A stretch of DNA of 64,000 nt, taken from Treponemataceae bacterium. Lineage in GTDB: Bacteria; Spirochaetota; Spirochaetia; Treponematales; Treponemataceae. Within the stretch, counting starts at the first letter, position 1. Each line of letters starts with the position of its first letter. Shown here in pieces: positions 1-64,000 of this stretch. The stretch covers positions 11,395 to 75,394 of the forward strand of contig JAZRJV010000037.1 of the NCBI GenBank assembly GCA_045645985.1, written 5' to 3'. The position numbers and the translations under genes are program-made. The notes under the pieces are model-generated. The model ran no database searches and was not told the DNA's origin. It worked only from the letters and a program-made list of their open reading frames with translations.

Positions 1-618
1 TGGAAAGTCGTAAGAGTAACCTAATTGCCACCAAGTATTTAGCCAACCTTTAAAATATAAATAATCAAAAGTTCCTAATCTAAACATAATTTCATGTTTC
101 TGTTTTATTTCTTTAATTAACTGAAATTCTAAAATTGGGAAAGGTTCAAAAAATGATAAACGATTATCTGTAAGTTTTTGCACAGTTGTTTTTAAATCTA
201 CTCCCAAAGATAAATTTATGACTAAAGGATTTTCAATATTTTTTCCTAAAAATTTTGTACTAATAAAGAAAACATTATCATTTATAAATAATTCATTTAA
301 ATATTCTGACTTATATGAAAATGAAAAGTGTGATAAATATCCCATTGCTAATTGGAACTTTTGCAGTTGCAAAGGCTTAATTGCACCAGATGCAGAAAAG
401 TCAAAAGAAAAATTATCAAAACATAAACCAGAAAAAATATTTATTTCTTTAAATTCTTTTCTATAACCAATGCTACATTCCAGAGGTACAGGTTTTGGAA
501 CAAAGTTTTTTGACGAAAATCCAAAATCAGCAAAAATACCTTCGCCCCAATATTGAGCAGCACTAATATGGCTAAAAATCATCAAGGCTAAAAGAAAAGT
601 AATTAAATTTTTTTTCAT
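1..618 (-). CDS. hypothetical secreted, beta-rich protein (C-terminus cut by window edge)
   Basis: Not in the ORF track because it runs off the window. My own translation of the minus strand from the ATG (CAT at 616-618) gives MKKNLITFLLALMIFSHISAAQYWGEGIFADFGF..., open to base 1 (206 codons). Signal-peptide-like N-terminus and aromatic/beta-strand-like composition. Plus-strand ORF 218..466 is its shadow. Confidence 0.55.
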   Translation of the reverse strand, partial: MKKNLITFLLALMIFSHISAAQYWGEGIFADFGFSSKNFVPKPVPLECSIGYRKEFKEINIFSGLCFDNFSFDFSASGAIKPLQLQKFQLAMGYLSHFSFSYKSEYLNELFINDNVFFISTKFLGKNIENPLVINLSLGVDLKTTVQKLTDNRLSFFEPFPILEFQLIKEIKQKHEIMFRLGTFDYLYFKGWLNTWWQLGYSYDFP

Positions 619-692
619 AAAAAACCTACTAAAATATTTTGATTAAGTTTACCAAAAATATTTTTTACAAGTCAACAGTTTGGAAAAAAAAA

Positions 693-2318
693 TTAACTCT
701 CACCAATTTTCTTTGCAATATTTTCTCCATCCATGGCAGAAGAAACGATTCCGCCAGAATATCCAGAACCTTCTCCCGCAGGAAAAAGATTCTTAATAAC
801 TGGATTTTGCAAAGTTTCTTTATCACGCAAAATTCTTAATGGAGTTGATGTGCGAGTTTCACTTGCAATAAGAATCGCATCTTCACAAATAAAGCCTTTC
901 ATATTTTCATTAAATTTTTTGAAGGCTTTTTGTAAACGAGCTTTGATAAAATCAGGAAGCCACAAATCAAGCCGAGAAGAAATCAATCCTGGAGTGTACG
1001 ATGTTTCTGGAAAAGATTTTGTTTGGCGACCTTCAAGAAAGTCAACTAATTTTTGAGCAGGTGCTTTTATTCCTTCTCCGTTTTGATAAGTTAATTTTTC
1101 AAGAAAAGTTCTAAAATTCAAAGACGAAAGTAAATTATCTTTGTTATCGATTTTATTTTCTTTTAAAATTTGTTTGGCATCTTCTGGACGAACTTCAACA
1201 ACGATTGCAGCATTTGACCATTTTGAATTTCTACTTGATGGCGACATTCCGTTTACAACAATTTCTTCTTTACTGGAAGAAGATGGAACAACTAATCCGC
1301 CAGGACACATACAAAATGAATAAACGCCTCGCTCATCAACTTGTGTTGTTAATCGATATTCTGCCGCACCTAAATTTTCAGTTCGTTCTTTTCCGTGATA
1401 CTGAATTTTATCAATTACAGTTCTTGGATGTTCAACACGAACGCCAACTGCAAAAGTTTTTTCTTCTAAAATTTTTGAAACATCAAGATTATTTTTTATT
1501 GAAACATCATAAAGCATTTTGTAAATATCAGTTGCTGAATGTCCAGTTGCAAGAATGACTGCATCTGCAAAAATCTTTTGTTCATTATTTTTTTCTTTTG
1601 AATCAACGCAAACAATTCCTTTTGCAAAAAAATTATTTTGTTCATCTTTTTCTAAAATCAAATCTGTACAAATTTTATCAAAGTAAACTTCGCCACCAAA
1701 ATTGATAATAGTATCAATCATGTTGTTAATAATTTTTGGAAGTTTATCAGAACCAATATGAGGATGTGCATCTGATAAAATTTTTTCGTCTGCGCCATGA
1801 TAATTAAATATAGAAAGTATTTTTGAAATATCGCCTCGTTTATTTGAACGAGTAAAAAGTTTTCCGTCAGAAAAAGTTCCTGCTCCACCTTCCCCAAAAC
1901 AATAATTTGAATTTGCATCAACAATTCCAGTTGTACTAATTTTTGCAATATCAACTTTTCGTTTTGAAGTTCTACTTCCTCGTTCTACAATAATTGGTTT
2001 TATTCCAGATTCTAAAAGTTGTAAACCTGCAAATAAACCTGCTGGACCTGAACCAACAACCACAACTGTTTTTTTATTTTCGATATTTTTCCATTTGGGA
2101 ATAAATTTTTCTTGCTCTGGATTTTCACCAACATAAACTGCGTATCGTAAATGAAATTTTATTTTTCCTTTTCGTGCGTCAATAGATTTTTTCTTTAACA
2201 CAAAAGCGTTCACATCTTTTTTATTTTTTATATTAAGTTGTTTTAAAACTTTACTTTCAAGCAAAGTTTTATTTTTTTCTTCTTCGGGTAAAATTGTAAT
2301 TGTTGTTTCGTAAATCAT
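693..2318 (-). CDS. FAD-dependent oxidoreductase (COG2509-type uncharacterised FAD dehydrogenase)
   Basis: 541 aa. Dinucleotide-binding motif VVVVGSGPAGLFAGLQL, GGAGTFSDGKL, and C-terminal PAGEGSGYSGGIVSSAMDG typical of this family. True ATG start. Confidence 0.8.
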   Translation of the reverse strand: MIYETTITILPEEEKNKTLLESKVLKQLNIKNKKDVNAFVLKKKSIDARKGKIKFHLRYAVYVGENPEQEKFIPKWKNIENKKTVVVVGSGPAGLFAGLQLLESGIKPIIVERGSRTSKRKVDIAKISTTGIVDANSNYCFGEGGAGTFSDGKLFTRSNKRGDISKILSIFNYHGADEKILSDAHPHIGSDKLPKIINNMIDTIINFGGEVYFDKICTDLILEKDEQNNFFAKGIVCVDSKEKNNEQKIFADAVILATGHSATDIYKMLYDVSIKNNLDVSKILEEKTFAVGVRVEHPRTVIDKIQYHGKERTENLGAAEYRLTTQVDERGVYSFCMCPGGLVVPSSSSKEEIVVNGMSPSSRNSKWSNAAIVVEVRPEDAKQILKENKIDNKDNLLSSLNFRTFLEKLTYQNGEGIKAPAQKLVDFLEGRQTKSFPETSYTPGLISSRLDLWLPDFIKARLQKAFKKFNENMKGFICEDAILIASETRTSTPLRILRDKETLQNPVIKNLFPAGEGSGYSGGIVSSAMDGENIAKKIGES

Positions 2319-2378
2319 AATTCAAAGTATATATTATATTTTGTTGCTACTTCAAGTCATATCTGCTATAATTCAATT

Positions 2379-4706
2379 ATGAAAGTTGTTATTTTGCAGT
2401 CGCCATTAGTTCAATTAAATACGCCTTATCCTTCTGGTGCATATTTAAAATCATTTTTTTTGCAACAAGATATTTTTAATTTTTCTAGCGTACAATGGTT
2501 TGATTTATCAAATCTTCTATATAATAATATTTTTTCAAAAGATGGATTAACAAAACTTTTTGAATTAACAACTGATAAAGCTTTGCAACTTGCACAAAAA
2601 CCACAAAAAGAAAATGATGAAAACACAGCCTTTAATTTACAACGATATATTTTTCAAAAAGATTCTTGGATAAATTGGATTGATAAAATTAAATCAATTC
2701 TTACAGATTCAAACGGAAGAGAATTTTGTCATGAATTTATTTTTTCTCCATTCGCACCTCGCGGAAATAGAATGGATAATTTTCTTTCAGAATTAAATCG
2801 TGAAATTACTATTGACGATGCAAGATTTTTAGCATCTTTTGCTTTGGCAGATTTAGCAGATTACATCAATGTTGTTTTTGACAAAAACTTTTCTTTGATT
2901 CGCTACGCTGAACATTTAGCAACAAGTCAAAAAGATTTTTCAAAATTTTTAAAAGTAATTGATTCACCAATTTTAAAAAATTTTCTCACTCCACTATTAC
3001 AAAATTTATTTTTACAAATTGATTCTAAACAAAAATCCAAAAATGAAAATTCTGAAAACGAAAAAATTTTATTTTGCATTTCAGTTCCTTTTGCTGGATG
3101 TTTTGCATCAACTCTTCACATTGCAAAAGAAATTAAAAATCATTTTGGAAAAAACGCAATTGTTTCTATCGGTGGCGGATTTATAAATACTGAACTTAGA
3201 AATATCAACGAAGAAAAACTTTTCGATTATGTAGACTTTGTAAGTTACGACAGAGGTTACGGTTCTTACATTGATTTATTAAAAAATAATTTTTTGCTAG
3301 ACGGAAAACAATATTACAAAACAACTTATTTTTATGAAAATAAAATCATCACACAAAAAGAAAATGATTTAGAAATTTCTAAAATAGAAAATGATTTTAC
3401 AAAAAAAGTTTTTCCAGATTTTTCTGAAATTGATTTTTCACTTTATCCACGACTTGCTGATGACATAAATCCAATGCACAGAATTTGGTCAGATGGAAGT
3501 TGGCTAAAAGCGTATCTTGCTCACGGTTGTTATTGGCACCGATGCGCATTTTGCGACACAACACTTGATTATGTTTGCAACTATTCAAGAATTGATACAG
3601 AGCTTTTGTACAACTGGCTTTATCAACAATCACAAAAAACTGGAATCTACGGAATACATTTTGTAGACGAAGCATCTCCTCCAAAATCATTATCTGAATT
3701 TGCGTTATTAAATTGTAAAAATGATTTAGAACAAAAGCGATTAACTTTTTGGGGCAACATCAGATTTGAAAAAACTTTTTCTCGCGACCTAGCGGACTTT
3801 CTTGCTTACGGCGGATTAACTGGCGTTTCTGGCGGAATTGAAATTGCAACAGGAAAAGGTTTGCAAGATGTAAACAAAGGAACTGATTTTGATTCAATCG
3901 TTGCAAGTTGCGCAAGTTTTAAAGAAGCAGGAATTTTAGTTCACGCTTATATGATTTACGGATTTTACACAGAAACTCCGCAAGACTTAATCAATTCAAT
4001 GGAAACGCTACGACAACTTTTTGGAAACGGTTTGCTTGACAGCAGTTTTTGGCACAAGTTTGTTTTAACAAAACATTCTACGCTTTTTGCAGAATATCAA
4101 AAAGGAATGCATCCAAAATTAAAACCAATTATCAATAATGAAAAATCTTGGTTTGCACAAAATGATATTAGATTTGAAGGCGAAGAAAAATCACAGCGCT
4201 ACACAGATTATCTTGAATACGCACTAAATAATTGGATGCACGGAATTGGATTAAACAAAAAAGTTCAATCTTGGTTTGATTTTCCAATGCCACAACCTAC
4301 AATTCCACAAAATTATGTAGAAAAATCAATCGAAAAGTACGAGAATAAAAAACTTTCAGAATTTAATGATTTTCAGGATTTTATTGATTTTACCCAAAAA
4401 TCAAATCCAAAAAATAAAAATCAATTTTTCTGGCTTGGCGGAAAACCAATCGTAACAGAAGAAGGTAAAAATCATCTTCAATTAAGATGGATGTATTTTA
4501 ACGAAATTCACAATGCTTTTTTACCAGAAGGAACATCAAACGAAACTGCGCAAAAACTTGCTGATTTTTTGTATTTTCTACGGCCAGAAAATCATTTTGC
4601 TACAGATGAAAACAGAAATTCCCAAGAAAAACAGATTTCTTCTATTATAAATGCTAAAATTTATAAAAAACTTCGCGGAAATGCTTTGTGTAAGATAAAA
4701 CTTTAA
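2379..4706 (+). CDS. large B12-binding-domain-type radical SAM protein (variant CX4CX2C cluster motif)
   Basis: 775 aa. N-terminal MKVVILQSPLVQLNTPYPSGAYLKSFF resembles the Rossmann-like B12-binding domain of class B radical SAM enzymes. Cluster motif AHGCYWHRCAFCD. Downstream GVSGGIEIATG glycine-rich SAM-binding-like segment. Confidence 0.65.
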   Translation: MKVVILQSPLVQLNTPYPSGAYLKSFFLQQDIFNFSSVQWFDLSNLLYNNIFSKDGLTKLFELTTDKALQLAQKPQKENDENTAFNLQRYIFQKDSWINWIDKIKSILTDSNGREFCHEFIFSPFAPRGNRMDNFLSELNREITIDDARFLASFALADLADYINVVFDKNFSLIRYAEHLATSQKDFSKFLKVIDSPILKNFLTPLLQNLFLQIDSKQKSKNENSENEKILFCISVPFAGCFASTLHIAKEIKNHFGKNAIVSIGGGFINTELRNINEEKLFDYVDFVSYDRGYGSYIDLLKNNFLLDGKQYYKTTYFYENKIITQKENDLEISKIENDFTKKVFPDFSEIDFSLYPRLADDINPMHRIWSDGSWLKAYLAHGCYWHRCAFCDTTLDYVCNYSRIDTELLYNWLYQQSQKTGIYGIHFVDEASPPKSLSEFALLNCKNDLEQKRLTFWGNIRFEKTFSRDLADFLAYGGLTGVSGGIEIATGKGLQDVNKGTDFDSIVASCASFKEAGILVHAYMIYGFYTETPQDLINSMETLRQLFGNGLLDSSFWHKFVLTKHSTLFAEYQKGMHPKLKPIINNEKSWFAQNDIRFEGEEKSQRYTDYLEYALNNWMHGIGLNKKVQSWFDFPMPQPTIPQNYVEKSIEKYENKKLSEFNDFQDFIDFTQKSNPKNKNQFFWLGGKPIVTEEGKNHLQLRWMYFNEIHNAFLPEGTSNETAQKLADFLYFLRPENHFATDENRNSQEKQISSIINAKIYKKLRGNALCKIKL

Positions 4707-5033
4707 TTAAAAAATTTCTCTAAGTTCTTCTTGTATACGATTCACTGTTAAAGATAATTCATTTGAAATAATTGAATTGATTCGGTTGATAGGAGAAACA
4801 TCCTCTTTTACAAATAAAGAACTGTAAAATAAAGAAGATGGAAGCACTTGCAATTCTTTTATTATTTTTTCCAATAATTTATATGTTACAAATTTAGTTC
4901 CTGTTTCAATAACGCTTAAATGATTTGTACTAATTTCAAGACGTTCTGCTAATTGTTCTTGCGATAATCCAAGTTTTTTACGATAAAATTTTACATTTTC
5001 ACCAAAAATCTTCCTAATATTTATATCTTCCAT
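4707..5033 (-). CDS. XRE-family helix-turn-helix transcriptional regulator
   Basis: 108 aa. FGENVKFYRKKLGLSQEQLAERLEISTNHLSVIETG is a canonical Cro/C1-type HTH. Divergent from the 5184 operon. Confidence 0.85.
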   Translation of the reverse strand: MEDINIRKIFGENVKFYRKKLGLSQEQLAERLEISTNHLSVIETGTKFVTYKLLEKIIKELQVLPSSLFYSSLFVKEDVSPINRINSIISNELSLTVNRIQEELREIF

Positions 5034-5072
5034 AACACAATAAATTATGCAATTTCAGTTTATTTTTTTAAC

Positions 5073-5168
5073 ATTCTAAAAGGAATAAAACAAAGTAAAA
5101 TAATTCTAAAAGAATTGACTTTATAAATCTTTTTGATATAATAAAACACAAACACATTCTTTTAGAAT
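5073..5168. promoter_or_regulatory. three palindromic operator-like sites (ATTCT-N3/4-AGAAT) in the divergent XRE/5184 intergenic region
   Basis: attctaaaaggaat (5073-5086, imperfect), aattctaaaagaatt (5102-5116, perfect 6-3-6), attcttttagaat (5156-5168, perfect 5-3-5). Site 2 overlaps the -35 and site 3 lies just downstream of the -10 of the promoter below. Confidence 0.5.
5115..5142 (+). promoter_or_regulatory. sigma70-like promoter for the 5184-7186 operon
   Basis: TTGACT (5115-5120), 16-nt spacer, TATAAT (5137-5142), preceded by TG at 5134-5135 (extended -10, TGnTATAAT). Confidence 0.55.
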
Positions 5169-5183
5169 TAGGAGATAATTAAA

Positions 5184-6362
5184 ATGAAACAAAAAATTAT
5201 TTATTTTATTCTTTTGGCAATGTCATTTGCTCTTTATGCAAATGAATCTTTATCAGCAAATTACTATTTAGAAAAAATAAGTCAATTTGATGCAAATATG
5301 AAAAAGATTAATTTAGAAAGAGCTAAAGAAATAACAAAAGCTAAAGAAATTTTAAATGCTGAAAAACTAGCAGAAAAGGCAACTATTAGCAATATAGAAA
5401 GAAAATTCACAGAAACAGAACAACAACTAAAAGAAAGAAAGGAAAAATTATCTAAAGAATTAGATTCTGAATATAAAACAAATGAAACAAATAAAATTGC
5501 AGAAATTAACAATAAATATGATTCTCTTATACAAATAGAAGAAGAAAATAAAAAAGCTTCAATAAGTGAATTTTTAAGTAAAAGTTTCGTTTTAGCTTAT
5601 CCAGATGTACAAATTTCTGTAGGAGAGTTTATAGTTGATGAAAATCCACAACATTTTCCTTTTACTGTTTTCTCAGAGAAAACAGAATTAGATTATAAAT
5701 ATACTGGAAAAATTTTATTAGAAGAAGCTAATAGAGATGCAGAGGGTGAAAGAATCGATTCAGAAAAAGATAACTATAAAGCAGAAATAACTTACAAAAT
5801 AGAACAGAAAGAAAATATGTTTATAAAAAAAATTACTCAAATAATAATACGAAATGACAAAAATGCAGTAATTAGAAGATTCGATTTAAATGAATATGAA
5901 AACAAACAAGGTTTTGCAATTCAACAAACTCCACAACCGACAACTCAAACTGAAAAAACACAAGTAACAAATAGTACTGCATCAACAGCTACAAAACCAG
6001 TACAAAAAATTGAACCAGCAAAAACAATTACACCTAAACCAGCACCTAAAACAAAACAAGTTTGGGTTGACGATGGAATGAGTACAGGAGGTATTATCAC
6101 TCTATCACTAGGAGTTCCACTAGGAACTGCTGGTGCTGCATTATTAATACCAGGTCTTATCTGGGGTGACATTGAATTTATAATACCAGGAGCTGCATCA
6201 CTAGGAGTAGGTCTAATACTATGTATCATAGGCCCTTGTTGTCGAGATGGACATTACGAAACACGAGTCATAAGTAAAATAAATTCAGATCCAGTTTTGA
6301 AAAATGTAAAATTTGAAACTACAGGTTACTCAACAACTTTAGGATACAAATTTAATTGGTAA
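5184..6362 (+). CDS. hypothetical secreted/membrane-anchored protein (signal peptide, coiled-coil region, Pro/Thr-rich linker, Gly-rich hydrophobic C-terminal region); paralog of the next gene
   Basis: 392 aa. GGAGA RBS. MKQKIIYFILLAMSFALYA signal-like segment. K/E-rich heptad-like region. QQTPQPTTQTEKTQVTNSTASTATKPVQKIEPAKTITPKPAPKTK linker. GGIITLSLGVPLGTAGAALLIPGLIWG...GLILCIIGPCC hydrophobic segments. Ends ...TLGYKFNW. Confidence 0.6.
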   Translation: MKQKIIYFILLAMSFALYANESLSANYYLEKISQFDANMKKINLERAKEITKAKEILNAEKLAEKATISNIERKFTETEQQLKERKEKLSKELDSEYKTNETNKIAEINNKYDSLIQIEEENKKASISEFLSKSFVLAYPDVQISVGEFIVDENPQHFPFTVFSEKTELDYKYTGKILLEEANRDAEGERIDSEKDNYKAEITYKIEQKENMFIKKITQIIIRNDKNAVIRRFDLNEYENKQGFAIQQTPQPTTQTEKTQVTNSTASTATKPVQKIEPAKTITPKPAPKTKQVWVDDGMSTGGIITLSLGVPLGTAGAALLIPGLIWGDIEFIIPGAASLGVGLILCIIGPCCRDGHYETRVISKINSDPVLKNVKFETTGYSTTLGYKFNW

Positions 6363-6403
6363 AAGCGATGAATTTCATCGTAAAAATATTTTGGAGGATT
6401 CAA

Positions 6404-7186
6404 ATGAAGACAAAAAAAATTTTAACAGTTATGATTCTTTTATTCGTAACATCATTCATTATGGCACAAGAAAAATTAAGTGATTATCTTAATATGCTTA
6501 ATGATTTAACAAATCAAGAAATTGCTATCACAAGCGAATTTAATCTTGTTTATCAATCTGCTATAAATGGATTAAACACTGATACTCAAGTAGAAATGTC
6601 TAAAATTTCTAAAGAAGAAGCAAAGCCTTGGGAAAGTGATATTGAATACACAACAAGAATTTCTGAAGAAATTAATAAATTACAAACAAAACGAGATAAA
6701 GAAGTTGAAAGTATAACAAATGAAATAAAAGCAAATTTCAAAGAAAGACAAGATTATGTATCTAATAAAAAACAAGAAGTTATCGCTAATATGATGAAGA
6801 AAGAATTTGTATATTCTGGGAATAGTGTACAAACATCTTTTGGTAAATTTGACAGAGATAACAAATTTTGGCCAGTTATAGTAAAAAGTCTTGAAAAGGA
6901 TTTAAATTACACATCAAGTAATTTAAAATGGTTCTTAGATTTAAGTATAATACAAGAACAATATGAATCAATATATAAAATGATGCTAAATAACGAAATA
7001 AAGGGAGAAATTTATTTTCAAGTTAGCAGAAAAACTTTAACTGATACTTATCAGAAAAAAGTTACAAAAGTTGTATTACGATCTTCTGACAATGCATCTT
7101 TAATAGAATTTCCAATAGATGAAATAGTAGAAACATTTTCTTTAACACAAACAGTTTACGAACCAAGTAGCATTATAACTGAATAA
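6404..7186 (+). CDS. hypothetical secreted protein, paralog of the N-terminal two-thirds of the 5184 product
   Basis: Track ORF starts at a TTG (6356). I prefer the ATG at 6404, preceded by GGAGG. MKTKKILTVMILLFVTSFIMAQE signal peptide. Shared motif pattern with the upstream protein: FV....VQ.S.G.F...D....F.P..V.S.EK.L.Y and K.EI...(K)...KK.T......D.NA. Confidence 0.6.
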   Translation: MKTKKILTVMILLFVTSFIMAQEKLSDYLNMLNDLTNQEIAITSEFNLVYQSAINGLNTDTQVEMSKISKEEAKPWESDIEYTTRISEEINKLQTKRDKEVESITNEIKANFKERQDYVSNKKQEVIANMMKKEFVYSGNSVQTSFGKFDRDNKFWPVIVKSLEKDLNYTSSNLKWFLDLSIIQEQYESIYKMMLNNEIKGEIYFQVSRKTLTDTYQKKVTKVVLRSSDNASLIEFPIDEIVETFSLTQTVYEPSSIITE

Positions 7187-7200
7187 TAAATTTCTTTACA

Positions 7201-7244
7201 AAGGCTGTATCATAAAAAGCATGGTACAGCCTTTATTATTTTAA
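7201..7244 (+). terminator. intrinsic terminator
   Basis: aaggctgta(t)cat / atg(g)tacagcctt stem (7201-7213 / 7221-7233) followed by tttattatttt. Confidence 0.75.
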
Positions 7245-7293
7245 AATTTTCACCCTAATATATAATTTTTTATCTATATTAAAATAAAATCTA

Positions 7294-7322
7294 TTCACAT
7301 TCTTTATATTATGCTGTATAAT
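7294..7322 (+). promoter_or_regulatory. candidate sigma70-like promoter of the 7420-20023 operon
   Basis: TTCACA (7294-7299), 17 nt, TATAAT (7317-7322). Confidence 0.4.
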
Positions 7323-7371
7323 GTTTATAATTTCGAAATAATAGGATTATTGTCTAATTTTGCTAAAAATG

Positions 7372-7384
7372 TGGTAAATTACCA
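7372..7384. promoter_or_regulatory. perfect palindrome TGGTAA-A-TTACCA between candidate promoter and first gene of the operon (operator candidate)
   Basis: tggtaaattacca read directly at 7372-7384, 36 nt upstream of the ATG at 7420. Confidence 0.3.
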
Positions 7385-7419
7385 ATAAATCCAAAATAAA
7401 TATTAAGGATGGTACAAGA

Positions 7420-8367
7420 ATGAGAAACAAGGTTACGATTATCGGTTCAGGTAGCGTAGGTTCAACAATCGCTTATACGATGGCAGTAGAGGGAATTGCC
7501 TCAGAAATCGTAATGGTAGACATCAATGTAAACAAGGCTTTAGGAGAAGCTCTTGATATTAGACAGGGATTATCTTTTTACACATCATGCTCTATCTATG
7601 CAGGAAGCTATGAAGATGCAAAAGATTCTGATATCGTAATTCTTACTTCTGGAGTTGCAAGAAAACCAGGACAATCTCGTCTTGATCTTGCACAAACAAA
7701 TGTAAATATCACAAAATCAATCATTCCAGAAATCACAAAATATGCTCCAAACGCATACTATATCATCGTTTCAAATCCTATTGATATTCTTACTTATCAA
7801 TTCCATAAAACATCAGGTTTGAAAGAAAACCAAATCATCGGTTCAGGAACAGTTTTAGACTCAGCTCGTTTATGCGCAAGAATCGCTGAATATTATAAAA
7901 TTAACCAAAAAAATGTTCACGCTTATGTTTTAGGTGAACACGGAGATTCATCATTCGTTCCATGGTCAATCGCAAATATTTCTAACATCCCAGTTGATGA
8001 TTATCCAAACTGTATTACAGACAAAACAAAAATTCTTCCACCTTTAGTTCACGAAGAAGTTGAACAATATGTTCGCAAATCAGGTGGACGCGTTATCGAA
8101 AGAAAAGGTGCAACTTTCTATGCAATCGCAATGTCAGTTTGTCACATCTGTAAAGCATTAGTAAGCGGAGTTGATTCAGCTTTACCAGTTTCAACATTGA
8201 TGCACGGTGAATACGGAATCGATGATGTTTGTTTGAGTACTCTTTCTATCGTTGGTAATAAAGGTGTAGAAGGAAAACTTGCACTTAAACTTACAGACGA
8301 AGAAGTAGAAAAACTTCAATACAGTGCAAAATGTCTTAAAGACATTATTTCTCAACTTAACTTCTAA
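7420..8367 (+). CDS. LDH/MDH-family 2-hydroxyacid dehydrogenase; LDH-type scaffold with Arg at the Gln102-equivalent position, so probably malate dehydrogenase
   Basis: 315 aa. TIIGSGSVGSTIAY NAD-binding motif. LGEHGDS (L-LDH active-site signature with catalytic His). LDSARL (substrate Arg). Specificity loop TSGVARKPGQSRLDL aligns to LDH GANQKPGETRLDL with Q->R. Sits directly upstream of fumarase. Confidence 0.8.
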   Translation: MRNKVTIIGSGSVGSTIAYTMAVEGIASEIVMVDINVNKALGEALDIRQGLSFYTSCSIYAGSYEDAKDSDIVILTSGVARKPGQSRLDLAQTNVNITKSIIPEITKYAPNAYYIIVSNPIDILTYQFHKTSGLKENQIIGSGTVLDSARLCARIAEYYKINQKNVHAYVLGEHGDSSFVPWSIANISNIPVDDYPNCITDKTKILPPLVHEEVEQYVRKSGGRVIERKGATFYAIAMSVCHICKALVSGVDSALPVSTLMHGEYGIDDVCLSTLSIVGNKGVEGKLALKLTDEEVEKLQYSAKCLKDIISQLNF

Positions 8368-8389
8368 TTAAATTTTTTTGGAGAATATA

Positions 8390-9808
8390 ATGGAATACAG
8401 AATTGAACACGATTCAATGGGCGATGTAAAAGTTCCTGCAAACAAATACTGGGCTGCTCAAACAGAAAGAAGTCACGAAAACTTTAACATCGGTGTTGGA
8501 ATCGAAACAATGCCACGAGAAATCACAAAGGCTTTTGGTGTGTTAAAAAAAGCCGCTGCAATGGCAAACAACGCACTTAAACCAGAAAAAATGACTGCAG
8601 AAAAATTAGACGCAATTTCTAAAGCATGTGATGAAGTTATTTCTGGTGAACTTTTTGACCACTTCCCTCTTGTTGTATGGCAAACTGGTAGTGGAACTCA
8701 ATCTAACATGAACGCAAACGAAGTTATTGCAAATCGCGGTAACGAAATTGCTTCAGGACTTCCTGCAGGAACTTTCTTTGAAGATGCTTCTAAAGTAACA
8801 AAACTTCTTCATCCAAATGATGATATCAATATGAGCCAATCTTCTAACGATACTTTCCCTACAGCAATGCATATTGCAGCAGTTACAATCTTAGAAGACA
8901 AACTTATTCCTGCTGTTGAACTTTTAATCAATACTTTTGCTCGTTTAGAAAAAGAAAACGAAGGAATCGTAAAATCAGGAAGAACTCACTTACAAGATGC
9001 AACTCCTATCACTTTCAGTCAAGAAATCTCAGGTTGGAGAACTTCTCTTGAAAGAGATATTGAACTTATCAAACTTTCACTTAAACCTTTAAGAGAACTT
9101 GCTCTCGGAGGAACAGCTGTTGGAACAGGTCTTAACGCACCAAAAGGTTTTGATGTAAAAGTTGCAGAAGCTGTTTCAAAATTAACTGGAAAAGAATTTG
9201 TTACAGCTGGAAACAAATTCCACGCTTTAACAAGTAAAGATGAATTAGTATTTGCTCATGGTGCATTAAAAGCTCTTGCTGCAGATATGATGAAAATTGC
9301 AAATGATGTTCGCTGGCTTGCTTCAGGTCCTCGTGTTGGTCTTGGAGAAATTAAAATTCCTGAAAATGAACCAGGTTCTTCAATTATGCCAGGAAAAGTA
9401 AACCCAACTCAATGTGAAGCTGTAACTATGGTTGCTGTTCAAGTTATGGGAAATGATGTAGCTGTTGGAATGGCTGCAAGTCAAGGTAACTTCGAACTTA
9501 ACGTATTTATGCCAGTTTGTATTTACAACTTCTTACAATCAGCTCGTTTATTGGCAGAATCAATTGTTTCTTTCAATAACAACTGTGCTGTTGGAATTAC
9601 TGCAGATAAAGAAAAAATGCACAACAATCTTCATAACTCATTGATGCTTGTAACTGCATTAAATCCATACATTGGATACGAAAATGCTGCAAAAACTGCT
9701 AAAAAAGCTTACAAAGAAAATATTTCTCTAAAAGAAGCTTGTGTTGCTCTTGGATTCTTAACTTCAGAAAAATTTGATGAAGTTTTCCATCCTGAACAAA
9801 TGGTATAA
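8390..9808 (+). CDS. fumC: class II fumarate hydratase
   Basis: Track start 8378 is TTG. ATG at 8390 follows GGAGA. GSSIMPGKVNPTQCEA fumarate-lyase signature. About 470 aa, typical of FumC. Confidence 0.95.
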   Translation: MEYRIEHDSMGDVKVPANKYWAAQTERSHENFNIGVGIETMPREITKAFGVLKKAAAMANNALKPEKMTAEKLDAISKACDEVISGELFDHFPLVVWQTGSGTQSNMNANEVIANRGNEIASGLPAGTFFEDASKVTKLLHPNDDINMSQSSNDTFPTAMHIAAVTILEDKLIPAVELLINTFARLEKENEGIVKSGRTHLQDATPITFSQEISGWRTSLERDIELIKLSLKPLRELALGGTAVGTGLNAPKGFDVKVAEAVSKLTGKEFVTAGNKFHALTSKDELVFAHGALKALAADMMKIANDVRWLASGPRVGLGEIKIPENEPGSSIMPGKVNPTQCEAVTMVAVQVMGNDVAVGMAASQGNFELNVFMPVCIYNFLQSARLLAESIVSFNNNCAVGITADKEKMHNNLHNSLMLVTALNPYIGYENAAKTAKKAYKENISLKEACVALGFLTSEKFDEVFHPEQMV

Positions 9809-9826
9809 ATTTTTACGAGGGTCTTT

Positions 9827-10618
9827 ATGAATTATAGTTATTATCCAGGTTGTACATTGCGTACAAAAGCAAAAGACTTGGATTTTTATGCAAAAAAAAG
9901 TCTTGAAGCCTTAGGTTCTTCACTTGTTGAAGTTCCAGATTGGCAATGTTGTGGAGGTGTTTACTCTACAGCAAAAGACGAAGTTGCAAATAAACTTTCT
10001 GCAGTAAGAGCATTAGTTGCAGCACGAGATGCTGGGCAAGATTTAGTTACAGTATGTTCTGCTTGTCATAATGTATTAAAGCAAGTAAACAACGACATGA
10101 AAAATGATGAATACATCAAAAGTCATGCAAACGCTTATATGCAGTTAGAAACTCCTTACGAAGGAGAAACAAATGTTATTCACTTCCTTGAACTTTTAAG
10201 AGACAAAATCGGATTTGATGAAATTGCAAAAAAAGTAGTTAATCCAATTGGTAAAAAAATCGGTGCTTACTACGGATGTCTTTTACTTCGTCCTGGAAAA
10301 GTTATGGAAATGGATAATCCAGAAAATCCAAAAATTCTTGAAGATTTTATCAAAGCTATTGGTGGTGAACCAGTTATCTACGCTAGAAGAAATGAATGCT
10401 GTGGTGGTTATATCACTATGGAAGATAAAAATATCGCTAACAAAAAAAGCGGTTTAATTTTGGAAAATGCAAAAGAACAAGGTGCAGAACTTTTAGTTAC
10501 AGCTTGTCCTCTTTGTTTATACAATCTCAAGAAAAACACTGATGGCCATGAACTTCCTGTAGTTTATTTTACAGAACTTTTAGCTCAAGCTCTCGGCGTA
10601 AAAAAAGGAGATGAGTAA
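9827..10618 (+). CDS. hdrB: heterodisulfide reductase subunit B-like protein (two CCG domains)
   Basis: 263 aa. First CCG domain is C9-X31-C41C42-X34-C77-X2-C80 (YYPGC...WQCCGG...VCSACH). Second copy is YYGCLLL...NECCGGY...ACPLCLYN. Confidence 0.85.
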   Translation: MNYSYYPGCTLRTKAKDLDFYAKKSLEALGSSLVEVPDWQCCGGVYSTAKDEVANKLSAVRALVAARDAGQDLVTVCSACHNVLKQVNNDMKNDEYIKSHANAYMQLETPYEGETNVIHFLELLRDKIGFDEIAKKVVNPIGKKIGAYYGCLLLRPGKVMEMDNPENPKILEDFIKAIGGEPVIYARRNECCGGYITMEDKNIANKKSGLILENAKEQGAELLVTACPLCLYNLKKNTDGHELPVVYFTELLAQALGVKKGDE

Positions 10619-10620
10619 TT

Positions 10621-11007
10621 ATGGAAGCAAAAATCAGTAAGGAACAAATCATTCAGATTAGTGGTGTAAATCCTAGAAAATGTATGAGATGCGGAAAATG
10701 TTCTGCTTCTTGTCCATCCTATGATGAAATGGAATATCACCCACATCAATTTGTTTACATGGTAGAAAATGGAGATATTGAAAGTTTGGCAAAATCACCT
10801 TCACTTTTCAAATGTCTTTCATGTTTTGCTTGTATTGAACGATGTCCTAGAAATGTTGAACCTGCAAAACTTGTAGAAGCTGTTAGAACTGCTGTTGTAA
10901 GACAACAGGGAAACAACCACTTAAAAGCAGAGCAGATTCCAGAAATGTTGGATGAAGATTTGCCTCAACAGGCTATCGTAAGTGCTTTTAGAAAGTATAA
11001 GAAATAG
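10621..11007 (+). CDS. hdrC: heterodisulfide reductase subunit C-like 2x[4Fe-4S] protein
   Basis: 128 aa. CMRCGKCSASCP and CLSCFACIERCP motifs. Only 2-nt gap after hdrB. Confidence 0.85.
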   Translation: MEAKISKEQIIQISGVNPRKCMRCGKCSASCPSYDEMEYHPHQFVYMVENGDIESLAKSPSLFKCLSCFACIERCPRNVEPAKLVEAVRTAVVRQQGNNHLKAEQIPEMLDEDLPQQAIVSAFRKYKK

Positions 11008-11016
11008 GGATTAGAT

Positions 11017-13017
11017 ATGCAAAGAATCGGTGTTTTTGTGTGCCATTGTGGTACAAATATTGCTGCAACAGTTGATGTAAAAGCTGTTGCCGAAGCTCTC
11101 AGTCACGAACCTGGTGTTGTAGTTTCTAAAGAATATCAGTATATGTGTTCTGAAGCAGGACAAAATCTTATTAAAGATGCTATCAAAGAAAATAAATTAA
11201 CTGGAGTTGTTGTGTGTTCTTGTTCACCTCGTATGCACGAAGCAACTTTCAGAAAAACAGCTGCAGAAGCAGGACTTAACTCTTACATGGTAGAAATTGC
11301 CAACATCCGTGAACAATGTTCTTGGATTCACAAAGAAGTTCCTGTAGCAACTGAAAAAGCAATCGCACTTGGAAAAGCTGCTGTTGCAAAAGTTCACTTA
11401 AACGCTCCGTTAACTCCAGGTGAAACTCCTGTTACAAAAAGAGCATTGGTTATCGGTGGTGGTATTGCAGGTATTCAAACTGCATTGGATATTGCAGATG
11501 CAGGTTTCCCAGTTGATATCGTAGAAAAAGAACCAACTATCGGTGGAAAGATGACTCAAATTGATAAAACTTTCCCTACTTTAGACTGCGCCGCTTGTAT
11601 TCTTACACCAAAAATGGTTGACTGTGCTCAAAATGATAAAATCAGAATTTTATCTTATAGCGAAGTTGCAGAAGTAAAAGGCTTTGTTGGAAATTTCTCA
11701 GTAAAAATCAAACGAAAGGCTCGTTTTGTTGACGAAACAAAATGTACAGGTTGTGGAGTTTGTACAGAAAAATGTCCTCAGAAAAAAGTTCCTAATGAAT
11801 TTAACTTAGGAATGAATAATAGAACTGCAATTTACATTCCTTTTGCACAAGCTGTTCCAAAGGTTGCAACAATCGACCCTAATTCTTGTATGATGTTAAA
11901 AACAGGAAAATGTGGTGTTTGTTCAAAAGTTTGTGGAGCAGGTGCTATCGATTACAAACAACAAGATACTTATCTTGAAGAAAAATATGGTGCAATCGTT
12001 GTAGCAACAGGATTTAATCCTATCAATGTTGAAAAATATGACGAATTTGCATACACACAAAGCAAAGATGTTGTAACTTCACTTGAATTTGAACGCTTGA
12101 TGAATGCAGCAGGTCCTACAAACGGAACATTGCTTCGTCCATCTGACGGAAAACATCCTCATACTTTGGTTTTTGTACAATGTGTTGGAAGCCGCGAAGA
12201 CGGAAATGGTTGCAAAGGCGGAAAAGAATATTGTTCAAAAATCTGTTGTATGTATACAGCAAAACACGCAATGCTTTGTCGTGAAAAATATCCAGATACT
12301 GATGTTTATGTATTCTACATTGATGTTCGTACTCCTGGTAAAAACTTTGACGAATTCTATCGCCGTGCAGTTGAACAATACGGAGTTCACTATGTAAAAG
12401 GTATGGTAGGAAAAGTTGTACCTAGAGCAGACGGAAAACTTGAAGTTTACGGTTCAGACTTAATCGATAACAAACAAATCAAAATTGATGCTGATATGGT
12501 TGTTTTAGCAGCTGCTATCGAACCAGATAAAACAGCTCGTCCACTTGCTACAATGCTTACAGCAAGTATGGATACAAACGACTTCTTTACAGAAGCTCAC
12601 CCAAAACTTCGTCCAGTAGAAAGTCCTACAGCAGGTGTTTTCTTGTCAGGAACTTGTCAAGGACCAAAAGATATTCCAGAAACAGTTGCTCAAGCAGGTG
12701 CTGCTGCTGGAAAAGTTATTGGACTTTTAGTAAAAGATTCTCTCAAAGGAAACCCATGTGTTGCACAATCTGATCCTATGATGTGTAACGGATGTCAAGC
12801 TTGTGAAAAAGTTTGTCCTTACGGAGCTATCACTTATTCAGATACAGACTTTAGCCGAAGAAAAGACGGTTCTATGATTCGTCATGTGGCAAATGTAAAT
12901 CCAGCTGTTTGTCAAGGTTGTGGAGCTTGTACAGTTGCTTGTCCTTCTGGAGCTATGGATCTTAACGGATTCTCTACAAAACAAATTATGGCGGAGGTTG
13001 ATGCAATATGTCAGTAA
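11017..13017 (+). CDS. hdrA: heterodisulfide reductase subunit A-like FAD/FeS protein
   Basis: 666 aa. N-terminal VFVCHCGTNIA. FAD motif ALVIGGGIAGIQTALDIADAG. Ferredoxin-type motifs CTGCGVCTEKCP, CGVCSKVCGAGA, CNGCQACEKVCP, CQGCGACTVACP. Confidence 0.9.
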   Translation: MQRIGVFVCHCGTNIAATVDVKAVAEALSHEPGVVVSKEYQYMCSEAGQNLIKDAIKENKLTGVVVCSCSPRMHEATFRKTAAEAGLNSYMVEIANIREQCSWIHKEVPVATEKAIALGKAAVAKVHLNAPLTPGETPVTKRALVIGGGIAGIQTALDIADAGFPVDIVEKEPTIGGKMTQIDKTFPTLDCAACILTPKMVDCAQNDKIRILSYSEVAEVKGFVGNFSVKIKRKARFVDETKCTGCGVCTEKCPQKKVPNEFNLGMNNRTAIYIPFAQAVPKVATIDPNSCMMLKTGKCGVCSKVCGAGAIDYKQQDTYLEEKYGAIVVATGFNPINVEKYDEFAYTQSKDVVTSLEFERLMNAAGPTNGTLLRPSDGKHPHTLVFVQCVGSREDGNGCKGGKEYCSKICCMYTAKHAMLCREKYPDTDVYVFYIDVRTPGKNFDEFYRRAVEQYGVHYVKGMVGKVVPRADGKLEVYGSDLIDNKQIKIDADMVVLAAAIEPDKTARPLATMLTASMDTNDFFTEAHPKLRPVESPTAGVFLSGTCQGPKDIPETVAQAGAAAGKVIGLLVKDSLKGNPCVAQSDPMMCNGCQACEKVCPYGAITYSDTDFSRRKDGSMIRHVANVNPAVCQGCGACTVACPSGAMDLNGFSTKQIMAEVDAICQ

Positions 13018-13445
13018 ATACAGAATTTAAACCAAAAATCGTAGCATTTTGTTGTAACTGGTGTTCTTATGCAGGTGCTGACCTTGCAGGAACAAACCGC
13101 TTGAACTACCCAGCTGATGTAAAAATCATCAGAGTTCCATGTTCTTGCCGTGTAAATCCTATGTTCATTTTACGAGCATTCCAAAGAGGTGCTGACGGTG
13201 TAATTATGTGTGGATGTCACCCAGGAGACTGTCACTACACAAGTGGAAATTACTTTGCTCGTCGAAGAATGACTTTGCTTTTCTCAACACTTAGTTTTAT
13301 GGGAATTGAAAAAGGTAGAACAAGAGTAGAATGGGTTTCTGCCGCAGAAGGTGCTAAATTTGCAAAAACAATGAATGAATTTGTTGAAACAATCACTTCC
13401 CTTGGTCCAAATAAAAGATTGGAGGACTTAAGATGCAAGAATTAA
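13008..13445 (+). CDS. mvhD: MvhD/FlxD-type hydrogenase iron-sulfur (delta) subunit
   Basis: 145 aa. IVAFCCNWCSYAGADLAG...VPCSCRVNP...IMCGCHPGDCHY. Overlaps the hdrA stop by 10 nt. Confidence 0.85.
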   Translation: MSVNTEFKPKIVAFCCNWCSYAGADLAGTNRLNYPADVKIIRVPCSCRVNPMFILRAFQRGADGVIMCGCHPGDCHYTSGNYFARRRMTLLFSTLSFMGIEKGRTRVEWVSAAEGAKFAKTMNEFVETITSLGPNKRLEDLRCKN

Positions 13446-14344
13446 TTAATCAAACAGTTACAGACGCAGTTCTTGCAAGAGCAAAAGAACTTTTGTCAAA
13501 CGGAACTGTAAATCGCGTAATCGGTTGGGAAAAAGGTTTATTTGAAGACGACCAAACTCCAAGAGTTTTTACTTCAGTTGAAGAACTTGATAAAGACTTT
13601 ATTTATGATGATTACAGCGTTGCAACTGTTTCAAAATATCTCATTAAAGAAACAAAAAAAGAAGGAAAAATCTTAGCCTTCTTAAAAGCAAACGATACTT
13701 ACAGCTTTAATCAACTTGTAAAAGAACACAGAGTAAACAGAGATAATGTTTATATCGTTGCTGTTCCATCAAATGGTGAAGCACAAAAAGGGAAAATCCA
13801 TGTTGTTTATGATGAAATCATGGGCACAGACGGAAAAATTTCTGCAAAAAAAGAAGAATCTTTAGAAGATAAAGAAGCATTCAACAAAGAAAGATTTGAA
13901 ATGATTGCAAAACTTGAAGCAATGACAGCTGATGAAAGATTTGCTTTCTGGCAAAACGAACTTTCAAAATGTATCAGATGTAATGCTTGTAGAAATGTTT
14001 GTCCAGCTTGTACTTGTGAACAATGTGTTTTTGATAACCCAAAATCAGGAGTTTCACAAAAAGCTGCAGCAGATTCTTTTGAAGAAAAAATGTTCCATAT
14101 CATCAGAGCATTCCATGTTGCTGGTCGTTGTACAGACTGTGGCGAATGTTCACGAGTTTGTCCTCAAAATATTCCATTGTATCTTCTTAACAGAAAATAC
14201 ATCAAGGATGTGGACGAAATCTACGGTGAATATCAAGCAGGAGAAGACACAGAAAGTCGTGCTCCTCTTAACACTTACAAAACTGATGATGTTGAACCTT
14301 CTATCGTTTACGAAAGAGATGCTTCTCAAGGAGGAATAAACTAA
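13433..14344 (+). CDS. FeS protein, FlxC-like (4Fe-4S dicluster, sulfhydrogenase-beta-related)
   Basis: 303 aa. CIRCNACRNVCPACTCEQC and CTDCGECSRVCP. Overlaps mvhD by 13 nt. Confidence 0.6.
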   Translation: MQELINQTVTDAVLARAKELLSNGTVNRVIGWEKGLFEDDQTPRVFTSVEELDKDFIYDDYSVATVSKYLIKETKKEGKILAFLKANDTYSFNQLVKEHRVNRDNVYIVAVPSNGEAQKGKIHVVYDEIMGTDGKISAKKEESLEDKEAFNKERFEMIAKLEAMTADERFAFWQNELSKCIRCNACRNVCPACTCEQCVFDNPKSGVSQKAAADSFEEKMFHIIRAFHVAGRCTDCGECSRVCPQNIPLYLLNRKYIKDVDEIYGEYQAGEDTESRAPLNTYKTDDVEPSIVYERDASQGGIN

Positions 14345-15384
14345 TGGTAAAACTTCCTTTATCAAAATTAAATGATTTATTTGCCCTTATCAACGGAAAT
14401 CAAGAATTATATCTTCCAGTTGATACAGACAAAGGCGAAGCAGAATATAAAAAATGGCAAGAAGGATATTCTCTAAGTTCTGCATTAAACACAAATCGTA
14501 GTGCAAAAGACTTTTTCTTTCCACAAACAGAAAACATCGTTGAATTTAAGATGGAAGGAAAAAATATCGATGTTATCGACACTCGTTCAGAAACAAAAGA
14601 TTTTGTTGTGTTTGGTGTAAAAGCTTGTGATGCAAAGAGTTTTGAAATTCTTGATAGAGTTTTCCTTGTTGACCCAGTTGATACATTCTACAAAAATCGA
14701 AGAGAACACGGAACTATCGTTACATTAAGTTGTAACACAATGGCTCCAACTTGTTTCTGTTCACTTTTTGGAATTGATGTTGCAAATCCAGCAGGTGATG
14801 TTGCTTCTTGGATGGATGACGAAACTATCTGGTTTGAAGCAAACACAGAAAAAGGTAAAAACTTTTTAGCTTCAATTTCTTCATTAACAGAAAACACAAA
14901 CGATGCAGATGTTGACGCAGTTGAAGAAATCAAAGATGCAACAACAGAATTGATGAATTCACAAGCTCTTGCTAAACAAGATATGGCAAAATTCAAAGGT
15001 GAAAATCTTTTGGAATTGTTCAATTCTCCAGAATGGGAAAAACTTTCAGAAACTTGTTTAGGTTGTGGAACTTGTACATTTGTTTGTCCAACTTGTCAAT
15101 GTTACGATATTCGAGATTTCAATACAGGAAAAGGCGTTAAGCGTTTTAGATGTTGGGATAGTTGTATGTATTCTGACTTTACAAAAATGGCGGCTGAAAA
15201 TCCACGCAAATCTCAACTTGAAAGATTTAGACAAAGATTTATGCACAAACTCGTTTACTATCCTACAAAAAATGAAGGAATCTACGGATGTGTAGGTTGT
15301 GGACGCTGTTTGAACAAATGTCCAATTTCAATGAACATTGTTAAAGTTATTAAAAAGCTTTCAAATACAAAAGGAGATAACTAA
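14344..15384 (+). CDS. FeS protein, AsrA / sulfhydrogenase beta (HydB) / FlxB-like
   Basis: 346 aa. CLGCGTCTFVCPTCQCYDIRDF and CVGCGRCLNKCP. TAATG overlap with the upstream gene. Confidence 0.7.
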   Translation: MVKLPLSKLNDLFALINGNQELYLPVDTDKGEAEYKKWQEGYSLSSALNTNRSAKDFFFPQTENIVEFKMEGKNIDVIDTRSETKDFVVFGVKACDAKSFEILDRVFLVDPVDTFYKNRREHGTIVTLSCNTMAPTCFCSLFGIDVANPAGDVASWMDDETIWFEANTEKGKNFLASISSLTENTNDADVDAVEEIKDATTELMNSQALAKQDMAKFKGENLLELFNSPEWEKLSETCLGCGTCTFVCPTCQCYDIRDFNTGKGVKRFRCWDSCMYSDFTKMAAENPRKSQLERFRQRFMHKLVYYPTKNEGIYGCVGCGRCLNKCPISMNIVKVIKKLSNTKGDN

Positions 15385-16211
15385 TGGAAAATGAAGCTTT
15401 GATTCCTTATGTAGGAGTTGTAACCGATATCCGACAGGAAACTCCTGATGTTAAAACATTTAGAGTTGTAGGAAAAGACGGAAAAAAACTTTTTGAACAC
15501 AAACCAGGTCAATGTGCAATGCTTTCTGTTCCTGGTGTTTCAGAAGCAATGATTTCTATCACTTCTTCACCTACAAACACAGAATTTATGGAATTTAGCG
15601 TAAAAAAATGTGGTTGTTTAACAGAATGGTTACACTCAATGGAAGTTGGCCAAAATATCACAGTTCGCGGACCTTACGGAAACGGATTCCCAGTAGAAAC
15701 AGCTTTCAAAGGCAAAAACTTGCTTTTTATCGCTGGTGGTATCGGTCTTGCACCACTTCGCTCAGTAATTAATTATGTTCGTGATAAACGAGAAAACTAC
15801 GGAACAGTTCAAATCGTTTACGGTGCTCGTTCAAAGGCAGACCTTGTTGCTTACAAAGAAATTATTGATGAATGGACAAATGATTCAGGAATCGAAGTTT
15901 GTCTTACAATCGATAATCCTCAGGATGACTGGGACGGACATGTTGGATTCATTCCTAACTATGTAAAAGAATTAAATCCTGATACAAGCAAAACTGTAAT
16001 TATGTGTGGACCACCAATTATGATTAAATTCACATTGGCAGGACTTAAAGAATTAGGTTTTGTTGATACACAGGTTTTCACAACTATGGAAATGAGAATG
16101 AAATGTGGAATCGGAAAATGTGGTCGCTGTAACATTGGTGATAAATATGTTTGTAAAGACGGTCCGGTTTTCAGTTTTGACCAACTTAGTGAATTACCAC
16201 CAGAATATTAA
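15384..16211 (+). CDS. NAD(P)H-binding flavoprotein with C-terminal [2Fe-2S], AsrB / HydG / PyrK / FlxA-like
   Basis: 275 aa. FNR-type fold: HKPGQCAML, NLLFIAGGIGLAPLRS. C-terminal CGIGKCGRCNIGDKYVCKDGPVF. TAATG overlap with the upstream gene. Confidence 0.8.
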   Translation: MENEALIPYVGVVTDIRQETPDVKTFRVVGKDGKKLFEHKPGQCAMLSVPGVSEAMISITSSPTNTEFMEFSVKKCGCLTEWLHSMEVGQNITVRGPYGNGFPVETAFKGKNLLFIAGGIGLAPLRSVINYVRDKRENYGTVQIVYGARSKADLVAYKEIIDEWTNDSGIEVCLTIDNPQDDWDGHVGFIPNYVKELNPDTSKTVIMCGPPIMIKFTLAGLKELGFVDTQVFTTMEMRMKCGIGKCGRCNIGDKYVCKDGPVFSFDQLSELPPEY

Positions 16212-16234
16212 GATAAGGAAGGATAAAAAACATT

Positions 16235-16909
16235 ATGGAACAAAATTTAGTTGATGTTTTCTTTTTTGGTAAAAAATATAGTGTACCAGAAAATCTTACA
16301 ATCATGACAGCTATGGAATACGCTGGATATAAACTTGTAAGAGGATGTGGTTGTCGTAACGGTTTCTGTGGAGCTTGTGCTACAATTTATCGTATCAAAG
16401 GTGATAACGAACTTAAAGCATGTTTAGCTTGTCAAACAAAAGTTGAAGAAGGAATGTATGTTGCAACTCTTCCATTCTTCCCACTTGAGAAAAAACTTTA
16501 TGACATCAATGCTGTAAAACCTACAGAACAAGTGATGATGCAACTTTATCCAGAAATTTACAGTTGTATCGGTTGTAATGCTTGTACAAAAGCTTGTACT
16601 CAAGAACTCAATGTTATGCAGTATATCGCTTATGCACAACGCGGTGAATATGAAAAATGTGCAGAAGAATCATTTGACTGTGTAATGTGTGGAGTTTGTT
16701 CTTCAAGATGTCCAGCAGGAATTTCTCATCCACAGGTTGCAGAACTTGCTCGTCGTATCAACGGAAAATATTTACAACCACAAACACAACACCTTATCGA
16801 TAGAGTTAACGAAATCAACGAAGGTAAATGTGAAGAACTTATTCAATCAATTATGAATAAGCCATTAGACCAAATTAAAGAACTTTACAATACTAGAGAT
16901 TTTGAATAG
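16235..16909 (+). CDS. succinate dehydrogenase/fumarate reductase iron-sulfur subunit-like protein
   Basis: 224 aa. 2Fe-2S-type CGCRNGFCGACATIY...C, then CIGCNACTKAC and CVMCGVCSSRCP. Confidence 0.8.
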   Translation: MEQNLVDVFFFGKKYSVPENLTIMTAMEYAGYKLVRGCGCRNGFCGACATIYRIKGDNELKACLACQTKVEEGMYVATLPFFPLEKKLYDINAVKPTEQVMMQLYPEIYSCIGCNACTKACTQELNVMQYIAYAQRGEYEKCAEESFDCVMCGVCSSRCPAGISHPQVAELARRINGKYLQPQTQHLIDRVNEINEGKCEELIQSIMNKPLDQIKELYNTRDFE

Positions 16910-16919
16910 GAGATGTGGA

Positions 16920-18545
16920 ATGTATAATAACGAATTAGACGAATTAGCAAAAATCGTTGCAGAAAAAAGAGAAGCTAACATCAAATTTGAAGCAACTCGC
17001 TTAACAGCAGAAGAAAAGGATACAATCCTCAAAGAAAATCATCCTGATAACATTCCAAGTCAGTTTGAACAAATTAAAATCGGTCCAAACAAAGGACAAA
17101 AAGCTCCTATCGAACTTACAAAAGTTTTACAAGGAAAACCTCGTCTTTCTTCAAAAGAAGTAAACTTAGACAATGTTGACTATGAAGCTGATGTATTGGT
17201 AATCGGTGGTGGTGGTTCTGGAACAAGTGCCGCTATCATGGCAAGTGAAGCTGGCGCAAAAGTTCTTCTTGTTACAAAACTTCGCGTAGGGGACGCAAAC
17301 ACAATGATGGCAGAAGGAGGAATCCAAGCTGCTGATAAACCAAACGACTCTCCAGCACAACACTATCTTGACGCTTTTGGTGGTGGACACTTTGACGGTG
17401 TTCCAGAATTGGTTTACACATTGGTAAACAAAGCTCCAGAAGCTATCAAATGGTTGAACGACTTAGGTGTTGAATTTGACAAAGAAGCTGACGGAACAAT
17501 GGTTACAACTCACGGTGGTGGAACAAGCCGCAAACGAATGCACGCATGTAAAGACTATTCTGGTGCAGAAATTATGCGTACTCTCCGTGACGAAGCATTT
17601 AACCGCGCAAAAGATATTGAAGTTGTCGATTTTACAGCTGCAATTGAAATTATCAAAGATGAAAAAGGAAATGCTGCAGGTGCTGTTCTTATGAACATGG
17701 AAACTGGTGAAATCAGAATTGCAAAAGCAAAAGTTGTTGTAATTGCAACTGGTGGAGCTGGAAGAATGCACTATCAAAACTTCCCTACTTCAAACCACTA
17801 CGGAGCAACAGCTGACGGTCTTGTTTTGGCTTACAGAGCAGGTGCTGAACTTTTATATCAAGATTCTTTACAATATCACCCAACTGGTGCTGCATATCCA
17901 GCACAGATTTTAGGAGCCTTGGTTACAGAAAAAGTTCGTTCACTTGGTGCAAAACTTATCAATGCAAAAGGTGAAGTTTACATTCACCCACTTGAAACTC
18001 GTGATGTAAACGCTTCTGGAATTATCAAACAATGTAAAATCGGAAACGGAATTAAAACAGCAATTTCTGAAGGTGTTTGGCTTGATACTCCAATGATTGA
18101 AGCAATCCACGGAGAAGGAACAATCGAAAAGAGTATTCCTGCAATGCTTCGTATGTTCGGAAAATATGGAATCGATATTAGAAAGGAACCTATCCTTGTT
18201 TACCCTACACTTCACTATCAAAATGGTGGTGTAAAAATCAACAAAGATTGTCAAACTTCAGTTCCTAACTTGTTAGTTGCAGGTGAAGCTGCTGGTGGTA
18301 TCCACGGAACAAACAGACTTATGGGTAACTCACTTCTTGATGTTGTTGTATTCGGTCGTCAGGCTGGTATGGCTGCAGGAAGAATGTTCAAAGATATTGC
18401 AATGCCAGAAAAACTCACACTTAAACATGTTGATGATTTTGAAGCTGAAAGAGCAAATGCTGGAATTACAGACGAAACTCCATCTCCAAAACTTTTACCA
18501 AGTTATACACATGGTAATCCAAAACTAGAAGGATTGGTAAAATAA
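16920..18545 (+). CDS. fumarate reductase/succinate dehydrogenase flavoprotein-like subunit (soluble type, no covalent-FAD His)
   Basis: Track start 16902 is TTG. ATG at 16920 follows AGGAGA. DVLVIGGGGSGTSAAIMASEAG FAD motif after a ~95-aa N-terminal extension. QYHPTG, ETRD, LHYQNGGV and GEAAGGIHGTNRLMGNSL align to E. coli FrdA H232, R287, H355 and R390 segments. RSHTVAAEGG is replaced by DANTMMAEGG. Confidence 0.85.
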   Translation: MYNNELDELAKIVAEKREANIKFEATRLTAEEKDTILKENHPDNIPSQFEQIKIGPNKGQKAPIELTKVLQGKPRLSSKEVNLDNVDYEADVLVIGGGGSGTSAAIMASEAGAKVLLVTKLRVGDANTMMAEGGIQAADKPNDSPAQHYLDAFGGGHFDGVPELVYTLVNKAPEAIKWLNDLGVEFDKEADGTMVTTHGGGTSRKRMHACKDYSGAEIMRTLRDEAFNRAKDIEVVDFTAAIEIIKDEKGNAAGAVLMNMETGEIRIAKAKVVVIATGGAGRMHYQNFPTSNHYGATADGLVLAYRAGAELLYQDSLQYHPTGAAYPAQILGALVTEKVRSLGAKLINAKGEVYIHPLETRDVNASGIIKQCKIGNGIKTAISEGVWLDTPMIEAIHGEGTIEKSIPAMLRMFGKYGIDIRKEPILVYPTLHYQNGGVKINKDCQTSVPNLLVAGEAAGGIHGTNRLMGNSLLDVVVFGRQAGMAAGRMFKDIAMPEKLTLKHVDDFEAERANAGITDETPSPKLLPSYTHGNPKLEGLVK

Positions 18546-18546
18546 A

Positions 18547-19755
18547 ATGGTACTCGGTGTTTTATCTATCAAAACAATTTCATTTTTAGTATTCTGTGTT
18601 TTTGCAATCGCAGGGCTTGGATATCTTTTAGGAAGAATCACAATTAAAGGTGTTTCTCTTGGAACTGCAGGTGTATTTATCGTTGCTCTTTTATTTGGAG
18701 CCTTGTTGTACAATCCACTTGCAGAACAATTAAAAGTTGCTGGAACAAGTTATGTTACAAATGCGCTAAAGATTATCGAAAATCTTGGGTTGATTTTGTT
18801 CGTAACTTCAGTTGGATTTATTGCAGGACCTAACTTCTTTGGTGATTTCAAGCGTAACTTCAAATCATATATTGTATTAGGTTTGATTATCATCATTGTT
18901 GGTGGAATTTCATGTTGGGCTTGTACAATGTTCGACATCAAAGTTTACGGTCGCGATGCAAAAGAAGCAGCTGCAATGTTAGTAGGATTACTTTCAGGTT
19001 CACTTACTTCAACTCCAGCTTTCTCTGCTGCAAAAGCAACTGTTACAACAGAAGCATTAGAAACAATCGTTGCAGTAGGACACGGAATTGCATATTTGTT
19101 CGGTGTTGTTGGTGTTGTTCTTTTTGTTCAATTAGTTCCAAAGTTTGCAAAAGCAAATATGGAAGAAGAAAGAGCAAAACTTTCAGAAAACAATCCAGAA
19201 GTTGCATCAAAATTAACAGGTAAAGAATTAGAACTTGATCCATTTGGATTTTGTGCATTTTCTTTAGTTGCAGTAATTGGAATCTTAATCGGTTCAATTA
19301 AAATTGGTAACTTCTCATTAACAACAACTGGTGGATGTTTGTTAACATCATTGATTTTTGGTCACTTTGCAAAAATCGGAAATATTTCAATCACACCATC
19401 AACTCCAACTCTCAAAAACTTTAGAGAACTTGGACTTATGCTTTTCTTAATCGGAGCTGGTGTTGCAGGTGGTGCAGAATTTGTAAAATACTTTGAATGG
19501 GTTTACTTCATTTACGGTATTATTATGACAATGTTACCAATGATTGTTGGATACATTTTTGCAAGATATGTTTTGAAATTAAATTTGTTAAACAACTTAG
19601 GTTCAATTTGTGGTGGTATGACTTCTACTCCAGCTTTAGGAACATTGATTTCTACAGCAGGTACAGAAAAAGTTGCAGGTGCTTATGCTTCAACTTACCC
19701 AATCGCATTGATTTCAGTTGTAATCGTATCACAAATTTTAATCTTGATGTTCTAA
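18547..19755 (+). CDS. AAE-family (YidE/YbjL/AspT-like duplicated permease) transporter, short form without RCK_C domains; candidate C4-dicarboxylate/succinate transporter
   Basis: 402 aa. Two hydrophobic halves of ~5 TM each joined by a short charged loop (KANMEEERAKLSENNPEVASKLTGKE). GLLSGSLTSTPA and ICGGMTSTPALG repeat motifs, one per half. Starts 1 nt after the flavoprotein stop. Confidence 0.65.
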   Translation: MVLGVLSIKTISFLVFCVFAIAGLGYLLGRITIKGVSLGTAGVFIVALLFGALLYNPLAEQLKVAGTSYVTNALKIIENLGLILFVTSVGFIAGPNFFGDFKRNFKSYIVLGLIIIIVGGISCWACTMFDIKVYGRDAKEAAAMLVGLLSGSLTSTPAFSAAKATVTTEALETIVAVGHGIAYLFGVVGVVLFVQLVPKFAKANMEEERAKLSENNPEVASKLTGKELELDPFGFCAFSLVAVIGILIGSIKIGNFSLTTTGGCLLTSLIFGHFAKIGNISITPSTPTLKNFRELGLMLFLIGAGVAGGAEFVKYFEWVYFIYGIIMTMLPMIVGYIFARYVLKLNLLNNLGSICGGMTSTPALGTLISTAGTEKVAGAYASTYPIALISVVIVSQILILMF

Positions 19756-19774
19756 TTTATAGGAGAATGATTTT

Positions 19775-20023
19775 ATGAAAATTGAAGTATGTATGGGAAG
19801 TTCATGCCACGCAAAAGGTGCTAGCAGAGTTTTAGACCTTTTAAGAGAAGCTATTGCAACAAACAAACTTGAAGATAAAATTGAACTTGCTGGTTCTATT
19901 TGTCTTGGAGCTTGTAAAGAAAATGGTGCTAACTTAAGAGTTGATGGCGAACTTGTTTCTGGAATTACAAAAGAAAACTTCTATGACTTTTTTAACACAA
20001 AAGTTATTGATGCTTTAAAATAA
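19775..20023 (+). CDS. small thioredoxin-like [2Fe-2S] ferredoxin (NuoE-like fold)
   Basis: 82 aa with exactly four Cys (CMGSSCH...CLGAC). AGGAG RBS. Last gene before the terminator. Confidence 0.6.
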   Translation: MKIEVCMGSSCHAKGASRVLDLLREAIATNKLEDKIELAGSICLGACKENGANLRVDGELVSGITKENFYDFFNTKVIDALK

Positions 20024-20051
20024 TTTCTTAAAAAATAATTTTTTGAAATTG

Positions 20052-20097
20052 AAAAACTATCCAACAAGATTTATTCAAGTTGGATAGTTTTTTTTAT
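20052..20097. terminator. bidirectional intrinsic terminator between convergent operons
   Basis: Perfect 14-bp stem aaaaactatccaac / gttggatagttttt (20052-20065 / 20079-20092), flanked by A- and T-runs on either side. Confidence 0.8.
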
Positions 20098-20534
20098 TTA
20101 ATTTTCTTTTTCATTCCTGTCATTATAACATCAGAAATTAAATTATCTAAATCGTCATAAATTTTAATATCGTAAAAACATAAATTCTTACCAGTTTTTA
20201 CACATTCAGGTTTTGCAATTAATTTTGAACCTTTACAAGCATCAATAAAATTTATTGTACTAGAAACTGTTACAGTAACATATTCTTCGTTTAAGGCATT
20301 AGCACAAATTGCAAAAGCATAGTCTGCTAAAGTAAAAATTGCACCGCCCATAACACCACCAGCTGCGTTTCTATGTAAATCTTCGATAACCATTTCGCAA
20401 ATTACATTTGTTGCTTCACAATTTGTTTCGTTATCTAAATCGACTGGCTCAGCATTTACTAATTTTATTTTGGTAGCCTTTGTTGCAAAAAAATCTTTTT
20501 CAAATCTTTTGTTAAGTTTATCAAGGTATGTCAT
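20094..20534 (-). CDS. PaaI-family hotdog-fold thioesterase
   Basis: 146 aa. NAAGGVMGGAIFTLADYAFA motif typical of the PaaI/YbgC-like 4HBT family. Confidence 0.75.
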   Translation of the reverse strand: MTYLDKLNKRFEKDFFATKATKIKLVNAEPVDLDNETNCEATNVICEMVIEDLHRNAAGGVMGGAIFTLADYAFAICANALNEEYVTVTVSSTINFIDACKGSKLIAKPECVKTGKNLCFYDIKIYDDLDNLISDVIMTGMKKKIK

Positions 20535-20588
20535 AAAATTTCCTTTTAAGAAGATAAAAAAAATCTTCTAACTAAATTATAAATATAA

Positions 20589-22913
20589 TCAATATTCTAA
20601 AATATTTCTTTTGTCAATAATGATGTAAGAAAAATTTTCTTTAATAAAATTTTCTTTTTCTTTACTTTGAATTATTTTATCAGCATAAATTGCAGAATAA
20701 AAACCTTTTCGTTTTACAGCAATAAGTTCTTTTCCAGTTTTATCTTTGAACTTAATTTGCTTAGAACAATTTTTCAAACAATCTGAATCACAAATTTCTT
20801 TTTTACAACCAGAAAGTTTTTTTACCAAGCATTGTCTACTTTGCATCAATAATTGCAAAGATGATTTATTAAAAATAAATTTTTTGTCAGAATGATTTTT
20901 CAAAATAGATTTTAATTCTCCAAAAGGTGTTTCAAAAGAAAGAACGCAACTTGATAAATATTTTTTATAAAATTCAACTGAATAAGAATTTGTAATATTT
21001 AAATGTTGACCACCAAAAATTTGCAAACCTTTTTGGTTAGCGTAAAAAATCAATCCAGTATTTTCGCTAAAAATAATTCTATCAGAATTTAAATTATCAA
21101 TTAAATTTTTAAAACCATTTATTTCTTTATCAAAAATTATTGCAGGAAAATATGGAATAATAAAATTATTTTTAATTACAAATTCACTTTTTATTTTAAA
21201 TTCTTCTGTATCACAAACACATGGAAATTCCAACATATAAAAATTTTGATTTTTATTTTTTTCATAACACAAATTTAATTTTTCTATGTCAGAAAAAAAT
21301 AAAATTTCTTTTTTTTCATTTTGTTGTTTTGAAAATTTTTTAGAATTAGAAAAAATATTTTTATTAAAAGTTTCAATATTAAAATTATTTTTATCTTTGC
21401 AAAAATCTTTTTCAGTTTTTTGATTTAATTTATTCTCAAAAAACTCGATTGCTTCCCGCCTAATCTCATTTAATTCTTTTAGTGGCAAAAATAAATTCTC
21501 TTCAAAAATTTCGTAATCAATTTTTTCAATTACAAAATCAGTTTGACCTAATCGATTAAACTTTTCAAAAATAATTTCTTTTGTTAAAGAATTTTTTTGT
21601 GCAACTTGCAAAACTGAATTTGATTCAACTTTTACTTTTAAATTTTGTTCTTCTAAAATAAATTCACAAGATAATTTTTTATTTTCACTTGCTAAAACTT
21701 TTACAAAAATATTTTTTTTAGGAATTGATAAAGATTCAATTTGTTTTTCTAAATCAAATTTATTTATAATATCTTTTTGAATATAAACTTTGTAACCAGA
21801 AAAAATTTTACTAAAACTTTTACTTGTTGTGTGAAGTTTAAAATCTTTTTTTTGTTTATCGTAATCTAATAAAATTCCAGAACAAATAAAATTTTCATTT
21901 TTATCTTTTATAATTATCTTATCGTTTTCTTCGATAAAATTTTCAGAAAATTTTATTCTACAATTTTTTGCAGTATAAGAAATTACAAATCCAGATTCAA
22001 CAAAAGAATGATCCTTTGAACCAAAAGTAAACATTGAACTTGTAACTTCACCTTTCAAATAATCATCTGAATAAGAACGATTCATAACATTATAAATCAA
22101 ATTATTTTTTTCAGACAATAAATTTTTTAAATTATTTTCTAAAGCATTTTTCCATTCTTTTGTAATTGCCCAAACATAATCAAAACTTTTTATTCTACCT
22201 TCAATTTTTAAACTTATATTTCCTAATTCTTTTAATTCTTTTACAAAATTAATTGCACAATTATCTTTTAAATTAAATGGTGTAAAATTTTTATTATTTG
22301 AAATAAATTCTCGTCGACAAGGCTGAACACACAAACCTCGATTTCCAGCTTCTCCATAAAGATAATTACTAAAATAACATTGCCCAGAAAATGAAATACA
22401 ATAAGCACCGTGTACAAAAATTTCTGCAACAATATTTTTTGTATTCAAATATTTTACAATTGGTTTTAATTCATCTAAAGAAAGTTCACGACTTAAATTT
22501 ATTTGACTTACACCAACTTCAGATAAAAATTCACATTGTAAAATATTGTGAGTTGTCATTTGAGTTGATGCGTGAATTTCTAATTCTGGAAAAAGTTTTT
22601 TTACAACGGATAGAACGCCCAAGTCCTGAACAATAACTGCATCTACTCCACAAGCAACTGCATTTTTTACAGTTTCCACAAGCAAAGAAAATTCAGAATC
22701 AAAAACTAAAGTATTTAAAGTAAGATAAGATTTTACATTTTTGGATTTTGCTAACTTTATTAAATCAATTAAATTTTCAAAAGAAATATTTTCGGCTCGT
22801 TGCCTTGCGTTAAAATCTGAAACACCAAAAAAAATTGCATTTGCTCCAGCAAGGATTGCAGCTTTAAAAGATTTTACATCACCTGCTGGAGAAAGTAATT
22901 CTACAAAATTCAT
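20589..22913 (-). CDS. peptidase U32 family protein (long form)
   Basis: 774 aa. ELLSPAGDVKSFKAAILAGANAIFFG..., HASTQM..., EIFVHGAYCISFSGQCYFS..., GNRGLCVQPCR are typical U32 motifs. Its ATG shares one base with the ddc stop (TAATG). Confidence 0.85.
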   Translation of the reverse strand: MNFVELLSPAGDVKSFKAAILAGANAIFFGVSDFNARQRAENISFENLIDLIKLAKSKNVKSYLTLNTLVFDSEFSLLVETVKNAVACGVDAVIVQDLGVLSVVKKLFPELEIHASTQMTTHNILQCEFLSEVGVSQINLSRELSLDELKPIVKYLNTKNIVAEIFVHGAYCISFSGQCYFSNYLYGEAGNRGLCVQPCRREFISNNKNFTPFNLKDNCAINFVKELKELGNISLKIEGRIKSFDYVWAITKEWKNALENNLKNLLSEKNNLIYNVMNRSYSDDYLKGEVTSSMFTFGSKDHSFVESGFVISYTAKNCRIKFSENFIEENDKIIIKDKNENFICSGILLDYDKQKKDFKLHTTSKSFSKIFSGYKVYIQKDIINKFDLEKQIESLSIPKKNIFVKVLASENKKLSCEFILEEQNLKVKVESNSVLQVAQKNSLTKEIIFEKFNRLGQTDFVIEKIDYEIFEENLFLPLKELNEIRREAIEFFENKLNQKTEKDFCKDKNNFNIETFNKNIFSNSKKFSKQQNEKKEILFFSDIEKLNLCYEKNKNQNFYMLEFPCVCDTEEFKIKSEFVIKNNFIIPYFPAIIFDKEINGFKNLIDNLNSDRIIFSENTGLIFYANQKGLQIFGGQHLNITNSYSVEFYKKYLSSCVLSFETPFGELKSILKNHSDKKFIFNKSSLQLLMQSRQCLVKKLSGCKKEICDSDCLKNCSKQIKFKDKTGKELIAVKRKGFYSAIYADKIIQSKEKENFIKENFSYIIIDKRNILEY

Positions 22914-24358
22914 TATTTTGCTAACAATTTTATTTCTTCAATTAGTTCATCTAATTTTTGATGAGTTACTAAAGGATTCAACAAAGTAAATTTAAGATAA
23001 GTTTTGTTTTCAAAAACTGTTTGACCAATTACAATTCCGTCTTGGTGAATCAATTTTCTTCTAACAAGTTTGTTTACCTCATCTGTATCATTTAATCTAA
23101 AAACAACTGAACTAATTTCTGGTTCAACAATTGTTTCAAAAGATGAATCAGCTAATACTCTGTCGTAAAAATATTTTGCATTTTCAATACAAGTATTTAC
23201 GATAGAAGAATAACCATCTTTTCCTCGTAACAAAAATGACATCCAAACTTTTAAAGCATCAAATCTTCTAGTTGTTTGAAGTGATTTTCCAACAAGGTTT
23301 GTATATCCATCTTCTTCGTCTTCTTCACGATTTAGATAATCTGCATGTAAAGTTAAAACTTCAAAAAGAGAATCATCTTTTACAAGAATTGCACTACAAC
23401 TAATTGGCTGCAAGAACATTTTATGAAAATCCACAGTGATAGAATCACACAAAGCAAGATTTCCAATTCTTGAATCATATTTATCAGACATGATAACTGC
23501 ACTTCCATAGGCAGCGTCTGCATGAAGATACATTCCGTATTTTTTACAAAGTTGACTAATTTGATTTACATCATCAATGCTACCGTAATCTGTAGTTCCT
23601 ATTGTTGCAACAACACAAACTGGCAAATTTCCATCTTGAATATCTTTTTCAATTAAAGATTTCAAAACTTCAATATCCATTTTTTGATTTTTATCAACTG
23701 GAACTTTTACAACAGCGTCATATCCCAATCCCATAAGATGAGAACTTTTTTCCATTGAGAAGTGAGAAATTTCTGATGTATAAAATCTAAACTTAGAATA
23801 GTTTGAAGGAAGACCCTTCTTCTTTACATCGTGATTTAATTTTGTATTACAGTACCAATCTCGAGCAAGTAAAAGTCCAGTTTGATTTGACTGACTTCCG
23901 CCAGAAGTAAAACACCCGCCTGATTTTTCATCATAACCATAAAGTTTGCAAAGACATTTTACAACTTCAACTTCGATTTCTGTTGCGGCAGGAGATTGAT
24001 CCCAAGAATCCATAGACTGATTATAAGTTGCAATAATAAGTTCTGCAGCGATTGATTCGCACAAAGCCAATGTGTGCAAATGCGCCATATAATCAGTTGA
24101 TGAGGTTCTTAACATATTTGGAAGAATTTTTTCTTGTAACATTGAAAAAAGATTGTCCATGCCAACGCCAGTTTCTGGCAAAACATTATCAACATGAACA
24201 GTCTTTTTTAATTCGTAAGGAGTAAGACCTGCAAAGGCCTTTTCATCAACAAATGAATCAACAATAGCCTTTACAGTTCTATTTATCAATTCGGAATAAT
24301 TCTTCTTTGATTCTTCAGAAGAAGTTAAAAACATCAAATCAGATATTTTATTTTCCAA
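22913..24358 (-). CDS. ddc: group II PLP-dependent decarboxylase, L-2,4-diaminobutyrate decarboxylase-like
   Basis: 481 aa. SGGSQSNQTGL and the ITVDFHKMF PLP-lysine motif. Directly downstream of, and overlapping, the DABA transaminase gene. The annotated start is a TTG; the alternative ATG is at 24334. Confidence 0.8.
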   Translation of the reverse strand: MENKISDLMFLTSSEESKKNYSELINRTVKAIVDSFVDEKAFAGLTPYELKKTVHVDNVLPETGVGMDNLFSMLQEKILPNMLRTSSTDYMAHLHTLALCESIAAELIIATYNQSMDSWDQSPAATEIEVEVVKCLCKLYGYDEKSGGCFTSGGSQSNQTGLLLARDWYCNTKLNHDVKKKGLPSNYSKFRFYTSEISHFSMEKSSHLMGLGYDAVVKVPVDKNQKMDIEVLKSLIEKDIQDGNLPVCVVATIGTTDYGSIDDVNQISQLCKKYGMYLHADAAYGSAVIMSDKYDSRIGNLALCDSITVDFHKMFLQPISCSAILVKDDSLFEVLTLHADYLNREEDEEDGYTNLVGKSLQTTRRFDALKVWMSFLLRGKDGYSSIVNTCIENAKYFYDRVLADSSFETIVEPEISSVVFRLNDTDEVNKLVRRKLIHQDGIVIGQTVFENKTYLKFTLLNPLVTHQKLDELIEEIKLLAK

Positions 24359-25727
24359 ATTTTCCTTCCTTTACTTCTTTATCTACATCAATAACTACTT
24401 TTTCAAAAATTGAAAGCATTTGTTCAACTTCGTCTTTTGTTACATTCAAAGCACACAAACAGCGCATAACAGCTCCGTTTCGTCCACCTTTTTCCATAAC
24501 AAGTTTATTTTCAAAACAAAGTTTTTGAACACGAGCAGCAATTTCACCAGATCCAGTTTGTGCACCTAAAGAATCTTTTGGTGAATTTGGATCGATAAAT
24601 TCTGTTCCCATCATCAAACCTTTTCCACGAATGTCTCCGATGATAGAAACTTTCTTTTGAAGTTCTTCGAGGCGACTTCTCATGTAATCACCTTTTTCTT
24701 GAACTTCTTTTAAGAATTCAGGTTTTGAAACTCTGTTCATTACAACGATTCCACCACGCATAGCAAGTTGGTTTCCTCGGAATGTTCCAGCGTGTGAACC
24801 TGGAGTCCATTTGTCTAATTTTTTATTGTAAATAACAACTGCTAAAGGTTGTGTTCCACCGATTGCTTTTGATGTTAAAATTACATCTGGCACAATGTCA
24901 GCATATTCAAATGCAAAGAATTTTCCAGAACGACCTACACCACATTGAATTTCATCAACAATCATTGGAATATCAAGTTCTTTTGTTACTCTACGAATTG
25001 TTTGCAAAAATTCTACAGGAGCAGGAATAACACCACCTTCACCTTGAATTGGTTCAAGGATAACTGCAGCTGGTTTTTTAATTCCGCTTTCTGGGTCTTT
25101 CAAAACTCTTTCAAAGTAAGCACAAGCTGCTTTAGTTCCTTCTTCTCCACCAAGCCCAAAAGGACATCTGTAAGAATAAGGATAAGGAAAGAAAGTTACT
25201 CCAGGCATCAAAGAATTTACATTATTCTTTGCACCAAGGTTTCCTGTTAAGGATAAAGCTCCGTGTCCCATACCGTGATATCCACCACCGAATGCGATTA
25301 CTCCGTCTCTTCCTGTTGCTGTTTTACAAAGTTTAATTGCAGCATCAACAGCATCTGTACCAGCAGGACTACAAAATTGAATTTTTGCATTGTCTTTTAA
25401 TTCTGAAGGTAAAAGATTAAAAAGAGTATGAACAAACTCATCTTTTACAGGCGTGGTTAAATCTAGCGTATGTAGAACAGCGTCTGAAGAAATCATATCC
25501 ATAAATGCCTGATTAATTTCAGGATCATTATGTCCTAAAGCCAAGGTTCCAGCTCCGCATAAAAAGTCTAGATACTTGTTGCCTTCAACATCAACAAGCC
25601 ATGACCCTTTAGCACTTTTTAGAGCAAATGGGAATTTTCTTGGATAACTACGAGCGTTTGATTCTGTTTCATTTTGTCGCTCAATGTAAAACTGGTTTGT
25701 AGGCACTTGCCCATTCTTATCATTCAT
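24348..25727 (-). CDS. dat: diaminobutyrate--2-oxoglutarate transaminase (class III aminotransferase)
   Basis: 459 aa. ESNARSYPRKFP...YLDFLCGAGTLALGHN...DEIQCGVGRSGKFFAFE. AGGAG RBS. Confidence 0.85.
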   Translation of the reverse strand: MNDKNGQVPTNQFYIERQNETESNARSYPRKFPFALKSAKGSWLVDVEGNKYLDFLCGAGTLALGHNDPEINQAFMDMISSDAVLHTLDLTTPVKDEFVHTLFNLLPSELKDNAKIQFCSPAGTDAVDAAIKLCKTATGRDGVIAFGGGYHGMGHGALSLTGNLGAKNNVNSLMPGVTFFPYPYSYRCPFGLGGEEGTKAACAYFERVLKDPESGIKKPAAVILEPIQGEGGVIPAPVEFLQTIRRVTKELDIPMIVDEIQCGVGRSGKFFAFEYADIVPDVILTSKAIGGTQPLAVVIYNKKLDKWTPGSHAGTFRGNQLAMRGGIVVMNRVSKPEFLKEVQEKGDYMRSRLEELQKKVSIIGDIRGKGLMMGTEFIDPNSPKDSLGAQTGSGEIAARVQKLCFENKLVMEKGGRNGAVMRCLCALNVTKDEVEQMLSIFEKVVIDVDKEVKEGKFGK

Positions 25728-25972
25728 CTATTTTTCTCCTATTTTAAGGGAAAATAAACGGGTTGTTTTCTAAGTTTTCATAGAATTGACAACCTCTCTC
25801 ACAAACTAGTGGGTAAGGTATTGTAAAACAAAAATTAAATTAGGGCAACCTTTTTAAGAAAATATTTACAAATATTGCGTTTTTTTTGAAAATATTTTTT
25901 AAATAAACTATATTTTTATAAAGACCTTAGGCAAAATTCAATGATTTTGCAAACTAATTCTTACGGAACGAG

Positions 25973-26593
25973 ATGAAATCAAACTTTTTTGTCAAAATAA
26001 ATAAATTTTCGTGGATTTTTCCATTCATAATTTTTCTTTTGATTGGAATAAATGTTGCAATTTCACAATCTACAAAAAATTTCAATTTGCAAAATCCAGT
26101 AATTTATTACAATGGAGCAATTTTCACTCTTGAAAAAGATAAAACTGGTAAAGAAATTATTGAACAAGCCTTGCGAACAGAAAATGGTAAAATCACTCAT
26201 CTTGGAACAAATGAAAAAATCCTAAAACTAAAAAATCTTAAAACCACACTTGTAGATTTGAACGGAAAATCAATTTTTCCTGCCTTTGTGGGAACTCAAA
26301 TTGAAAAAGAAATGATAATGAAACAAGTTTTAGCTGAAATGCAAGAAATAAAAAAACAAGGATATTGGGCAAAATCTCACGAAAGATTAAATCTTTTTTT
26401 AGAAGCTTTTAGAAATCTTACTATAAAACAAGCAATCTTAAATAAAACCGAAAACCAACAAGGTTCTTTGTTGCCAGAAAAATTTGCAAATTTGATTATT
26501 TTAGACAAAAATCCATTGTTATTTAATCCTGCAAAGTATAATGAAATTGAAGTTTACGCTACAGTTTTTGAAGGTAAATTTTCTGTTAAATGA
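25973..26593 (+). CDS. amidohydrolase-family remnant: signal/TM segment plus N- and C-terminal composite-domain pieces only; catalytic barrel absent (possible pseudogene)
   Basis: 206 aa. PVIYYNGAIFTLEKD...ALRTENGKITHLG...TTLVDLNGKSIFPAFVG (N-terminal sandwich piece, normally followed by D-x-H-x-H) joins after ~40 aa to ...TIKQAILNKTENQQGSLLPEKFANLIILDKNPL...IEVYATVFEGK (C-terminal piece). Confidence 0.55.
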   Translation: MKSNFFVKINKFSWIFPFIIFLLIGINVAISQSTKNFNLQNPVIYYNGAIFTLEKDKTGKEIIEQALRTENGKITHLGTNEKILKLKNLKTTLVDLNGKSIFPAFVGTQIEKEMIMKQVLAEMQEIKKQGYWAKSHERLNLFLEAFRNLTIKQAILNKTENQQGSLLPEKFANLIILDKNPLLFNPAKYNEIEVYATVFEGKFSVK

Positions 26594-26621
26594 TTAGTAA
26601 AATCAGCCATAAAAAACAGCA

Positions 26622-26650
26622 TTGACCACCAATAAAAAAAATGATAGACT
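26622..26650 (+). promoter_or_regulatory. candidate sigma70-like promoter for prs operon
   Basis: TTGACC (26622-26627), 17 nt, TAGACT (26645-26650). Confidence 0.35.
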
Positions 26651-26687
26651 TTAAGCATAATTCTTACACTTAAATTAGGAAGTTATC

Positions 26688-27926
26688 ATGCCTTATTCCG
26701 AACCAGCAAATCTTGGTATTGTAGCATGTCCAGGAGGACAAGCATTTGCACAAGAAGTTATTGTACATTTAAGACACATGTACAAACATCGTTTTAATCT
26801 TAAACGCGATGTTATTTCAAAGCGTTATAATGTTGAAAAAGAAGAATTGGTAAAAGAAATCAATTTTTACAATGATTTACAAACATCAGATTTGTGCGTT
26901 AAAGGAAATGTATCAAATTATCGTCCACCAGAATTTTTAGTTGATGCTGAATTTACATATTTTATGAATGGTGAATTCAAAACAGAAATTAAAGACTGTA
27001 TCCGTGGAAAAGATATTTTTATCTTCCAAGATGTAGAAAATCATCAAGTTATTTCACTTAACGGTGGAAAAAACAAGATGGCTTTATCAGTTAATGACCA
27101 CTTAATGTCTCTTATCGTAACTATCGATGCAGTTCGTCAAGCTGGAGCAAGTGGAATCACTTTGGTTCTTCCTGTTTATCCTTACAGCCGTCAGCACAAG
27201 AAAAAAGGTCGAGAAGGCTTAACTGCAAGTTTACTTGGTCACATTTACGAAAACATGGGTGTAAAACGAATTATCACCCTTGATATTCACTCACGAGAAA
27301 TTGAAAACGCTTTTGGAAAAGCAAATATCGAAAACTTACACGCAAGTTACCAAATCATCAGAGAACTTTCAAATCTTTTCGACTTATCACCAAATGGCGA
27401 CGATTTAGTTATCGTTTCTCCTGATACAGGTGCCGTTGATAGAAATAAATTTTACGCAACTGGCTTGAAAAAACCGCTTGCGATGATTTACAAAGAAAGA
27501 GATTATTCTGTAGTTACACAAAACGCAAAAGATACAAACATCAAATCAGTAAAAATCTTGGGTGATGTAAAAGGCAAAGTTGCTTTCCTTGCAGACGATA
27601 TGCTTGGAACTGGTGGAACTTTGTTAAAAGCTATGGAATTCTTGAAAGAACAAGGCGCAACAAAAGTTATCGCCGCAATCAGTTTGCCATTCTTTACAGG
27701 AAACGCTATCGAGCAATTTAACGCCGCTTACGAAAAAGGTCTTTTCTACCGCGTAATCGGAACAAACGCTGTTTATCACGAAGAACTTTTGAAATGTGAA
27801 TGGTACATCAATACAAATGTTAGTGGACTTTTTGCAAATGTAATTGCAAGACTTCACCACAACCAATCACTTAGCGACCTTCTTGACAACAGAAATATTA
27901 TCGAAAAGTTGGTTAAACACGAATAA
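26688..27926 (+). CDS. prs: ribose-phosphate diphosphokinase (long form with N-terminal insertion)
   Basis: 412 aa. PVYPYSRQHKKKGREGLTA (cf. YARQDRK), DIHSREIENAF, VSPDTGAVDR, and the ADDMLGTGGTL PRPP-binding loop. Confidence 0.85.
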   Translation: MPYSEPANLGIVACPGGQAFAQEVIVHLRHMYKHRFNLKRDVISKRYNVEKEELVKEINFYNDLQTSDLCVKGNVSNYRPPEFLVDAEFTYFMNGEFKTEIKDCIRGKDIFIFQDVENHQVISLNGGKNKMALSVNDHLMSLIVTIDAVRQAGASGITLVLPVYPYSRQHKKKGREGLTASLLGHIYENMGVKRIITLDIHSREIENAFGKANIENLHASYQIIRELSNLFDLSPNGDDLVIVSPDTGAVDRNKFYATGLKKPLAMIYKERDYSVVTQNAKDTNIKSVKILGDVKGKVAFLADDMLGTGGTLLKAMEFLKEQGATKVIAAISLPFFTGNAIEQFNAAYEKGLFYRVIGTNAVYHEELLKCEWYINTNVSGLFANVIARLHHNQSLSDLLDNRNIIEKLVKHE

Positions 27927-27928
27927 AA

Positions 27929-29194
27929 ATGCAAAAAGAACAATCCAAAGCATCTTTTTGTATCGATATTGGAACAACCTCATTAAAAGCCGCACTCATT
28001 AGTGAGTGTGGTTTTGTTTTTTCATCAACGGTTATTCGCTTTTCTCAACAATCAATCGAAAATCCTTTTGAAATTACAAATTGTTGGATAAATGCACTTT
28101 TTCAAGCAGGAAAAAATCTTCAAATTGAAAACTATAAAATCGTAGCATTTTGTATTTCAGGAAACGGGCCAACTCTCACTTGTGTAAACGAAGAAAAAAC
28201 TTTCACTCTTTTGTGGAACAAATCTATTCCAAATGACAAACAAGATAAAATCGATGAATTTTCTAAAATTGTCAAAAACACAAAATCAATTTTTATTCCA
28301 AGACTTTTATTCTTAAAAAATTTTTATTCTGAAATTTGGCAAAATTCAAAAGCAATTTTATCAGGACCAGAATTTTTAATTTATTTTTTAACAGACAAAA
28401 AATTAACAATTTTGCCCGAAAATCGATTTATTCAAGCATATTGGACAAAAGAAGATTTATCAAATTTTGAAATTTCTTCAAATTTATTGCCAGCTTTTGT
28501 TCAACTTGGAGAAAAAGCAGGTTTTGTAAAAACTGAAATTCTTGCAACTTTGGGCATAAATTCAACTGAAAAAATCCCAGTTTTTTGTGGCGGTCCAGAT
28601 TTTGTAACAGCTTTAATCGGAACAAATACTCTTTCAGTTGGAAAAATTTGCGACCGCTCTGGCTCCAGCGAAGGAATCAATCTTTGTTCAGATAAACCAA
28701 TTCAAAAAGATGAATTTAGAAATCTTCCATCTGTAATTCCAGAATTATTCAATGTAAGTTACTTGCTTTCAGACACGGGAACTCGATTTACACAATGGAA
28801 AAATTCTTCGGAATGGAAAAACGAATCTTACGAAAACTGCATAAATTATCTTCTTAAAAACCAGCAAACTGAAGGCTACAAAATCATTTTGGAAATTGCA
28901 AATCAAGTGAAAATTGCTTTTTCAAAAATTCTTGAAGAACAAAAAAAACTTTTGCCACAAAACTCAAAAAACATTCCAAAAATAATTTGTACTGGCGGAC
29001 AAGCAAAAAATCCATCTTGGATGCAATTTAAAAGTGATGTTACAAATGTTGAATTGTGGGTTACAAACTGCCCAGATGCAGAACTTATGGGAAACGCAAT
29101 TATCGCAAACACTCAACTAAAAAACTATTCTTCAATAAAAGAAGCATCCGACACAATGGTTGTTTGCGAAAAAAAATATTTACCCCAAAACTAA
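27929..29194 (+). CDS. FGGY-family carbohydrate kinase-like protein
   Basis: 421 aa. FCIDIGTTSLKAALI N-terminal ATPase motif. C-terminal CTGGQAKNPSWMQFKSDVTNVELWV. Confidence 0.7.
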   Translation: MQKEQSKASFCIDIGTTSLKAALISECGFVFSSTVIRFSQQSIENPFEITNCWINALFQAGKNLQIENYKIVAFCISGNGPTLTCVNEEKTFTLLWNKSIPNDKQDKIDEFSKIVKNTKSIFIPRLLFLKNFYSEIWQNSKAILSGPEFLIYFLTDKKLTILPENRFIQAYWTKEDLSNFEISSNLLPAFVQLGEKAGFVKTEILATLGINSTEKIPVFCGGPDFVTALIGTNTLSVGKICDRSGSSEGINLCSDKPIQKDEFRNLPSVIPELFNVSYLLSDTGTRFTQWKNSSEWKNESYENCINYLLKNQQTEGYKIILEIANQVKIAFSKILEEQKKLLPQNSKNIPKIICTGGQAKNPSWMQFKSDVTNVELWVTNCPDAELMGNAIIANTQLKNYSSIKEASDTMVVCEKKYLPQN

Positions 29195-29215
29195 TTTTTG
29201 TGATATAATAATATT

Positions 29216-30061
29216 ATGAAGATAGAAAATCTTAACAAAACACTTAGTTTAGAAAATGATGGCGGATTATCATTTTTCTTTGTTGGAGTTGGAAGCGCTT
29301 TTGCAAAAACTCATTTTCAAAATAATATTCTTGTAATAAAAGGTTCCGATCATCTTTTAATCGATTGTGGAACTTTATGTCCTTACGCACTTTGGAATTA
29401 TGGCGTAAGCAGTTCTAGTATAAAAAATCTTTTAATAACACATTCTCACGCCGACCACATTGGAGGTTTGGAAGAAATTGCCCTAATGGGACGATATATT
29501 TCTAAGACAAAAGCTTCAGTGGTAATTGATGATGAATACAAAGAAATTCTTTGGGAACAATCACTTAAAGGTGGAAATGCTTACAGCGAATACAAAGACG
29601 GAAAATACCTTGGCTTTGATGATTATTTTTATCAAATAAAGCCAACTTTGATAAGCAAAAAATCTAGACCAATTTATCAAGCAAAAGTTGGTTCTATTGA
29701 TGTTAAGATTTTCAGAACAATGCACATTCCAGAAACAGCAAAATCTTGGAAAGAGTCATTTTATTCCATTGGAGTTTTAATCGACGATAGAATTTTATTC
29801 CCAAGTGATACAAGATTTGATCCAGAATTGATAACTTCAATGCTAAAAGAATATCCAACCATAGAGTGCATCTTTCACGATTGTCAATTTTTCCCAGGTG
29901 GAGTTCACGCATATTATCATGATTTGAAAACTCTTCCAGAGGAAATTCGCAGCAAAATGTATTTGTGCCACTACGGAGATAATTTTGCCCAAGAAAATCC
30001 AGAAAGCGACGGATTTGCAGGTTACGCACAACAAGGAGTTTATTACAATTTTGATGAATAA
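29216..30061 (+). CDS. MBL-fold metallo-hydrolase
   Basis: 281 aa with the LITHSHADHIGG motif. Confidence 0.8.
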   Translation: MKIENLNKTLSLENDGGLSFFFVGVGSAFAKTHFQNNILVIKGSDHLLIDCGTLCPYALWNYGVSSSSIKNLLITHSHADHIGGLEEIALMGRYISKTKASVVIDDEYKEILWEQSLKGGNAYSEYKDGKYLGFDDYFYQIKPTLISKKSRPIYQAKVGSIDVKIFRTMHIPETAKSWKESFYSIGVLIDDRILFPSDTRFDPELITSMLKEYPTIECIFHDCQFFPGGVHAYYHDLKTLPEEIRSKMYLCHYGDNFAQENPESDGFAGYAQQGVYYNFDE

Positions 30062-30821
30062 TTCAGACCTTTTTGACAGAACACAATTTAAACAGCAAGC
30101 AAAACTCAGATTAAGAAAATCTTGGACGCTACCAGTTCTTATTACATTGATTTTTTATGCAATCTTTTTCTTTATCAATAAAGATTCTTTTCAGTTTGAT
30201 TTACCAAATTTTTTGAGCATAGAAAATTTTTCATATTCGTACAACTACAACATTGCACCAAAAGACGAAGCATTACCGCTTTCAGGAACAACTGCAATTA
30301 TAAATCAAATTTTAATAGGAATTTTTAACATCGCATTCGTAAAATTTTACCTTGACATGCGAAACAAAAATCCGATGGAATTTCAAGATTTTATAAACAG
30401 TTTAACTTTATGGCTAAAAGGAATTTTAAGTCATCTTTGGTTTTTGTTATGGATAATTCTGTGGTCTTTACTTTTTTTCTTTCCTGGACTTGTAAAAGCA
30501 TTTGCTTATTCACAGATGAATTATATCCTTGCAGATTTTCCAGATGTTTCAATTCCAGATGCGATGAAAATTAGTATGAAAATCACAAAGGGCTACAAGT
30601 GGGATTTATTTATGATGTATCTAAGTTTCTTAGGTTGGATGATTTTATCTTCACTTTCTTTTGGAATTGGATTTTTATGGTTAAAACCTTACATGGATTT
30701 ATCATTTGCTAACGCATATAAATTTTTGCTAGGAAATGCTTTAAACAAAAATAGAATTACAATGGAAGATTTATATCCTCTACAAAATAATGAAAACAAG
30801 GAAACACAAGATGGAGAATAA
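30054..30821 (+). CDS. DUF975-family integral membrane protein
   Basis: I prefer the ATG at 30054 (8-nt overlap with the MBL stop) over the track start at 29985. MNNSDLFDRTQFKQQAKLRLRKSW followed by multiple TM segments, typical DUF975 layout. Confidence 0.65.
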   Translation: MNNSDLFDRTQFKQQAKLRLRKSWTLPVLITLIFYAIFFFINKDSFQFDLPNFLSIENFSYSYNYNIAPKDEALPLSGTTAIINQILIGIFNIAFVKFYLDMRNKNPMEFQDFINSLTLWLKGILSHLWFLLWIILWSLLFFFPGLVKAFAYSQMNYILADFPDVSIPDAMKISMKITKGYKWDLFMMYLSFLGWMILSSLSFGIGFLWLKPYMDLSFANAYKFLLGNALNKNRITMEDLYPLQNNENKETQDGE

Positions 30822-31836
30822 CGAAACAGAAACATTAAAACAAGAACCTCAAAACAAAGTTAAGTTGCCACCTAAAAAAAAGAAAACTAAAAAGAACAAA
30901 AATAATAAAGGCTTGGTAGTTTTTATAATCATTTTAATTGTAGCTGTTGGATTTGGAATATTCAAAGATACACTTTTTAATAAACTTTCAACAAATGTTT
31001 CGTTCAAAAACGAGAATAAATATATTGCAGAATTATACATCGAAGGAACAATCCAGCCTGAAAACGAAAGTTATAATCAAACTTGGTTGCTAGAAACCAT
31101 AGACGAACTTCAAAAGGATACAAACAATGTAGGCACAATTCTTTTTATCAATTCACCAGGCGGAAGTGTTTACGAATCAGATGAAGTTTATCTTGCCTTA
31201 AAAAAATACAACGAAACAAAAACACTTTGGGCTTATTTAGGCTCAGTTGCAGCTTCTGGTGGATATTATATTGCCTGTTCTGCAGAAAATATTATTGCAA
31301 ATCGCAACACTCTTACAGGTTCTATAGGTGTTATTGCAGGACAATCCGTTGATTTAAGTGAATTTATGACAAAACATGGCATAAAAATGACAACTTTTAC
31401 AGCAGGCAAAAATAAAAACATGTTAAATATTGACCAGCCAGTTACACCTGAACAAAAAGAAATCATGCAATCAGTTGCCGATGAATGTTACGAACAGTTT
31501 ACTCAAATTGTTGCCGACGGAAGAAAATTACCAATCGAAACAGTAAAAACATTAGCTGACGGAAGAATTTACACTGCAAATCAAGCATTGAACAATAAAT
31601 TAGTTGACGACATTCTTTCTTACGAAGAAGCAAAATCTCAAATGAAAGAATATTTTTCTGAAATAGAAAATCTAAGCTTTACAGAATATAAATATCTAAA
31701 AGAAAAGAATTTTTACAACTATCTTTTTGATATGTACTCAAAAGCAAAAGGAACAAAATCAGAAACAGACCTTTTAGAAAGAATAATATTAGAATATTCA
31801 CAAATGGATTATCCAGCTTATCTTTATATTAAATAA
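30811..31836 (+). CDS. sppA: signal peptide peptidase SppA (36K type)
   Basis: INSPGGSVYESDE, SVAASGGYYIA (catalytic Ser region), and a K-rich N-terminus plus TM. Start is either the ATG at 30790 or 30811; I chose 30811 (MENNETE). Confidence 0.8.
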   Translation: MENNETETLKQEPQNKVKLPPKKKKTKKNKNNKGLVVFIIILIVAVGFGIFKDTLFNKLSTNVSFKNENKYIAELYIEGTIQPENESYNQTWLLETIDELQKDTNNVGTILFINSPGGSVYESDEVYLALKKYNETKTLWAYLGSVAASGGYYIACSAENIIANRNTLTGSIGVIAGQSVDLSEFMTKHGIKMTTFTAGKNKNMLNIDQPVTPEQKEIMQSVADECYEQFTQIVADGRKLPIETVKTLADGRIYTANQALNNKLVDDILSYEEAKSQMKEYFSEIENLSFTEYKYLKEKNFYNYLFDMYSKAKGTKSETDLLERIILEYSQMDYPAYLYIK

Positions 31837-31856
31837 ATTTTAAATAAGTTTAAAAT

Positions 31857-31910
31857 AAAAGAGCCTTCTAAAATTGAAAACTTTTCAACTTTAGAAGGCT
31901 CTTTTATTTT
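31857..31910. terminator. strong bidirectional intrinsic terminator
   Basis: Near-perfect 24-bp palindrome aaaagagccttctaaaattgaaaa c ttttcaactttagaaggctctttt (31857-31905) with one mismatch, flanked by T-runs. Confidence 0.85.
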
Positions 31911-31917
31911 AGAAATT

Positions 31918-32526
31918 TTATAAAGATTCGATAATTTTCTTTACAGAATCAGCAATTTCAACAAGATTAAGAGGTTTTACAAAATAATGTAAAGCTCCCA
32001 TCGCCTTAAACTTTTCTACAATCGAATCTTCCTTTGAAGCAGTCATAACACAAACAATCGGATTTCCATAATCATCAGAAGCATTTATTTTTTTGTACAA
32101 ATCCTCACCATTAACACCAGGCAAATCCAAGTCCAACAAAATAATATTTGGCTTCTTTTCACCAATAATCGTACCCGCTTCAAATCCATCAAATGCTTGA
32201 TAGATAGATGAATTAGGAAATTCTCTTTCAAGATACTTAGTAACAACTTGATTTAAGCCTTTATCATCATCAACAACTAAAATAGAAGCAGAAAGAGGTT
32301 TATTTTGCTGATATGCATCCAAAACTTCAGCAGGAATTTTCATATTTCGTTCTTTCATAAAATCTACTAAATCATCAAGATAAATTCTATATTGACCACC
32401 AGGTGTAGAAAAAGCTTTTAGATAACCATTTCTAATCCAATTTATAGCAGTTTGATTAACAACTCCACATATATTAGCAACTTCAAGTGCAGAATAAACT
32501 AAAGTTTTATTTGAATCTTTATTCAT
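31918..32526 (-). CDS. response regulator with N-terminal excisionase/MerR-type HTH and C-terminal receiver domain
   Basis: Track start is TTG (32562). ATG at 32526 follows GGGAGA. LEVANICGVVNQTAINWIRNGYLKAF...GGQYRI HTH. Receiver domain: ILVVDDD, LLDLDLPG, MTAS, FVKPL. Confidence 0.8.
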   Translation of the reverse strand: MNKDSNKTLVYSALEVANICGVVNQTAINWIRNGYLKAFSTPGGQYRIYLDDLVDFMKERNMKIPAEVLDAYQQNKPLSASILVVDDDKGLNQVVTKYLEREFPNSSIYQAFDGFEAGTIIGEKKPNIILLDLDLPGVNGEDLYKKINASDDYGNPIVCVMTASKEDSIVEKFKAMGALHYFVKPLNLVEIADSVKKIIESL

Positions 32527-32606
32527 ATTTCTCCCTAAACAATTATACTTATAGTATAACAACTAAAATTATTTATTTCAAACAAAAAATGCTTATTTTT
32601 GATATT

Positions 32607-33278
32607 TTAGATATCTATATAATTTTTTCGATATTCTCTTATCATTGATAACGAAAATCCCAATGAAATTAACTTTTTATCAATTTTTTCTTGAGGTAAA
32701 TTTTGTCTCAAACATTTAGAATAGGCTTTTTCCAACATTCCAAATTCTGAAAACTCATCATAAAACTCGGATAAAGCATCTTGAGCAATATCTTTTGCAA
32801 CTCCACGACTTAACAAATGCTGAAAAAGTTTTATCTTTCCTTCTGATTTAGAAATTCGTCGATTTCTTAACCATGAAATTGCATATCGATAATCTGACAG
32901 ATAATTCTTGCTTTCTAGATAATTCAAAGCAACATTTATAAAATCTTGCTTATGACCTTTTTTTTGTAATTTTTGCGATAGTAAAAATCTACTATGTTCA
33001 CTACGATTTAAATAATTCAAAGCATCTCGTTCGGCTAAAAATGCAAAACCTGCAAAAATCAATTCTTCAGACTCTTCTTCGTTAAATTTTTGATTCGAAA
33101 TCAACCTAGAAGGATTTATTGTAGTTAAATAAACTGTGCGTATAAAAAAAGAAGGTCCCTTAGAAGGCAATATTTTAATACAACCTTCAGAGACCTCTTC
33201 CACAGAATCGATAATTATACACAGAGTTTCAGACTGCAATGAGTTATCTTGCAAACTATTAACTTCTGAACTCTGCAT
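32607..33278 (-). CDS. recX: RecX-family regulatory protein
   Basis: 223 aa. C-terminal two-thirds shows RecX-like helical repeats (ALNYLNRSEHSRFLLSQKLQKKGH...ALNYLESKNYLSDYRYA...). Family call by pattern, moderate confidence. Confidence 0.6.
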   Translation of the reverse strand: MQSSEVNSLQDNSLQSETLCIIIDSVEEVSEGCIKILPSKGPSFFIRTVYLTTINPSRLISNQKFNEEESEELIFAGFAFLAERDALNYLNRSEHSRFLLSQKLQKKGHKQDFINVALNYLESKNYLSDYRYAISWLRNRRISKSEGKIKLFQHLLSRGVAKDIAQDALSEFYDEFSEFGMLEKAYSKCLRQNLPQEKIDKKLISLGFSLSMIREYRKNYIDI

Positions 33279-33290
33279 AAAAATATAGAT

Positions 33291-33683
33291 TTAGCGTTTA
33301 CTGAACTGGAATCTTCTACGAGCACCGCGTTGACCGTATTTTTTGCGTTCAACCATACGAGGATCACGAGTAAGATATCCGTTAGCTTTCAATGATGCGT
33401 AATTTGCTTGATCAACTTGTGTTAATGCTCTAGCAATTCCGTGTAAACAAGCACCAGCTTGTCCGTTAAGACCACCACCTACAACATTGATAAGCAAGTC
33501 ATATTTATTTTCTGAAGATGTTACCATCAATGGTTGGCGAACAACTTGAACTTGTTCTGCTGTAGCAAAATAATCTGCAACATCTTTTCCGTTAACAACG
33601 ATTTTTCCAGACCCATCTCTCACGAAAACGCGAGCTGTTGCTGTCTTTCTTCTTCCTGTTCCAATAGCAATATTTTTTACCAC
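33291..33683 (-). CDS. rpsI: 30S ribosomal protein S9
   Basis: 130 aa, ends ...GARRRFQFSKR. GTGRRKTATARV. GTG start 6 nt after AGGAG. Confidence 0.95.
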   Translation of the reverse strand: MVKNIAIGTGRRKTATARVFVRDGSGKIVVNGKDVADYFATAEQVQVVRQPLMVTSSENKYDLLINVVGGGLNGQAGACLHGIARALTQVDQANYASLKANGYLTRDPRMVERKKYGQRGARRRFQFSKR

Positions 33684-33696
33684 GATAGACTCCTAA

Positions 33697-34119
33697 TTAC
33701 ACTTCCAAAGACTGTGGGTTTTGTGCTGCGTGAGTATGTTCTGCACCAGCAAAAACTTTCAAGTTTGATAATAATTTACGACCTAAAGGTCCTTTAGGAA
33801 GCATACCTTTTACAGCCAACATTATAGGATCTTCTGGGTGTCTTTCAATTTTCTTTTCAAATGTAAAAGATTTCAAACCACCAACATAACCTGTGTGATG
33901 ATAGTACATTTTATCAGTTTTTTTAGAACCTGTTACAGCAACTTTTGCTGCATTGATAACAACTACATAATCACCCATTTCTTCGTTAGGTGTGAAAGTT
34001 GCCTTATTTTTTCCGCGTAAAACAGCTGCGGCTTTAGCTGCAACGCGTCCGAGCGGTTTGTTTTCCGCATCGATAACATACCAGTTTCTTGTCTGGTTTT
34101 TTACATAAATAGTTTTCAT
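33697..34119 (-). CDS. rplM: 50S ribosomal protein L13
   Basis: 140 aa. [25 protein letters not shown]..., [21 protein letters not shown]. Confidence 0.95.
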
Positions 34120-34341
34120 GTATATACCTTATAAATATTTTGTAAGAAGAAAAACATGAGCATCTTGCTTTTCTTCAAGCTGTACAAAGTGAGCAAACTT
34201 TATACAAACTTTAAGAAATCTTAACAGAATTTCTTAAACTGTAGACTGTGCCTTTTAGTCCTACAGAACTTATAATATACGGGATTAAATAATAATATTT
34301 TTTTAGGGTAAATGTCAAGTATCTACCCTATTTTCATAAGT

Positions 34342-34572
34342 CTATTTTTCTTCTTGTGCTTTTAATGCAGCTTCTTCTTCTTTTTTTGCTTCTTTTTTAT
34401 CTTTTATATCAGCAATACCGATAAAAATTGCAACTAAACCAACAAAACATGTAAGCACAGGTGCAAAACCTTTCAAAAATGCAATTATTTCAGCACCCCA
34501 TGCTAAACCATTTGGTAAACATGCAAAAACTGTAAATGCAATAAAAATCAATCCTAAAAGTAAAGAAATCAT
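34342..34572 (-). CDS. small membrane protein (two TM segments, K/E-rich tail)
   Basis: 76 aa. GGAGGA RBS. MISLLLGLIFIAFTVFA...VLTCFVGLVAIFIGIADI then KDKKEAKKEEEAALKAQEEK. Confidence 0.5.
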   Translation of the reverse strand: MISLLLGLIFIAFTVFACLPNGLAWGAEIIAFLKGFAPVLTCFVGLVAIFIGIADIKDKKEAKKEEEAALKAQEEK

Positions 34573-34664
34573 AAATTTCCTCCGTAATAACTAATTATAT
34601 TAAAAAAATTACTAATTTATTATATGCCAGATAAAGCAAGTATGCAACCAAAACTTAACTTTAT

Positions 34665-34881
34665 CTAGCAGCCACATTGTACGCTTCGCTATCAGTGTTA
34701 TACGCATTTTCAATGCGTTGTCTAGCGACCACAACATTGTACGCTTCGCTATAAAGTTGTACGCATTTTCAATGCGTTGTCTAGCGGCCACAACATTGTA
34801 CGCTTCGCTATCAAGTTGTACGCATTTTCAATGCGTTGCCTAGCGGCCGCAACATTGTACGCTTCGCTATCAGGTTGCGTC
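34665..34881. repeat. tandem array (about 3.7 copies, plus the secA 3' end as a partial fifth) of a 57-59-bp unit directly downstream of the secA stop
   Basis: Units start at 34665, 34722, 34781 and 34840 (the last truncated to 42 bp). Unit: ctagcggccacaacattgtacgcttcgctatcaagttgtacgcattttcaatgcgttgc. Each begins with a copy of the secA terminal sequence (ctagcggccgcaacactg at 34882). Units 1-3 each contain the hairpin acgcatt-ttc-aatgcgt; the truncated fourth unit lacks it. Confidence 0.9.
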
Positions 34882-37626
34882 CTAGCGGCCGCAACACTGC
34901 TTGTATTTTTTTCCGCTACCACATGGGCATGGGTCGTTGCGACCTACTTTTGGAGCAGTTCTAACAACGGTTACGCTTTCACCACGACTTTTTGCTGCCA
35001 TTGGAGAAGATGCGGCACGAGCCATTGCTGAATTTCCGTCGAAAGCCCCGTAAGCATTGTGTTGTGCATTCATTTGGCGTTGACTTCCAACTCTGCGTTG
35101 ATGTGCTTCTTCGCCAGACTGAACTTTTACTCTAAACACTCTTGAAGCAATATCAATGCGGATTTTATCCAACATATCGTAGAAAATATTAAACCCATCG
35201 ATTTTATATTCAGTTAATGGATTTTTTGAACCATAAGAGCGAAGATGAACTGCTTCTCGCAAACCTTCCAAAACTTCAAGGTGGTCAAGCCATTTTTTAT
35301 CAATTTCTTGAACATATTGATAGCGAATAAACATATTCAAGTTTTCTTTTCCAGCAAGATTTTCTTTTTCTTGAATATCTTTTTTCATCATTTCAAAGAT
35401 TGAATCTTTTAAATTTGATTTATCAATATCATTTGGAATTACAATATTGAAAACTCGCTTCAAATTATCTTGAAGTTCGGCAAAGGCTGCATCGCCTTGC
35501 TTTCTTGATTTTCCGTTAAATTCATCAAGATAATCGTCGAGAGTTTCTTCCGCAGTTGTTAAAACTCGTTCTTTTAGATTTTCGTCTGCAAGAATTGCGT
35601 CTCGTTGTTCGTAAATGAAGTTTCTCTGTTCGTTCAAAACATCATCGTATTCAAGAAGATGTTTACGAATTTCAAAGTTGCGCTCTTCAACCTTAGTTTG
35701 AGCACCTTCAATTCCTTTGGTCAACCAAGGATGAAGAATTGGCTCTCCGTTTGGCATTCCAAGACGACTCATCATCATCTTCATTTTTTCGCCACCAAAA
35801 AGACGCATCAAATCATCATCAAGTGAGATATAAAATTTACTGCGACCAGGGTCACCTTGACGACCAGAACGACCTCTAAGCTGATTGTCAATTCGTCGGC
35901 TTTCGTGGCGTTCTGTACCGATGATATAAAGTCCACCAAGAGATTTTACTTCTTCATAATCTTGTTGCCACTGGATTTTTTCTTTTTCTAATGCTTGTTC
36001 AAATTGTTGGCTAGATGCTTCTGTTCCAACTTTTCGTCGTGCGCGGAATTCTGGATTTCCACCAAGTTTAATATCGGTACCACGACCTGCCATGTTTGTA
36101 GCGATAGTTACAGCACCTTTACTTCCGGCTTCTGCGATAATCAAAGCTTCTCGAGCATGATTTTTTGCGTTAAGAACTTCGTGACGAATTCCTTTTTTTG
36201 TAAGAAGTGAAGATAGAAGTTCTGATTTTTCGATAGAAACTGTACCAACAAGAATTGGTTGCCCTTTTGCGTGGCAAGTTTGAATTTCCTTACAGATTGC
36301 TTCCCATTTATCGCTTTCTGTCATGTAAACTTCATCGTTTTCATCGATACGAGCAACTGGTTTATTTGTAGGAATTACAACAACATCCAATCCATAGATT
36401 TTATTGAATTCAACAGCTTCTGTTTCGGCAGTTCCTGTCATACCAGAAAGTTTTTTGTACATACGGAAAAAATTCTGGAAAGTGATAGTTGCCATTGTTC
36501 TGTTGCGTTGAGCAATTCGGATATGTTCTTTTGCTTCGATAGCTTGATGCAAACCATCTCCGTAACGGCGACCTTCCAAAATACGACCTGTAAATTCGTC
36601 AACGATTTGAACTTGTCTATCTTGCACAACATAATCAACATCAATGTGATAAAGAGTATGTGCTCTTACAGCCTGAGTAAAATAGTGAATATATTCAAAG
36701 TTTTCTTCGTCAAAGAGACTTCCAGAAATTAAATTATGTTTTTTAAGAATTTCTTCGATTTTGAGCATACCAGCGTCTGTAAAAGAAACTCGTTTGCTTT
36801 TTTCGTCGATTTTGTAATCACCAATAACTTCTTGTCCTTGAGCTTCGTCTGGATAGTCATCGGTTTCAGGATTTTTTTCAACTTCTTTTAATTGACCAAC
36901 ATATTTATCAACTTCAAAGAATTTTGCTGTATCATCTTCACCTTGGCCAGAAATAATAAGCGGAGTTCGAGCTTCGTCAATAAGAATTGAGTCGATTTCG
37001 TCCACGATACAGAAAGCAAATCCCCGCTGAACTTTATCTTTAGGATTGATGTGCATATTATCGCGAAGATAATCAAAACCAAATTCGTTGTTTGTTCCGT
37101 AAGTGATGTCACAAGCGTAGGCTTTTCGTCGAGCATCATTATCCATACTTGAAAGAATAATTCCAACTGAAACACCCAAATAATTGTAAACTTTGCTCAT
37201 CCAAGTTGCATCGCGTTCTGCAAGATAATCGTTTACAGTTACAACATGAACACCTTCGCCTGTAAGGCTGTTCAAATAGGCGGCGGCAACACACATCAAA
37301 GTTTTACCTTCACCAGTTTTCATTTCTACGATTCTTCCAGAATTAAGAACCAAAGAACCCATAAGCTGAACATCGTAAGCTCTTTCGCCTAAAACACGAT
37401 TTGCAGCTTCTCGAGCCAAAGCAAAGGCTTCTGGTAAAATATCATCGAGAGTTTCTCCGTTTGCAAGGCGTTTTTTAAACTCAGCAGTTTGCAAAGGAAA
37501 ATCTTCATCTTTTAAAGACTTTGCCCAATCTTCTTTTTGATTGATTTTTTCTACAACAGGTAACAACTGTTTTACATCTCGGTCTCTTTTAGAACCGAAA
37601 AAAAAGGTCAAAATTGAATCTAACAT
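34882..37626 (-). CDS. secA: preprotein translocase ATPase SecA
   Basis: 914 aa. MKTGEGKTL Walker A, FCIVDEIDSILIDEARTPLIISG, TNMAGRGTDIKLGG, and C-terminal zinc finger CPCGSGKKYKQCCG. Confidence 0.97.
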   Translation of the reverse strand: MLDSILTFFFGSKRDRDVKQLLPVVEKINQKEDWAKSLKDEDFPLQTAEFKKRLANGETLDDILPEAFALAREAANRVLGERAYDVQLMGSLVLNSGRIVEMKTGEGKTLMCVAAAYLNSLTGEGVHVVTVNDYLAERDATWMSKVYNYLGVSVGIILSSMDNDARRKAYACDITYGTNNEFGFDYLRDNMHINPKDKVQRGFAFCIVDEIDSILIDEARTPLIISGQGEDDTAKFFEVDKYVGQLKEVEKNPETDDYPDEAQGQEVIGDYKIDEKSKRVSFTDAGMLKIEEILKKHNLISGSLFDEENFEYIHYFTQAVRAHTLYHIDVDYVVQDRQVQIVDEFTGRILEGRRYGDGLHQAIEAKEHIRIAQRNRTMATITFQNFFRMYKKLSGMTGTAETEAVEFNKIYGLDVVVIPTNKPVARIDENDEVYMTESDKWEAICKEIQTCHAKGQPILVGTVSIEKSELLSSLLTKKGIRHEVLNAKNHAREALIIAEAGSKGAVTIATNMAGRGTDIKLGGNPEFRARRKVGTEASSQQFEQALEKEKIQWQQDYEEVKSLGGLYIIGTERHESRRIDNQLRGRSGRQGDPGRSKFYISLDDDLMRLFGGEKMKMMMSRLGMPNGEPILHPWLTKGIEGAQTKVEERNFEIRKHLLEYDDVLNEQRNFIYEQRDAILADENLKERVLTTAEETLDDYLDEFNGKSRKQGDAAFAELQDNLKRVFNIVIPNDIDKSNLKDSIFEMMKKDIQEKENLAGKENLNMFIRYQYVQEIDKKWLDHLEVLEGLREAVHLRSYGSKNPLTEYKIDGFNIFYDMLDKIRIDIASRVFRVKVQSGEEAHQRRVGSQRQMNAQHNAYGAFDGNSAMARAASSPMAAKSRGESVTVVRTAPKVGRNDPCPCGSGKKYKQCCGR

Positions 37627-37689
37627 AAATTAAATTTACTATCTTTTGCCCGTATTGACAACTATTCTCAACAACTTTATTCTCTATAT

Positions 37690-38958
37690 ATGAAACATTT
37701 TTTTAACTTTACAATTTTGTTACTTTCGCTAGGATTTATTTTTACGAATCTTTCATGCTCAAGAAATCAAACAATCTCAACAATAAAAGAAGAAAAACTT
37801 TTTTCCTTGAATTATGGAAAATACGAAAACGAACTTCAACTTTTTAATTTATCAAATCTTGGACACATAAATACTAAAATTTTTATGAAAGATGGATTTT
37901 TCTTTATCTCTGATGATAATGCAAAAAAAATAATGCAAATGACTTCATACGGAGATTTACTTGGAGTAATTTACAATCCAGAAACAAATCCAGAACCATC
38001 TTTTGCAAGAAAATTAAAAACCACAAAAGGTTCTTCATCTGCAAATCAAGAATCAACGCAAAAAACAATAACACAAACAGCAGAAAAACATCTTTTTAAT
38101 CAAATCTCAAATATTTCTGCAAATTCCGAAAAAAATATTTTTATAGTAGACCAAATTCCACAAGAACGCCAAGAACAAGACTTGCAAACAAAAACTATCC
38201 TAAAAGAAGTGGTTTTGCGTTTTACAAATGATGGAAAATTCATTGATTACATTGGACAAGAAGGTCCAGGCGGAACTCCATTTCCATTTATAAAAGATAT
38301 TTTTGTAACAAAAAATAACGAACTTATTGTTACTTGTATCACAAATGACGGACAAACAGTTTTTTGGTTTAATCCATCAGGATTTTTGAAATATACAATT
38401 CCGATTAAAACTGAAACAATCCCTATCTTCCAAGACGAAGAAGATGCCCCTAGCGAAATTTTTGTAACAATCGATAAAATCGTTCCAGATTTTACAAAAC
38501 AAAAACTTTTTATCAAAGCTGATTATCACAAAACAGTTATTGATGCAGAATCAAATGTACAATCAGGAATTGAATATTATCAAACTTTGTTGCATCCACT
38601 AAATATTGAAAACGGACAGTTTGAGGAATTTCTTGTAATTCCACCTTACGAAGATGTTGTTACAGATGGATTTAGCAAATTAACTTACAATACATCTTTT
38701 GACTTTTTAGGCGTAACTGAATCAGGTTGGTTCTTTTTTATGATTCCAGATAACACAGGTTATGTAATTCAAATGATTCAGCCAAACGGACAAAGAATTA
38801 TTAAGCGCCACATCGATTATAATCGAGACAAAACAGTTTACTTAAATTTCACTTTATCAGACAACGGAATTATTTCGGCCCTTCTTGCAACAAATGAAAA
38901 CGCTTCTGTTGTTTGGTGGCGAACAGACGATTTGATTGAATCAATTTACAGCAAATAG
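37690..38958 (+). CDS. hypothetical lipoprotein
   Basis: 422 aa. MKHFFNFTILLLSLGFIFTNLSC lipobox-like signal. No recognisable catalytic motif. Confidence 0.55.
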   Translation: MKHFFNFTILLLSLGFIFTNLSCSRNQTISTIKEEKLFSLNYGKYENELQLFNLSNLGHINTKIFMKDGFFFISDDNAKKIMQMTSYGDLLGVIYNPETNPEPSFARKLKTTKGSSSANQESTQKTITQTAEKHLFNQISNISANSEKNIFIVDQIPQERQEQDLQTKTILKEVVLRFTNDGKFIDYIGQEGPGGTPFPFIKDIFVTKNNELIVTCITNDGQTVFWFNPSGFLKYTIPIKTETIPIFQDEEDAPSEIFVTIDKIVPDFTKQKLFIKADYHKTVIDAESNVQSGIEYYQTLLHPLNIENGQFEEFLVIPPYEDVVTDGFSKLTYNTSFDFLGVTESGWFFFMIPDNTGYVIQMIQPNGQRIIKRHIDYNRDKTVYLNFTLSDNGIISALLATNENASVVWWRTDDLIESIYSK

Positions 38959-38979
38959 GATTTTCGCCTAGGAGAATTT

Positions 38980-39537
38980 ATGCAAGACGAAATTTATACA
39001 GATAATCCTTCTGAAAGCGAGCTCAATTTTCGTTACAATCGCGAAGAACGATTAAAAAACGCACCAGAAACTGTAAGAAAATATTACGCAGGAGAACTTC
39101 CAACTGCCCCGAAAGGATTTTTCAAAGCTTTAGTTCACACAAAATCTTCTAGGTTTACTTTTATGGCATTGATTTTAGTTCTTGCACTTTTTGTGGCCTT
39201 ATTTTTCTTTGGACCAAAAGCAAATCAAAATAATATGCAAAATACAGATTTTACTTTATCAGCTTTTTCTTTTGAAGAAAAAATTTATGTGAGCATAAAA
39301 GTTCAATCCCAATCAAATGCGAAGGAAATACAACTTCCATTAAAAGCAAAATTTTCTATGCTTGATAAAGACAAACAACTTGTAAATCAAGAAGAAATTG
39401 AAACAGTAATTTTACAAAAAGAAGAATTTATTAGGACAATTTTTACAGATTATGATATAATATCAGTAGAGGTAGAAATTACGAACACAGATACAGAAGA
39501 AAAAATACTACTTTCAACTTCTGTAACACAAAATTAA
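38980..39537 (+). CDS. hypothetical single-pass membrane protein
   Basis: 185 aa. AGGAG RBS. One TM segment (FTFMALILVLALFVALFFF). Confidence 0.5.
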   Translation: MQDEIYTDNPSESELNFRYNREERLKNAPETVRKYYAGELPTAPKGFFKALVHTKSSRFTFMALILVLALFVALFFFGPKANQNNMQNTDFTLSAFSFEEKIYVSIKVQSQSNAKEIQLPLKAKFSMLDKDKQLVNQEEIETVILQKEEFIRTIFTDYDIISVEVEITNTDTEEKILLSTSVTQN

Positions 39538-39553
39538 ATTTTAAGGAAACCGC

Positions 39554-39967
39554 ATGTTACAATTTTATTTTTTATCAATATTGCTAAATTCGCTTACAGG
39601 TTTAACACTTATCTTTAATAGCTATACTGAAAAATCACAAGATTCATTAAAGAATGTTCCAGATTTTTTTACAAACAACACTTTTAAATTAGTAATTGGA
39701 ATTTTATGTTGTTTTACAGCATTGATTAAATTGTTAACTTCATTTCCAGGTTCAATTTTAATCATGGGCGATTTACTTCCTGCAGTTGTGGGAGTTTTAG
39801 GTGGAATTGCAGTTCTTTTTGATTACTATATGAACAATTCACCATCAGAAACAAAACTTAATCCAAAGTTAGAAACAATTTTTGTTACAAATAAAAAATA
39901 CATCGGTGTACTTTGTGTACTTTCAGCACTTTTACACTTTTTGTTCCCAAGAGTGATAATTCTCTAA
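39554..39967 (+). CDS. hypothetical integral membrane protein (about 4 TM)
   Basis: 137 aa, hydrophobic throughout, with AAGGA RBS. Confidence 0.5.
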   Translation: MLQFYFLSILLNSLTGLTLIFNSYTEKSQDSLKNVPDFFTNNTFKLVIGILCCFTALIKLLTSFPGSILIMGDLLPAVVGVLGGIAVLFDYYMNNSPSETKLNPKLETIFVTNKKYIGVLCVLSALLHFLFPRVIIL

Positions 39968-40002
39968 TTTTACACACGACTTTTTACAAAAGGTGGTACA
40001 AC

Positions 40003-40404
40003 ATGCAAAAACAATCTGTAGCAGGAATTATTGTAGTTGACGGTTTAGTTTTCATCGGTAAAAGATTACCTCAAGGTCAAATGGGAAATCGTTGGGAATT
40101 TCCAGGCGGAAAAGTTGAAGAAGGCGAAAATCACAAAGAAGCTCTTTTGCGGGAATTTCAAGAAGAGTTTATGATTGATATTGAAGTTGGAGAATGTATT
40201 GCAACAGCAGAATTTAAACATAAAAACAATACAGTCAGCTTATTTGCATACGAAATTTTTGTAAAAGATATTGATAATGTTTCTTGGATTCTCAGCGAGC
40301 ACACAGATGTAAATTGGGTTCCTTTTGATAAAATTAGTGAACTAGAATTTGTTGATTCTGATTTACTTTTACTTGAACAAATAAGAAATTATTACGGGTT
40401 ATAA
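40003..40404 (+). CDS. NUDIX hydrolase (MutT-like)
   Basis: ATG at 40003 follows AAAGGTGG (track start 39913 overlaps the upstream gene). Nudix box GGKVEEGENHKEALLREFQEEFMI. Confidence 0.85.
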   Translation: MQKQSVAGIIVVDGLVFIGKRLPQGQMGNRWEFPGGKVEEGENHKEALLREFQEEFMIDIEVGECIATAEFKHKNNTVSLFAYEIFVKDIDNVSWILSEHTDVNWVPFDKISELEFVDSDLLLLEQIRNYYGL

Positions 40405-40407
40405 AAT

Positions 40408-40785
40408 ATGAAATTTAGATTTTTTCTCTCTTTTTTTGCAATTTTGATGATTTTTAGTTTTTCATCTTGTACAAAAAACAAAACTTCAAATATAAGTTTT
40501 GAGCAAATTCCACAAATATCCATTGGCGAAAAATGGGCAGTTATTTCTTCTCCATACATAGCATACAAAGAAACACCAACAAGTTCTGCAAACATAATTG
40601 CTCATGGAAGACGCGGTGATATTCACCAAATTTTAGGAAAGAAAATCGAAGTTTTAGAAGATTTAAAAGAAAAAACCATCTGGTACAAATTACCAGATGG
40701 CTGGATTGAAGAATCAAGTATTTACATTTACAATAATCAATTTCAAGCTCAAACTTCTGCAAAAAAGATTATTGACAACAAATAA
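40408..40785 (+). CDS. small lipoprotein with bacterial SH3-like domain
   Basis: 125 aa. FSFSSC lipobox. GEKWAVISSPYIAYKE...GDIHQILGKK...WYKLPDGWIEESSI resembles SH3_3. Confidence 0.5.
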   Translation: MKFRFFLSFFAILMIFSFSSCTKNKTSNISFEQIPQISIGEKWAVISSPYIAYKETPTSSANIIAHGRRGDIHQILGKKIEVLEDLKEKTIWYKLPDGWIEESSIYIYNNQFQAQTSAKKIIDNK

Positions 40786-42076
40786 TTTCAACTGCTTTTT
40801 CAACATCGCAATTTTCAAATTGTTCTCGTGTTGCAAGATTTTTCAAAGTGAAAGTTCCTGCTTTTGCATTTTCAGCATTCATCAAAATTCCCCACTTAAT
40901 GCCTTTTTTGTCAGTAACATTGTATTGCTGACCGATTTTTTTAGCGTCTGGGAAAACTTCGCAAGAAATTCCCTTGTCTCTAAGTTTTTGAGCAAGGCCT
41001 TGATATTCTACAGAAAGTGAAGCATCTACACAGAAAATTTCTAAATCAACAAAACTTCCTTTTTTAGAAATAACGCCAAGTTGTTCAAGCCCCGCAATCA
41101 ATCTGTCCAAACCGATTGAAGAACCAACTCCGCTGATTTTTTCTTTCATGTAAAGTCCTGCAAGATTGTCGTATCTTCCGCCAGAACAAACTGAACCAAT
41201 TCCAGGCAAATCGTTTAAGAAAGTTTCGTAAACAACGCCTGTGTAATAATCCAATCCGCGAGTAATTGAAGGATCTAAAACATAAGTTGATTCAATTCCA
41301 CTTGCTTTCATCATTTGACGAATATCTTTCATTCTTTGCACAAAAGGAACAGCTTCATCCCCTGCCATAGAACCGATAAGTTCCAAAGTTGAGTCAAAAT
41401 CATCTTTTCCTGCAATGAAAGTTAAAATATCTTTTGATTTTCCTTCATCTTGAGTAACTTCGTTTAACTGAAGTGTTACTTGTTCTTGCCCGATTTTTGC
41501 AAGTTTATCTACAATACGCAAAATATCTTCAGATTTTTCTGACAAACCGAGTTTTGCCAAAAATGCGTTAAAAATTCCACGATGATTTACTTTAATTGTG
41601 ATATTTTCAACTCCGATTTCTTTCAAAGCGCTTTTCATTAAAGAAAGAATTTCAAAATCACTTGCAGCACTATCAGAACCAACCATATCAAAGTCGCATT
41701 GATAAAATTCTCGATAGCGTCCAGCTTGAGGTTTTTCACCACGCCAAACTTTTGCAATATGATAACGCTTAAAAGGGAAATATAATTCTTCTTTATGTTC
41801 TGCAACAAATCGTGCAAAAGGAACAGTTAAGTCAAATCGCATTGAAACATCGCGTTTTCCATTATCTTCAAATCTAAAAACTTGTTTTTCAGTTTCGCCG
41901 TTACTTTTTCTTAGCAAAATTTCTGAATATTCCAAAACTGGAGTATCGATTGGAACAAATCCGTAAGAGCGAAAAGTTTTTGTAAGTTTTTCAATCAACA
42001 AAGAGCGTTGAATTTCTGCTTCAGGTAAAAAATCTCTAAAACCTTTTAAAATTTTTGGTTGTATTAAAGTTTCCAT
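40769..42076 (-). CDS. hisS: histidine--tRNA ligase
   Basis: I prefer METLIQPKILKGFRDFLP (ATG at 42076). Class II motifs: FRFEDNGKRDVSMRFDLTVPFAR, YREFYQCDFD, GGRYDNL. Confidence 0.93.
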   Translation of the reverse strand: METLIQPKILKGFRDFLPEAEIQRSLLIEKLTKTFRSYGFVPIDTPVLEYSEILLRKSNGETEKQVFRFEDNGKRDVSMRFDLTVPFARFVAEHKEELYFPFKRYHIAKVWRGEKPQAGRYREFYQCDFDMVGSDSAASDFEILSLMKSALKEIGVENITIKVNHRGIFNAFLAKLGLSEKSEDILRIVDKLAKIGQEQVTLQLNEVTQDEGKSKDILTFIAGKDDFDSTLELIGSMAGDEAVPFVQRMKDIRQMMKASGIESTYVLDPSITRGLDYYTGVVYETFLNDLPGIGSVCSGGRYDNLAGLYMKEKISGVGSSIGLDRLIAGLEQLGVISKKGSFVDLEIFCVDASLSVEYQGLAQKLRDKGISCEVFPDAKKIGQQYNVTDKKGIKWGILMNAENAKAGTFTLKNLATREQFENCDVEKAVEIICCQ

Positions 42077-42161
42077 ATCTGTTATACTACAAAATATAGG
42101 ATAAAAATACAATTACTTTATTTTGAATTAAAGAAATGCTTTATATTTAAGGACGAAAAAA

Positions 42162-42950
42162 ATGCTTTTAGCCATTGATATTGGAAATACAAATATTGTT
42201 GTTGCACTTTTTCACAAAGACGAAATCATCCATGAATGGAGACTTCATTCTGACCCAAACAGAACATCCGATGAATATAATTCTATGATTTTATCATTTT
42301 TTAGAGATAACGGAATTTCACAGTCTTCAATTAAATCTGGAGTTTTAAGTTCCGTAGTTCCATTATTGATTGGACCTTTTATCAGATTGATGGAAAATAT
42401 CATCGGAAAAAAGCCAATAATTTTAGGACCAAGCATTTACGACAAACTTCCTGTAACAATTCCTAAATCAGCAATTCACGAAATCGGAACAGACTTGGTG
42501 GCAAATTCAATTCAGGCTTTTATAGAATACAAACAAGCTTGTATCGTTGCAGACTTTGGAACTGCTTTGACTTTTACAGCCATCGACAACAAGGGAAATA
42601 TTCAAGGTGTTGCAATCGCACCAGGAATTAAAACTGCGGTAAATTCGCTTTTTAACAATACAGCCCAGCTTCCTTCAGTTCCTTTGGAAGTTCCAGAAAA
42701 TTCACTTGGAAGAAACACAATTCACTCAATTCAAGCAGGAATTATTTTAGGTTACAAAGGCTTGGTTGAATCATTAGTTGCTCAGATAAAAAATGATTTA
42801 TCAAAAGAATGTGGCGTAAACACAAACGAAATCAAAGTAATCGCAACTGGTGGATTAAACAGCGTTTTAAAACCGATAACTGATGTTTTTCAAACAGTTG
42901 ATAAACAACTTACTCTAAAAGGCTTAAAACGAGTTGCAGATTTATTTTAG
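42162..42950 (+). CDS. coaX: type III pantothenate kinase
   Basis: 262 aa. MLLAIDIGNTN, ADFGTALTF, ATGGL. Confidence 0.9.
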   Translation: MLLAIDIGNTNIVVALFHKDEIIHEWRLHSDPNRTSDEYNSMILSFFRDNGISQSSIKSGVLSSVVPLLIGPFIRLMENIIGKKPIILGPSIYDKLPVTIPKSAIHEIGTDLVANSIQAFIEYKQACIVADFGTALTFTAIDNKGNIQGVAIAPGIKTAVNSLFNNTAQLPSVPLEVPENSLGRNTIHSIQAGIILGYKGLVESLVAQIKNDLSKECGVNTNEIKVIATGGLNSVLKPITDVFQTVDKQLTLKGLKRVADLF

Positions 42951-42956
42951 ATAAAC

Positions 42957-43574
42957 TTATCGTGCTACAAATTTTATGTAAACTGAAAAACTATTGTCGT
43001 AACCGTTGTTGCGTGGCATATTTTGCCAATAACAACCAAGAGCTGGAGAATATTTCCAAGATTCTTGTAAAAAATTGTACTCAGCCAGAATCCTAAATCC
43101 GTTACTCCATTCAGAAGTAATATTTTTAGAAGTTAGATTTGAATTTACGCCTAAATTTTCAACAGAATTAATTTTCAAAAAATTTGTATAACTTCCACAA
43201 ACATAATCAATTCCAAAATTAAATCCGTTCAAAAATGGATAAACTCTAAGACCTGCAAAAATATCGTATTTTATTAAATACATATTTGCTTGTGCATTTT
43301 TCATCCAATCCAAGCCACAAATTCCGCCAAGATTGATAGCAACATAATCATCAAGAAATAACATAGCCGAAACTTCAGCGTTTAACACAAATCGAGTTGA
43401 ATCTTCTGCAAACAGCAAAGCTTTATATTCTTTGATTTGTTCATCACCGTAAGCAAAAGCAGAAGTTCCCAAAGAAAAACTAAAAGCTAACGGGTCTGAC
43501 GAAAATCCGAAAACAGAAAATAGAAGAGAAGTAAAACATAAAAATATTAGAATTGCTTTTTTGTTAAATTTCAT
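42957..43574 (-). CDS. hypothetical secreted beta-rich (outer-membrane-like) protein
   Basis: I prefer MKFNKKAILIFLCFTSLLFSVFGFSS (ATG at 43574). Alternating aromatic/aliphatic pattern, many G/N/Y residues. Confidence 0.45.
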   Translation of the reverse strand: MKFNKKAILIFLCFTSLLFSVFGFSSDPLAFSFSLGTSAFAYGDEQIKEYKALLFAEDSTRFVLNAEVSAMLFLDDYVAINLGGICGLDWMKNAQANMYLIKYDIFAGLRVYPFLNGFNFGIDYVCGSYTNFLKINSVENLGVNSNLTSKNITSEWSNGFRILAEYNFLQESWKYSPALGCYWQNMPRNNGYDNSFSVYIKFVAR

Positions 43575-43688
43575 TAAGGAAATTATAGAAGAACATAAGA
43601 AAAAAAACAAGAAAACTTTTATAAAATATATTGTCAACATTCAGTATTTGGAATATTCTTGTAAAAAACCTTAAACAAAACAAAATTT

Positions 43689-44405
43689 ATGAACAAATAC
43701 ATTTTAATTCAAGCATTTAAAGTTACAATTCCCGTTCTCTTTGGATATTTATCTATCGGAATCCCATTTGGATTGATGTTAGTAAACGCTGGTTATCCTT
43801 GGTGGATGGCACCGATAATGAGCGTAACAATGTACGCAGGTGCTGGTCAGTATATGGCTGTGGGACTTTTTTCAGCAGGAACTCCCCTTACAGCAATTCT
43901 TGTAACAATGCTTATGGTAAATATTCGTCATATCGTTTACGGACTTTCTCTAATTGAACCTTTCAAAAAAGTTGGAAGATGGAAGCCATATCTCATTTTT
44001 GCATTAACTGACGAAACTTACGCACTTTTAACAGGAACTCCAGTTCCAAAAGGATTGAATCCAGGAAAATTCTACGGAGCGATTGCGATTTTTGACCACT
44101 TATATTGGATTATCGGAAGTATAATCGGAGCGATTGCAGGTTCTTTAATAAAATTCAATTTTGACGGAATTGACTTTGCGTTAACAGCCTTATTCATCGT
44201 ACTTTTAATTGAACAATTAAAGAAAACAAAAAATCCAATTCCACCAATTATCGGAGGAGTTTGTTCAATTATCGCATTTTTTGTTTTTGGCCCAGACAAT
44301 ATGCTGATTGCGTCCCTTGCTTTAGGAATTGCATTTTTGATGATTTTTCAAAAACCTTTAGAAAAAATGTCAAATTCAAAAGAAGAAGGAGAAATCGATG
44401 CTTAG
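43689..44405 (+). CDS. azlC: AzlC-family branched-chain amino acid permease
   Basis: 238 aa, multi-TM. FGLMLVNAGYPWW...YAGAGQYMAV motif. Followed by an overlapping azlD-like gene. Confidence 0.8.
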   Translation: MNKYILIQAFKVTIPVLFGYLSIGIPFGLMLVNAGYPWWMAPIMSVTMYAGAGQYMAVGLFSAGTPLTAILVTMLMVNIRHIVYGLSLIEPFKKVGRWKPYLIFALTDETYALLTGTPVPKGLNPGKFYGAIAIFDHLYWIIGSIIGAIAGSLIKFNFDGIDFALTALFIVLLIEQLKKTKNPIPPIIGGVCSIIAFFVFGPDNMLIASLALGIAFLMIFQKPLEKMSNSKEEGEIDA

Positions 44406-44721
44406 TTTACAAGACGCCTTAATTGCAACTTTAGGTTGTGCCTTGGTGATTTTTTTAACTCGACTTTTTCCTTTTGCGTTATTTTCAAAACGAAATCCGC
44501 CAAAAATTTTACAATTTGTAGCAAAATATCTTCCGCCAATGGTTATGGCAGTTTTGATTTTTTATTGCTTACGAAACATCAGTTTTACAACTTCACCTTA
44601 CGGACTGGCAGAAATTGTTTCAATCATTTTTATCGTAGTGGCTCATCTTTGGAAAGGAAATTCCATGATAAGCATTTTTGGTGGAACAATAATTTTTATG
44701 ATTTTAAAAGCAGTTTTATAA
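44398..44721 (+). CDS. azlD: AzlD-family branched-chain amino acid transport protein
   Basis: 107 aa, 3-4 TM, 8-nt overlap with azlC. Confidence 0.75.
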   Translation: MLSLQDALIATLGCALVIFLTRLFPFALFSKRNPPKILQFVAKYLPPMVMAVLIFYCLRNISFTTSPYGLAEIVSIIFIVVAHLWKGNSMISIFGGTIIFMILKAVL

Positions 44722-44729
44722 AGTCAAAA

Positions 44730-45170
44730 CTAAATTCTATACTCGATATATCGGACTTTTCCGTTTTCGATTGCTTTTTTTATTTCTTTTTCGCGATTTG
44801 TCAAAACGCTTTTTCCAGATTTAACTTCGATAAACAAAATTTCTTTTATTGAGCGTTCTTCCAAAGGCAATTCTTCATCTTTTTTTGAAGTTACAAAACC
44901 GATAAAATCAACTGGCTTTCCTAAAAATTTTACATCTTCAGGATTGCAAGGAAAATTTGGAAGATAAGGCGCAACTTGTTCTAAAATTTGTCCAGTTAAA
45001 ACTGCACGAGAACGATTCACCGCATCTTTTCGCAATTTTCTGTTTTTATTTAAATTCACCAAAGAAACAATCAAAAATCCGATTAAAAATCCTGATAAAA
45101 ATATCAAAACAAAGAGAAAAATCTGAATAACAGATTCTGAATTTAAAATCTTCAATAAATATTCTTTCAT
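44730..45170 (-). CDS. membrane-anchored Holliday-junction-resolvase-like (PD-(D/E)xK) endonuclease-family protein
   Basis: 146 aa. N-terminal TM (IQIFLFVLIFLSGFLIGFLIVSLV). C-terminal SRAVLTGQILEQVAPYLPNFPCNPEDVKFLGKPVDFIGF...ILFIEVKSGKSVLTNREKEIKKAIENGKV matches my memory of the Endonuc_Holl-type family, with a PVD...EVK nuclease-like motif. Confidence 0.55.
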   Translation of the reverse strand: MKEYLLKILNSESVIQIFLFVLIFLSGFLIGFLIVSLVNLNKNRKLRKDAVNRSRAVLTGQILEQVAPYLPNFPCNPEDVKFLGKPVDFIGFVTSKKDEELPLEERSIKEILFIEVKSGKSVLTNREKEIKKAIENGKVRYIEYRI

Positions 45171-45201
45171 AAAAACCGTACTCTATGTAACAAAAACCAC
45201 T

Positions 45202-45229
45202 TTGAAAAGTTTATATTTTGGATTATAAT
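45202..45229 (+). promoter_or_regulatory. candidate sigma70-like promoter for the OmpA-family gene
   Basis: TTGAAA (45202-45207), 16 nt, TATAAT (45224-45229). Confidence 0.4.
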
Positions 45230-45300
45230 TTTTATTATGTGAAAAGTGAAGTACTTAACTTGCACAAACTTTTATTATTTTTTATGGACGGATTGATAAA

Positions 45301-46524
45301 ATGAAAAAACTTATTTCAATTATTTTTACTTTTCTTTTGATTTTTACAACTTTACATGCCGAAAAATTTGAATTCAAATACAACAAAGGCGATACTTACA
45401 GAATTTTATCAACTGTACACGAAGATGTTTTTGTAAACGGAATATTGAATCATCAAGCGGAAATTGTAAATCGTATTTCAGTTGAAGTTACCGATGTTAC
45501 AGAAGACGGAAGTGGAATCCATCAAGCAAACTTTATGACAAGCGAAAATTCAGTTGGTCGCAACAAGGTAAGCACTTGGGGACAAGAATACAATAGCATT
45601 TTTACAAGAAGCAAAAACGGAACTTACGATATTGCAGACGAATTTTTTATGCCAGTTGTTCGTGATGTTCCAGCTTTTCCAGATAGAGATTTAAAACCAG
45701 GTGATTCTTGGCAAGCAGAAGGACACGAAGCTCACGATTTACGACAAACTTTCAATATCAACACACCTTATAAAGTTCCTTTTACAGCATATTACACATA
45801 TCAAGGTGAAACTGAAAAAGACGGTCAAAAACTTCATATTATAAAAGCAACTTACAATTTATATTTTACAAGTCCAACAATGGATTCTTTTACAACTAAC
45901 TCACAAAACGGATATTTTGATTATCCAATTTCTACAATGGGATATTCTGACCAAACAATTTATTTTGACAACGAAAGAGGAACAATTCAATCTTACACAG
46001 AAAAATTTAGAATCCAACTAGAAACTGTTTACGGAAATACTTTTGTTTTTCAAGGAACAGCGGGAGCCGAAGTTAGCGATATACAACGAGTAAACACAGT
46101 TGCCACAATCGAAAAAGTTCAAAAAGAACTTGAAGATTTAGGAATCCAAAACACAGAAGTTGTTTCTGACGAAAAAGGTATTACAATCAGTATTGAAAAT
46201 ATCCAATTCAAAGCCGATTCTGCGATTTTGCAAAATTCAGAAAAAGAAAAACTTAAAAAGATTGCACAAATTCTTTCAGCCTTCCCAGATAACGACTTGT
46301 TAATTTCTGGGCACACAGCTTTGGCAGGAAATGCACAATCTCGACAAAAACTTTCCGAAGAAAGAGCAAATTCTGTTGCAGAATTTTTAATCGAGCTAGG
46401 TGTAAAAGATGCTCATCATATTTTTACCCAAGGATTTGGAGCCACAAAACCAATAGCACCAAACACAAACACAGCGGGAATGGCAAGAAATCGTCGCGTA
46501 GAAATTACCATTATGGAAAAATAA
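45301..46524 (+). CDS. OmpA-family protein (unknown N-terminal domain plus C-terminal OmpA-like peptidoglycan-binding domain)
   Basis: 407 aa with signal peptide. C-terminus: FKADSAIL...LLISGHTALAGNAQSRQKLSEERANSVAEFL...GFGATKPIAPNTNTAGMARNRRVEITI. Confidence 0.85.
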   Translation: MKKLISIIFTFLLIFTTLHAEKFEFKYNKGDTYRILSTVHEDVFVNGILNHQAEIVNRISVEVTDVTEDGSGIHQANFMTSENSVGRNKVSTWGQEYNSIFTRSKNGTYDIADEFFMPVVRDVPAFPDRDLKPGDSWQAEGHEAHDLRQTFNINTPYKVPFTAYYTYQGETEKDGQKLHIIKATYNLYFTSPTMDSFTTNSQNGYFDYPISTMGYSDQTIYFDNERGTIQSYTEKFRIQLETVYGNTFVFQGTAGAEVSDIQRVNTVATIEKVQKELEDLGIQNTEVVSDEKGITISIENIQFKADSAILQNSEKEKLKKIAQILSAFPDNDLLISGHTALAGNAQSRQKLSEERANSVAEFLIELGVKDAHHIFTQGFGATKPIAPNTNTAGMARNRRVEITIMEK

Positions 46525-46619
46525 TTTTTCGTATCGAAAGGCACGATTTTAATAAAATTTTTTCTAAAAAAAAATTTTAAAATTATCAAATTTCTCAGTT
46601 TTTTTCACATAATAAAGGT

Positions 46620-48272
46620 ATGCAAGAAAATTATGTTTTAGTCGAAAATCAGCAATTTTTTGATGTACCAGAAGATGATGATGGAATTCCGAAGTTTTAC
46701 AATCAAAATCCAGTTTTTCAAGAAGATTTAGAAATTGATGAAGTTCAGCAAGTCGCGTTAAATTCCTTCGGGATAAAATATTTGTATCCTTGGCAACGAA
46801 TTGTAATTGCAAATATTTTGGATGCAGTAAAATCTCAAGAACTTACATCTTTTTATCAAAAACAAGTTGAAAATGGCGAACTTTCAAAAGAAGAATTAAA
46901 CGAAATCGTTTACGACCAAGACGGTAATGAACGAGGAAAACAAATCGTTCTGCTTCCAACTGGGGCAGGAAAATCACTTTGCTTTTTAGTTCCTTCACTT
47001 TTGATTGATGGCCCAACTTTGATTTTGTATCCACTTTTGGCTTTAATGAGCGACCAGCAACGCCGAATGGAAGAAGGCAACATGGAAATAGTAGTTTTCA
47101 AAGGGCAACAATCACAAGAAGTTAGAAAGCAAAATTTTGAAAAACTAAAAAACGGTGCAAAAGTGATTTTAGCAAATCCAGAAGTTTTGCAATCCGAAAA
47201 TTTGCTTGAAGAAATTGCTAAATTCAACATAAAACACATCGCCATAGACGAAGCCCACTGTGTTTCAGAATGGGGCGACACTTTTAGACCAGCCTACACA
47301 ACCGTTGGAAATATTATCAAAAAATTAGGAAATCCTGTAGTAACTGCTTTTACCGCAACTGCTTCCCCGATGGTTTTAGAAAGAATCAGCCAAATTATGT
47401 TTGACGGGAAAGCACACATTCTCCGTAGCGAATCTGATAGACCAAACATCATTTATCATGTGGTAAAAACTGCAACAAAAGAAAAAACGGCTTTAGAATA
47501 CGCCGAAAAATCGGAAAAGCCTTTGATTGTATTTTGCTCCACAAGAAAACGAGCGGAAAATCTTTCAAAAACTTTTGCTGAATATTTTGGCCACGACAAA
47601 GTAAAATTTTATCACGCAGGATTGGAAAAATCAGAAAAAGATAAAATTGAAAAATGGTTCTTCCCTAAAGATGATGCGATTTTATGCTCAACATGCGCTT
47701 TTGGAATGGGCGTTGACAAAAAAAACATTCGTACAGTAATTCACCTTGACCCGCCTCCAACTGCGGAAAGTTACATCCAAGAAGCAGGTCGTGGAGGTCG
47801 TGACGGAAAAATCTCAAATGCAATTCTTCTTTGGAGTTACGAAAATAAAACTTCAGCATTAAAATTTCCAGAAAATTCCAGAGAACGAGTTTTATATAAA
47901 TTTGCAGAATCAAAAAGTTGCAGAAGGCAAATTTTGCTTGATGCCCTAGGTGGAGAACAAGCTGTTTGTTCAGGTTGCGATAATTGTTTTGGAACATCAG
48001 TTCATTATGCACAAGATGAAAAAAATGCGCTAAAATTTATAAAACGATTTAACAAAAATTTTACGATTGAAGAAATGGAGCAAAAACTTCAAGATGTTTT
48101 TAATAAGAAAAACTCAGAAAATAAAAAACTTCGATATTGGGAAATTTATGATGTTAGACAAATAATGAAATCACTTTTTGAACAAGGAAAAATTAAAGTT
48201 TGTAAATTTCCTTGGAAGAAAAAAATTAAAATCCTATCAAAAAGGGAAACTGACAAAAAGAAGCAAACTTAA
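46620..48272 (+). CDS. recQ: RecQ-family ATP-dependent DNA helicase (no HRDC domain evident)
   Basis: 550 aa. LLPTGAGKSLCF, IAIDEAHCVSEWGDTFRPAY, FTATAS, QEAGRGGRDG, Zn-binding CRRQILLDALGG...CSGCDNC. Confidence 0.88.
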   Translation: MQENYVLVENQQFFDVPEDDDGIPKFYNQNPVFQEDLEIDEVQQVALNSFGIKYLYPWQRIVIANILDAVKSQELTSFYQKQVENGELSKEELNEIVYDQDGNERGKQIVLLPTGAGKSLCFLVPSLLIDGPTLILYPLLALMSDQQRRMEEGNMEIVVFKGQQSQEVRKQNFEKLKNGAKVILANPEVLQSENLLEEIAKFNIKHIAIDEAHCVSEWGDTFRPAYTTVGNIIKKLGNPVVTAFTATASPMVLERISQIMFDGKAHILRSESDRPNIIYHVVKTATKEKTALEYAEKSEKPLIVFCSTRKRAENLSKTFAEYFGHDKVKFYHAGLEKSEKDKIEKWFFPKDDAILCSTCAFGMGVDKKNIRTVIHLDPPPTAESYIQEAGRGGRDGKISNAILLWSYENKTSALKFPENSRERVLYKFAESKSCRRQILLDALGGEQAVCSGCDNCFGTSVHYAQDEKNALKFIKRFNKNFTIEEMEQKLQDVFNKKNSENKKLRYWEIYDVRQIMKSLFEQGKIKVCKFPWKKKIKILSKRETDKKKQT

Positions 48273-48275
48273 AAA

Positions 48276-48491
48276 CTAAATTTCTGGCGCTTCTTCGTTT
48301 GGGTCAACATCTTTTTTAGGAGCAGGAGTGTCGATAGTAATTCGCTTTTTCTTTGGTGCTGGTGGCTTTTTTCTATAGCGACTAACAAAAATAACAAAAT
48401 TCAAATACAAGATAACTAAAATAAAAATTGTAACGACACGAGAATCTTGTAAAACAGAAAGAAAAACATCTAAAACTTTTGAATAGTCCAT
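48276..48491 (-). CDS. small single-pass membrane protein with Pro/Lys-rich tail
   Basis: 71 aa. One TM (VVTIFILVILYLNFVIFV), then RKKPPAPKKKRITIDTPAPKK. Confidence 0.4.
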   Translation of the reverse strand: MDYSKVLDVFLSVLQDSRVVTIFILVILYLNFVIFVSRYRKKPPAPKKKRITIDTPAPKKDVDPNEEAPEI

Positions 48492-48586
48492 ATTTCATTT
48501 ATCGGAAAAAAAACTTTTGTCTTTATACAAAAGTAATTTGCTTTTTCATATTGACCTTTCAATGCGGTAAATTGTAACATAAGAGC

Positions 48587-49222
48587 ATGATTGGAATTGT
48601 TGATTATAATGCAGGAAATATAAAAAGCGTAGAAAGAGCCTTATCATTTTTGAATTGCGAATATGTAATTTCTAAAAATCCAAGTGATTTGAAAAATGCT
48701 GAAAAACTTATTTTTCCCGGAGTTGGAGAAGCAAAATACGCTATGGAACAACTTAAAAAAACTGGATTTGATGTTTTTTTAAAAGATTTTGCAGATTCAG
48801 GAAAGTTACTTTTGGGGATTTGTCTTGGTTCTCAAATTATTTTTGATTATTCAGAAGAAGGAAATGTAGATTGTCTTGGTTTGATAAAAGGAAAAATCAA
48901 ACATTTTGAAAGTGTGATGGACAAAAATCTTGTAAACGAAAACGGATTAAAATACAAAATTCCTCACATGGGATGGAATAATCTAGATTTCTTAAAACCT
49001 GAAGATAAGATTTTTAACAGAATCGACAAAAACGCATCATTTTATTTTGTTCATTCTTATCTTATTCAACCTGAAGATTCAAATGTAATTCTTGCAACTG
49101 CAGATTATGGCGTAAAAGTTCCATCTGCAATTAAAAGCAATAATATTTACGCATTTCAATTTCATCCAGAAAAATCTGGGGAATGGGGATTAAAACTTTT
49201 GCAAAATTTTATCAATTTGTAA
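48587..49222 (+). CDS. hisH: imidazole glycerol phosphate synthase, glutamine amidotransferase subunit
   Basis: 211 aa. GICLGSQ (nucleophile Cys), IPHMGWN, FQFHPEKS. Confidence 0.88.
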   Translation: MIGIVDYNAGNIKSVERALSFLNCEYVISKNPSDLKNAEKLIFPGVGEAKYAMEQLKKTGFDVFLKDFADSGKLLLGICLGSQIIFDYSEEGNVDCLGLIKGKIKHFESVMDKNLVNENGLKYKIPHMGWNNLDFLKPEDKIFNRIDKNASFYFVHSYLIQPEDSNVILATADYGVKVPSAIKSNNIYAFQFHPEKSGEWGLKLLQNFINL

Positions 49223-49246
49223 AATCTGTAAAAAAAGGAAAGATTT

Positions 49247-50011
49247 ATGCTAAAAAAACGAATTATTGTTTGCCTTGATGTAAAAGACGGAAGAACTACA
49301 AAAGGCGTTAAATTTTTGAACAATGTTGATATTGGCGACCCAGTTGAAATGGCAAAAGAATACTACAATCAAGGTGTTGATGAATTAGTTTTTTACGATA
49401 TTATGGCTTCGGCAAGTGGACGAGGTCCGATTTTGGATTTGATTTCAAAAGTTGCAAGTCAAGTTTTTATTCCATTTTGCGTTGGTGGCGGAATTGGCTC
49501 TATCGAAGATATTCGTTCTACAATTTTAGCAGGAGCTGAAAAAATCAGTTTGAATTCTCAAGCAGTAAAAAATCCAAGTGTTATTTCTGAAGGCGCTAGA
49601 ATTTTTGGAAATCAATGTATCGTTTTGGGAATGGATGCAAAACGGGATTCTGCAATGCCATCTGGTTACAGAGTTTTTATCAACGGAGGACGAGTTGCCA
49701 CAGAACTTGATGCTTTGGATTGGGCGATTCGTGCAGTAGAACTTGGTGCTGGAGAAATCGTCTTAAATTCTATCGATGCCGACGGAACAAAAGAAGGCTA
49801 CGAAATTCCACTTACAAAAATGATTGCAGACAAAGTAAATGTTCCAATTATCGCTTCTGGTGGAGCAGGAAAATCAGAACATTTAACACAAGTTTTAACA
49901 GAAGGCCACGCTGACGCAGCCTTAATTGCGTCTATGGTTCACTCTGGAGAATACACAATTTCTTCTATAAAAAATGATTTAGATAAAGCTGGTATTCCAG
50001 TTAGATTCTAA
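49247..50011 (+). CDS. hisF: imidazole glycerol phosphate synthase, cyclase subunit
   Basis: 254 aa. KRIIVCLDVKDGRTTKGVKF, VGGGI, SIDADGTKEGY, ASGGAG. Confidence 0.9.
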   Translation: MLKKRIIVCLDVKDGRTTKGVKFLNNVDIGDPVEMAKEYYNQGVDELVFYDIMASASGRGPILDLISKVASQVFIPFCVGGGIGSIEDIRSTILAGAEKISLNSQAVKNPSVISEGARIFGNQCIVLGMDAKRDSAMPSGYRVFINGGRVATELDALDWAIRAVELGAGEIVLNSIDADGTKEGYEIPLTKMIADKVNVPIIASGGAGKSEHLTQVLTEGHADAALIASMVHSGEYTISSIKNDLDKAGIPVRF

Positions 50012-50016
50012 AAATA

Positions 50017-50415
50017 TCAATTTTGATAATATCTTGCTCTGCTTGTAGGTGTTTCAAAAACATCTACAGCAAAAAGATATTCCGCATGAGTCTTCCAACC
50101 AGAAAGTGATAAATCTTCTTTTACTTTATCAAAAATAAATTTTGCAATTCGCTCTGCACTTGGATTTTGATTAAAAACAGATTTTCCGTTTTCTTGTAAA
50201 TCGTTAAGATTTGTGTGGTCTAAAATTTTACAAACATTTCGCAAGCTATTTTTTAGAATGCCAAAATCTAAAAGCATTCCACCGGCATCCAACTCGTTGC
50301 CTTTTGCGTGAGCGTAAACTTTGTAATTGTGTCCGTGTAAATTTTCGCACTTTCCATGATAATCTTGTAAAAAATGTGCCGCAGCAAAATCTGCTTCAAC
50401 TCTAACTTCAAACAT
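50017..50415 (-). CDS. queD: 6-carboxy-5,6,7,8-tetrahydropterin synthase
   Basis: 132 aa. FAAAHFL...GKCENLHGHNYKV. PTPS/QueD family. Confidence 0.85.
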   Translation of the reverse strand: MFEVRVEADFAAAHFLQDYHGKCENLHGHNYKVYAHAKGNELDAGGMLLDFGILKNSLRNVCKILDHTNLNDLQENGKSVFNQNPSAERIAKFIFDKVKEDLSLSGWKTHAEYLFAVDVFETPTSRARYYQN

Positions 50416-50442
50416 AAAAATTTACTACCTAAATTAAAGATT

Positions 50443-51969
50443 TTAGTTGATATTAAACAATTCAAATTGCAATTCAGCCCAAGTATTAATTACACCATCA
50501 TCAGTTTTATTTGCTGCTTCAATATTACCGTAACCCAAAACGCCAGGACTTTCGGCTTCTTCAGCTGTGTAAAAACCATGATGAAGATAATTATTTCTAT
50601 TGGAAAAGAAAATTGATATTCCATAAGGGATATTTTCTTCAAATACAAAATTTTCTTTTAAATTCTCGCTGTCTATATACGATTTTCCGTATTCGCCACC
50701 AAGCCAAGTTTTCAAAATCATTTTTTCCAAAATAACTTGAGTTTGCCAAGCGGCACTTTCTGTAGAAACTGAAAAGTTCACACCATTATCATTTTTTAAT
50801 GTAGGATTTTCGTTTGCAAAACAATGCAACAAAGAACCTAATTCGTAATATGGATATTTTAAAAGATTAGATGATATGCCTTCACTTGAATCATCTTTAG
50901 AATGCATAAAAATTGAATTAGCTCTTACTTTTTCAATTTTTTCCCTAAAAGATGTTTTATCAGCTAAAAAATCCTGACCTAAAGAATAACTAAGATTGTC
51001 AATTTCTTTTTTTAAATCACTAACATACTGTAAATCAACTGCTGTCATTGTATTAGTTGGATAACTTGAACTATATGCTTTTTTATATCCATCAACAACA
51101 TTGATAGCAAATTTTTCGCCAGATTCGTTGGAATTTAATTGACTAAAAATATATTCGTAATTCCAACCACCAGTTTCTATAGCAGGAGAAAAAGCCATAT
51201 ATTTTACGGTATTTCTAAATTGATATGCAACTTCGTACATTCCCATAAAACAGGCATCCATTCCTAAAAATTCAAGAGACTCATCTGGAGAATATAATTC
51301 ATCTAAAAGTTTGCTAATTTCACCAATGTACAAAGTATTATCTAAACTCTCGGAAGTTGCACCAGATTCAATGTCCGTACAAATATTTTTTTTCGGATCA
51401 TAATCACTATAAACGCCACCACCATGATTCCACAAAATAAGAGCATGCTTTCGATATTCAGAGTAATTTTCCCTCGCCCAAAGAATAAAATTTTCTAGAG
51501 TATTGATATTTCCCATATCTTCTTCCTGGGTAGAAGATTTACGCCAATCGCCAAGAGAATTTGAAGCAGTTTCGATAACTTTTGAATGAATTTTTGTTGA
51601 ATTTAAATCGGTATTGTAAGGCTGAATTTCATAAAGCCTAGAGCCAGTCCAACTTTCACTTCCAACTGGAGTATCTTTATCAACTAGAGCAACAACTTTT
51701 AATTTTGACATTCCATTTTCTTTAGCAAGAAATAAGCCTTTTTCCATAGAATTTATATCTAACAAAACTTCATTTCTTAAAGAATTTGCACCTGCAACAT
51801 AAACCATAACAAGCATATTGTCATCTAGGTAATCTTGTGCAAATTTAGAAAAAGAACCTAAGTTATTGCAAGAAGAAAAAAATACCACACTTAAAAGTAT
51901 AGAAACACTACACAAAAATGAGAAAAATTTTGTTTTCTTTAATCTAAAATAAACCTGAAATAACTCCAT
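50443..51969 (-). CDS. clostripain-family (peptidase C11) cysteine protease, probable lipoprotein
   Basis: ALILWNHGGG (catalytic His region) and LGMDACFMG (catalytic Cys). KKTKFFSFLCSVSILLSVVFFSSC lipobox-like signal. Start uncertain (ATGs at 51981, 51975, 51969); all overlap the fhs 3' end. Confidence 0.8.
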   Translation of the reverse strand: MELFQVYFRLKKTKFFSFLCSVSILLSVVFFSSCNNLGSFSKFAQDYLDDNMLVMVYVAGANSLRNEVLLDINSMEKGLFLAKENGMSKLKVVALVDKDTPVGSESWTGSRLYEIQPYNTDLNSTKIHSKVIETASNSLGDWRKSSTQEEDMGNINTLENFILWARENYSEYRKHALILWNHGGGVYSDYDPKKNICTDIESGATSESLDNTLYIGEISKLLDELYSPDESLEFLGMDACFMGMYEVAYQFRNTVKYMAFSPAIETGGWNYEYIFSQLNSNESGEKFAINVVDGYKKAYSSSYPTNTMTAVDLQYVSDLKKEIDNLSYSLGQDFLADKTSFREKIEKVRANSIFMHSKDDSSEGISSNLLKYPYYELGSLLHCFANENPTLKNDNGVNFSVSTESAAWQTQVILEKMILKTWLGGEYGKSYIDSENLKENFVFEENIPYGISIFFSNRNNYLHHGFYTAEEAESPGVLGYGNIEAANKTDDGVINTWAELQFELFNIN

Positions 51970-53617
51970 TATCATCCACATCAATATTACAAGCAGCAGG
52001 AACTTTTGGAAGCCCAGGCATTGTCATAATATCACCTGAAAGAGCAACCACAAAACCTGCCCCAGCATAAAGTTGAACATCACGAACAGGGAAAGCATAA
52101 TCACTTGGAGCACCAACTAAAGTTTTATCGTGAGAAATTGAATTTTGAGTTTTTGCCATACAAATTGGAAGATTTCCGTAACCAGCTTCTGTAAATGAAG
52201 CAAGTTTTTTCAAAGCTGTACTTGAAAACTCAACATGACTTGCCCGATATATTTTTGTAGCAAGAGTTTCGATTTTTTCTTTTAGAGGCATTTCAAGTGA
52301 ATACAAAAATTTGAAGTTAGATTTTTCGTTTTCAACGATATTTACAACTTCTTTTGCAAGACTTTCAGCCCCAAGTCCGCCTTTTTCCCAACCTTCTGTA
52401 ATGCAAACTTTTGAGCCAAGTTCGTTACACATATCAACAAGAAGTGAAGTTTCTTCATCTGTGTCTGTGATGAATTTATTTACAGCCACAACAACTGGAA
52501 CTCCAAAGTTTTTCATATTCTGGATATGAACTTTTAAGTTTTCAAAACCTTTTTTCAAAGCATCAATGTTAGGATTTGCTAAATCTGTTTTTTTAACGCC
52601 ACCGTGCATTTTTAAAGCACGAATTGTAGCAACAATTACAACACAAGATGGTTCAATTCCTGATAAACGACATTTTATATCCATGAATTTTTCTGCACCT
52701 AAATCTGCGGCAAATCCTGCTTCTGTAACGACAAAATCCGCCAAAGATTTTGCACAGAAAGTTGCATTGATACTGTTACATCCGTGAGCAATATTTGCAA
52801 ATGGTCCACCATGAACAAAGGCTGGTGTTTTTTCCAAAGTTTGAACAAGATTTGGTCGAATTGCGTCTTTTAACAAGGCTGCAACTGCCCCAGTACAATT
52901 CAATTCTGAAAATTTTACCATTCGCTTGTCGGAAGTATATCCGATAACGATATTATCAATTCTTTCTTTTAAATCTGTTATTGTTTTTGAAAGACAGATG
53001 ATTGCCATAATTTCACTGGCAACTGCGATTGAAAATTGCTGTTCACGAGGAACGCCTTCTACACTTCCCCCAAGTCCGATAATTGTGTTTCGTAAAACTC
53101 TATCGTTTAGGTCAACACAGCGTTTCCAGCTTACAGTTCGTGGGTCAATGTTAAGAGGATTTCCCTGATGAATTGAGTTATCAATTAATGATGCAATCAA
53201 GTTTGTTGCAATAGAAATAGCGTGAATATCACCTGTAAAATGAAGATTGATATCTTCCATAGGAACGATTTGAGCATATCCACCACCACAAGCGCCACCT
53301 TTTACACCAAAACATGGACCAAGAGATGGTTCGCGCAAAGCGATAATTGCTTTTTTTCCGATACGATTCAATCCGTCAGCCAATCCGATAGAAACAGTTG
53401 ATTTTCCTTCCCCAGCCGGAGTTGGAGTAATTGCTGTTACAAGAACAACTTTTCCACCGTCTTTTTTTTGCTGAAGTTCTTTTAATTTTGAAAAACTGAT
53501 TTTTGCCTTGTAATCTCCGTACAATTCTAAATCATCTGAATTTAAACCGATTTTTTGAGCAACATCGGCAATTTTATCCATTTTATTTTTTTGTGCAATT
53601 TCAATATCTGTCAACAT
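51944..53617 (-). CDS. fhs: formate--tetrahydrofolate ligase
   Basis: 557 aa. TPTPAGEGKSTVSIGL, VHGGPFANIAHG. Full-length FTHFS. Confidence 0.95.
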   Translation of the reverse strand: MLTDIEIAQKNKMDKIADVAQKIGLNSDDLELYGDYKAKISFSKLKELQQKKDGGKVVLVTAITPTPAGEGKSTVSIGLADGLNRIGKKAIIALREPSLGPCFGVKGGACGGGYAQIVPMEDINLHFTGDIHAISIATNLIASLIDNSIHQGNPLNIDPRTVSWKRCVDLNDRVLRNTIIGLGGSVEGVPREQQFSIAVASEIMAIICLSKTITDLKERIDNIVIGYTSDKRMVKFSELNCTGAVAALLKDAIRPNLVQTLEKTPAFVHGGPFANIAHGCNSINATFCAKSLADFVVTEAGFAADLGAEKFMDIKCRLSGIEPSCVVIVATIRALKMHGGVKKTDLANPNIDALKKGFENLKVHIQNMKNFGVPVVVAVNKFITDTDEETSLLVDMCNELGSKVCITEGWEKGGLGAESLAKEVVNIVENEKSNFKFLYSLEMPLKEKIETLATKIYRASHVEFSSTALKKLASFTEAGYGNLPICMAKTQNSISHDKTLVGAPSDYAFPVRDVQLYAGAGFVVALSGDIMTMPGLPKVPAACNIDVDDNGVISGLF

Positions 53618-54079
53618 ACTATAATTTTATCACAGGTTAAGCAAAACATCTAGATAAAATTTATACTAATTTTCGTAAAAGAAAGTAAGATTAGTTTTGT
53701 AGGTAAAAATTCATACCAAAAACACATAAAATTTTTACTAGCAAATATTTTTAAAAAATGCTCTCAGCCAAAAATGCTCCACGACCTGCTAGTTCCTCGC
53801 TGTGCTCGTCAATGCAGGTGTGTTTCATTTTTTACTTACGCATTTTTTTACATATTTTCAATTTAAATTATTTTGTGTTTTTGCATTTGATTTTTTAATA
53901 ACACAATTTTTACTTTCTGTTGGGAATTTAGTTTGTGTAAATTTTTTCTAGCGTTTTTATGAGGAAGGGAAAGGAAAGTATTTTTGTAAAATTCCCCCGT
54001 TCTATTTGACCTACTTTACTATTTCTGTAAAACTTGCTAGACTTGTTCATTGAAACTTTTTTAAATCAAGGAAAATTTT

Positions 54080-55582
54080 ATGGCTTATTATTTTGAAGAA
54101 CCTTCACACACTTTTGGAGAGTATTTATTAGTTCCTGGATATTCATCAGCAGAATGTATTCCTGCAAATGTAGATTTAAAAACACCGCTTGTTAAGTTCA
54201 AAAAAGGTGAAAAACCTTCCCTTACAATGAATATTCCTTTGGTTTCTGCCATTATGCAGTCAGTTTCTGACGATAAACTTGCAATCGCACTTGCTAAAGA
54301 AGGAGGAATTTCTTTCATCTACGGTTCTCAATCAATCGAAGACCAAGCTGCAATGGTTGCAAGAGTAAAAGGTCATAAAGCAGGATTTGTAACTTCAGAT
54401 TCAAATATCAAACCTGACCAAACTTTAGCCGAAGTTCTTGCTCTTAAAGAAAAAACAGGGCATTCAACTGTTGCTGTAACAGAAGACGGAACTGCAAACG
54501 GAAAACTTTGTGGTATCATCACAAGTAGAGATTTCAGAATCAATCACACACCAACTGATGCAAAAGTTCGTGACTATATGACACCTTTCAAAGACTTGAT
54601 TACAGGACAAGATGGAATCACTTTATCAGAAGCAAACGAACTTATCTGGAAACATAAATTAAATTCACTTCCTATCATTGATAAAGATGGAAATATGAAA
54701 TACATGGTTTTCAGAAAAGACTATGCAACACACGAAGCTTATCCACTAGAAAACTTGGATTCAAAACAACGCTACATCGTAGGTGCAGGTATCAACACTC
54801 GCGATTATATGGAAAGAGTTCCTGCTCTTTTGAACGCTGGAGTTGATGTTCTTTGTTTGGATTCTTCAGAAGGATTTACAGAATGGCAACGCAGAGCTTT
54901 ACAAGATATTCACAAAAATTTTGGCGACAATGTAAAAGTTGGAGCTGGAAATGTTGTTGACCGAGATGGATTTATGTTCTTGGCAGAAGCTGGTGCTGAC
55001 TTTGTAAAAATCGGTATCGGTGGTGGTTCTATCTGTATCACTCGTGAACAAAAAGGTATCGGTCGCGGACAAGCAACTGCAACAATCGAAGTTGCAAAAG
55101 CTCGTGATGAATATTACGCAAAAACTGGTATTTATATCCCAATTTGTTCAGACGGTGGAATCGTTCACGATTATCACATGACACTTGCTCTTGCAATGGG
55201 TGCTGATTTTATCATGTTGGGAAGATATTTTGCTCGTTTTGACGAAAGTCCAACAAACAAACTCATCGTAAACGGAAATTATGTAAAAGAATACTGGGGC
55301 GAAGGTTCAAATCGTGCTCGTAACTGGCAACGCTACGATATGGGTGGAGCTTCAAAACTTTCTTTTGAAGAAGGTGTTGATTCTTATGTTCCTTACGCAG
55401 GTAGATTACACGACAATGTAAATATGAGTATGAGCAAAATTCGTCACACAATGTGTAACTGTGGAGCAATGTCTATCCCAGAATTACAAGAAAAAGCAAA
55501 AATTACTTTGGTTTCACAAGCATCTATCGCTGAAGGTTCAGCACACGATGTTGTTGTAAAATCAACTTCAATTCAATCATAA
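54080..55582 (+). CDS. guaB: IMP dehydrogenase (with CBS pair)
   Basis: 500 aa. [13 protein letters not shown], the catalytic loop [24 protein letters not shown], and CSDGGI. A CBS-like insert spans roughly residues 95-215. Confidence 0.85.
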
Positions 55583-55612
55583 ATTGTAATCGAAAATAAA
55601 TTCGATAAAAAA

Positions 55613-55653
55613 AGGTTTTTGACAAAGTGATAAATTCACTAAATCAAAAACCT
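55613..55653. terminator. bidirectional intrinsic terminator between guaB and the convergent ACT gene
   Basis: aggtttttga / tcaaaaacct 10-bp stem (55613-55622 / 55644-55653) with inner agtga/tcact pairing. A-run upstream and T-rich sequence downstream. Confidence 0.7.
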
Positions 55654-55677
55654 ATTTCATTTTAAACCTAAATTTCT

Positions 55678-56064
55678 TTATTTAAGAACTTCAAGACCTT
55701 TTTGAGGATCTTCAACTTTGAAAATGATAATTGCTGTATCGCCTGTTTTTTCAAGTGAAGCATAAAGATATTCGATGTTGATATCGTTTTTTTCAAAAAG
55801 TTGCATTACATCATACAAACTTCCAACTTTATCATTGATAGTTACAGCCAAAACATCTGTTGTTCTTGTTGTAAATTTTGCATCAGAAAGAAGTTTTAAT
55901 GCTTTATCAGATTCATCTGTAATAATTCTTAAAATTCCAAAGTCAGCAGTATCTGCAATCATCAATGCTTTAAGATTAACTCCGCCTTCTTTCAAAATTC
56001 TTGTAACATCAGCAATTCTTCCAGCTGTGTTTTCCAAAAAAACAGAAATTTGTTTAATAATCAT
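55678..56064 (-). CDS. ACT domain-containing protein
   Basis: 128 aa. Two ACT-like halves (ISVFLENTAGRIADVTRIL...; AVTINDKVGSLYDVMQLF...). The usual partner of anaerobic PaaK-like ligases. Confidence 0.75.
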   Translation of the reverse strand: MIIKQISVFLENTAGRIADVTRILKEGGVNLKALMIADTADFGILRIITDESDKALKLLSDAKFTTRTTDVLAVTINDKVGSLYDVMQLFEKNDINIEYLYASLEKTGDTAIIIFKVEDPQKGLEVLK

Positions 56065-56091
56065 ATTTACCTTCCTATTAATCTAAATAAA

Positions 56092-57396
56092 TTATAATTT
56101 TCGATTATCGATTACGCGTTTTGCTTTTCCTGTTGAGCGTTCAATAGATTTTGGTTCAACAAGTTTTATTTTAAGCATAATACCTAACTTGCTCTTCATC
56201 ACAGAAGCGATGGTATTTCTTAAAGCTTCCATGCCTTTTGTTTCGTCAGTAAATTGTTCTGCACTTACTTCAACATGAAGTTCAGCTTCGTCAAGGTGAG
56301 TTTCTTCGTTTCGGTTAACAACGATTAAGTAATTTGGTTCAACACCTTGAATATCAACTAATGCGTTTTCAATTTGACTTGGGAAAACATTTACACCGCG
56401 AATGATAAGCATATCGTCTGTTCGTCCAAACAAGCGATGGATTTTTCGAGTTGTTCGTCCACAAGAACAAGGTTCTGTCATGATATAAGTAATATCTCTT
56501 GTTCTGTATCGAATAAGAGGAGTTCCTTCTTTTGTAATAGTTGTAATTACAAGTTCACCTTTTTGTCCATCTGGAACAGGTTGTTCAGTTTCAGGGTCGA
56601 TAATTTCTGGGAACCATAAATCTTCGTTTACATGCATTCCGTTTTGAGCTTCACATTCAAAAGCAACTCCCGGACCTGTAATTTCAGTTAAACCGTAAAT
56701 ATCGTAAGCTTTAATCCCCCAAGCAGTTTCGATTTGATTACGCATTCCTTCTGACCAAGGTTCAGCACCTAAACAAGCAGCTCGTAATGAAAAATCTTTT
56801 ACATCAACGCCCATTTCTTTTGCTTGTTCTGCCATATACATTGCGTAAGATGGAGTACAAGTAAAAAGATTTGATTTAAAATCTCTCATCAACATAAGTT
56901 GTTTTTGAGTATTTCCAGAAGAAATAGGAACTACTGTTGCACCAAGCTTTCTTGAACCATGATGAACTCCCATTCCACCTGTAAAAAGTCCGTAACCGTA
57001 GGCATTTTGAATTGTATCATTGTGTGTAGCGCCAGCACCTGATAAAGTTCTTGCCATACCTTCAGCCCAGTCATCTAAGTCTTTTGCTGTGTAAGCGTCA
57101 ACTACAGGAGTTCCAGTTGTTCCAGAAGACATGTGAATTTCTACAATTTCAGATTGAGGAACAGCTAAAAGTCCATAAGGATAGGTATCTCGTAAATCAG
57201 TCTTTGTTGTAAAAGGCAATTTGCTGATATCTGACAAACACTTGATATCTGAAGGTTTAATTCCAGCTTTATCAAGTTTTTCTTTGTAAAATGGAACAGT
57301 ATTATAAACTCGTTCCACGAGATTCTTGAGTCGTGCAAATTGCAAGGCTCTAAGAGAATCTACATTCATACATTCATGCTCTGGATTCCAAATCAT
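56092..57396 (-). CDS. phenylacetate--CoA ligase family (PaaK / F390-synthetase-like adenylating enzyme)
   Basis: 434 aa. HMSSGTTGTPVV AMP-binding motif, YGLTE, FGRTDDMLIIRGVNVFP. Confidence 0.85.
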   Translation of the reverse strand: MIWNPEHECMNVDSLRALQFARLKNLVERVYNTVPFYKEKLDKAGIKPSDIKCLSDISKLPFTTKTDLRDTYPYGLLAVPQSEIVEIHMSSGTTGTPVVDAYTAKDLDDWAEGMARTLSGAGATHNDTIQNAYGYGLFTGGMGVHHGSRKLGATVVPISSGNTQKQLMLMRDFKSNLFTCTPSYAMYMAEQAKEMGVDVKDFSLRAACLGAEPWSEGMRNQIETAWGIKAYDIYGLTEITGPGVAFECEAQNGMHVNEDLWFPEIIDPETEQPVPDGQKGELVITTITKEGTPLIRYRTRDITYIMTEPCSCGRTTRKIHRLFGRTDDMLIIRGVNVFPSQIENALVDIQGVEPNYLIVVNRNEETHLDEAELHVEVSAEQFTDETKGMEALRNTIASVMKSKLGIMLKIKLVEPKSIERSTGKAKRVIDNRKL

Positions 57397-57398
57397 AA

Positions 57399-58592
57399 TT
57401 AATATCCTTTTATTTTTTTACCGAATAGCATATTTTGATAACAGCGTAAACAGCCAGGGAAAATTCCACCTTCACACTCGCTAATTGCTCGACGGAACTT
57501 ATTAGCTCTCTCGCCGTTATAAATTTCTTTAAATGATTGTTCTTTAATATTTCCAAGTGGATATTCTGAATAGTCAGCACAGAAACAAACATCACCATTA
57601 TAGTTGATATTTGCCTGACACCAAGGAACGATACAATGATTTCTAACAGGAACTTCAAGTTTTGAATAATATTCGTGTGTTTTTTCTGGATTCAATGCTG
57701 GAACTGTAATTGATAAATATCCGTAGTCTGTGCTGTGAATTGTATCCAAAATTTGATGAAGTTCTGCACCGTCGATATTTTCGTTGTAGCCAGTATTGTA
57801 ACCTTCCAAACAGTAAATATCTGTTCCAAGTTTTTCTTTGAAGTAAGCTTTATGTTTTGCAAAAATTTCATCGTTTGTGTATGTACCAAGATTGTACATG
57901 TGTAAGTCGATTTCTAAATCCTTACAAGCAACTGCTAAATCTGCCAAACTTTTGTAGTTTTTATTTGTAACAGTTGTAACAACACCCATAATAGGTAAAG
58001 TTGAACCTTGTTTTTTCTTTTCACGATTGATTGCTTCAAATCCTTTAATAACTCTGTCGTAACTTCCAGGACCGCGCATTTCGTCGTTTACATCTTTGAA
58101 AGCATCCAAACTTACAAAAATAACATTCCATTTATCTTTTACAATTTGTTCAGCATATTTTTCTAGCAAAGTTCCGTTTGTATTGATAGAACAGAAACTT
58201 CCTTTAGATTGAATATAACGAACAAGTTCAAATAAATCTGGATAAAGGAAAGGTTCTCCTCCCCAAAGATAATAAACAGGCTTTTTCTCTGCCAATTCAT
58301 CAACCATTTTTTTGTATGTTTCAACTGGAACGATTGATTTAGCTTCGTTTGCGGCAAATTCACCTTTCAAAACACCTTTATCTCCCCGTTGCCCACACAT
58401 AACACAACGAAGATTACACAAAGGAGTTAACTTCATGTAGATAAGACAAAAGTTTTTCATGTGGTCGTAATTTTCATAATGGCGTTTCATCAATTTTGTT
58501 CTTTCCATTTTGAAAAATCCACGAGCCATTTTAAAAGCAAGACCTAAGTTTTTGTGTAAAAGCATAGGAACAACTGACATATTAAATTTCAT
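57399..58592 (-). CDS. radical SAM protein with C-terminal SPASM/twitch-like Cys-rich domain
   Basis: 397 aa. LTPLCNLRCVMCGQ (CX3CX2C), GGEPFLYPD. C-terminus: CQANINYNGDVCFC...CEGGIFPGCLRC. Confidence 0.8.
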   Translation of the reverse strand: MKFNMSVVPMLLHKNLGLAFKMARGFFKMERTKLMKRHYENYDHMKNFCLIYMKLTPLCNLRCVMCGQRGDKGVLKGEFAANEAKSIVPVETYKKMVDELAEKKPVYYLWGGEPFLYPDLFELVRYIQSKGSFCSINTNGTLLEKYAEQIVKDKWNVIFVSLDAFKDVNDEMRGPGSYDRVIKGFEAINREKKKQGSTLPIMGVVTTVTNKNYKSLADLAVACKDLEIDLHMYNLGTYTNDEIFAKHKAYFKEKLGTDIYCLEGYNTGYNENIDGAELHQILDTIHSTDYGYLSITVPALNPEKTHEYYSKLEVPVRNHCIVPWCQANINYNGDVCFCADYSEYPLGNIKEQSFKEIYNGERANKFRRAISECEGGIFPGCLRCYQNMLFGKKIKGY

Positions 58593-58613
58593 ATTTTCAA
58601 CCTTAAATTAAAT

Positions 58614-59417
58614 TTATTTTGTTAATGATGCTAAAGACTTTGACAAAGTCCATGCTAAAAAGTTCTTTGGAATTAAGCCTGAAAAGAATGCCGCAATTTT
58701 GTTTGTAAAACCAGCTCGAACATAAGAGCGTTTTTTCAAAACTGATTTTACAGCAACTTTTGCAACAGCTTCTGCTGTCATTCCATTTTTATAAGAAAAC
58801 TTCTTATATTTTTCACTTTGGATTCCACAATTTGCATCAAATTCAGTTCGAATGTATCCTGGTTGAACACAAGTTACATTTACACCGAATTTTGAAAGTT
58901 CGTGTCGCAAAGCAAGTGAATAATTTAAAACATAAGATTTACTTGCGGCATAAGACGCAAACATTGGAGTTGGCTGATTTCCTGCAATAGAACCGATGTT
59001 CAAAATTGAACCTGATTTATTTTCTTGCATTTGTTTGCCAAAAACTGCACACATTTGAGTTAAAGCAATAATATTTAAGTTAAGCATTGGCAAAACTTTT
59101 TCGCCTAATTCAACACTTGAACCAAAAAGTCCACAACCTGCATTATTGATAAGTAAATCTATAACTACATTATTTTCTTTGCAAAAATCAGAAACTTTTA
59201 CACTTGCATTTTCGCTAGCTAAATCGATAGAAAAAGTTTTTACATTTACAGAATTTGCATCTGTAAGTTCGTTGCTTAAATCAACAAGTTTATTTTCTGA
59301 ACGAGCAACTAAAACTAAGTTCCAGCCTTTCCCTGCTAAGATTTTAGCAATTTCCTTTCCTACACCACCAGAAGCTCCAGTAACAAGAGCCCATTTATTT
59401 TCATTTGAATTTTTCAT
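58614..59417 (-). CDS. SDR-family oxidoreductase
   Basis: Track start is GTG (59423); ATG at 59417. TGASGGVGKEIAK, NNAG, YAASKSY. Confidence 0.85.
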   Translation of the reverse strand: MKNSNENKWALVTGASGGVGKEIAKILAGKGWNLVLVARSENKLVDLSNELTDANSVNVKTFSIDLASENASVKVSDFCKENNVVIDLLINNAGCGLFGSSVELGEKVLPMLNLNIIALTQMCAVFGKQMQENKSGSILNIGSIAGNQPTPMFASYAASKSYVLNYSLALRHELSKFGVNVTCVQPGYIRTEFDANCGIQSEKYKKFSYKNGMTAEAVAKVAVKSVLKKRSYVRAGFTNKIAAFFSGLIPKNFLAWTLSKSLASLTK

Positions 59418-59478
59418 AAGCACAAATATTATATCACATTTTGCTTTTTTTTGCTACTATTTGAAGTAATGTATTCAG

Positions 59479-59505
59479 ATGTAACTAAATGTTACTAAAT
59501 GTCAT
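59479..59505. promoter_or_regulatory. operator-like repeat atGTAACtaaatGTTACtaaatgtcat in the divergent SDR / fusA intergenic region
   Basis: Direct 10-bp repeat tgtaactaaa/tgttactaaa that also forms the inverted repeat GTAAC-N5-GTTAC (59481-59495). Lies immediately upstream of the candidate -35 TTGAAT (59513-59518) with TAGAAT at 59536-59541. Confidence 0.3.
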
Positions 59506-59646
59506 CTACCACTTGAATATATCCCCATAATTTTATAGAATAAAGAGAATAATTTTAATTCAATGCAGAAAGATTTTAGAACTAGAAAATTCTATCGCTA
59601 AAAAGCGTAACTGCAGAAAATATTTTTTTTGAGAGGTACAAACAGT

Positions 59647-61734
59647 ATGGCTTACGATATTACTAAAATGAGAAATATCGGTATTAGTGCCCACATTGAC
59701 TCGGGAAAAACAACATTGTCAGAACGAATTTTGTTCTATTGTAACAAAATTCACGCAATCCACGAAGTTCGCGGAAAAGACGGTGTTGGTGCCGTAATGG
59801 ATAACATGGAACTTGAAAGAGAACGCGGTATTACAATCGCATCTGCTTCAACACAGGTACAATGGAAAGATCACACTTTCAATGTAATCGACACACCGGG
59901 CCACGTTGACTTTACAGTAGAAGTTGAACGCTCACTTCGCGTTCTTGACGGAGCTATTCTTGTTCTTTGTTCTGTTGGTGGTGTTCAATCACAATCTATC
60001 ACAGTAGACCGCCAGCTTAAACGATATCATGTTCCAAGAATTGCATTCGTAAACAAATGTGACCGTACAGGTGCAAACCCATTCAAAGTAAGAATGCAAC
60101 TTAGAGAAAAACTTGGTCTTAACGCATACATGATGGAAATTCCAATCGGTCTTGAAGACAAACTTGAAGGTGTTGTTGACCTAGTTACAATGAAAGCTAT
60201 CTACTTCGAAGGTGATTCAGGAACAGAAATCAGATATGCTGAAATTCCAGCTCACTTAGTAGACCAAGCAAACGAATATCGCGAAGAACTTCTTGACGCT
60301 GCATCTATGTTCTCAGATGAATTGATGGAAGCTATGCTTGAAGGAGATCCAACAGAAGAAATGATTAACGCTGCTATCCGTAAGGGTACACTTGCAGAAC
60401 AATTTGTTCCTGTTTTCTGTGGATCTGCATATAAAAACAAAGGTATTCAACCACTTCTCGATGGTGTTGTAAAATATCTTCCTAACCCAACAGAAGTTAA
60501 AAACGTTGCTCTTGATTTGGACAACAACGAAGCACCAGTTGAACTTTCTTCATCAGAAAAAGATCCTTGTGTTGCACTCGGATTCAAACTTGAAGATGGA
60601 CAATATGGTCAGTTAACTTATGTTCGTGTTTACCAAGGTGTAATCAAAAAAGGTGAAGAACTTTACAATACTCGTGCACGCAAAAAGTTCAAGGTTGGTC
60701 GTCTTGTTCGTATGAACTCAGCTTCTATGGAAGATATTAACGAAGGTTTACCAGGAGATATCGTTGCTCTATTCGGTATTGAGTGTGCATCTGGAGATAC
60801 ATTCTGTAGTGCAGGATTGAACTACGCTATGACTTCTATGTTCGTTCCTAACCCAGTTATCTCTCTTTCTATCAAACCAAAAGATAAGAAAGCTGCAGAC
60901 CAAATGGCAAAAGCTCTTAACCGCTTTACAAAAGAAGACCCAACTTTCCAAACTTATGTTGATCCTGAATCAAACGAAACAATCATCAAAGGTATGGGTG
61001 AGTTGCATCTTGAAGTTTATGTTGAACGAATGCGTCGTGAATACAACTGTGATGTTGAAACAGGTGCTCCACAGGTTGCTTACCGCGAAACAATCACACA
61101 ACAAGCAGACTTCAACTATACACACAAAAAACAATCTGGTGGATCTGGACAATACGGTCGTGTTGCAGGTTTCTTAGAACCAATTGAAGATAAAGATTAC
61201 GAATTTGTAGACTCAATCAAAGGTGGTGCAATTCCTAACGAATTTATCCCATCTTGTGATAAAGGTTTCAAAGCATCTATGCAAAAAGGTGCTCTTATCG
61301 GATTCCCTGTAGTAGGAATTAAAGCAACTATCAATGATGGACAGTCACACCCTGTTGACTCATCAGATATTGCATTCCAACTTGCAGCTATTGGTGGTTT
61401 CAAAGAAGCATACATGAAAGCAAAACCAGTTATCCTTGAACCAATTATGTCAGTTTCTATCGAAGGACCTACAGAATTCCAAGGTAATGTATTTGCTGTA
61501 ATCAACCAAAGACGCGGAATTATCGTTTCTTCAACAGAAGATGGAAACTTCTCTCGTGTTGAAGCAGAAGTTCCACTTTCAGAAATGTTCGGATTCTCAA
61601 CAATCCTTCGTTCTTTAACACAAGGTAAAGCAGAATTCTCAATGGAATTTGCAAAATATGGTAAAGTTCCAAACAGCGTTTCTGAACAACTTATCAAAGA
61701 ATACGAAGAAAAACGCAAAAAAGAACAAAAATAG
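59647..61734 (+). CDS. fusA: elongation factor G (second, spirochaete/EF-G2-like type by my recollection)
   Basis: Track start is TTG (59629). ATG at 59647 follows [34 protein letters not shown]. Full five-domain length. Confidence 0.92.
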
Positions 61735-61763
61735 TTTGATTTTGCAGGCTTCTTAAATCTTAC

Positions 61764-61810
61764 AAAGGTCGTTGATAAAATTTAGGTTTTATTAGCGACC
61801 TTTTTTATTG
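61764..61810 (+). terminator. intrinsic terminator after fusA
   Basis: aaaggtcg / cgaccttt stem (61764-61771 / 61796-61803) followed by ttttattg. Confidence 0.6.
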
Positions 61811-62012
61811 CCCAAATCTTTCACTACTTACAAAAATCAATTTTTATAAAAATAAAGTTTGCATTATTCCACTTTATATAGTAAAATTAATTATATTAAA
61901 AACACTTTTTAAGAAAAAATTTTAACTCTTAAAAAGCGAATTTAAGGTTTTCTTGCAATATTGTTACAAGCAAACTTTGTCACTTACTTTTTACTGTTTT
62001 TTGGAGGAACTT

Positions 62013-62693
62013 ATGGTAAAACAAGAACTTGTAGATAGAAGCCCTGTTCGTTTTTTTAAAAACGCAACAAATGGTGGATTAAAAGCTGGAGAAATTGGAG
62101 CATTGACTTCAAAAAAAGGATTGGGAAAAACATCTGTTTTGGTACAAATTGGATTAGATAAACTTTTTCAAGACAAACATGTTGTTCACATCTCATTTAA
62201 CCAAACTGCAGATTTCTCAATGACTTGGTACGAAGATATTTTTAATGAAATTACAAAGAAAAAGAATATCACTAATGTTGCAGATGTAAAAGCAGATACA
62301 TTGAAGAAAAGAGTTATCTTAAACTTCAACCAAGATAGCGTTACTGGAGAACAAATCGTAAACACACTTAAAGCTTTGGCTGTAGGTGGAATTGCTACAG
62401 ATTGTATCCTTATTGATGGTCTTGATTTTACAAGAGTTTCAGCAGATTCAATCAAAACTTTGAAAGATTACGCAACAGAAGCAGGAAGTGTAATTTGGTT
62501 TGGCGTTAGCACAGACGCAGATAAAGTAAAAGATATGTTGCCAGAAAATGTTGCAACTTTTGTGGATGCAGTTATTCATCTTGAACAAAAACCAGATGCA
62601 ATCGAAATGAAAGTTCTTAAACTAAGAGATGAAAAAGTTGAAGTTTCTAATCTTAAATTAGATTCAAAAACACTTTTGATTGCTGAAAAATAA
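62013..62693 (+). CDS. KaiC/RecA-superfamily single-domain ATPase-like protein with deviant Walker A
   Basis: ATG at 62013 follows GGAGG (track start 61953 is TTG). GGLKAGEIGALTSKKGLGKTSVLVQIG (cf. GGlp.G...li.G.pG.GKT), CILIDGLD Walker B-like, IEMKVLKLRD resembling the KaiC-family C-terminal strand. Confidence 0.5.
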   Translation: MVKQELVDRSPVRFFKNATNGGLKAGEIGALTSKKGLGKTSVLVQIGLDKLFQDKHVVHISFNQTADFSMTWYEDIFNEITKKKNITNVADVKADTLKKRVILNFNQDSVTGEQIVNTLKALAVGGIATDCILIDGLDFTRVSADSIKTLKDYATEAGSVIWFGVSTDADKVKDMLPENVATFVDAVIHLEQKPDAIEMKVLKLRDEKVEVSNLKLDSKTLLIAEK

Positions 62694-62713
62694 TCTAAAC
62701 TAGCATAATTAAA

Positions 62714-62754
62714 GGCGGCAGTTCGGTTTTATCTGGATTGCCGTTTTTTATTTT
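62714..62754 (+). terminator. intrinsic terminator
   Basis: cggcagt / attgccg stem (one G-U pair) followed by ttttttatttt. Confidence 0.65.
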
Positions 62755-62808
62755 AAATCAAAGTATTAAGTTGTAGATTTTTAAAAACTGTGTTATAATA
62801 TATTCACT

Positions 62809-64000
62809 ATGAGTAACAGATCAAGTGGCATTTTGCTACATCCTACATCTTTACCGGAAACACCGGGAATTGGAACTATTGGTAAACAAGCATATAAGTT
62901 TGTTGATTGGCTCGCCTCTGCTAAGCAAACACTCTGGCAGATTCTTCCTATTGGACCTACAGGATACGGCGATTCACCTTATGCATCATTTTCTACTTTC
63001 GCTGGCAATCCATTGATGATTGACCTTGATATGTTAAAAGAAAATGGATGGATTTCTGCTGAACAAATTGCACCACCTGATTATATCAAAAGTTCAGGTT
63101 ATGTTGATTTTGGTTCTGTTGTTTGGTGGAAAATTCCTGTTCTTAAAACAGCTGCATCTCAATTTTTAGATTCTTGCAAAAAAGAAGATAGAGATTCATA
63201 CGAAGCTTTCAAAAATGATAATGCTTCATGGTTAGACAATTACGCTATCTTTATGAGCATCAAAGAATTTTACGATGCAAAAGCAAAAGAAGAAGATAGA
63301 TTTGGCGCAATGTGGAGTAACTACTGGCCAAAAGATTTAGCAACTTATCAACCAAAAGCTGTTTCAAAATGGCATGAAGAACATGTAAAAGAAACAGAAG
63401 TTCACAAAGTAATTCAATATTTCTTCTTTTCACAATGGAAAAAATTAAAAGAATACGCAAATTCAAAAGGAATTTCTATCGTAGGTGATATTCCTATTTT
63501 CGTTGCTTCAGACTCTGCTGATGTTTGGGCAAACCAAAAACTTTTCCAACTTGATTCAGAAGGAAAATCAACTGCAGTTGCTGGAGTTCCACCAGATTAC
63601 TTTAGTGCAACAGGTCAGCTTTGGGGAAATCCACTTTATGACTGGGATGCAATGAAAAAAACTGGTTACAAATGGTGGATTGACAGAATTAGAGCTATGC
63701 TTTCTGTTGTAGACTATGTTCGTATCGACCACTTCCGTGGATTTGAAGCATATTGGTCAGTTCCAGCTGGAGAAGAAACAGCGATCAACGGAAAATGGAT
63801 TCCAGGACCAGACCATGCTCTTTTCAACAAAATTAAAGAAGAACTTGGTGATATTCCTGTTATTGCTGAAGACTTAGGTGTAATTACAGACGGAGTTGCA
63901 GCATTACGAGATGACTTTGAACTTCCTGGAATGAAAGTTCTTCAATTTGCATTTGATGTAAACGAAGAAAAAGCAGGTGCTTTAACAAATGCATTCCTTC
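62809..64000 (+). CDS. malQ: 4-alpha-glucanotransferase (amylomaltase), C-terminus cut by window edge
   Basis: Not in the ORF track (runs off the window). My translation from the ATG at 62809 gives MSNRSSGILLHPTSLPETPGIGTIGKQAYKFVDWLASAKQTLWQILPIGPTGYGDSPYASFSTFAGNPLMIDLD..., later GDIPIFVASDSADVWANQKLFQLD and VRIDHFRGF. Classic GH77. Confidence 0.9.
   Translation, partial: MSNRSSGILLHPTSLPETPGIGTIGKQAYKFVDWLASAKQTLWQILPIGPTGYGDSPYASFSTFAGNPLMIDLDMLKENGWISAEQIAPPDYIKSSGYVDFGSVVWWKIPVLKTAASQFLDSCKKEDRDSYEAFKNDNASWLDNYAIFMSIKEFYDAKAKEEDRFGAMWSNYWPKDLATYQPKAVSKWHEEHVKETEVHKVIQYFFFSQWKKLKEYANSKGISIVGDIPIFVASDSADVWANQKLFQLDSEGKSTAVAGVPPDYFSATGQLWGNPLYDWDAMKKTGYKWWIDRIRAMLSVVDYVRIDHFRGFEAYWSVPAGEETAINGKWIPGPDHALFNKIKEELGDIPVIAEDLGVITDGVAALRDDFELPGMKVLQFAFDVNEEKAGALTNAFL

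What the first reader, a model, noticed from the sequence alone, without database searches (positions are those of the whole stretch)
7420..20023. 13-gene operon joining a Flx-Hdr (HdrABC + MvhD + NAD(P)H module) scaffold to an anchor-less FrdAB fumarate reductase, with MDH, fumarase and a dicarboxylate permease: candidate quinone-independent, ferredoxin-coupled NADH:fumarate reductase
**Seen in the sequence**
- Thirteen co-directional genes have gaps of 0-25 nt or overlaps (TAATG junctions at 14344 and 15384; 10- and 13-nt overlaps at 13008 and 13433).
- They are bracketed by a terminator at 7201-7244 and a strong bidirectional terminator at 20052-20097.
- Gene order: MDH-type dehydrogenase, FumC, HdrB (both CCG domains intact), HdrC, HdrA, MvhD, two AsrA/HydB-type FeS proteins, an AsrB/HydG-type NAD(P)H-FAD-2Fe2S protein, FrdB-like, FrdA-like, AAE-family permease, small 2Fe-2S ferredoxin.
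- No FrdC/FrdD-type membrane anchor ORF is present.

**Established knowledge**
- HdrA carries the bifurcating FAD in MvhADG-HdrABC.
- FlxABCD-HdrABC of sulfate reducers and clostridia is proposed to oxidise NADH while reducing ferredoxin and a high-potential disulfide.
- CCG-domain modules are wired to fumarate reductase flavoproteins in methanogen thiol:fumarate reductase (TfrAB) and in type E succinate:quinone reductases (SdhE).
- Fumarate/succinate (about +30 mV) is a thermodynamically suitable high-potential acceptor for bifurcation from NADH (-320 mV) to ferredoxin.

**Inference**
- Electrons from NADH would enter through the FlxA-like subunit and bifurcate at HdrA. One branch would reduce ferredoxin; the other would pass via HdrC/HdrB and FrdB to FrdA and fumarate.
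- This would give a soluble energy-conserving route from malate to fumarate to succinate, followed by export.
- I do not know of a biochemically characterised complex with this composition.
Basis: partly seen in the sequence, partly recalled or inferred. Interest (0 to 1): 0.85.

Follow-up and report, generated by a model that had tools for sequence, protein, structure and literature searches.

The report
Soluble Hdr-Flx-linked fumarate reductase operon
A gut spirochete carries a 13-gene operon that joins an NADH-oxidising, probably electron-bifurcating Flx-HdrABC module to a soluble, anchor-less fumarate reductase, with malate dehydrogenase, fumarase and a dicarboxylate permease; it is real and widespread in gut anaerobes, but the idea was already published and has never been tested biochemically.

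Summary
Thirteen co-directional, tightly packed genes (7420-20023) lie between two terminators. Only the permease has transmembrane segments.

The reductase is atypical. It has no covalent-FAD histidine, no C-terminal Sdh/Frd domain and no 3Fe-4S cluster, and it carries an ~88-residue N-terminal extension. All fumarate catalytic residues and all Hdr/FeS cysteine ligands are invariant across 56-81 species.

The nine-gene core hdrBCA-mvhD-flxCBA-FeS-flavoprotein is complete and co-linear in 53/53 species-representative loci with enough flank. These are mostly gut and rumen Clostridia, plus Treponema. In Lachnospiraceae a class I fumarase replaces FumC, which ties the enzyme to fumarate.

The mechanism is NADH to Flx to HdrA, bifurcating to ferredoxin and, via HdrC/HdrB and the FeS subunit, to fumarate. 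It is plausible but untested.

It is not new. The same operon is published as the Pseudoclostridium thermosuccinogenes 'succinate operon' (2019/2020), and a related Hdr-Flx/tfrAB cluster is described in rTCA Gammaproteobacteria (2019/2024). I found no biochemical characterisation. Verdict: new member of a known, still only predicted, kind.

The parts
7200..7244 (+). Intrinsic terminator of the preceding gene; upstream boundary of the operon
   Evidence: 14-bp stem, 7-nt loop, T-tract; sequence read
7294..7322 (+). Best sigma-70-like promoter match of the region (TTCACA-17-TATAAT, 11/12), ~100 nt upstream of g1
   Evidence: This is a consensus match only; promoter-like sites overall are not enriched over shuffles.
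7420..8367 (+). g1: LDH-like malate dehydrogenase (315 aa)
   Evidence: Ldh_1_N and Ldh_1_C. Passes both L-LDH and MDH NCBIfam subfamily cut-offs. Arg81 in 'GVARKPGQSR' sits at the Gln102/Arg102 specificity position and is invariant in 46/46 orthologues.
8390..9808 (+). g2: class II fumarate hydratase FumC (ORF opens at TTG 8378; likely start is ATG 8390)
   Evidence: TIGR00979 fumC_II, 711 bits against a cut-off of 665. GGAG RBS plus ATG at 8390.
9827..10618 (+). g3: HdrB-like subunit with two CCG domains (non-cubane 4Fe-4S sites)
   Evidence: PF02754 x2. 132 bits to HdrB of 8rvv/5odc over the full length. All 10 Cys invariant in 56/56 species. Second-best NCBIfam hit is SdhE of MFR.
10621..11007 (+). 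g4: HdrC-like 2x[4Fe-4S] subunit
   Evidence: Fer4_17/Fer4_8. Best NCBIfam hits are HdrC models. All 8 Cys invariant in 56/56.
11017..13017 (+). g5: full-length HdrA (FAD plus FeS clusters; candidate bifurcation site)
   Evidence: 680 bits, end-to-end alignment to 5ODC_A, with all CxxCxxCxxxC(P) motifs aligned. NCBIfam HdrA2 789 bits, below that model's cut-off.
13008..13445 (+). g6: MvhD/FlxD-type 2Fe-2S connector
   Evidence: PF02662 FlpD 185.8 bits. 8 Cys invariant in 63/63.
13433..14344 (+). g7: di-cluster FeS protein (FlxC-like by position)
   Evidence: Generic Fer4_8/9/10 hits only. Conserved in position in all loci, median identity 53%.
14344..15384 (+). g8: HydB/AsrA-type FeS protein (FlxB-like)
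   Evidence: Fer4_22 110.9 bits. ShyB/HydB/AsrA models 140-177 bits, below their cut-offs.
15384..16211 (+). g9: NAD(P)H-binding FAD/2Fe-2S protein (FlxA-like; AsrB/HydG/PyrK type). Electron entry point.
   Evidence: NAD_binding_1, FAD_binding_6 and DHODB_Fe-S_bind. AsrB/HydG models 197-229 bits.
16235..16909 (+). g10: SdhB/FrdB/TfrB-like iron-sulfur subunit with 2Fe-2S plus two 4Fe-4S clusters (no 3Fe-4S)
   Evidence: Fer2_4 plus Fer4 dicluster. Weak hits to the TfrB and dhsB N-terminal regions. C40-x4-C45-x2-C48...C66, C111xxCxxCxxxC121 and C149xxCxxCxxxC159P are all invariant in 78/78. Naturally fused to the flavoprotein in P0123.
16920..18545 (+). g11: fumarate-reductase-type flavoprotein (541 aa) with non-covalent FAD, an N-terminal ~88-aa extension and no Succ_DH_flav_C domain
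   Evidence: FAD_binding_2 230.8 bits only. Best NCBIfam model is TfrA at 332 bits (cut-off 718), ahead of sdhA/frdA 266 and nadB 262. Alignment to E. coli FrdA places Asn127 at the His44 position. N127, H320, T336, E337, R340, R361, H432 and R466 are invariant in 81/81. Foldseek top hit is 1kf6_A.
18547..19755 (+). g12: AAE-family (Asp-Al_Ex x2) permease without TrkA_C domains; candidate succinate exporter or dicarboxylate exchanger
   Evidence: PF06826 201.7 bits, two copies. YidE/YbjL duplication domain. 12 TM-like segments. Present downstream in 40/56 loci.
19775..20023 (+). g13: 82-aa thioredoxin-like 2Fe-2S ferredoxin (C6-x4-C11-x31-C43-x3-C47); accessory
   Evidence: PF01257 29.9 bits. 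Found in only 7/80 species loci. P. thermosuccinogenes has a 250-bp gene in the same position.
20052..20097 (.). Bidirectional terminator-like element (A-run, 10-bp inverted repeat, T-run) between the operon and the convergent thioesterase gene
   Evidence: Read directly. The scanner did not call it (long loop, AT-rich stem).

Best explanation
The operon encodes the cytoplasmic reductive branch from oxaloacetate to succinate, plus a dicarboxylate permease. Fumarate reduction is carried out by one soluble multi-subunit complex, not by a membrane quinol:fumarate reductase.

Proposed electron path:
1. NAD(P)H is oxidised at the FlxA-like subunit (g9).
2. Electrons pass through the FlxB/FlxC-like FeS proteins (g8, g7) and the MvhD-type 2Fe-2S protein (g6) to the FAD of HdrA (g5).
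3. The electron pair is bifurcated at HdrA. One electron leaves through HdrA's ferredoxin-like domains to ferredoxin. The other runs downhill through HdrC (g4) and the non-cubane clusters of HdrB (g3) into the 2Fe-2S/4Fe-4S chain of g10.
4. From g10 it reaches the non-covalent FAD of g11, which reduces fumarate.

Net reaction: 2 NADH + fumarate + Fd(ox) -> 2 NAD+ + succinate + Fd(red). From standard potentials (+33, -320 and about -450 mV) this is roughly -43 kJ/mol. The reduced ferredoxin can then drive Rnf or H2 formation.

Shown here: gene content, cofactor-ligand and catalytic-residue conservation, absence of an anchor, strict co-linearity across species, and the link to fumarase.

Inferred: that the nine proteins form one complex, that electrons pass from HdrB/HdrC to g10 without a thiol intermediate, and that ferredoxin is co-reduced.
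For: - Complete Flx-Hdr set: full-length HdrA (680 bits to the bifurcating HdrA of 5ODC), HdrB with both CCG sites, plus HdrC, MvhD and an NAD-binding FlxA-like protein.
- g11 keeps every fumarate/succinate catalytic residue, invariant in 81/81. QFR/SQR flavoproteins are its top structural matches.
- Features that argue against quinone coupling and succinate oxidation: no covalent-FAD His (Asn127 invariant), no 3Fe-4S motif in g10, and no TM segment in g1-g11 or g13.
- The nine-gene core is co-linear in 53/53 full-length loci and 27/27 truncated loci from 80 species.
- All HdrB, HdrC, MvhD and g10 Cys ligands are invariant.
- Fumarate link: FumC is present in 47/53 loci. In the Lachnospiraceae locus I opened (L058; four more show the same pattern by tblastn), a class I fumarase (Fumerase 390 bits plus Fumerase_C 196 bits) sits right after the flavoprotein instead. 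MDH, with its specificity Arg invariant, is present in 45/53.
- g10 and g11 are physical partners: natural fusion P0123.
- They form a portable module wired through FeS chains to different donors: Hdr-Flx, OGOR-Hdr, or a NuoF-like protein.
- TfrB of methanogens fuses an SdhB-like domain to CCG domains (hits of g10, g4 and g3 to successive parts of the TfrB model). CCG clusters are therefore already known to feed a fumarate-reductase FeS chain.
- In P. thermosuccinogenes the equivalent operon is highly expressed and co-regulated, and the same mechanism was proposed by its authors.
Against: - There is no biochemical evidence anywhere for this complex (9 literature searches).
- To my knowledge, FlxABCD-HdrABC itself has only genetic and physiological support for bifurcation.
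- HdrB's thiol/disulfide site is strictly conserved. That could mean an unidentified thiol cofactor is still involved, not direct electron transfer.
- Marine relatives pair the same FeS/flavoprotein module with a simple NuoF-like protein. NADH:fumarate reduction by this module therefore does not intrinsically need bifurcation.
- Complex formation could not be modelled: no multimer tool was available, and the monomer model is only pLDDT 66.
- The window contains no Rnf, hydrogenase or quinone genes, so it gives no information on how ferredoxin is re-oxidised or whether quinones exist in this organism.
Confidence: 0.6

Rival explanations
1. Same complex, but not bifurcating. Flx-Hdr acts as an elaborate electron wire, and the enzyme is a plain soluble NAD(P)H:fumarate reductase with no ferredoxin reduction.
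For: Marine gammaproteobacterial relatives pair the homologous FeS/flavoprotein module with a single NuoF-like NADH module and no Hdr. Simple NADH-to-fumarate transfer through this module is therefore feasible.
Against: HdrA is full length, including both ferredoxin-like domains, with all cluster motifs aligned to the bifurcating archaeal enzyme. Seven extra FeS/flavin subunits are kept co-linear in 53/53 loci with invariant ligands. That is hard to justify for a reaction a three-gene unit can do. The ~350 mV drop from NADH to fumarate would be wasted in strict fermenters.
Confidence: 0.15
2. Two enzymes in one operon, coupled by a diffusible thiol. Flx-HdrABC reduces an unknown disulfide while reducing ferredoxin, and the g10/g11 reductase (or HdrB plus g10/g11 acting as a split TfrAB) re-oxidises the thiols with fumarate.
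For: The CCG cysteines of HdrB are invariant. The closest characterised reductase by profile score is thiol:fumarate reductase TfrA (332 bits). Parts of TfrB match g10, g4 and g3. The rTCA literature keeps open a route via a DsrC-like protein.
Against: There is only one CCG protein per operon, so there is no second site that could oxidise thiols while HdrB reduces the disulfide. g10/g11 have no CCG domain. No DsrC-like or thiol-carrier gene is conserved in the cluster. Bacteria lack CoM/CoB (established knowledge).
Confidence: 0.12
3. The complex is peripherally membrane-bound and exchanges electrons with menaquinone through the HdrB/SdhE-like subunit, as in type E succinate:quinone reductases or Campylobacter MFR.
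For: g3's second-best NCBIfam hit is the MFR anchor SdhE (127 bits, against 146 for HdrB).
Against: Both scores are far below the models' cut-offs (500 and 345). No amphipathic or TM segment was detected (max KD19 0.91). g3 aligns end to end with soluble HdrB structures. It always travels with HdrC and HdrA. Most host lineages are Clostridia, which generally lack quinones (established knowledge, not tested here).
Confidence: 0.05
4. The flavoprotein is not a fumarate reductase. It would be an L-aspartate oxidase-like enzyme or another enoate/amino-acid oxidoreductase, and the neighbouring MDH and FumC would be coincidental.
For: The NadB models score almost as well as the Sdh/Frd models (262 against 266 bits). 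NadB shares the same catalytic residues.
Against: All NadB models are far below cut-off (262 against 453). NadB ranks 48th structurally, behind QFR/SQR. The protein always has an SdhB-like FeS partner, sometimes fused to it. Fumarase is linked in two non-orthologous forms. MDH and a dicarboxylate permease co-occur. No nadA or nadC is nearby.
Confidence: 0.04

Closest known systems
'Succinate operon' of Pseudoclostridium (Hungateiclostridium) thermosuccinogenes (Koendjbiharie & van Kranenburg 2019 preprint; Koendjbiharie et al. 2020, PMC7282089)
   Same: Same gene order and near-identical gene sizes: fumarate hydratase, HdrB (784 bp there, 792 bp here), HdrC, the HdrA-MvhD-FlxCBA block (5348 bp, 5195 bp), FeS subunit (676 bp, 675 bp), flavoprotein (1603 bp, 1626 bp) and a small terminal gene (250 bp, 249 bp). 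The proposed function is also the same: fumarate reduction coupled to ferredoxin reduction through Flx-Hdr.
   Different: The host here is a spirochete (Treponemataceae MAG), not a thermophilic clostridium. This operon also carries an MDH at the 5' end and an AAE permease between the flavoprotein and the small gene. The published case has transcriptomic support only.
Hdr-Flx / 'tfrAB' genes in the rTCA clusters of tubeworm symbionts and Thioflavicoccus mobilis (PMC6315080; PMC11636981)
   Same: A soluble two-subunit fumarate reductase sits next to hdrABC/flx genes, and direct electron shuttling from Hdr-Flx to the reductase has been proposed. A metagenomic locus of this type (L085: korDABC-hdrA-mvhD-hdrC-hdrB-FeS-flavoprotein) has a flavoprotein 53% identical and an FeS subunit 48% identical to the window's, with the same N-terminal extension.
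   Different: The setting is autotrophic CO2 fixation, not fermentation. OGOR genes are interleaved, the gene order differs, and there is no FumC/MDH/AAE set.
FlxABCD-HdrABC of Desulfovibrio vulgaris (Ramos et al. 2015)
   Same: All seven subunit types are present with cofactor motifs intact. NAD(P)H is the presumed donor.
   Different: The proposed high-potential acceptor there is the DsrC disulfide. Here no DsrC-type gene is present, and a fumarate reductase module is attached. Gene order is hdrBCA-flxDCBA.
Thiol:fumarate reductase TfrAB of Methanothermobacter (Heim et al. 1998)
   Same: It is soluble, anchor-less and quinone-independent. TfrA is the best-scoring characterised model for g11 (332 bits). 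TfrB combines an SdhB-like FeS domain with CCG domains, and these correspond to g10 and g3 here.
   Different: TfrA and TfrB scores are far below their equivalog cut-offs. g11 lacks the C-terminal domain. The CCG domains are on a separate HdrB that comes with HdrA and HdrC. The donors there are CoM-SH and CoB-SH, which bacteria lack.
Membrane-bound quinol:fumarate reductase / complex II (FrdABCD, SdhABCD)
   Same: Same flavoprotein fold and the same catalytic His/Arg/Thr/Glu residues. The 2Fe-2S motif is SdhB-type.
   Different: No membrane anchor, no covalent FAD, no Succ_DH_flav_C domain and no 3Fe-4S cluster.
Bcd-EtfAB / caffeyl-CoA reductase-Etf (flavin-based bifurcation with a C=C acceptor)
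   Same: Same bioenergetic logic. NADH reduces a high-potential C=C bond (crotonyl-CoA about -10 mV; fumarate +33 mV), and the surplus drives ferredoxin reduction (established knowledge).
   Different: The protein machinery is unrelated: the bifurcating flavin is in Etf there and in HdrA here.

Membership tests
FlxABCD-HdrABC NADH dehydrogenase/heterodisulfide reductase | Full-length HdrA with a TrxR-like FAD domain, an N-terminal cluster, and inserted and C-terminal ferredoxin domains | tested here: met
   680 bits, residues 3-663 aligned to 5ODC_A 5-648, with all Cys motifs aligned.
FlxABCD-HdrABC NADH dehydrogenase/heterodisulfide reductase | HdrB with two CCG motifs (10 Cys) and HdrC with two CxxCxxCxxxC motifs | tested here: met
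   PF02754 x2. Alignment to HdrB structures. 10/10 and 8/8 Cys invariant in 56/56 species.
FlxABCD-HdrABC NADH dehydrogenase/heterodisulfide reductase | FlxD (MvhD-type 2Fe-2S) and FlxA (NAD(P)H/FAD/2Fe-2S), plus FlxB/FlxC FeS proteins | tested here: met
   FlpD 185.8 bits. g9 has NAD_binding_1, FAD_binding_6 and DHODB_Fe-S_bind. g8 has Fer4_22 (HydB/AsrA-like). g7 is a generic di-cluster protein.
FlxABCD-HdrABC NADH dehydrogenase/heterodisulfide reductase | NADH-dependent co-reduction of ferredoxin and a disulfide (DsrC or heterodisulfide) | not testable with these tools
   This needs enzyme assays. No DsrC-like gene is in the operon or in related loci.
Hdr-Flx-linked soluble fumarate reductase ('succinate operon' type, P. 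thermosuccinogenes) | Co-linear fumarase, hdrB, hdrC, hdrA, mvhD, flxC, flxB, flxA, FeS subunit, flavoprotein | tested here: met
   Gene order and sizes match the published coordinates. The same order is found in 53/53 species loci.
Hdr-Flx-linked soluble fumarate reductase ('succinate operon' type, P. thermosuccinogenes) | Sequence orthology to the P. thermosuccinogenes proteins | not tested
Quinol:fumarate reductase / succinate:quinone reductase (complex II) | Flavoprotein with FAD_binding_2 and the catalytic His/Arg residues | tested here: met
   PF00890 230.8 bits. H320, R361, H432, R466, T336 and E337 are invariant.
Quinol:fumarate reductase / succinate:quinone reductase (complex II) | Covalent 8-alpha-N3-histidyl FAD (E. 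coli FrdA His44) | tested here: not met
   Asn127 aligns with this His and is invariant in 81/81.
Quinol:fumarate reductase / succinate:quinone reductase (complex II) | C-terminal Succ_DH_flav_C domain | tested here: not met
   No PF02910 hit. Alignments to FrdA/SdhA/TfrA models stop at about position 410-420 of 546-600.
Quinol:fumarate reductase / succinate:quinone reductase (complex II) | FeS subunit with 2Fe-2S, 4Fe-4S and a 3Fe-4S cluster next to the quinone site | tested here: not met
   The 2Fe-2S motif is present, but both downstream motifs are complete CxxCxxCxxxC (4Fe-4S type), invariant in 78/78. dhsB model 29.7 bits against a cut-off of 88.
Quinol:fumarate reductase / succinate:quinone reductase (complex II) | Hydrophobic membrane anchor subunit(s) | tested here: not met
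   No TM-like segment in g1-g11 or g13. None elsewhere in the window by Pfam. The rest of the genome was not available.
Thiol:fumarate reductase TfrAB | TfrA equivalog score | tested here: not met
   NF004900 scores 332 bits against a cut-off of 718, matching only model positions 6-410 of 546.
Thiol:fumarate reductase TfrAB | TfrB: SdhB-like FeS domain fused to two CCG domains | tested here: not met
   g10 has no CCG domain. The CCG domains are on the separate g3. TfrB model hits are 27-40 bits against a cut-off of 385.
L-aspartate oxidase (NadB) | NadB equivalog score; stand-alone flavoprotein in a nadA/nadC context | tested here: not met
   TIGR00551 scores 261.9 against a cut-off of 452.75. 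The protein is always paired with an FeS subunit, or fused to it. No nad genes are nearby.
LDH-like malate dehydrogenase | Arg instead of Gln at the substrate-specificity position (Q102R) | tested here: met
   'GVARKPGQSR'. Arg is invariant in 46/46. The MDH subfamily model NF004863 scores 284 against a cut-off of 283, but the L-LDH models also pass.
AAE (aspartate:alanine exchanger) transporter family | Two Asp-Al_Ex membrane repeats | tested here: met
   PF06826 x2, 201.7 bits. TIGR01625 scores 143.7 against a cut-off of 72. The central TrkA_C domains of YidE/AspT are absent (402 aa). Substrate is not testable.

The most novel reading that the evidence does not exclude
This is a genuine HdrA-based electron-bifurcating NADH:fumarate/ferredoxin oxidoreductase, a bifurcating enzyme class that has never been shown biochemically. 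The non-cubane clusters of HdrB would serve as an electron relay into an SdhB-type FeS chain, not as a disulfide-reducing site. It would be the main, so far unrecognised, energy-conserving route of succinate formation in at least 80 species of quinone-poor gut and rumen Clostridia and treponemes. The FeS/flavoprotein pair would be a portable soluble fumarate-reductase cassette that evolution has plugged into Hdr-Flx, OGOR-Hdr and NuoF-type donors.
Probability: 0.5. Interest if true: 0.75.

Novelty: new member of a known kind. Interest (0 to 1): 0.5.

Why it matters
Succinate is a major product of gut and rumen fermentation, a precursor of propionate and a host signalling metabolite. Textbook fumarate reduction needs a membrane quinol:fumarate reductase. 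Many succinate-forming Clostridia and treponemes are not known to have a quinone-based chain.

If this complex bifurcates, the ~350 mV drop from NADH to fumarate is not wasted. It is banked as reduced ferredoxin for Rnf-driven ion pumping or H2 production. That changes the ATP yields, H2 budgets and redox models used for rumen methane mitigation and for engineering succinate producers.

It would also add a C=C acceptor to the short list of HdrA-type bifurcation reactions, and it would explain what HdrB does in bacteria that lack heterodisulfide or DsrC.

First, the cluster is strictly conserved and very widespread: 80 species representatives were kept from more than 600 matches. Second, several cultured hosts exist in which it can be tested: Treponema sp. 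Marseille-Q4130, Yeguia hominis NSJ-40 and P. thermosuccinogenes.

Tried and rejected
- **Exact-sequence look-ups.** The window's flavoprotein and P0001 returned nothing. A 98%-identical sister sequence worked.
- **The 2019 preprint.** It is not held in the library, so its content is known only from how PMC7282089 cites it.
- **P. thermosuccinogenes proteins.** I could not retrieve them. The single genome scan returned only the 80 best loci (at least 67% identity), and that species was not among them. Orthology therefore rests on gene order and size.
- **Structure prediction of g11.** The MSA was shallow because only proteins at 80% identity or more were permitted, and the model was mediocre (pLDDT 66, pTM 0.69). 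It supports the fold class but says nothing reliable about the N-terminal extension. No multimer prediction was possible, so the HdrB/HdrC-g10 contact could not be tested.
- **Rfam scans.** The whole window and the 5' leader gave nothing, so there is no riboswitch or known regulatory RNA.
- **g1 as lactate dehydrogenase.** Considered because the L-LDH models pass their cut-offs. Rejected because the specificity Arg is invariant and the gene is linked to FumC.
- **g11 as L-aspartate oxidase, and a quinone-linked SdhE-type role for g3.** Both considered and rejected; see the rival explanations.
- **Reverse operation (succinate oxidation).** Rejected on thermodynamic grounds and because the FAD is non-covalent.
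- **Window context.** I looked for Rnf, hydrogenase, menaquinone, frdCD and DsrC genes in the other ~45 ORFs and found only housekeeping genes. That is uninformative either way.

Full report
**Observation**

The region 7420-20023 contains 13 co-directional ORFs. Intergenic distances range from -13 to +23 nt. Shine-Dalgarno-like motifs precede nearly every start.

An intrinsic terminator (7200-7234 plus T-tract) closes the upstream gene. The best promoter-like match in the region lies at 7294-7322 (11/12). No convincing + strand terminator lies inside the block. An A-run/inverted-repeat/T-run at 20052-20097 separates the last gene from a convergent thioesterase gene.

Two start codons should be revised. 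FumC starts at ATG 8390, behind GGAG. The flavoprotein starts at ATG 16920.

**What the genes are**

Pfam and NCBIfam give the following.
- **g1:** an LDH/MDH-family dehydrogenase. It passes both the L-LDH and MDH subfamily cut-offs but carries Arg at the Gln102/Arg102 specificity position ('GVARKPGQSR'). That Arg is invariant in 46/46 orthologues, so it is an LDH-like MDH.
- **g2:** class II fumarase (711 bits, above cut-off).
- **g3:** an HdrB-like protein with two CCG domains. It aligns over its full length with structurally solved HdrB.
- **g4:** HdrC-like.
- **g5:** a full-length HdrA. It aligns end to end (680 bits) with the bifurcating HdrA of 5ODC, with every cluster motif in register.
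- **g6:** MvhD/FlxD.
- **g7:** a generic di-cluster protein.
- **g8:** a HydB/AsrA-type Fer4_22 protein.
- **g9:** an AsrB/HydG/PyrK-type NAD(P)H-FAD-2Fe-2S protein.
- **g12:** an AAE-family permease with two Asp-Al_Ex repeats and no TrkA_C domains.
- **g13:** an 82-residue thioredoxin-like 2Fe-2S ferredoxin (Cx4Cx31Cx3C).

A hydropathy scan finds 12 TM-like segments in g12 and none in any other product. The operon therefore encodes no FrdC/D-type anchor.

**The reductase module is atypical**

g11 has only the FAD_binding_2 domain.
- All Sdh/Frd/Tfr/NadB models align only to about position 410-420 of 546-600, so the Succ_DH_flav_C domain is missing.
- About 88 extra residues precede the Rossmann motif.
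- In the alignment with E. coli FrdA, the covalent-FAD histidine (His44) is replaced by Asn127.
- The catalytic residues are all present: H320 in QYHPTG, T336/E337/R340, R361, H432 and R466.
- Across 81 sequences from 80 species, all of these residues and Asn127 are invariant.

The best characterised model is methanogen TfrA (332 bits against a cut-off of 718), ahead of SdhA/FrdA (266) and NadB (262). A moderate AlphaFold model (pLDDT 66) matches QFR/SQR flavoproteins best, with NadB at rank 48.

g10 has an SdhB-type 2Fe-2S motif (C40-x4-C45-x2-C48...C66). It also has two complete CxxCxxCxxxC motifs, so it has no 3Fe-4S cluster. All of these ligands are invariant in 78/78.

A deep search found a natural g10::g11 fusion (P0123, 727 aa), which shows that the two are physical partners. 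Non-covalent FAD, the absence of a 3Fe-4S cluster and the absence of an anchor all point away from quinone coupling and away from succinate oxidation.

**Conservation and distribution**

Near-identical copies (98-100%) occur in Treponemataceae/Spirochaetaceae MAGs, with the whole 13-gene block intact and variable upstream neighbours.

A scan of one genome per species returned more than 600 matches, of which the best 80 were kept (67-75% identity). Three are Treponema, including the isolate Treponema sp. Marseille-Q4130. About 74 are gut or rumen Clostridia: Ruminococcus, Oscillospiraceae, Acutalibacteraceae, Lachnospiraceae, Christensenellaceae and the isolate Yeguia hominis NSJ-40. A few bins carry other labels.

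tblastn with the 13 window proteins gave these results.
- hdrB-hdrC-hdrA-mvhD-flxC-flxB-flxA-FeS-flavoprotein is complete and co-linear in 53/53 loci with at least 9.6 kb of upstream sequence.
- All 27 shorter loci are consistent with the same order.
- FumC is present in 47/53, MDH in 45/53 and the AAE permease in 40/56.
- The small ferredoxin appears in only 7/80.

In the Lachnospiraceae locus I inspected (L058, one of five lacking FumC by tblastn), a two-subunit class I fumarase (Fumerase 390 bits, Fumerase_C 196 bits) sits immediately after the flavoprotein. This non-orthologous displacement is strong contextual evidence that fumarate is the substrate.

All 10 HdrB, 8 HdrC and 8 MvhD cysteines are invariant, so every cofactor site is under purifying selection.

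Identities to clostridial homologues (HdrA up to 83%, MvhD up to 92%) are as high as those to other Treponema copies. This implies lateral transfer between gut Clostridia and spirochetes.

**Modularity**

More distant family members that keep the N-terminal extension show that the FeS/flavoprotein pair is a portable cassette. Four arrangements were seen.
- In a metagenomic contig, the pair follows korDABC-hdrA-mvhD-hdrC-hdrB (L085; flavoprotein 53% identical, FeS subunit 48% identical). This is the rTCA-type arrangement.
- In abundant marine gammaproteobacterial MAGs, the pair is followed only by a NuoF-like NADH/FMN/4Fe-4S protein, with no Hdr (L083/L084).
- In Prochlorococcus sp. MIT 1201 the two genes stand alone.
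- In P0123 the two are fused.

The module evidently receives electrons through FeS chains from interchangeable donors. That favours direct wiring to HdrC/HdrB here over a diffusible thiol.

**Mechanism**

1. NAD(P)H enters at the FlxA-like g9.
2. Electrons reach the HdrA FAD via g8, g7 and g6.
3. Bifurcation at HdrA sends one electron to ferredoxin.
4. The other goes via HdrC/HdrB to g10 and then to the FAD of g11, which reduces fumarate.

From standard potentials (established knowledge), 2 NADH + fumarate + Fd(ox) -> 2 NAD+ + succinate + Fd(red) is about -43 kJ/mol. This is comparable to the Bcd-Etf reaction. MDH and fumarase supply fumarate from oxaloacetate, and the AAE permease probably exports succinate or exchanges dicarboxylates.

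What is shown here: gene content, cofactor and catalytic-residue conservation, absence of an anchor, strict synteny, and the fumarase link.

What is inferred: that the proteins form a single complex, the HdrB-to-g10 electron path, and ferredoxin co-reduction.

There are three main caveats.
- The thiol-reactive CCG site is strictly retained, so a thiol intermediate is not excluded.
- The NuoF-type variant shows that this module can work without bifurcation.
- Flx-Hdr bifurcation itself is unproven in vitro (my knowledge).

**Prior art**

The hypothesis is already published. Koendjbiharie et al. (PMC7282089) describe a 'succinate operon' in Pseudoclostridium thermosuccinogenes. It comprises fumarate hydratase, a seven-gene Flx-Hdr complex, a two-gene fumarate reductase and a small terminal gene. 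[quoted passage not shown]

Gene coordinates in their supplement match the window's gene order and sizes almost base for base. The genes are highly expressed and co-regulated.

Independently, Rubin-Blum et al. (PMC6315080) and a 2024 Nature Microbiology study (PMC11636981) proposed something similar. They suggested that Hdr-Flx shuttles electrons directly to a 'tfrAB' fumarate reductase in gammaproteobacterial rTCA clusters. A 2024 preprint also notes HdrA-Sdh/Frd association in Ruminococcus champanellensis.

Nine full-text searches found no biochemical characterisation of any such complex.

**Context**

The remainder of the window is housekeeping: SecA, HisRS, EF-G, FTHFS, IMPDH, PRPP synthetase and the like. 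No Rnf, hydrogenase, quinone or frdCD genes are present. The window therefore cannot say how ferredoxin is re-oxidised or whether a conventional QFR exists elsewhere in the genome. No Rfam family matches the leader or any other part of the window.

**Verdict**

The finding is real and correctly interpreted. It is a new (spirochete) member of a gene-cluster type whose function has already been hypothesised in print but never demonstrated.

- atypical-feature analysis of the reductase;
- quantitative evidence of strict conservation across at least 80 species;
- the fumarase displacement;
- the modular variants.

Interest is moderate at 0.5. The biology is important and testable in cultured hosts, but it would not surprise a specialist who knows the 2019-2024 literature.

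Noticed in passing
L083 and L084, 9366-12891 (marine Gammaproteobacteria MAG contigs): A three-gene unit: g10-like FeS subunit (212 aa, 30% identical), g11-like flavoprotein (545 aa, ~45% identical, same N-terminal extension) and a NuoF-like protein (Complex1_51K, SLBB, NADH_4Fe-4S). No Hdr/Flx is nearby. It looks like a minimal soluble NADH:fumarate reductase, and the flavoprotein is seen on more than 100 contigs (82 contigs for P0271; the index lists it in 140 blocks).
   Followed up: partly
L085, 811-9771 (Logan SRR24270839 contig): korDABC (OGOR), hdrA, mvhD, hdrC, hdrB, FeS, flavoprotein. This is an rTCA-type arrangement in which the reductase module directly follows hdrB. The flavoprotein is 53% identical to g11.
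   Followed up: partly
P0123 (727 aa, NCBI contig of 7.7 kb): A natural fusion of the g10-type FeS subunit to the N-terminus of the g11-type flavoprotein, joined through the N-terminal extension.
   Followed up: partly
L086, 6001-8357 (Prochlorococcus sp. MIT 1201, CP138947.1): A cyanobacterial isolate carries the flavoprotein (542 aa, 41% identical, with the extension) followed by the FeS subunit. No obvious donor module is adjacent, and the function there is unknown.
   Followed up: no
window 5184-7186: Two ORFs (392 and 276 aa) with no Pfam or NCBIfam hit lie between a radical-SAM gene (2379-4706) and the operon. In sister strain L001 the radical-SAM gene directly abuts the operon, so this looks like a strain-variable two-gene insertion.
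   Followed up: partly
window 9827-18545 compared with loci L003-L082: Identities to clostridial homologues (HdrA up to 83%, MvhD up to 92%, FeS subunit up to 82%) equal or exceed those to other Treponema copies. This indicates lateral transfer of the whole cluster between gut Clostridia and spirochetes.
   Followed up: partly
window 29216-30061: A metallo-beta-lactamase-fold protein that matches the Anti-Pycsar Apyc1 family (PF23023, 114.6 bits against a cut-off of 50). It sits in a chromosomal, non-phage-looking context.
   Followed up: no
window 37690-39537: Two adjacent ORFs (422 and 185 aa) next to secA with no Pfam match at E <= 1e-6.
   Followed up: no
window 56092-58592 (- strand): A radical SAM/SPASM protein (397 aa) lies next to an AMP-binding/AMP-binding_C_2 protein (434 aa). 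This may be a peptide-modification or cofactor-maturation pair.
   Followed up: no
window 693-2318 (- strand): A 541-aa FAD-dependent protein with the FAD-depend_C domain (PF21688, 234.7 bits). It is unrelated to g11 despite having the same length.
   Followed up: no
window 20589-25727 (- strand): Immediately downstream and convergent to the operon are a U32 peptidase (774 aa), a PLP-dependent decarboxylase and a class III aminotransferase. This neighbourhood is conserved in sister strains.
   Followed up: no
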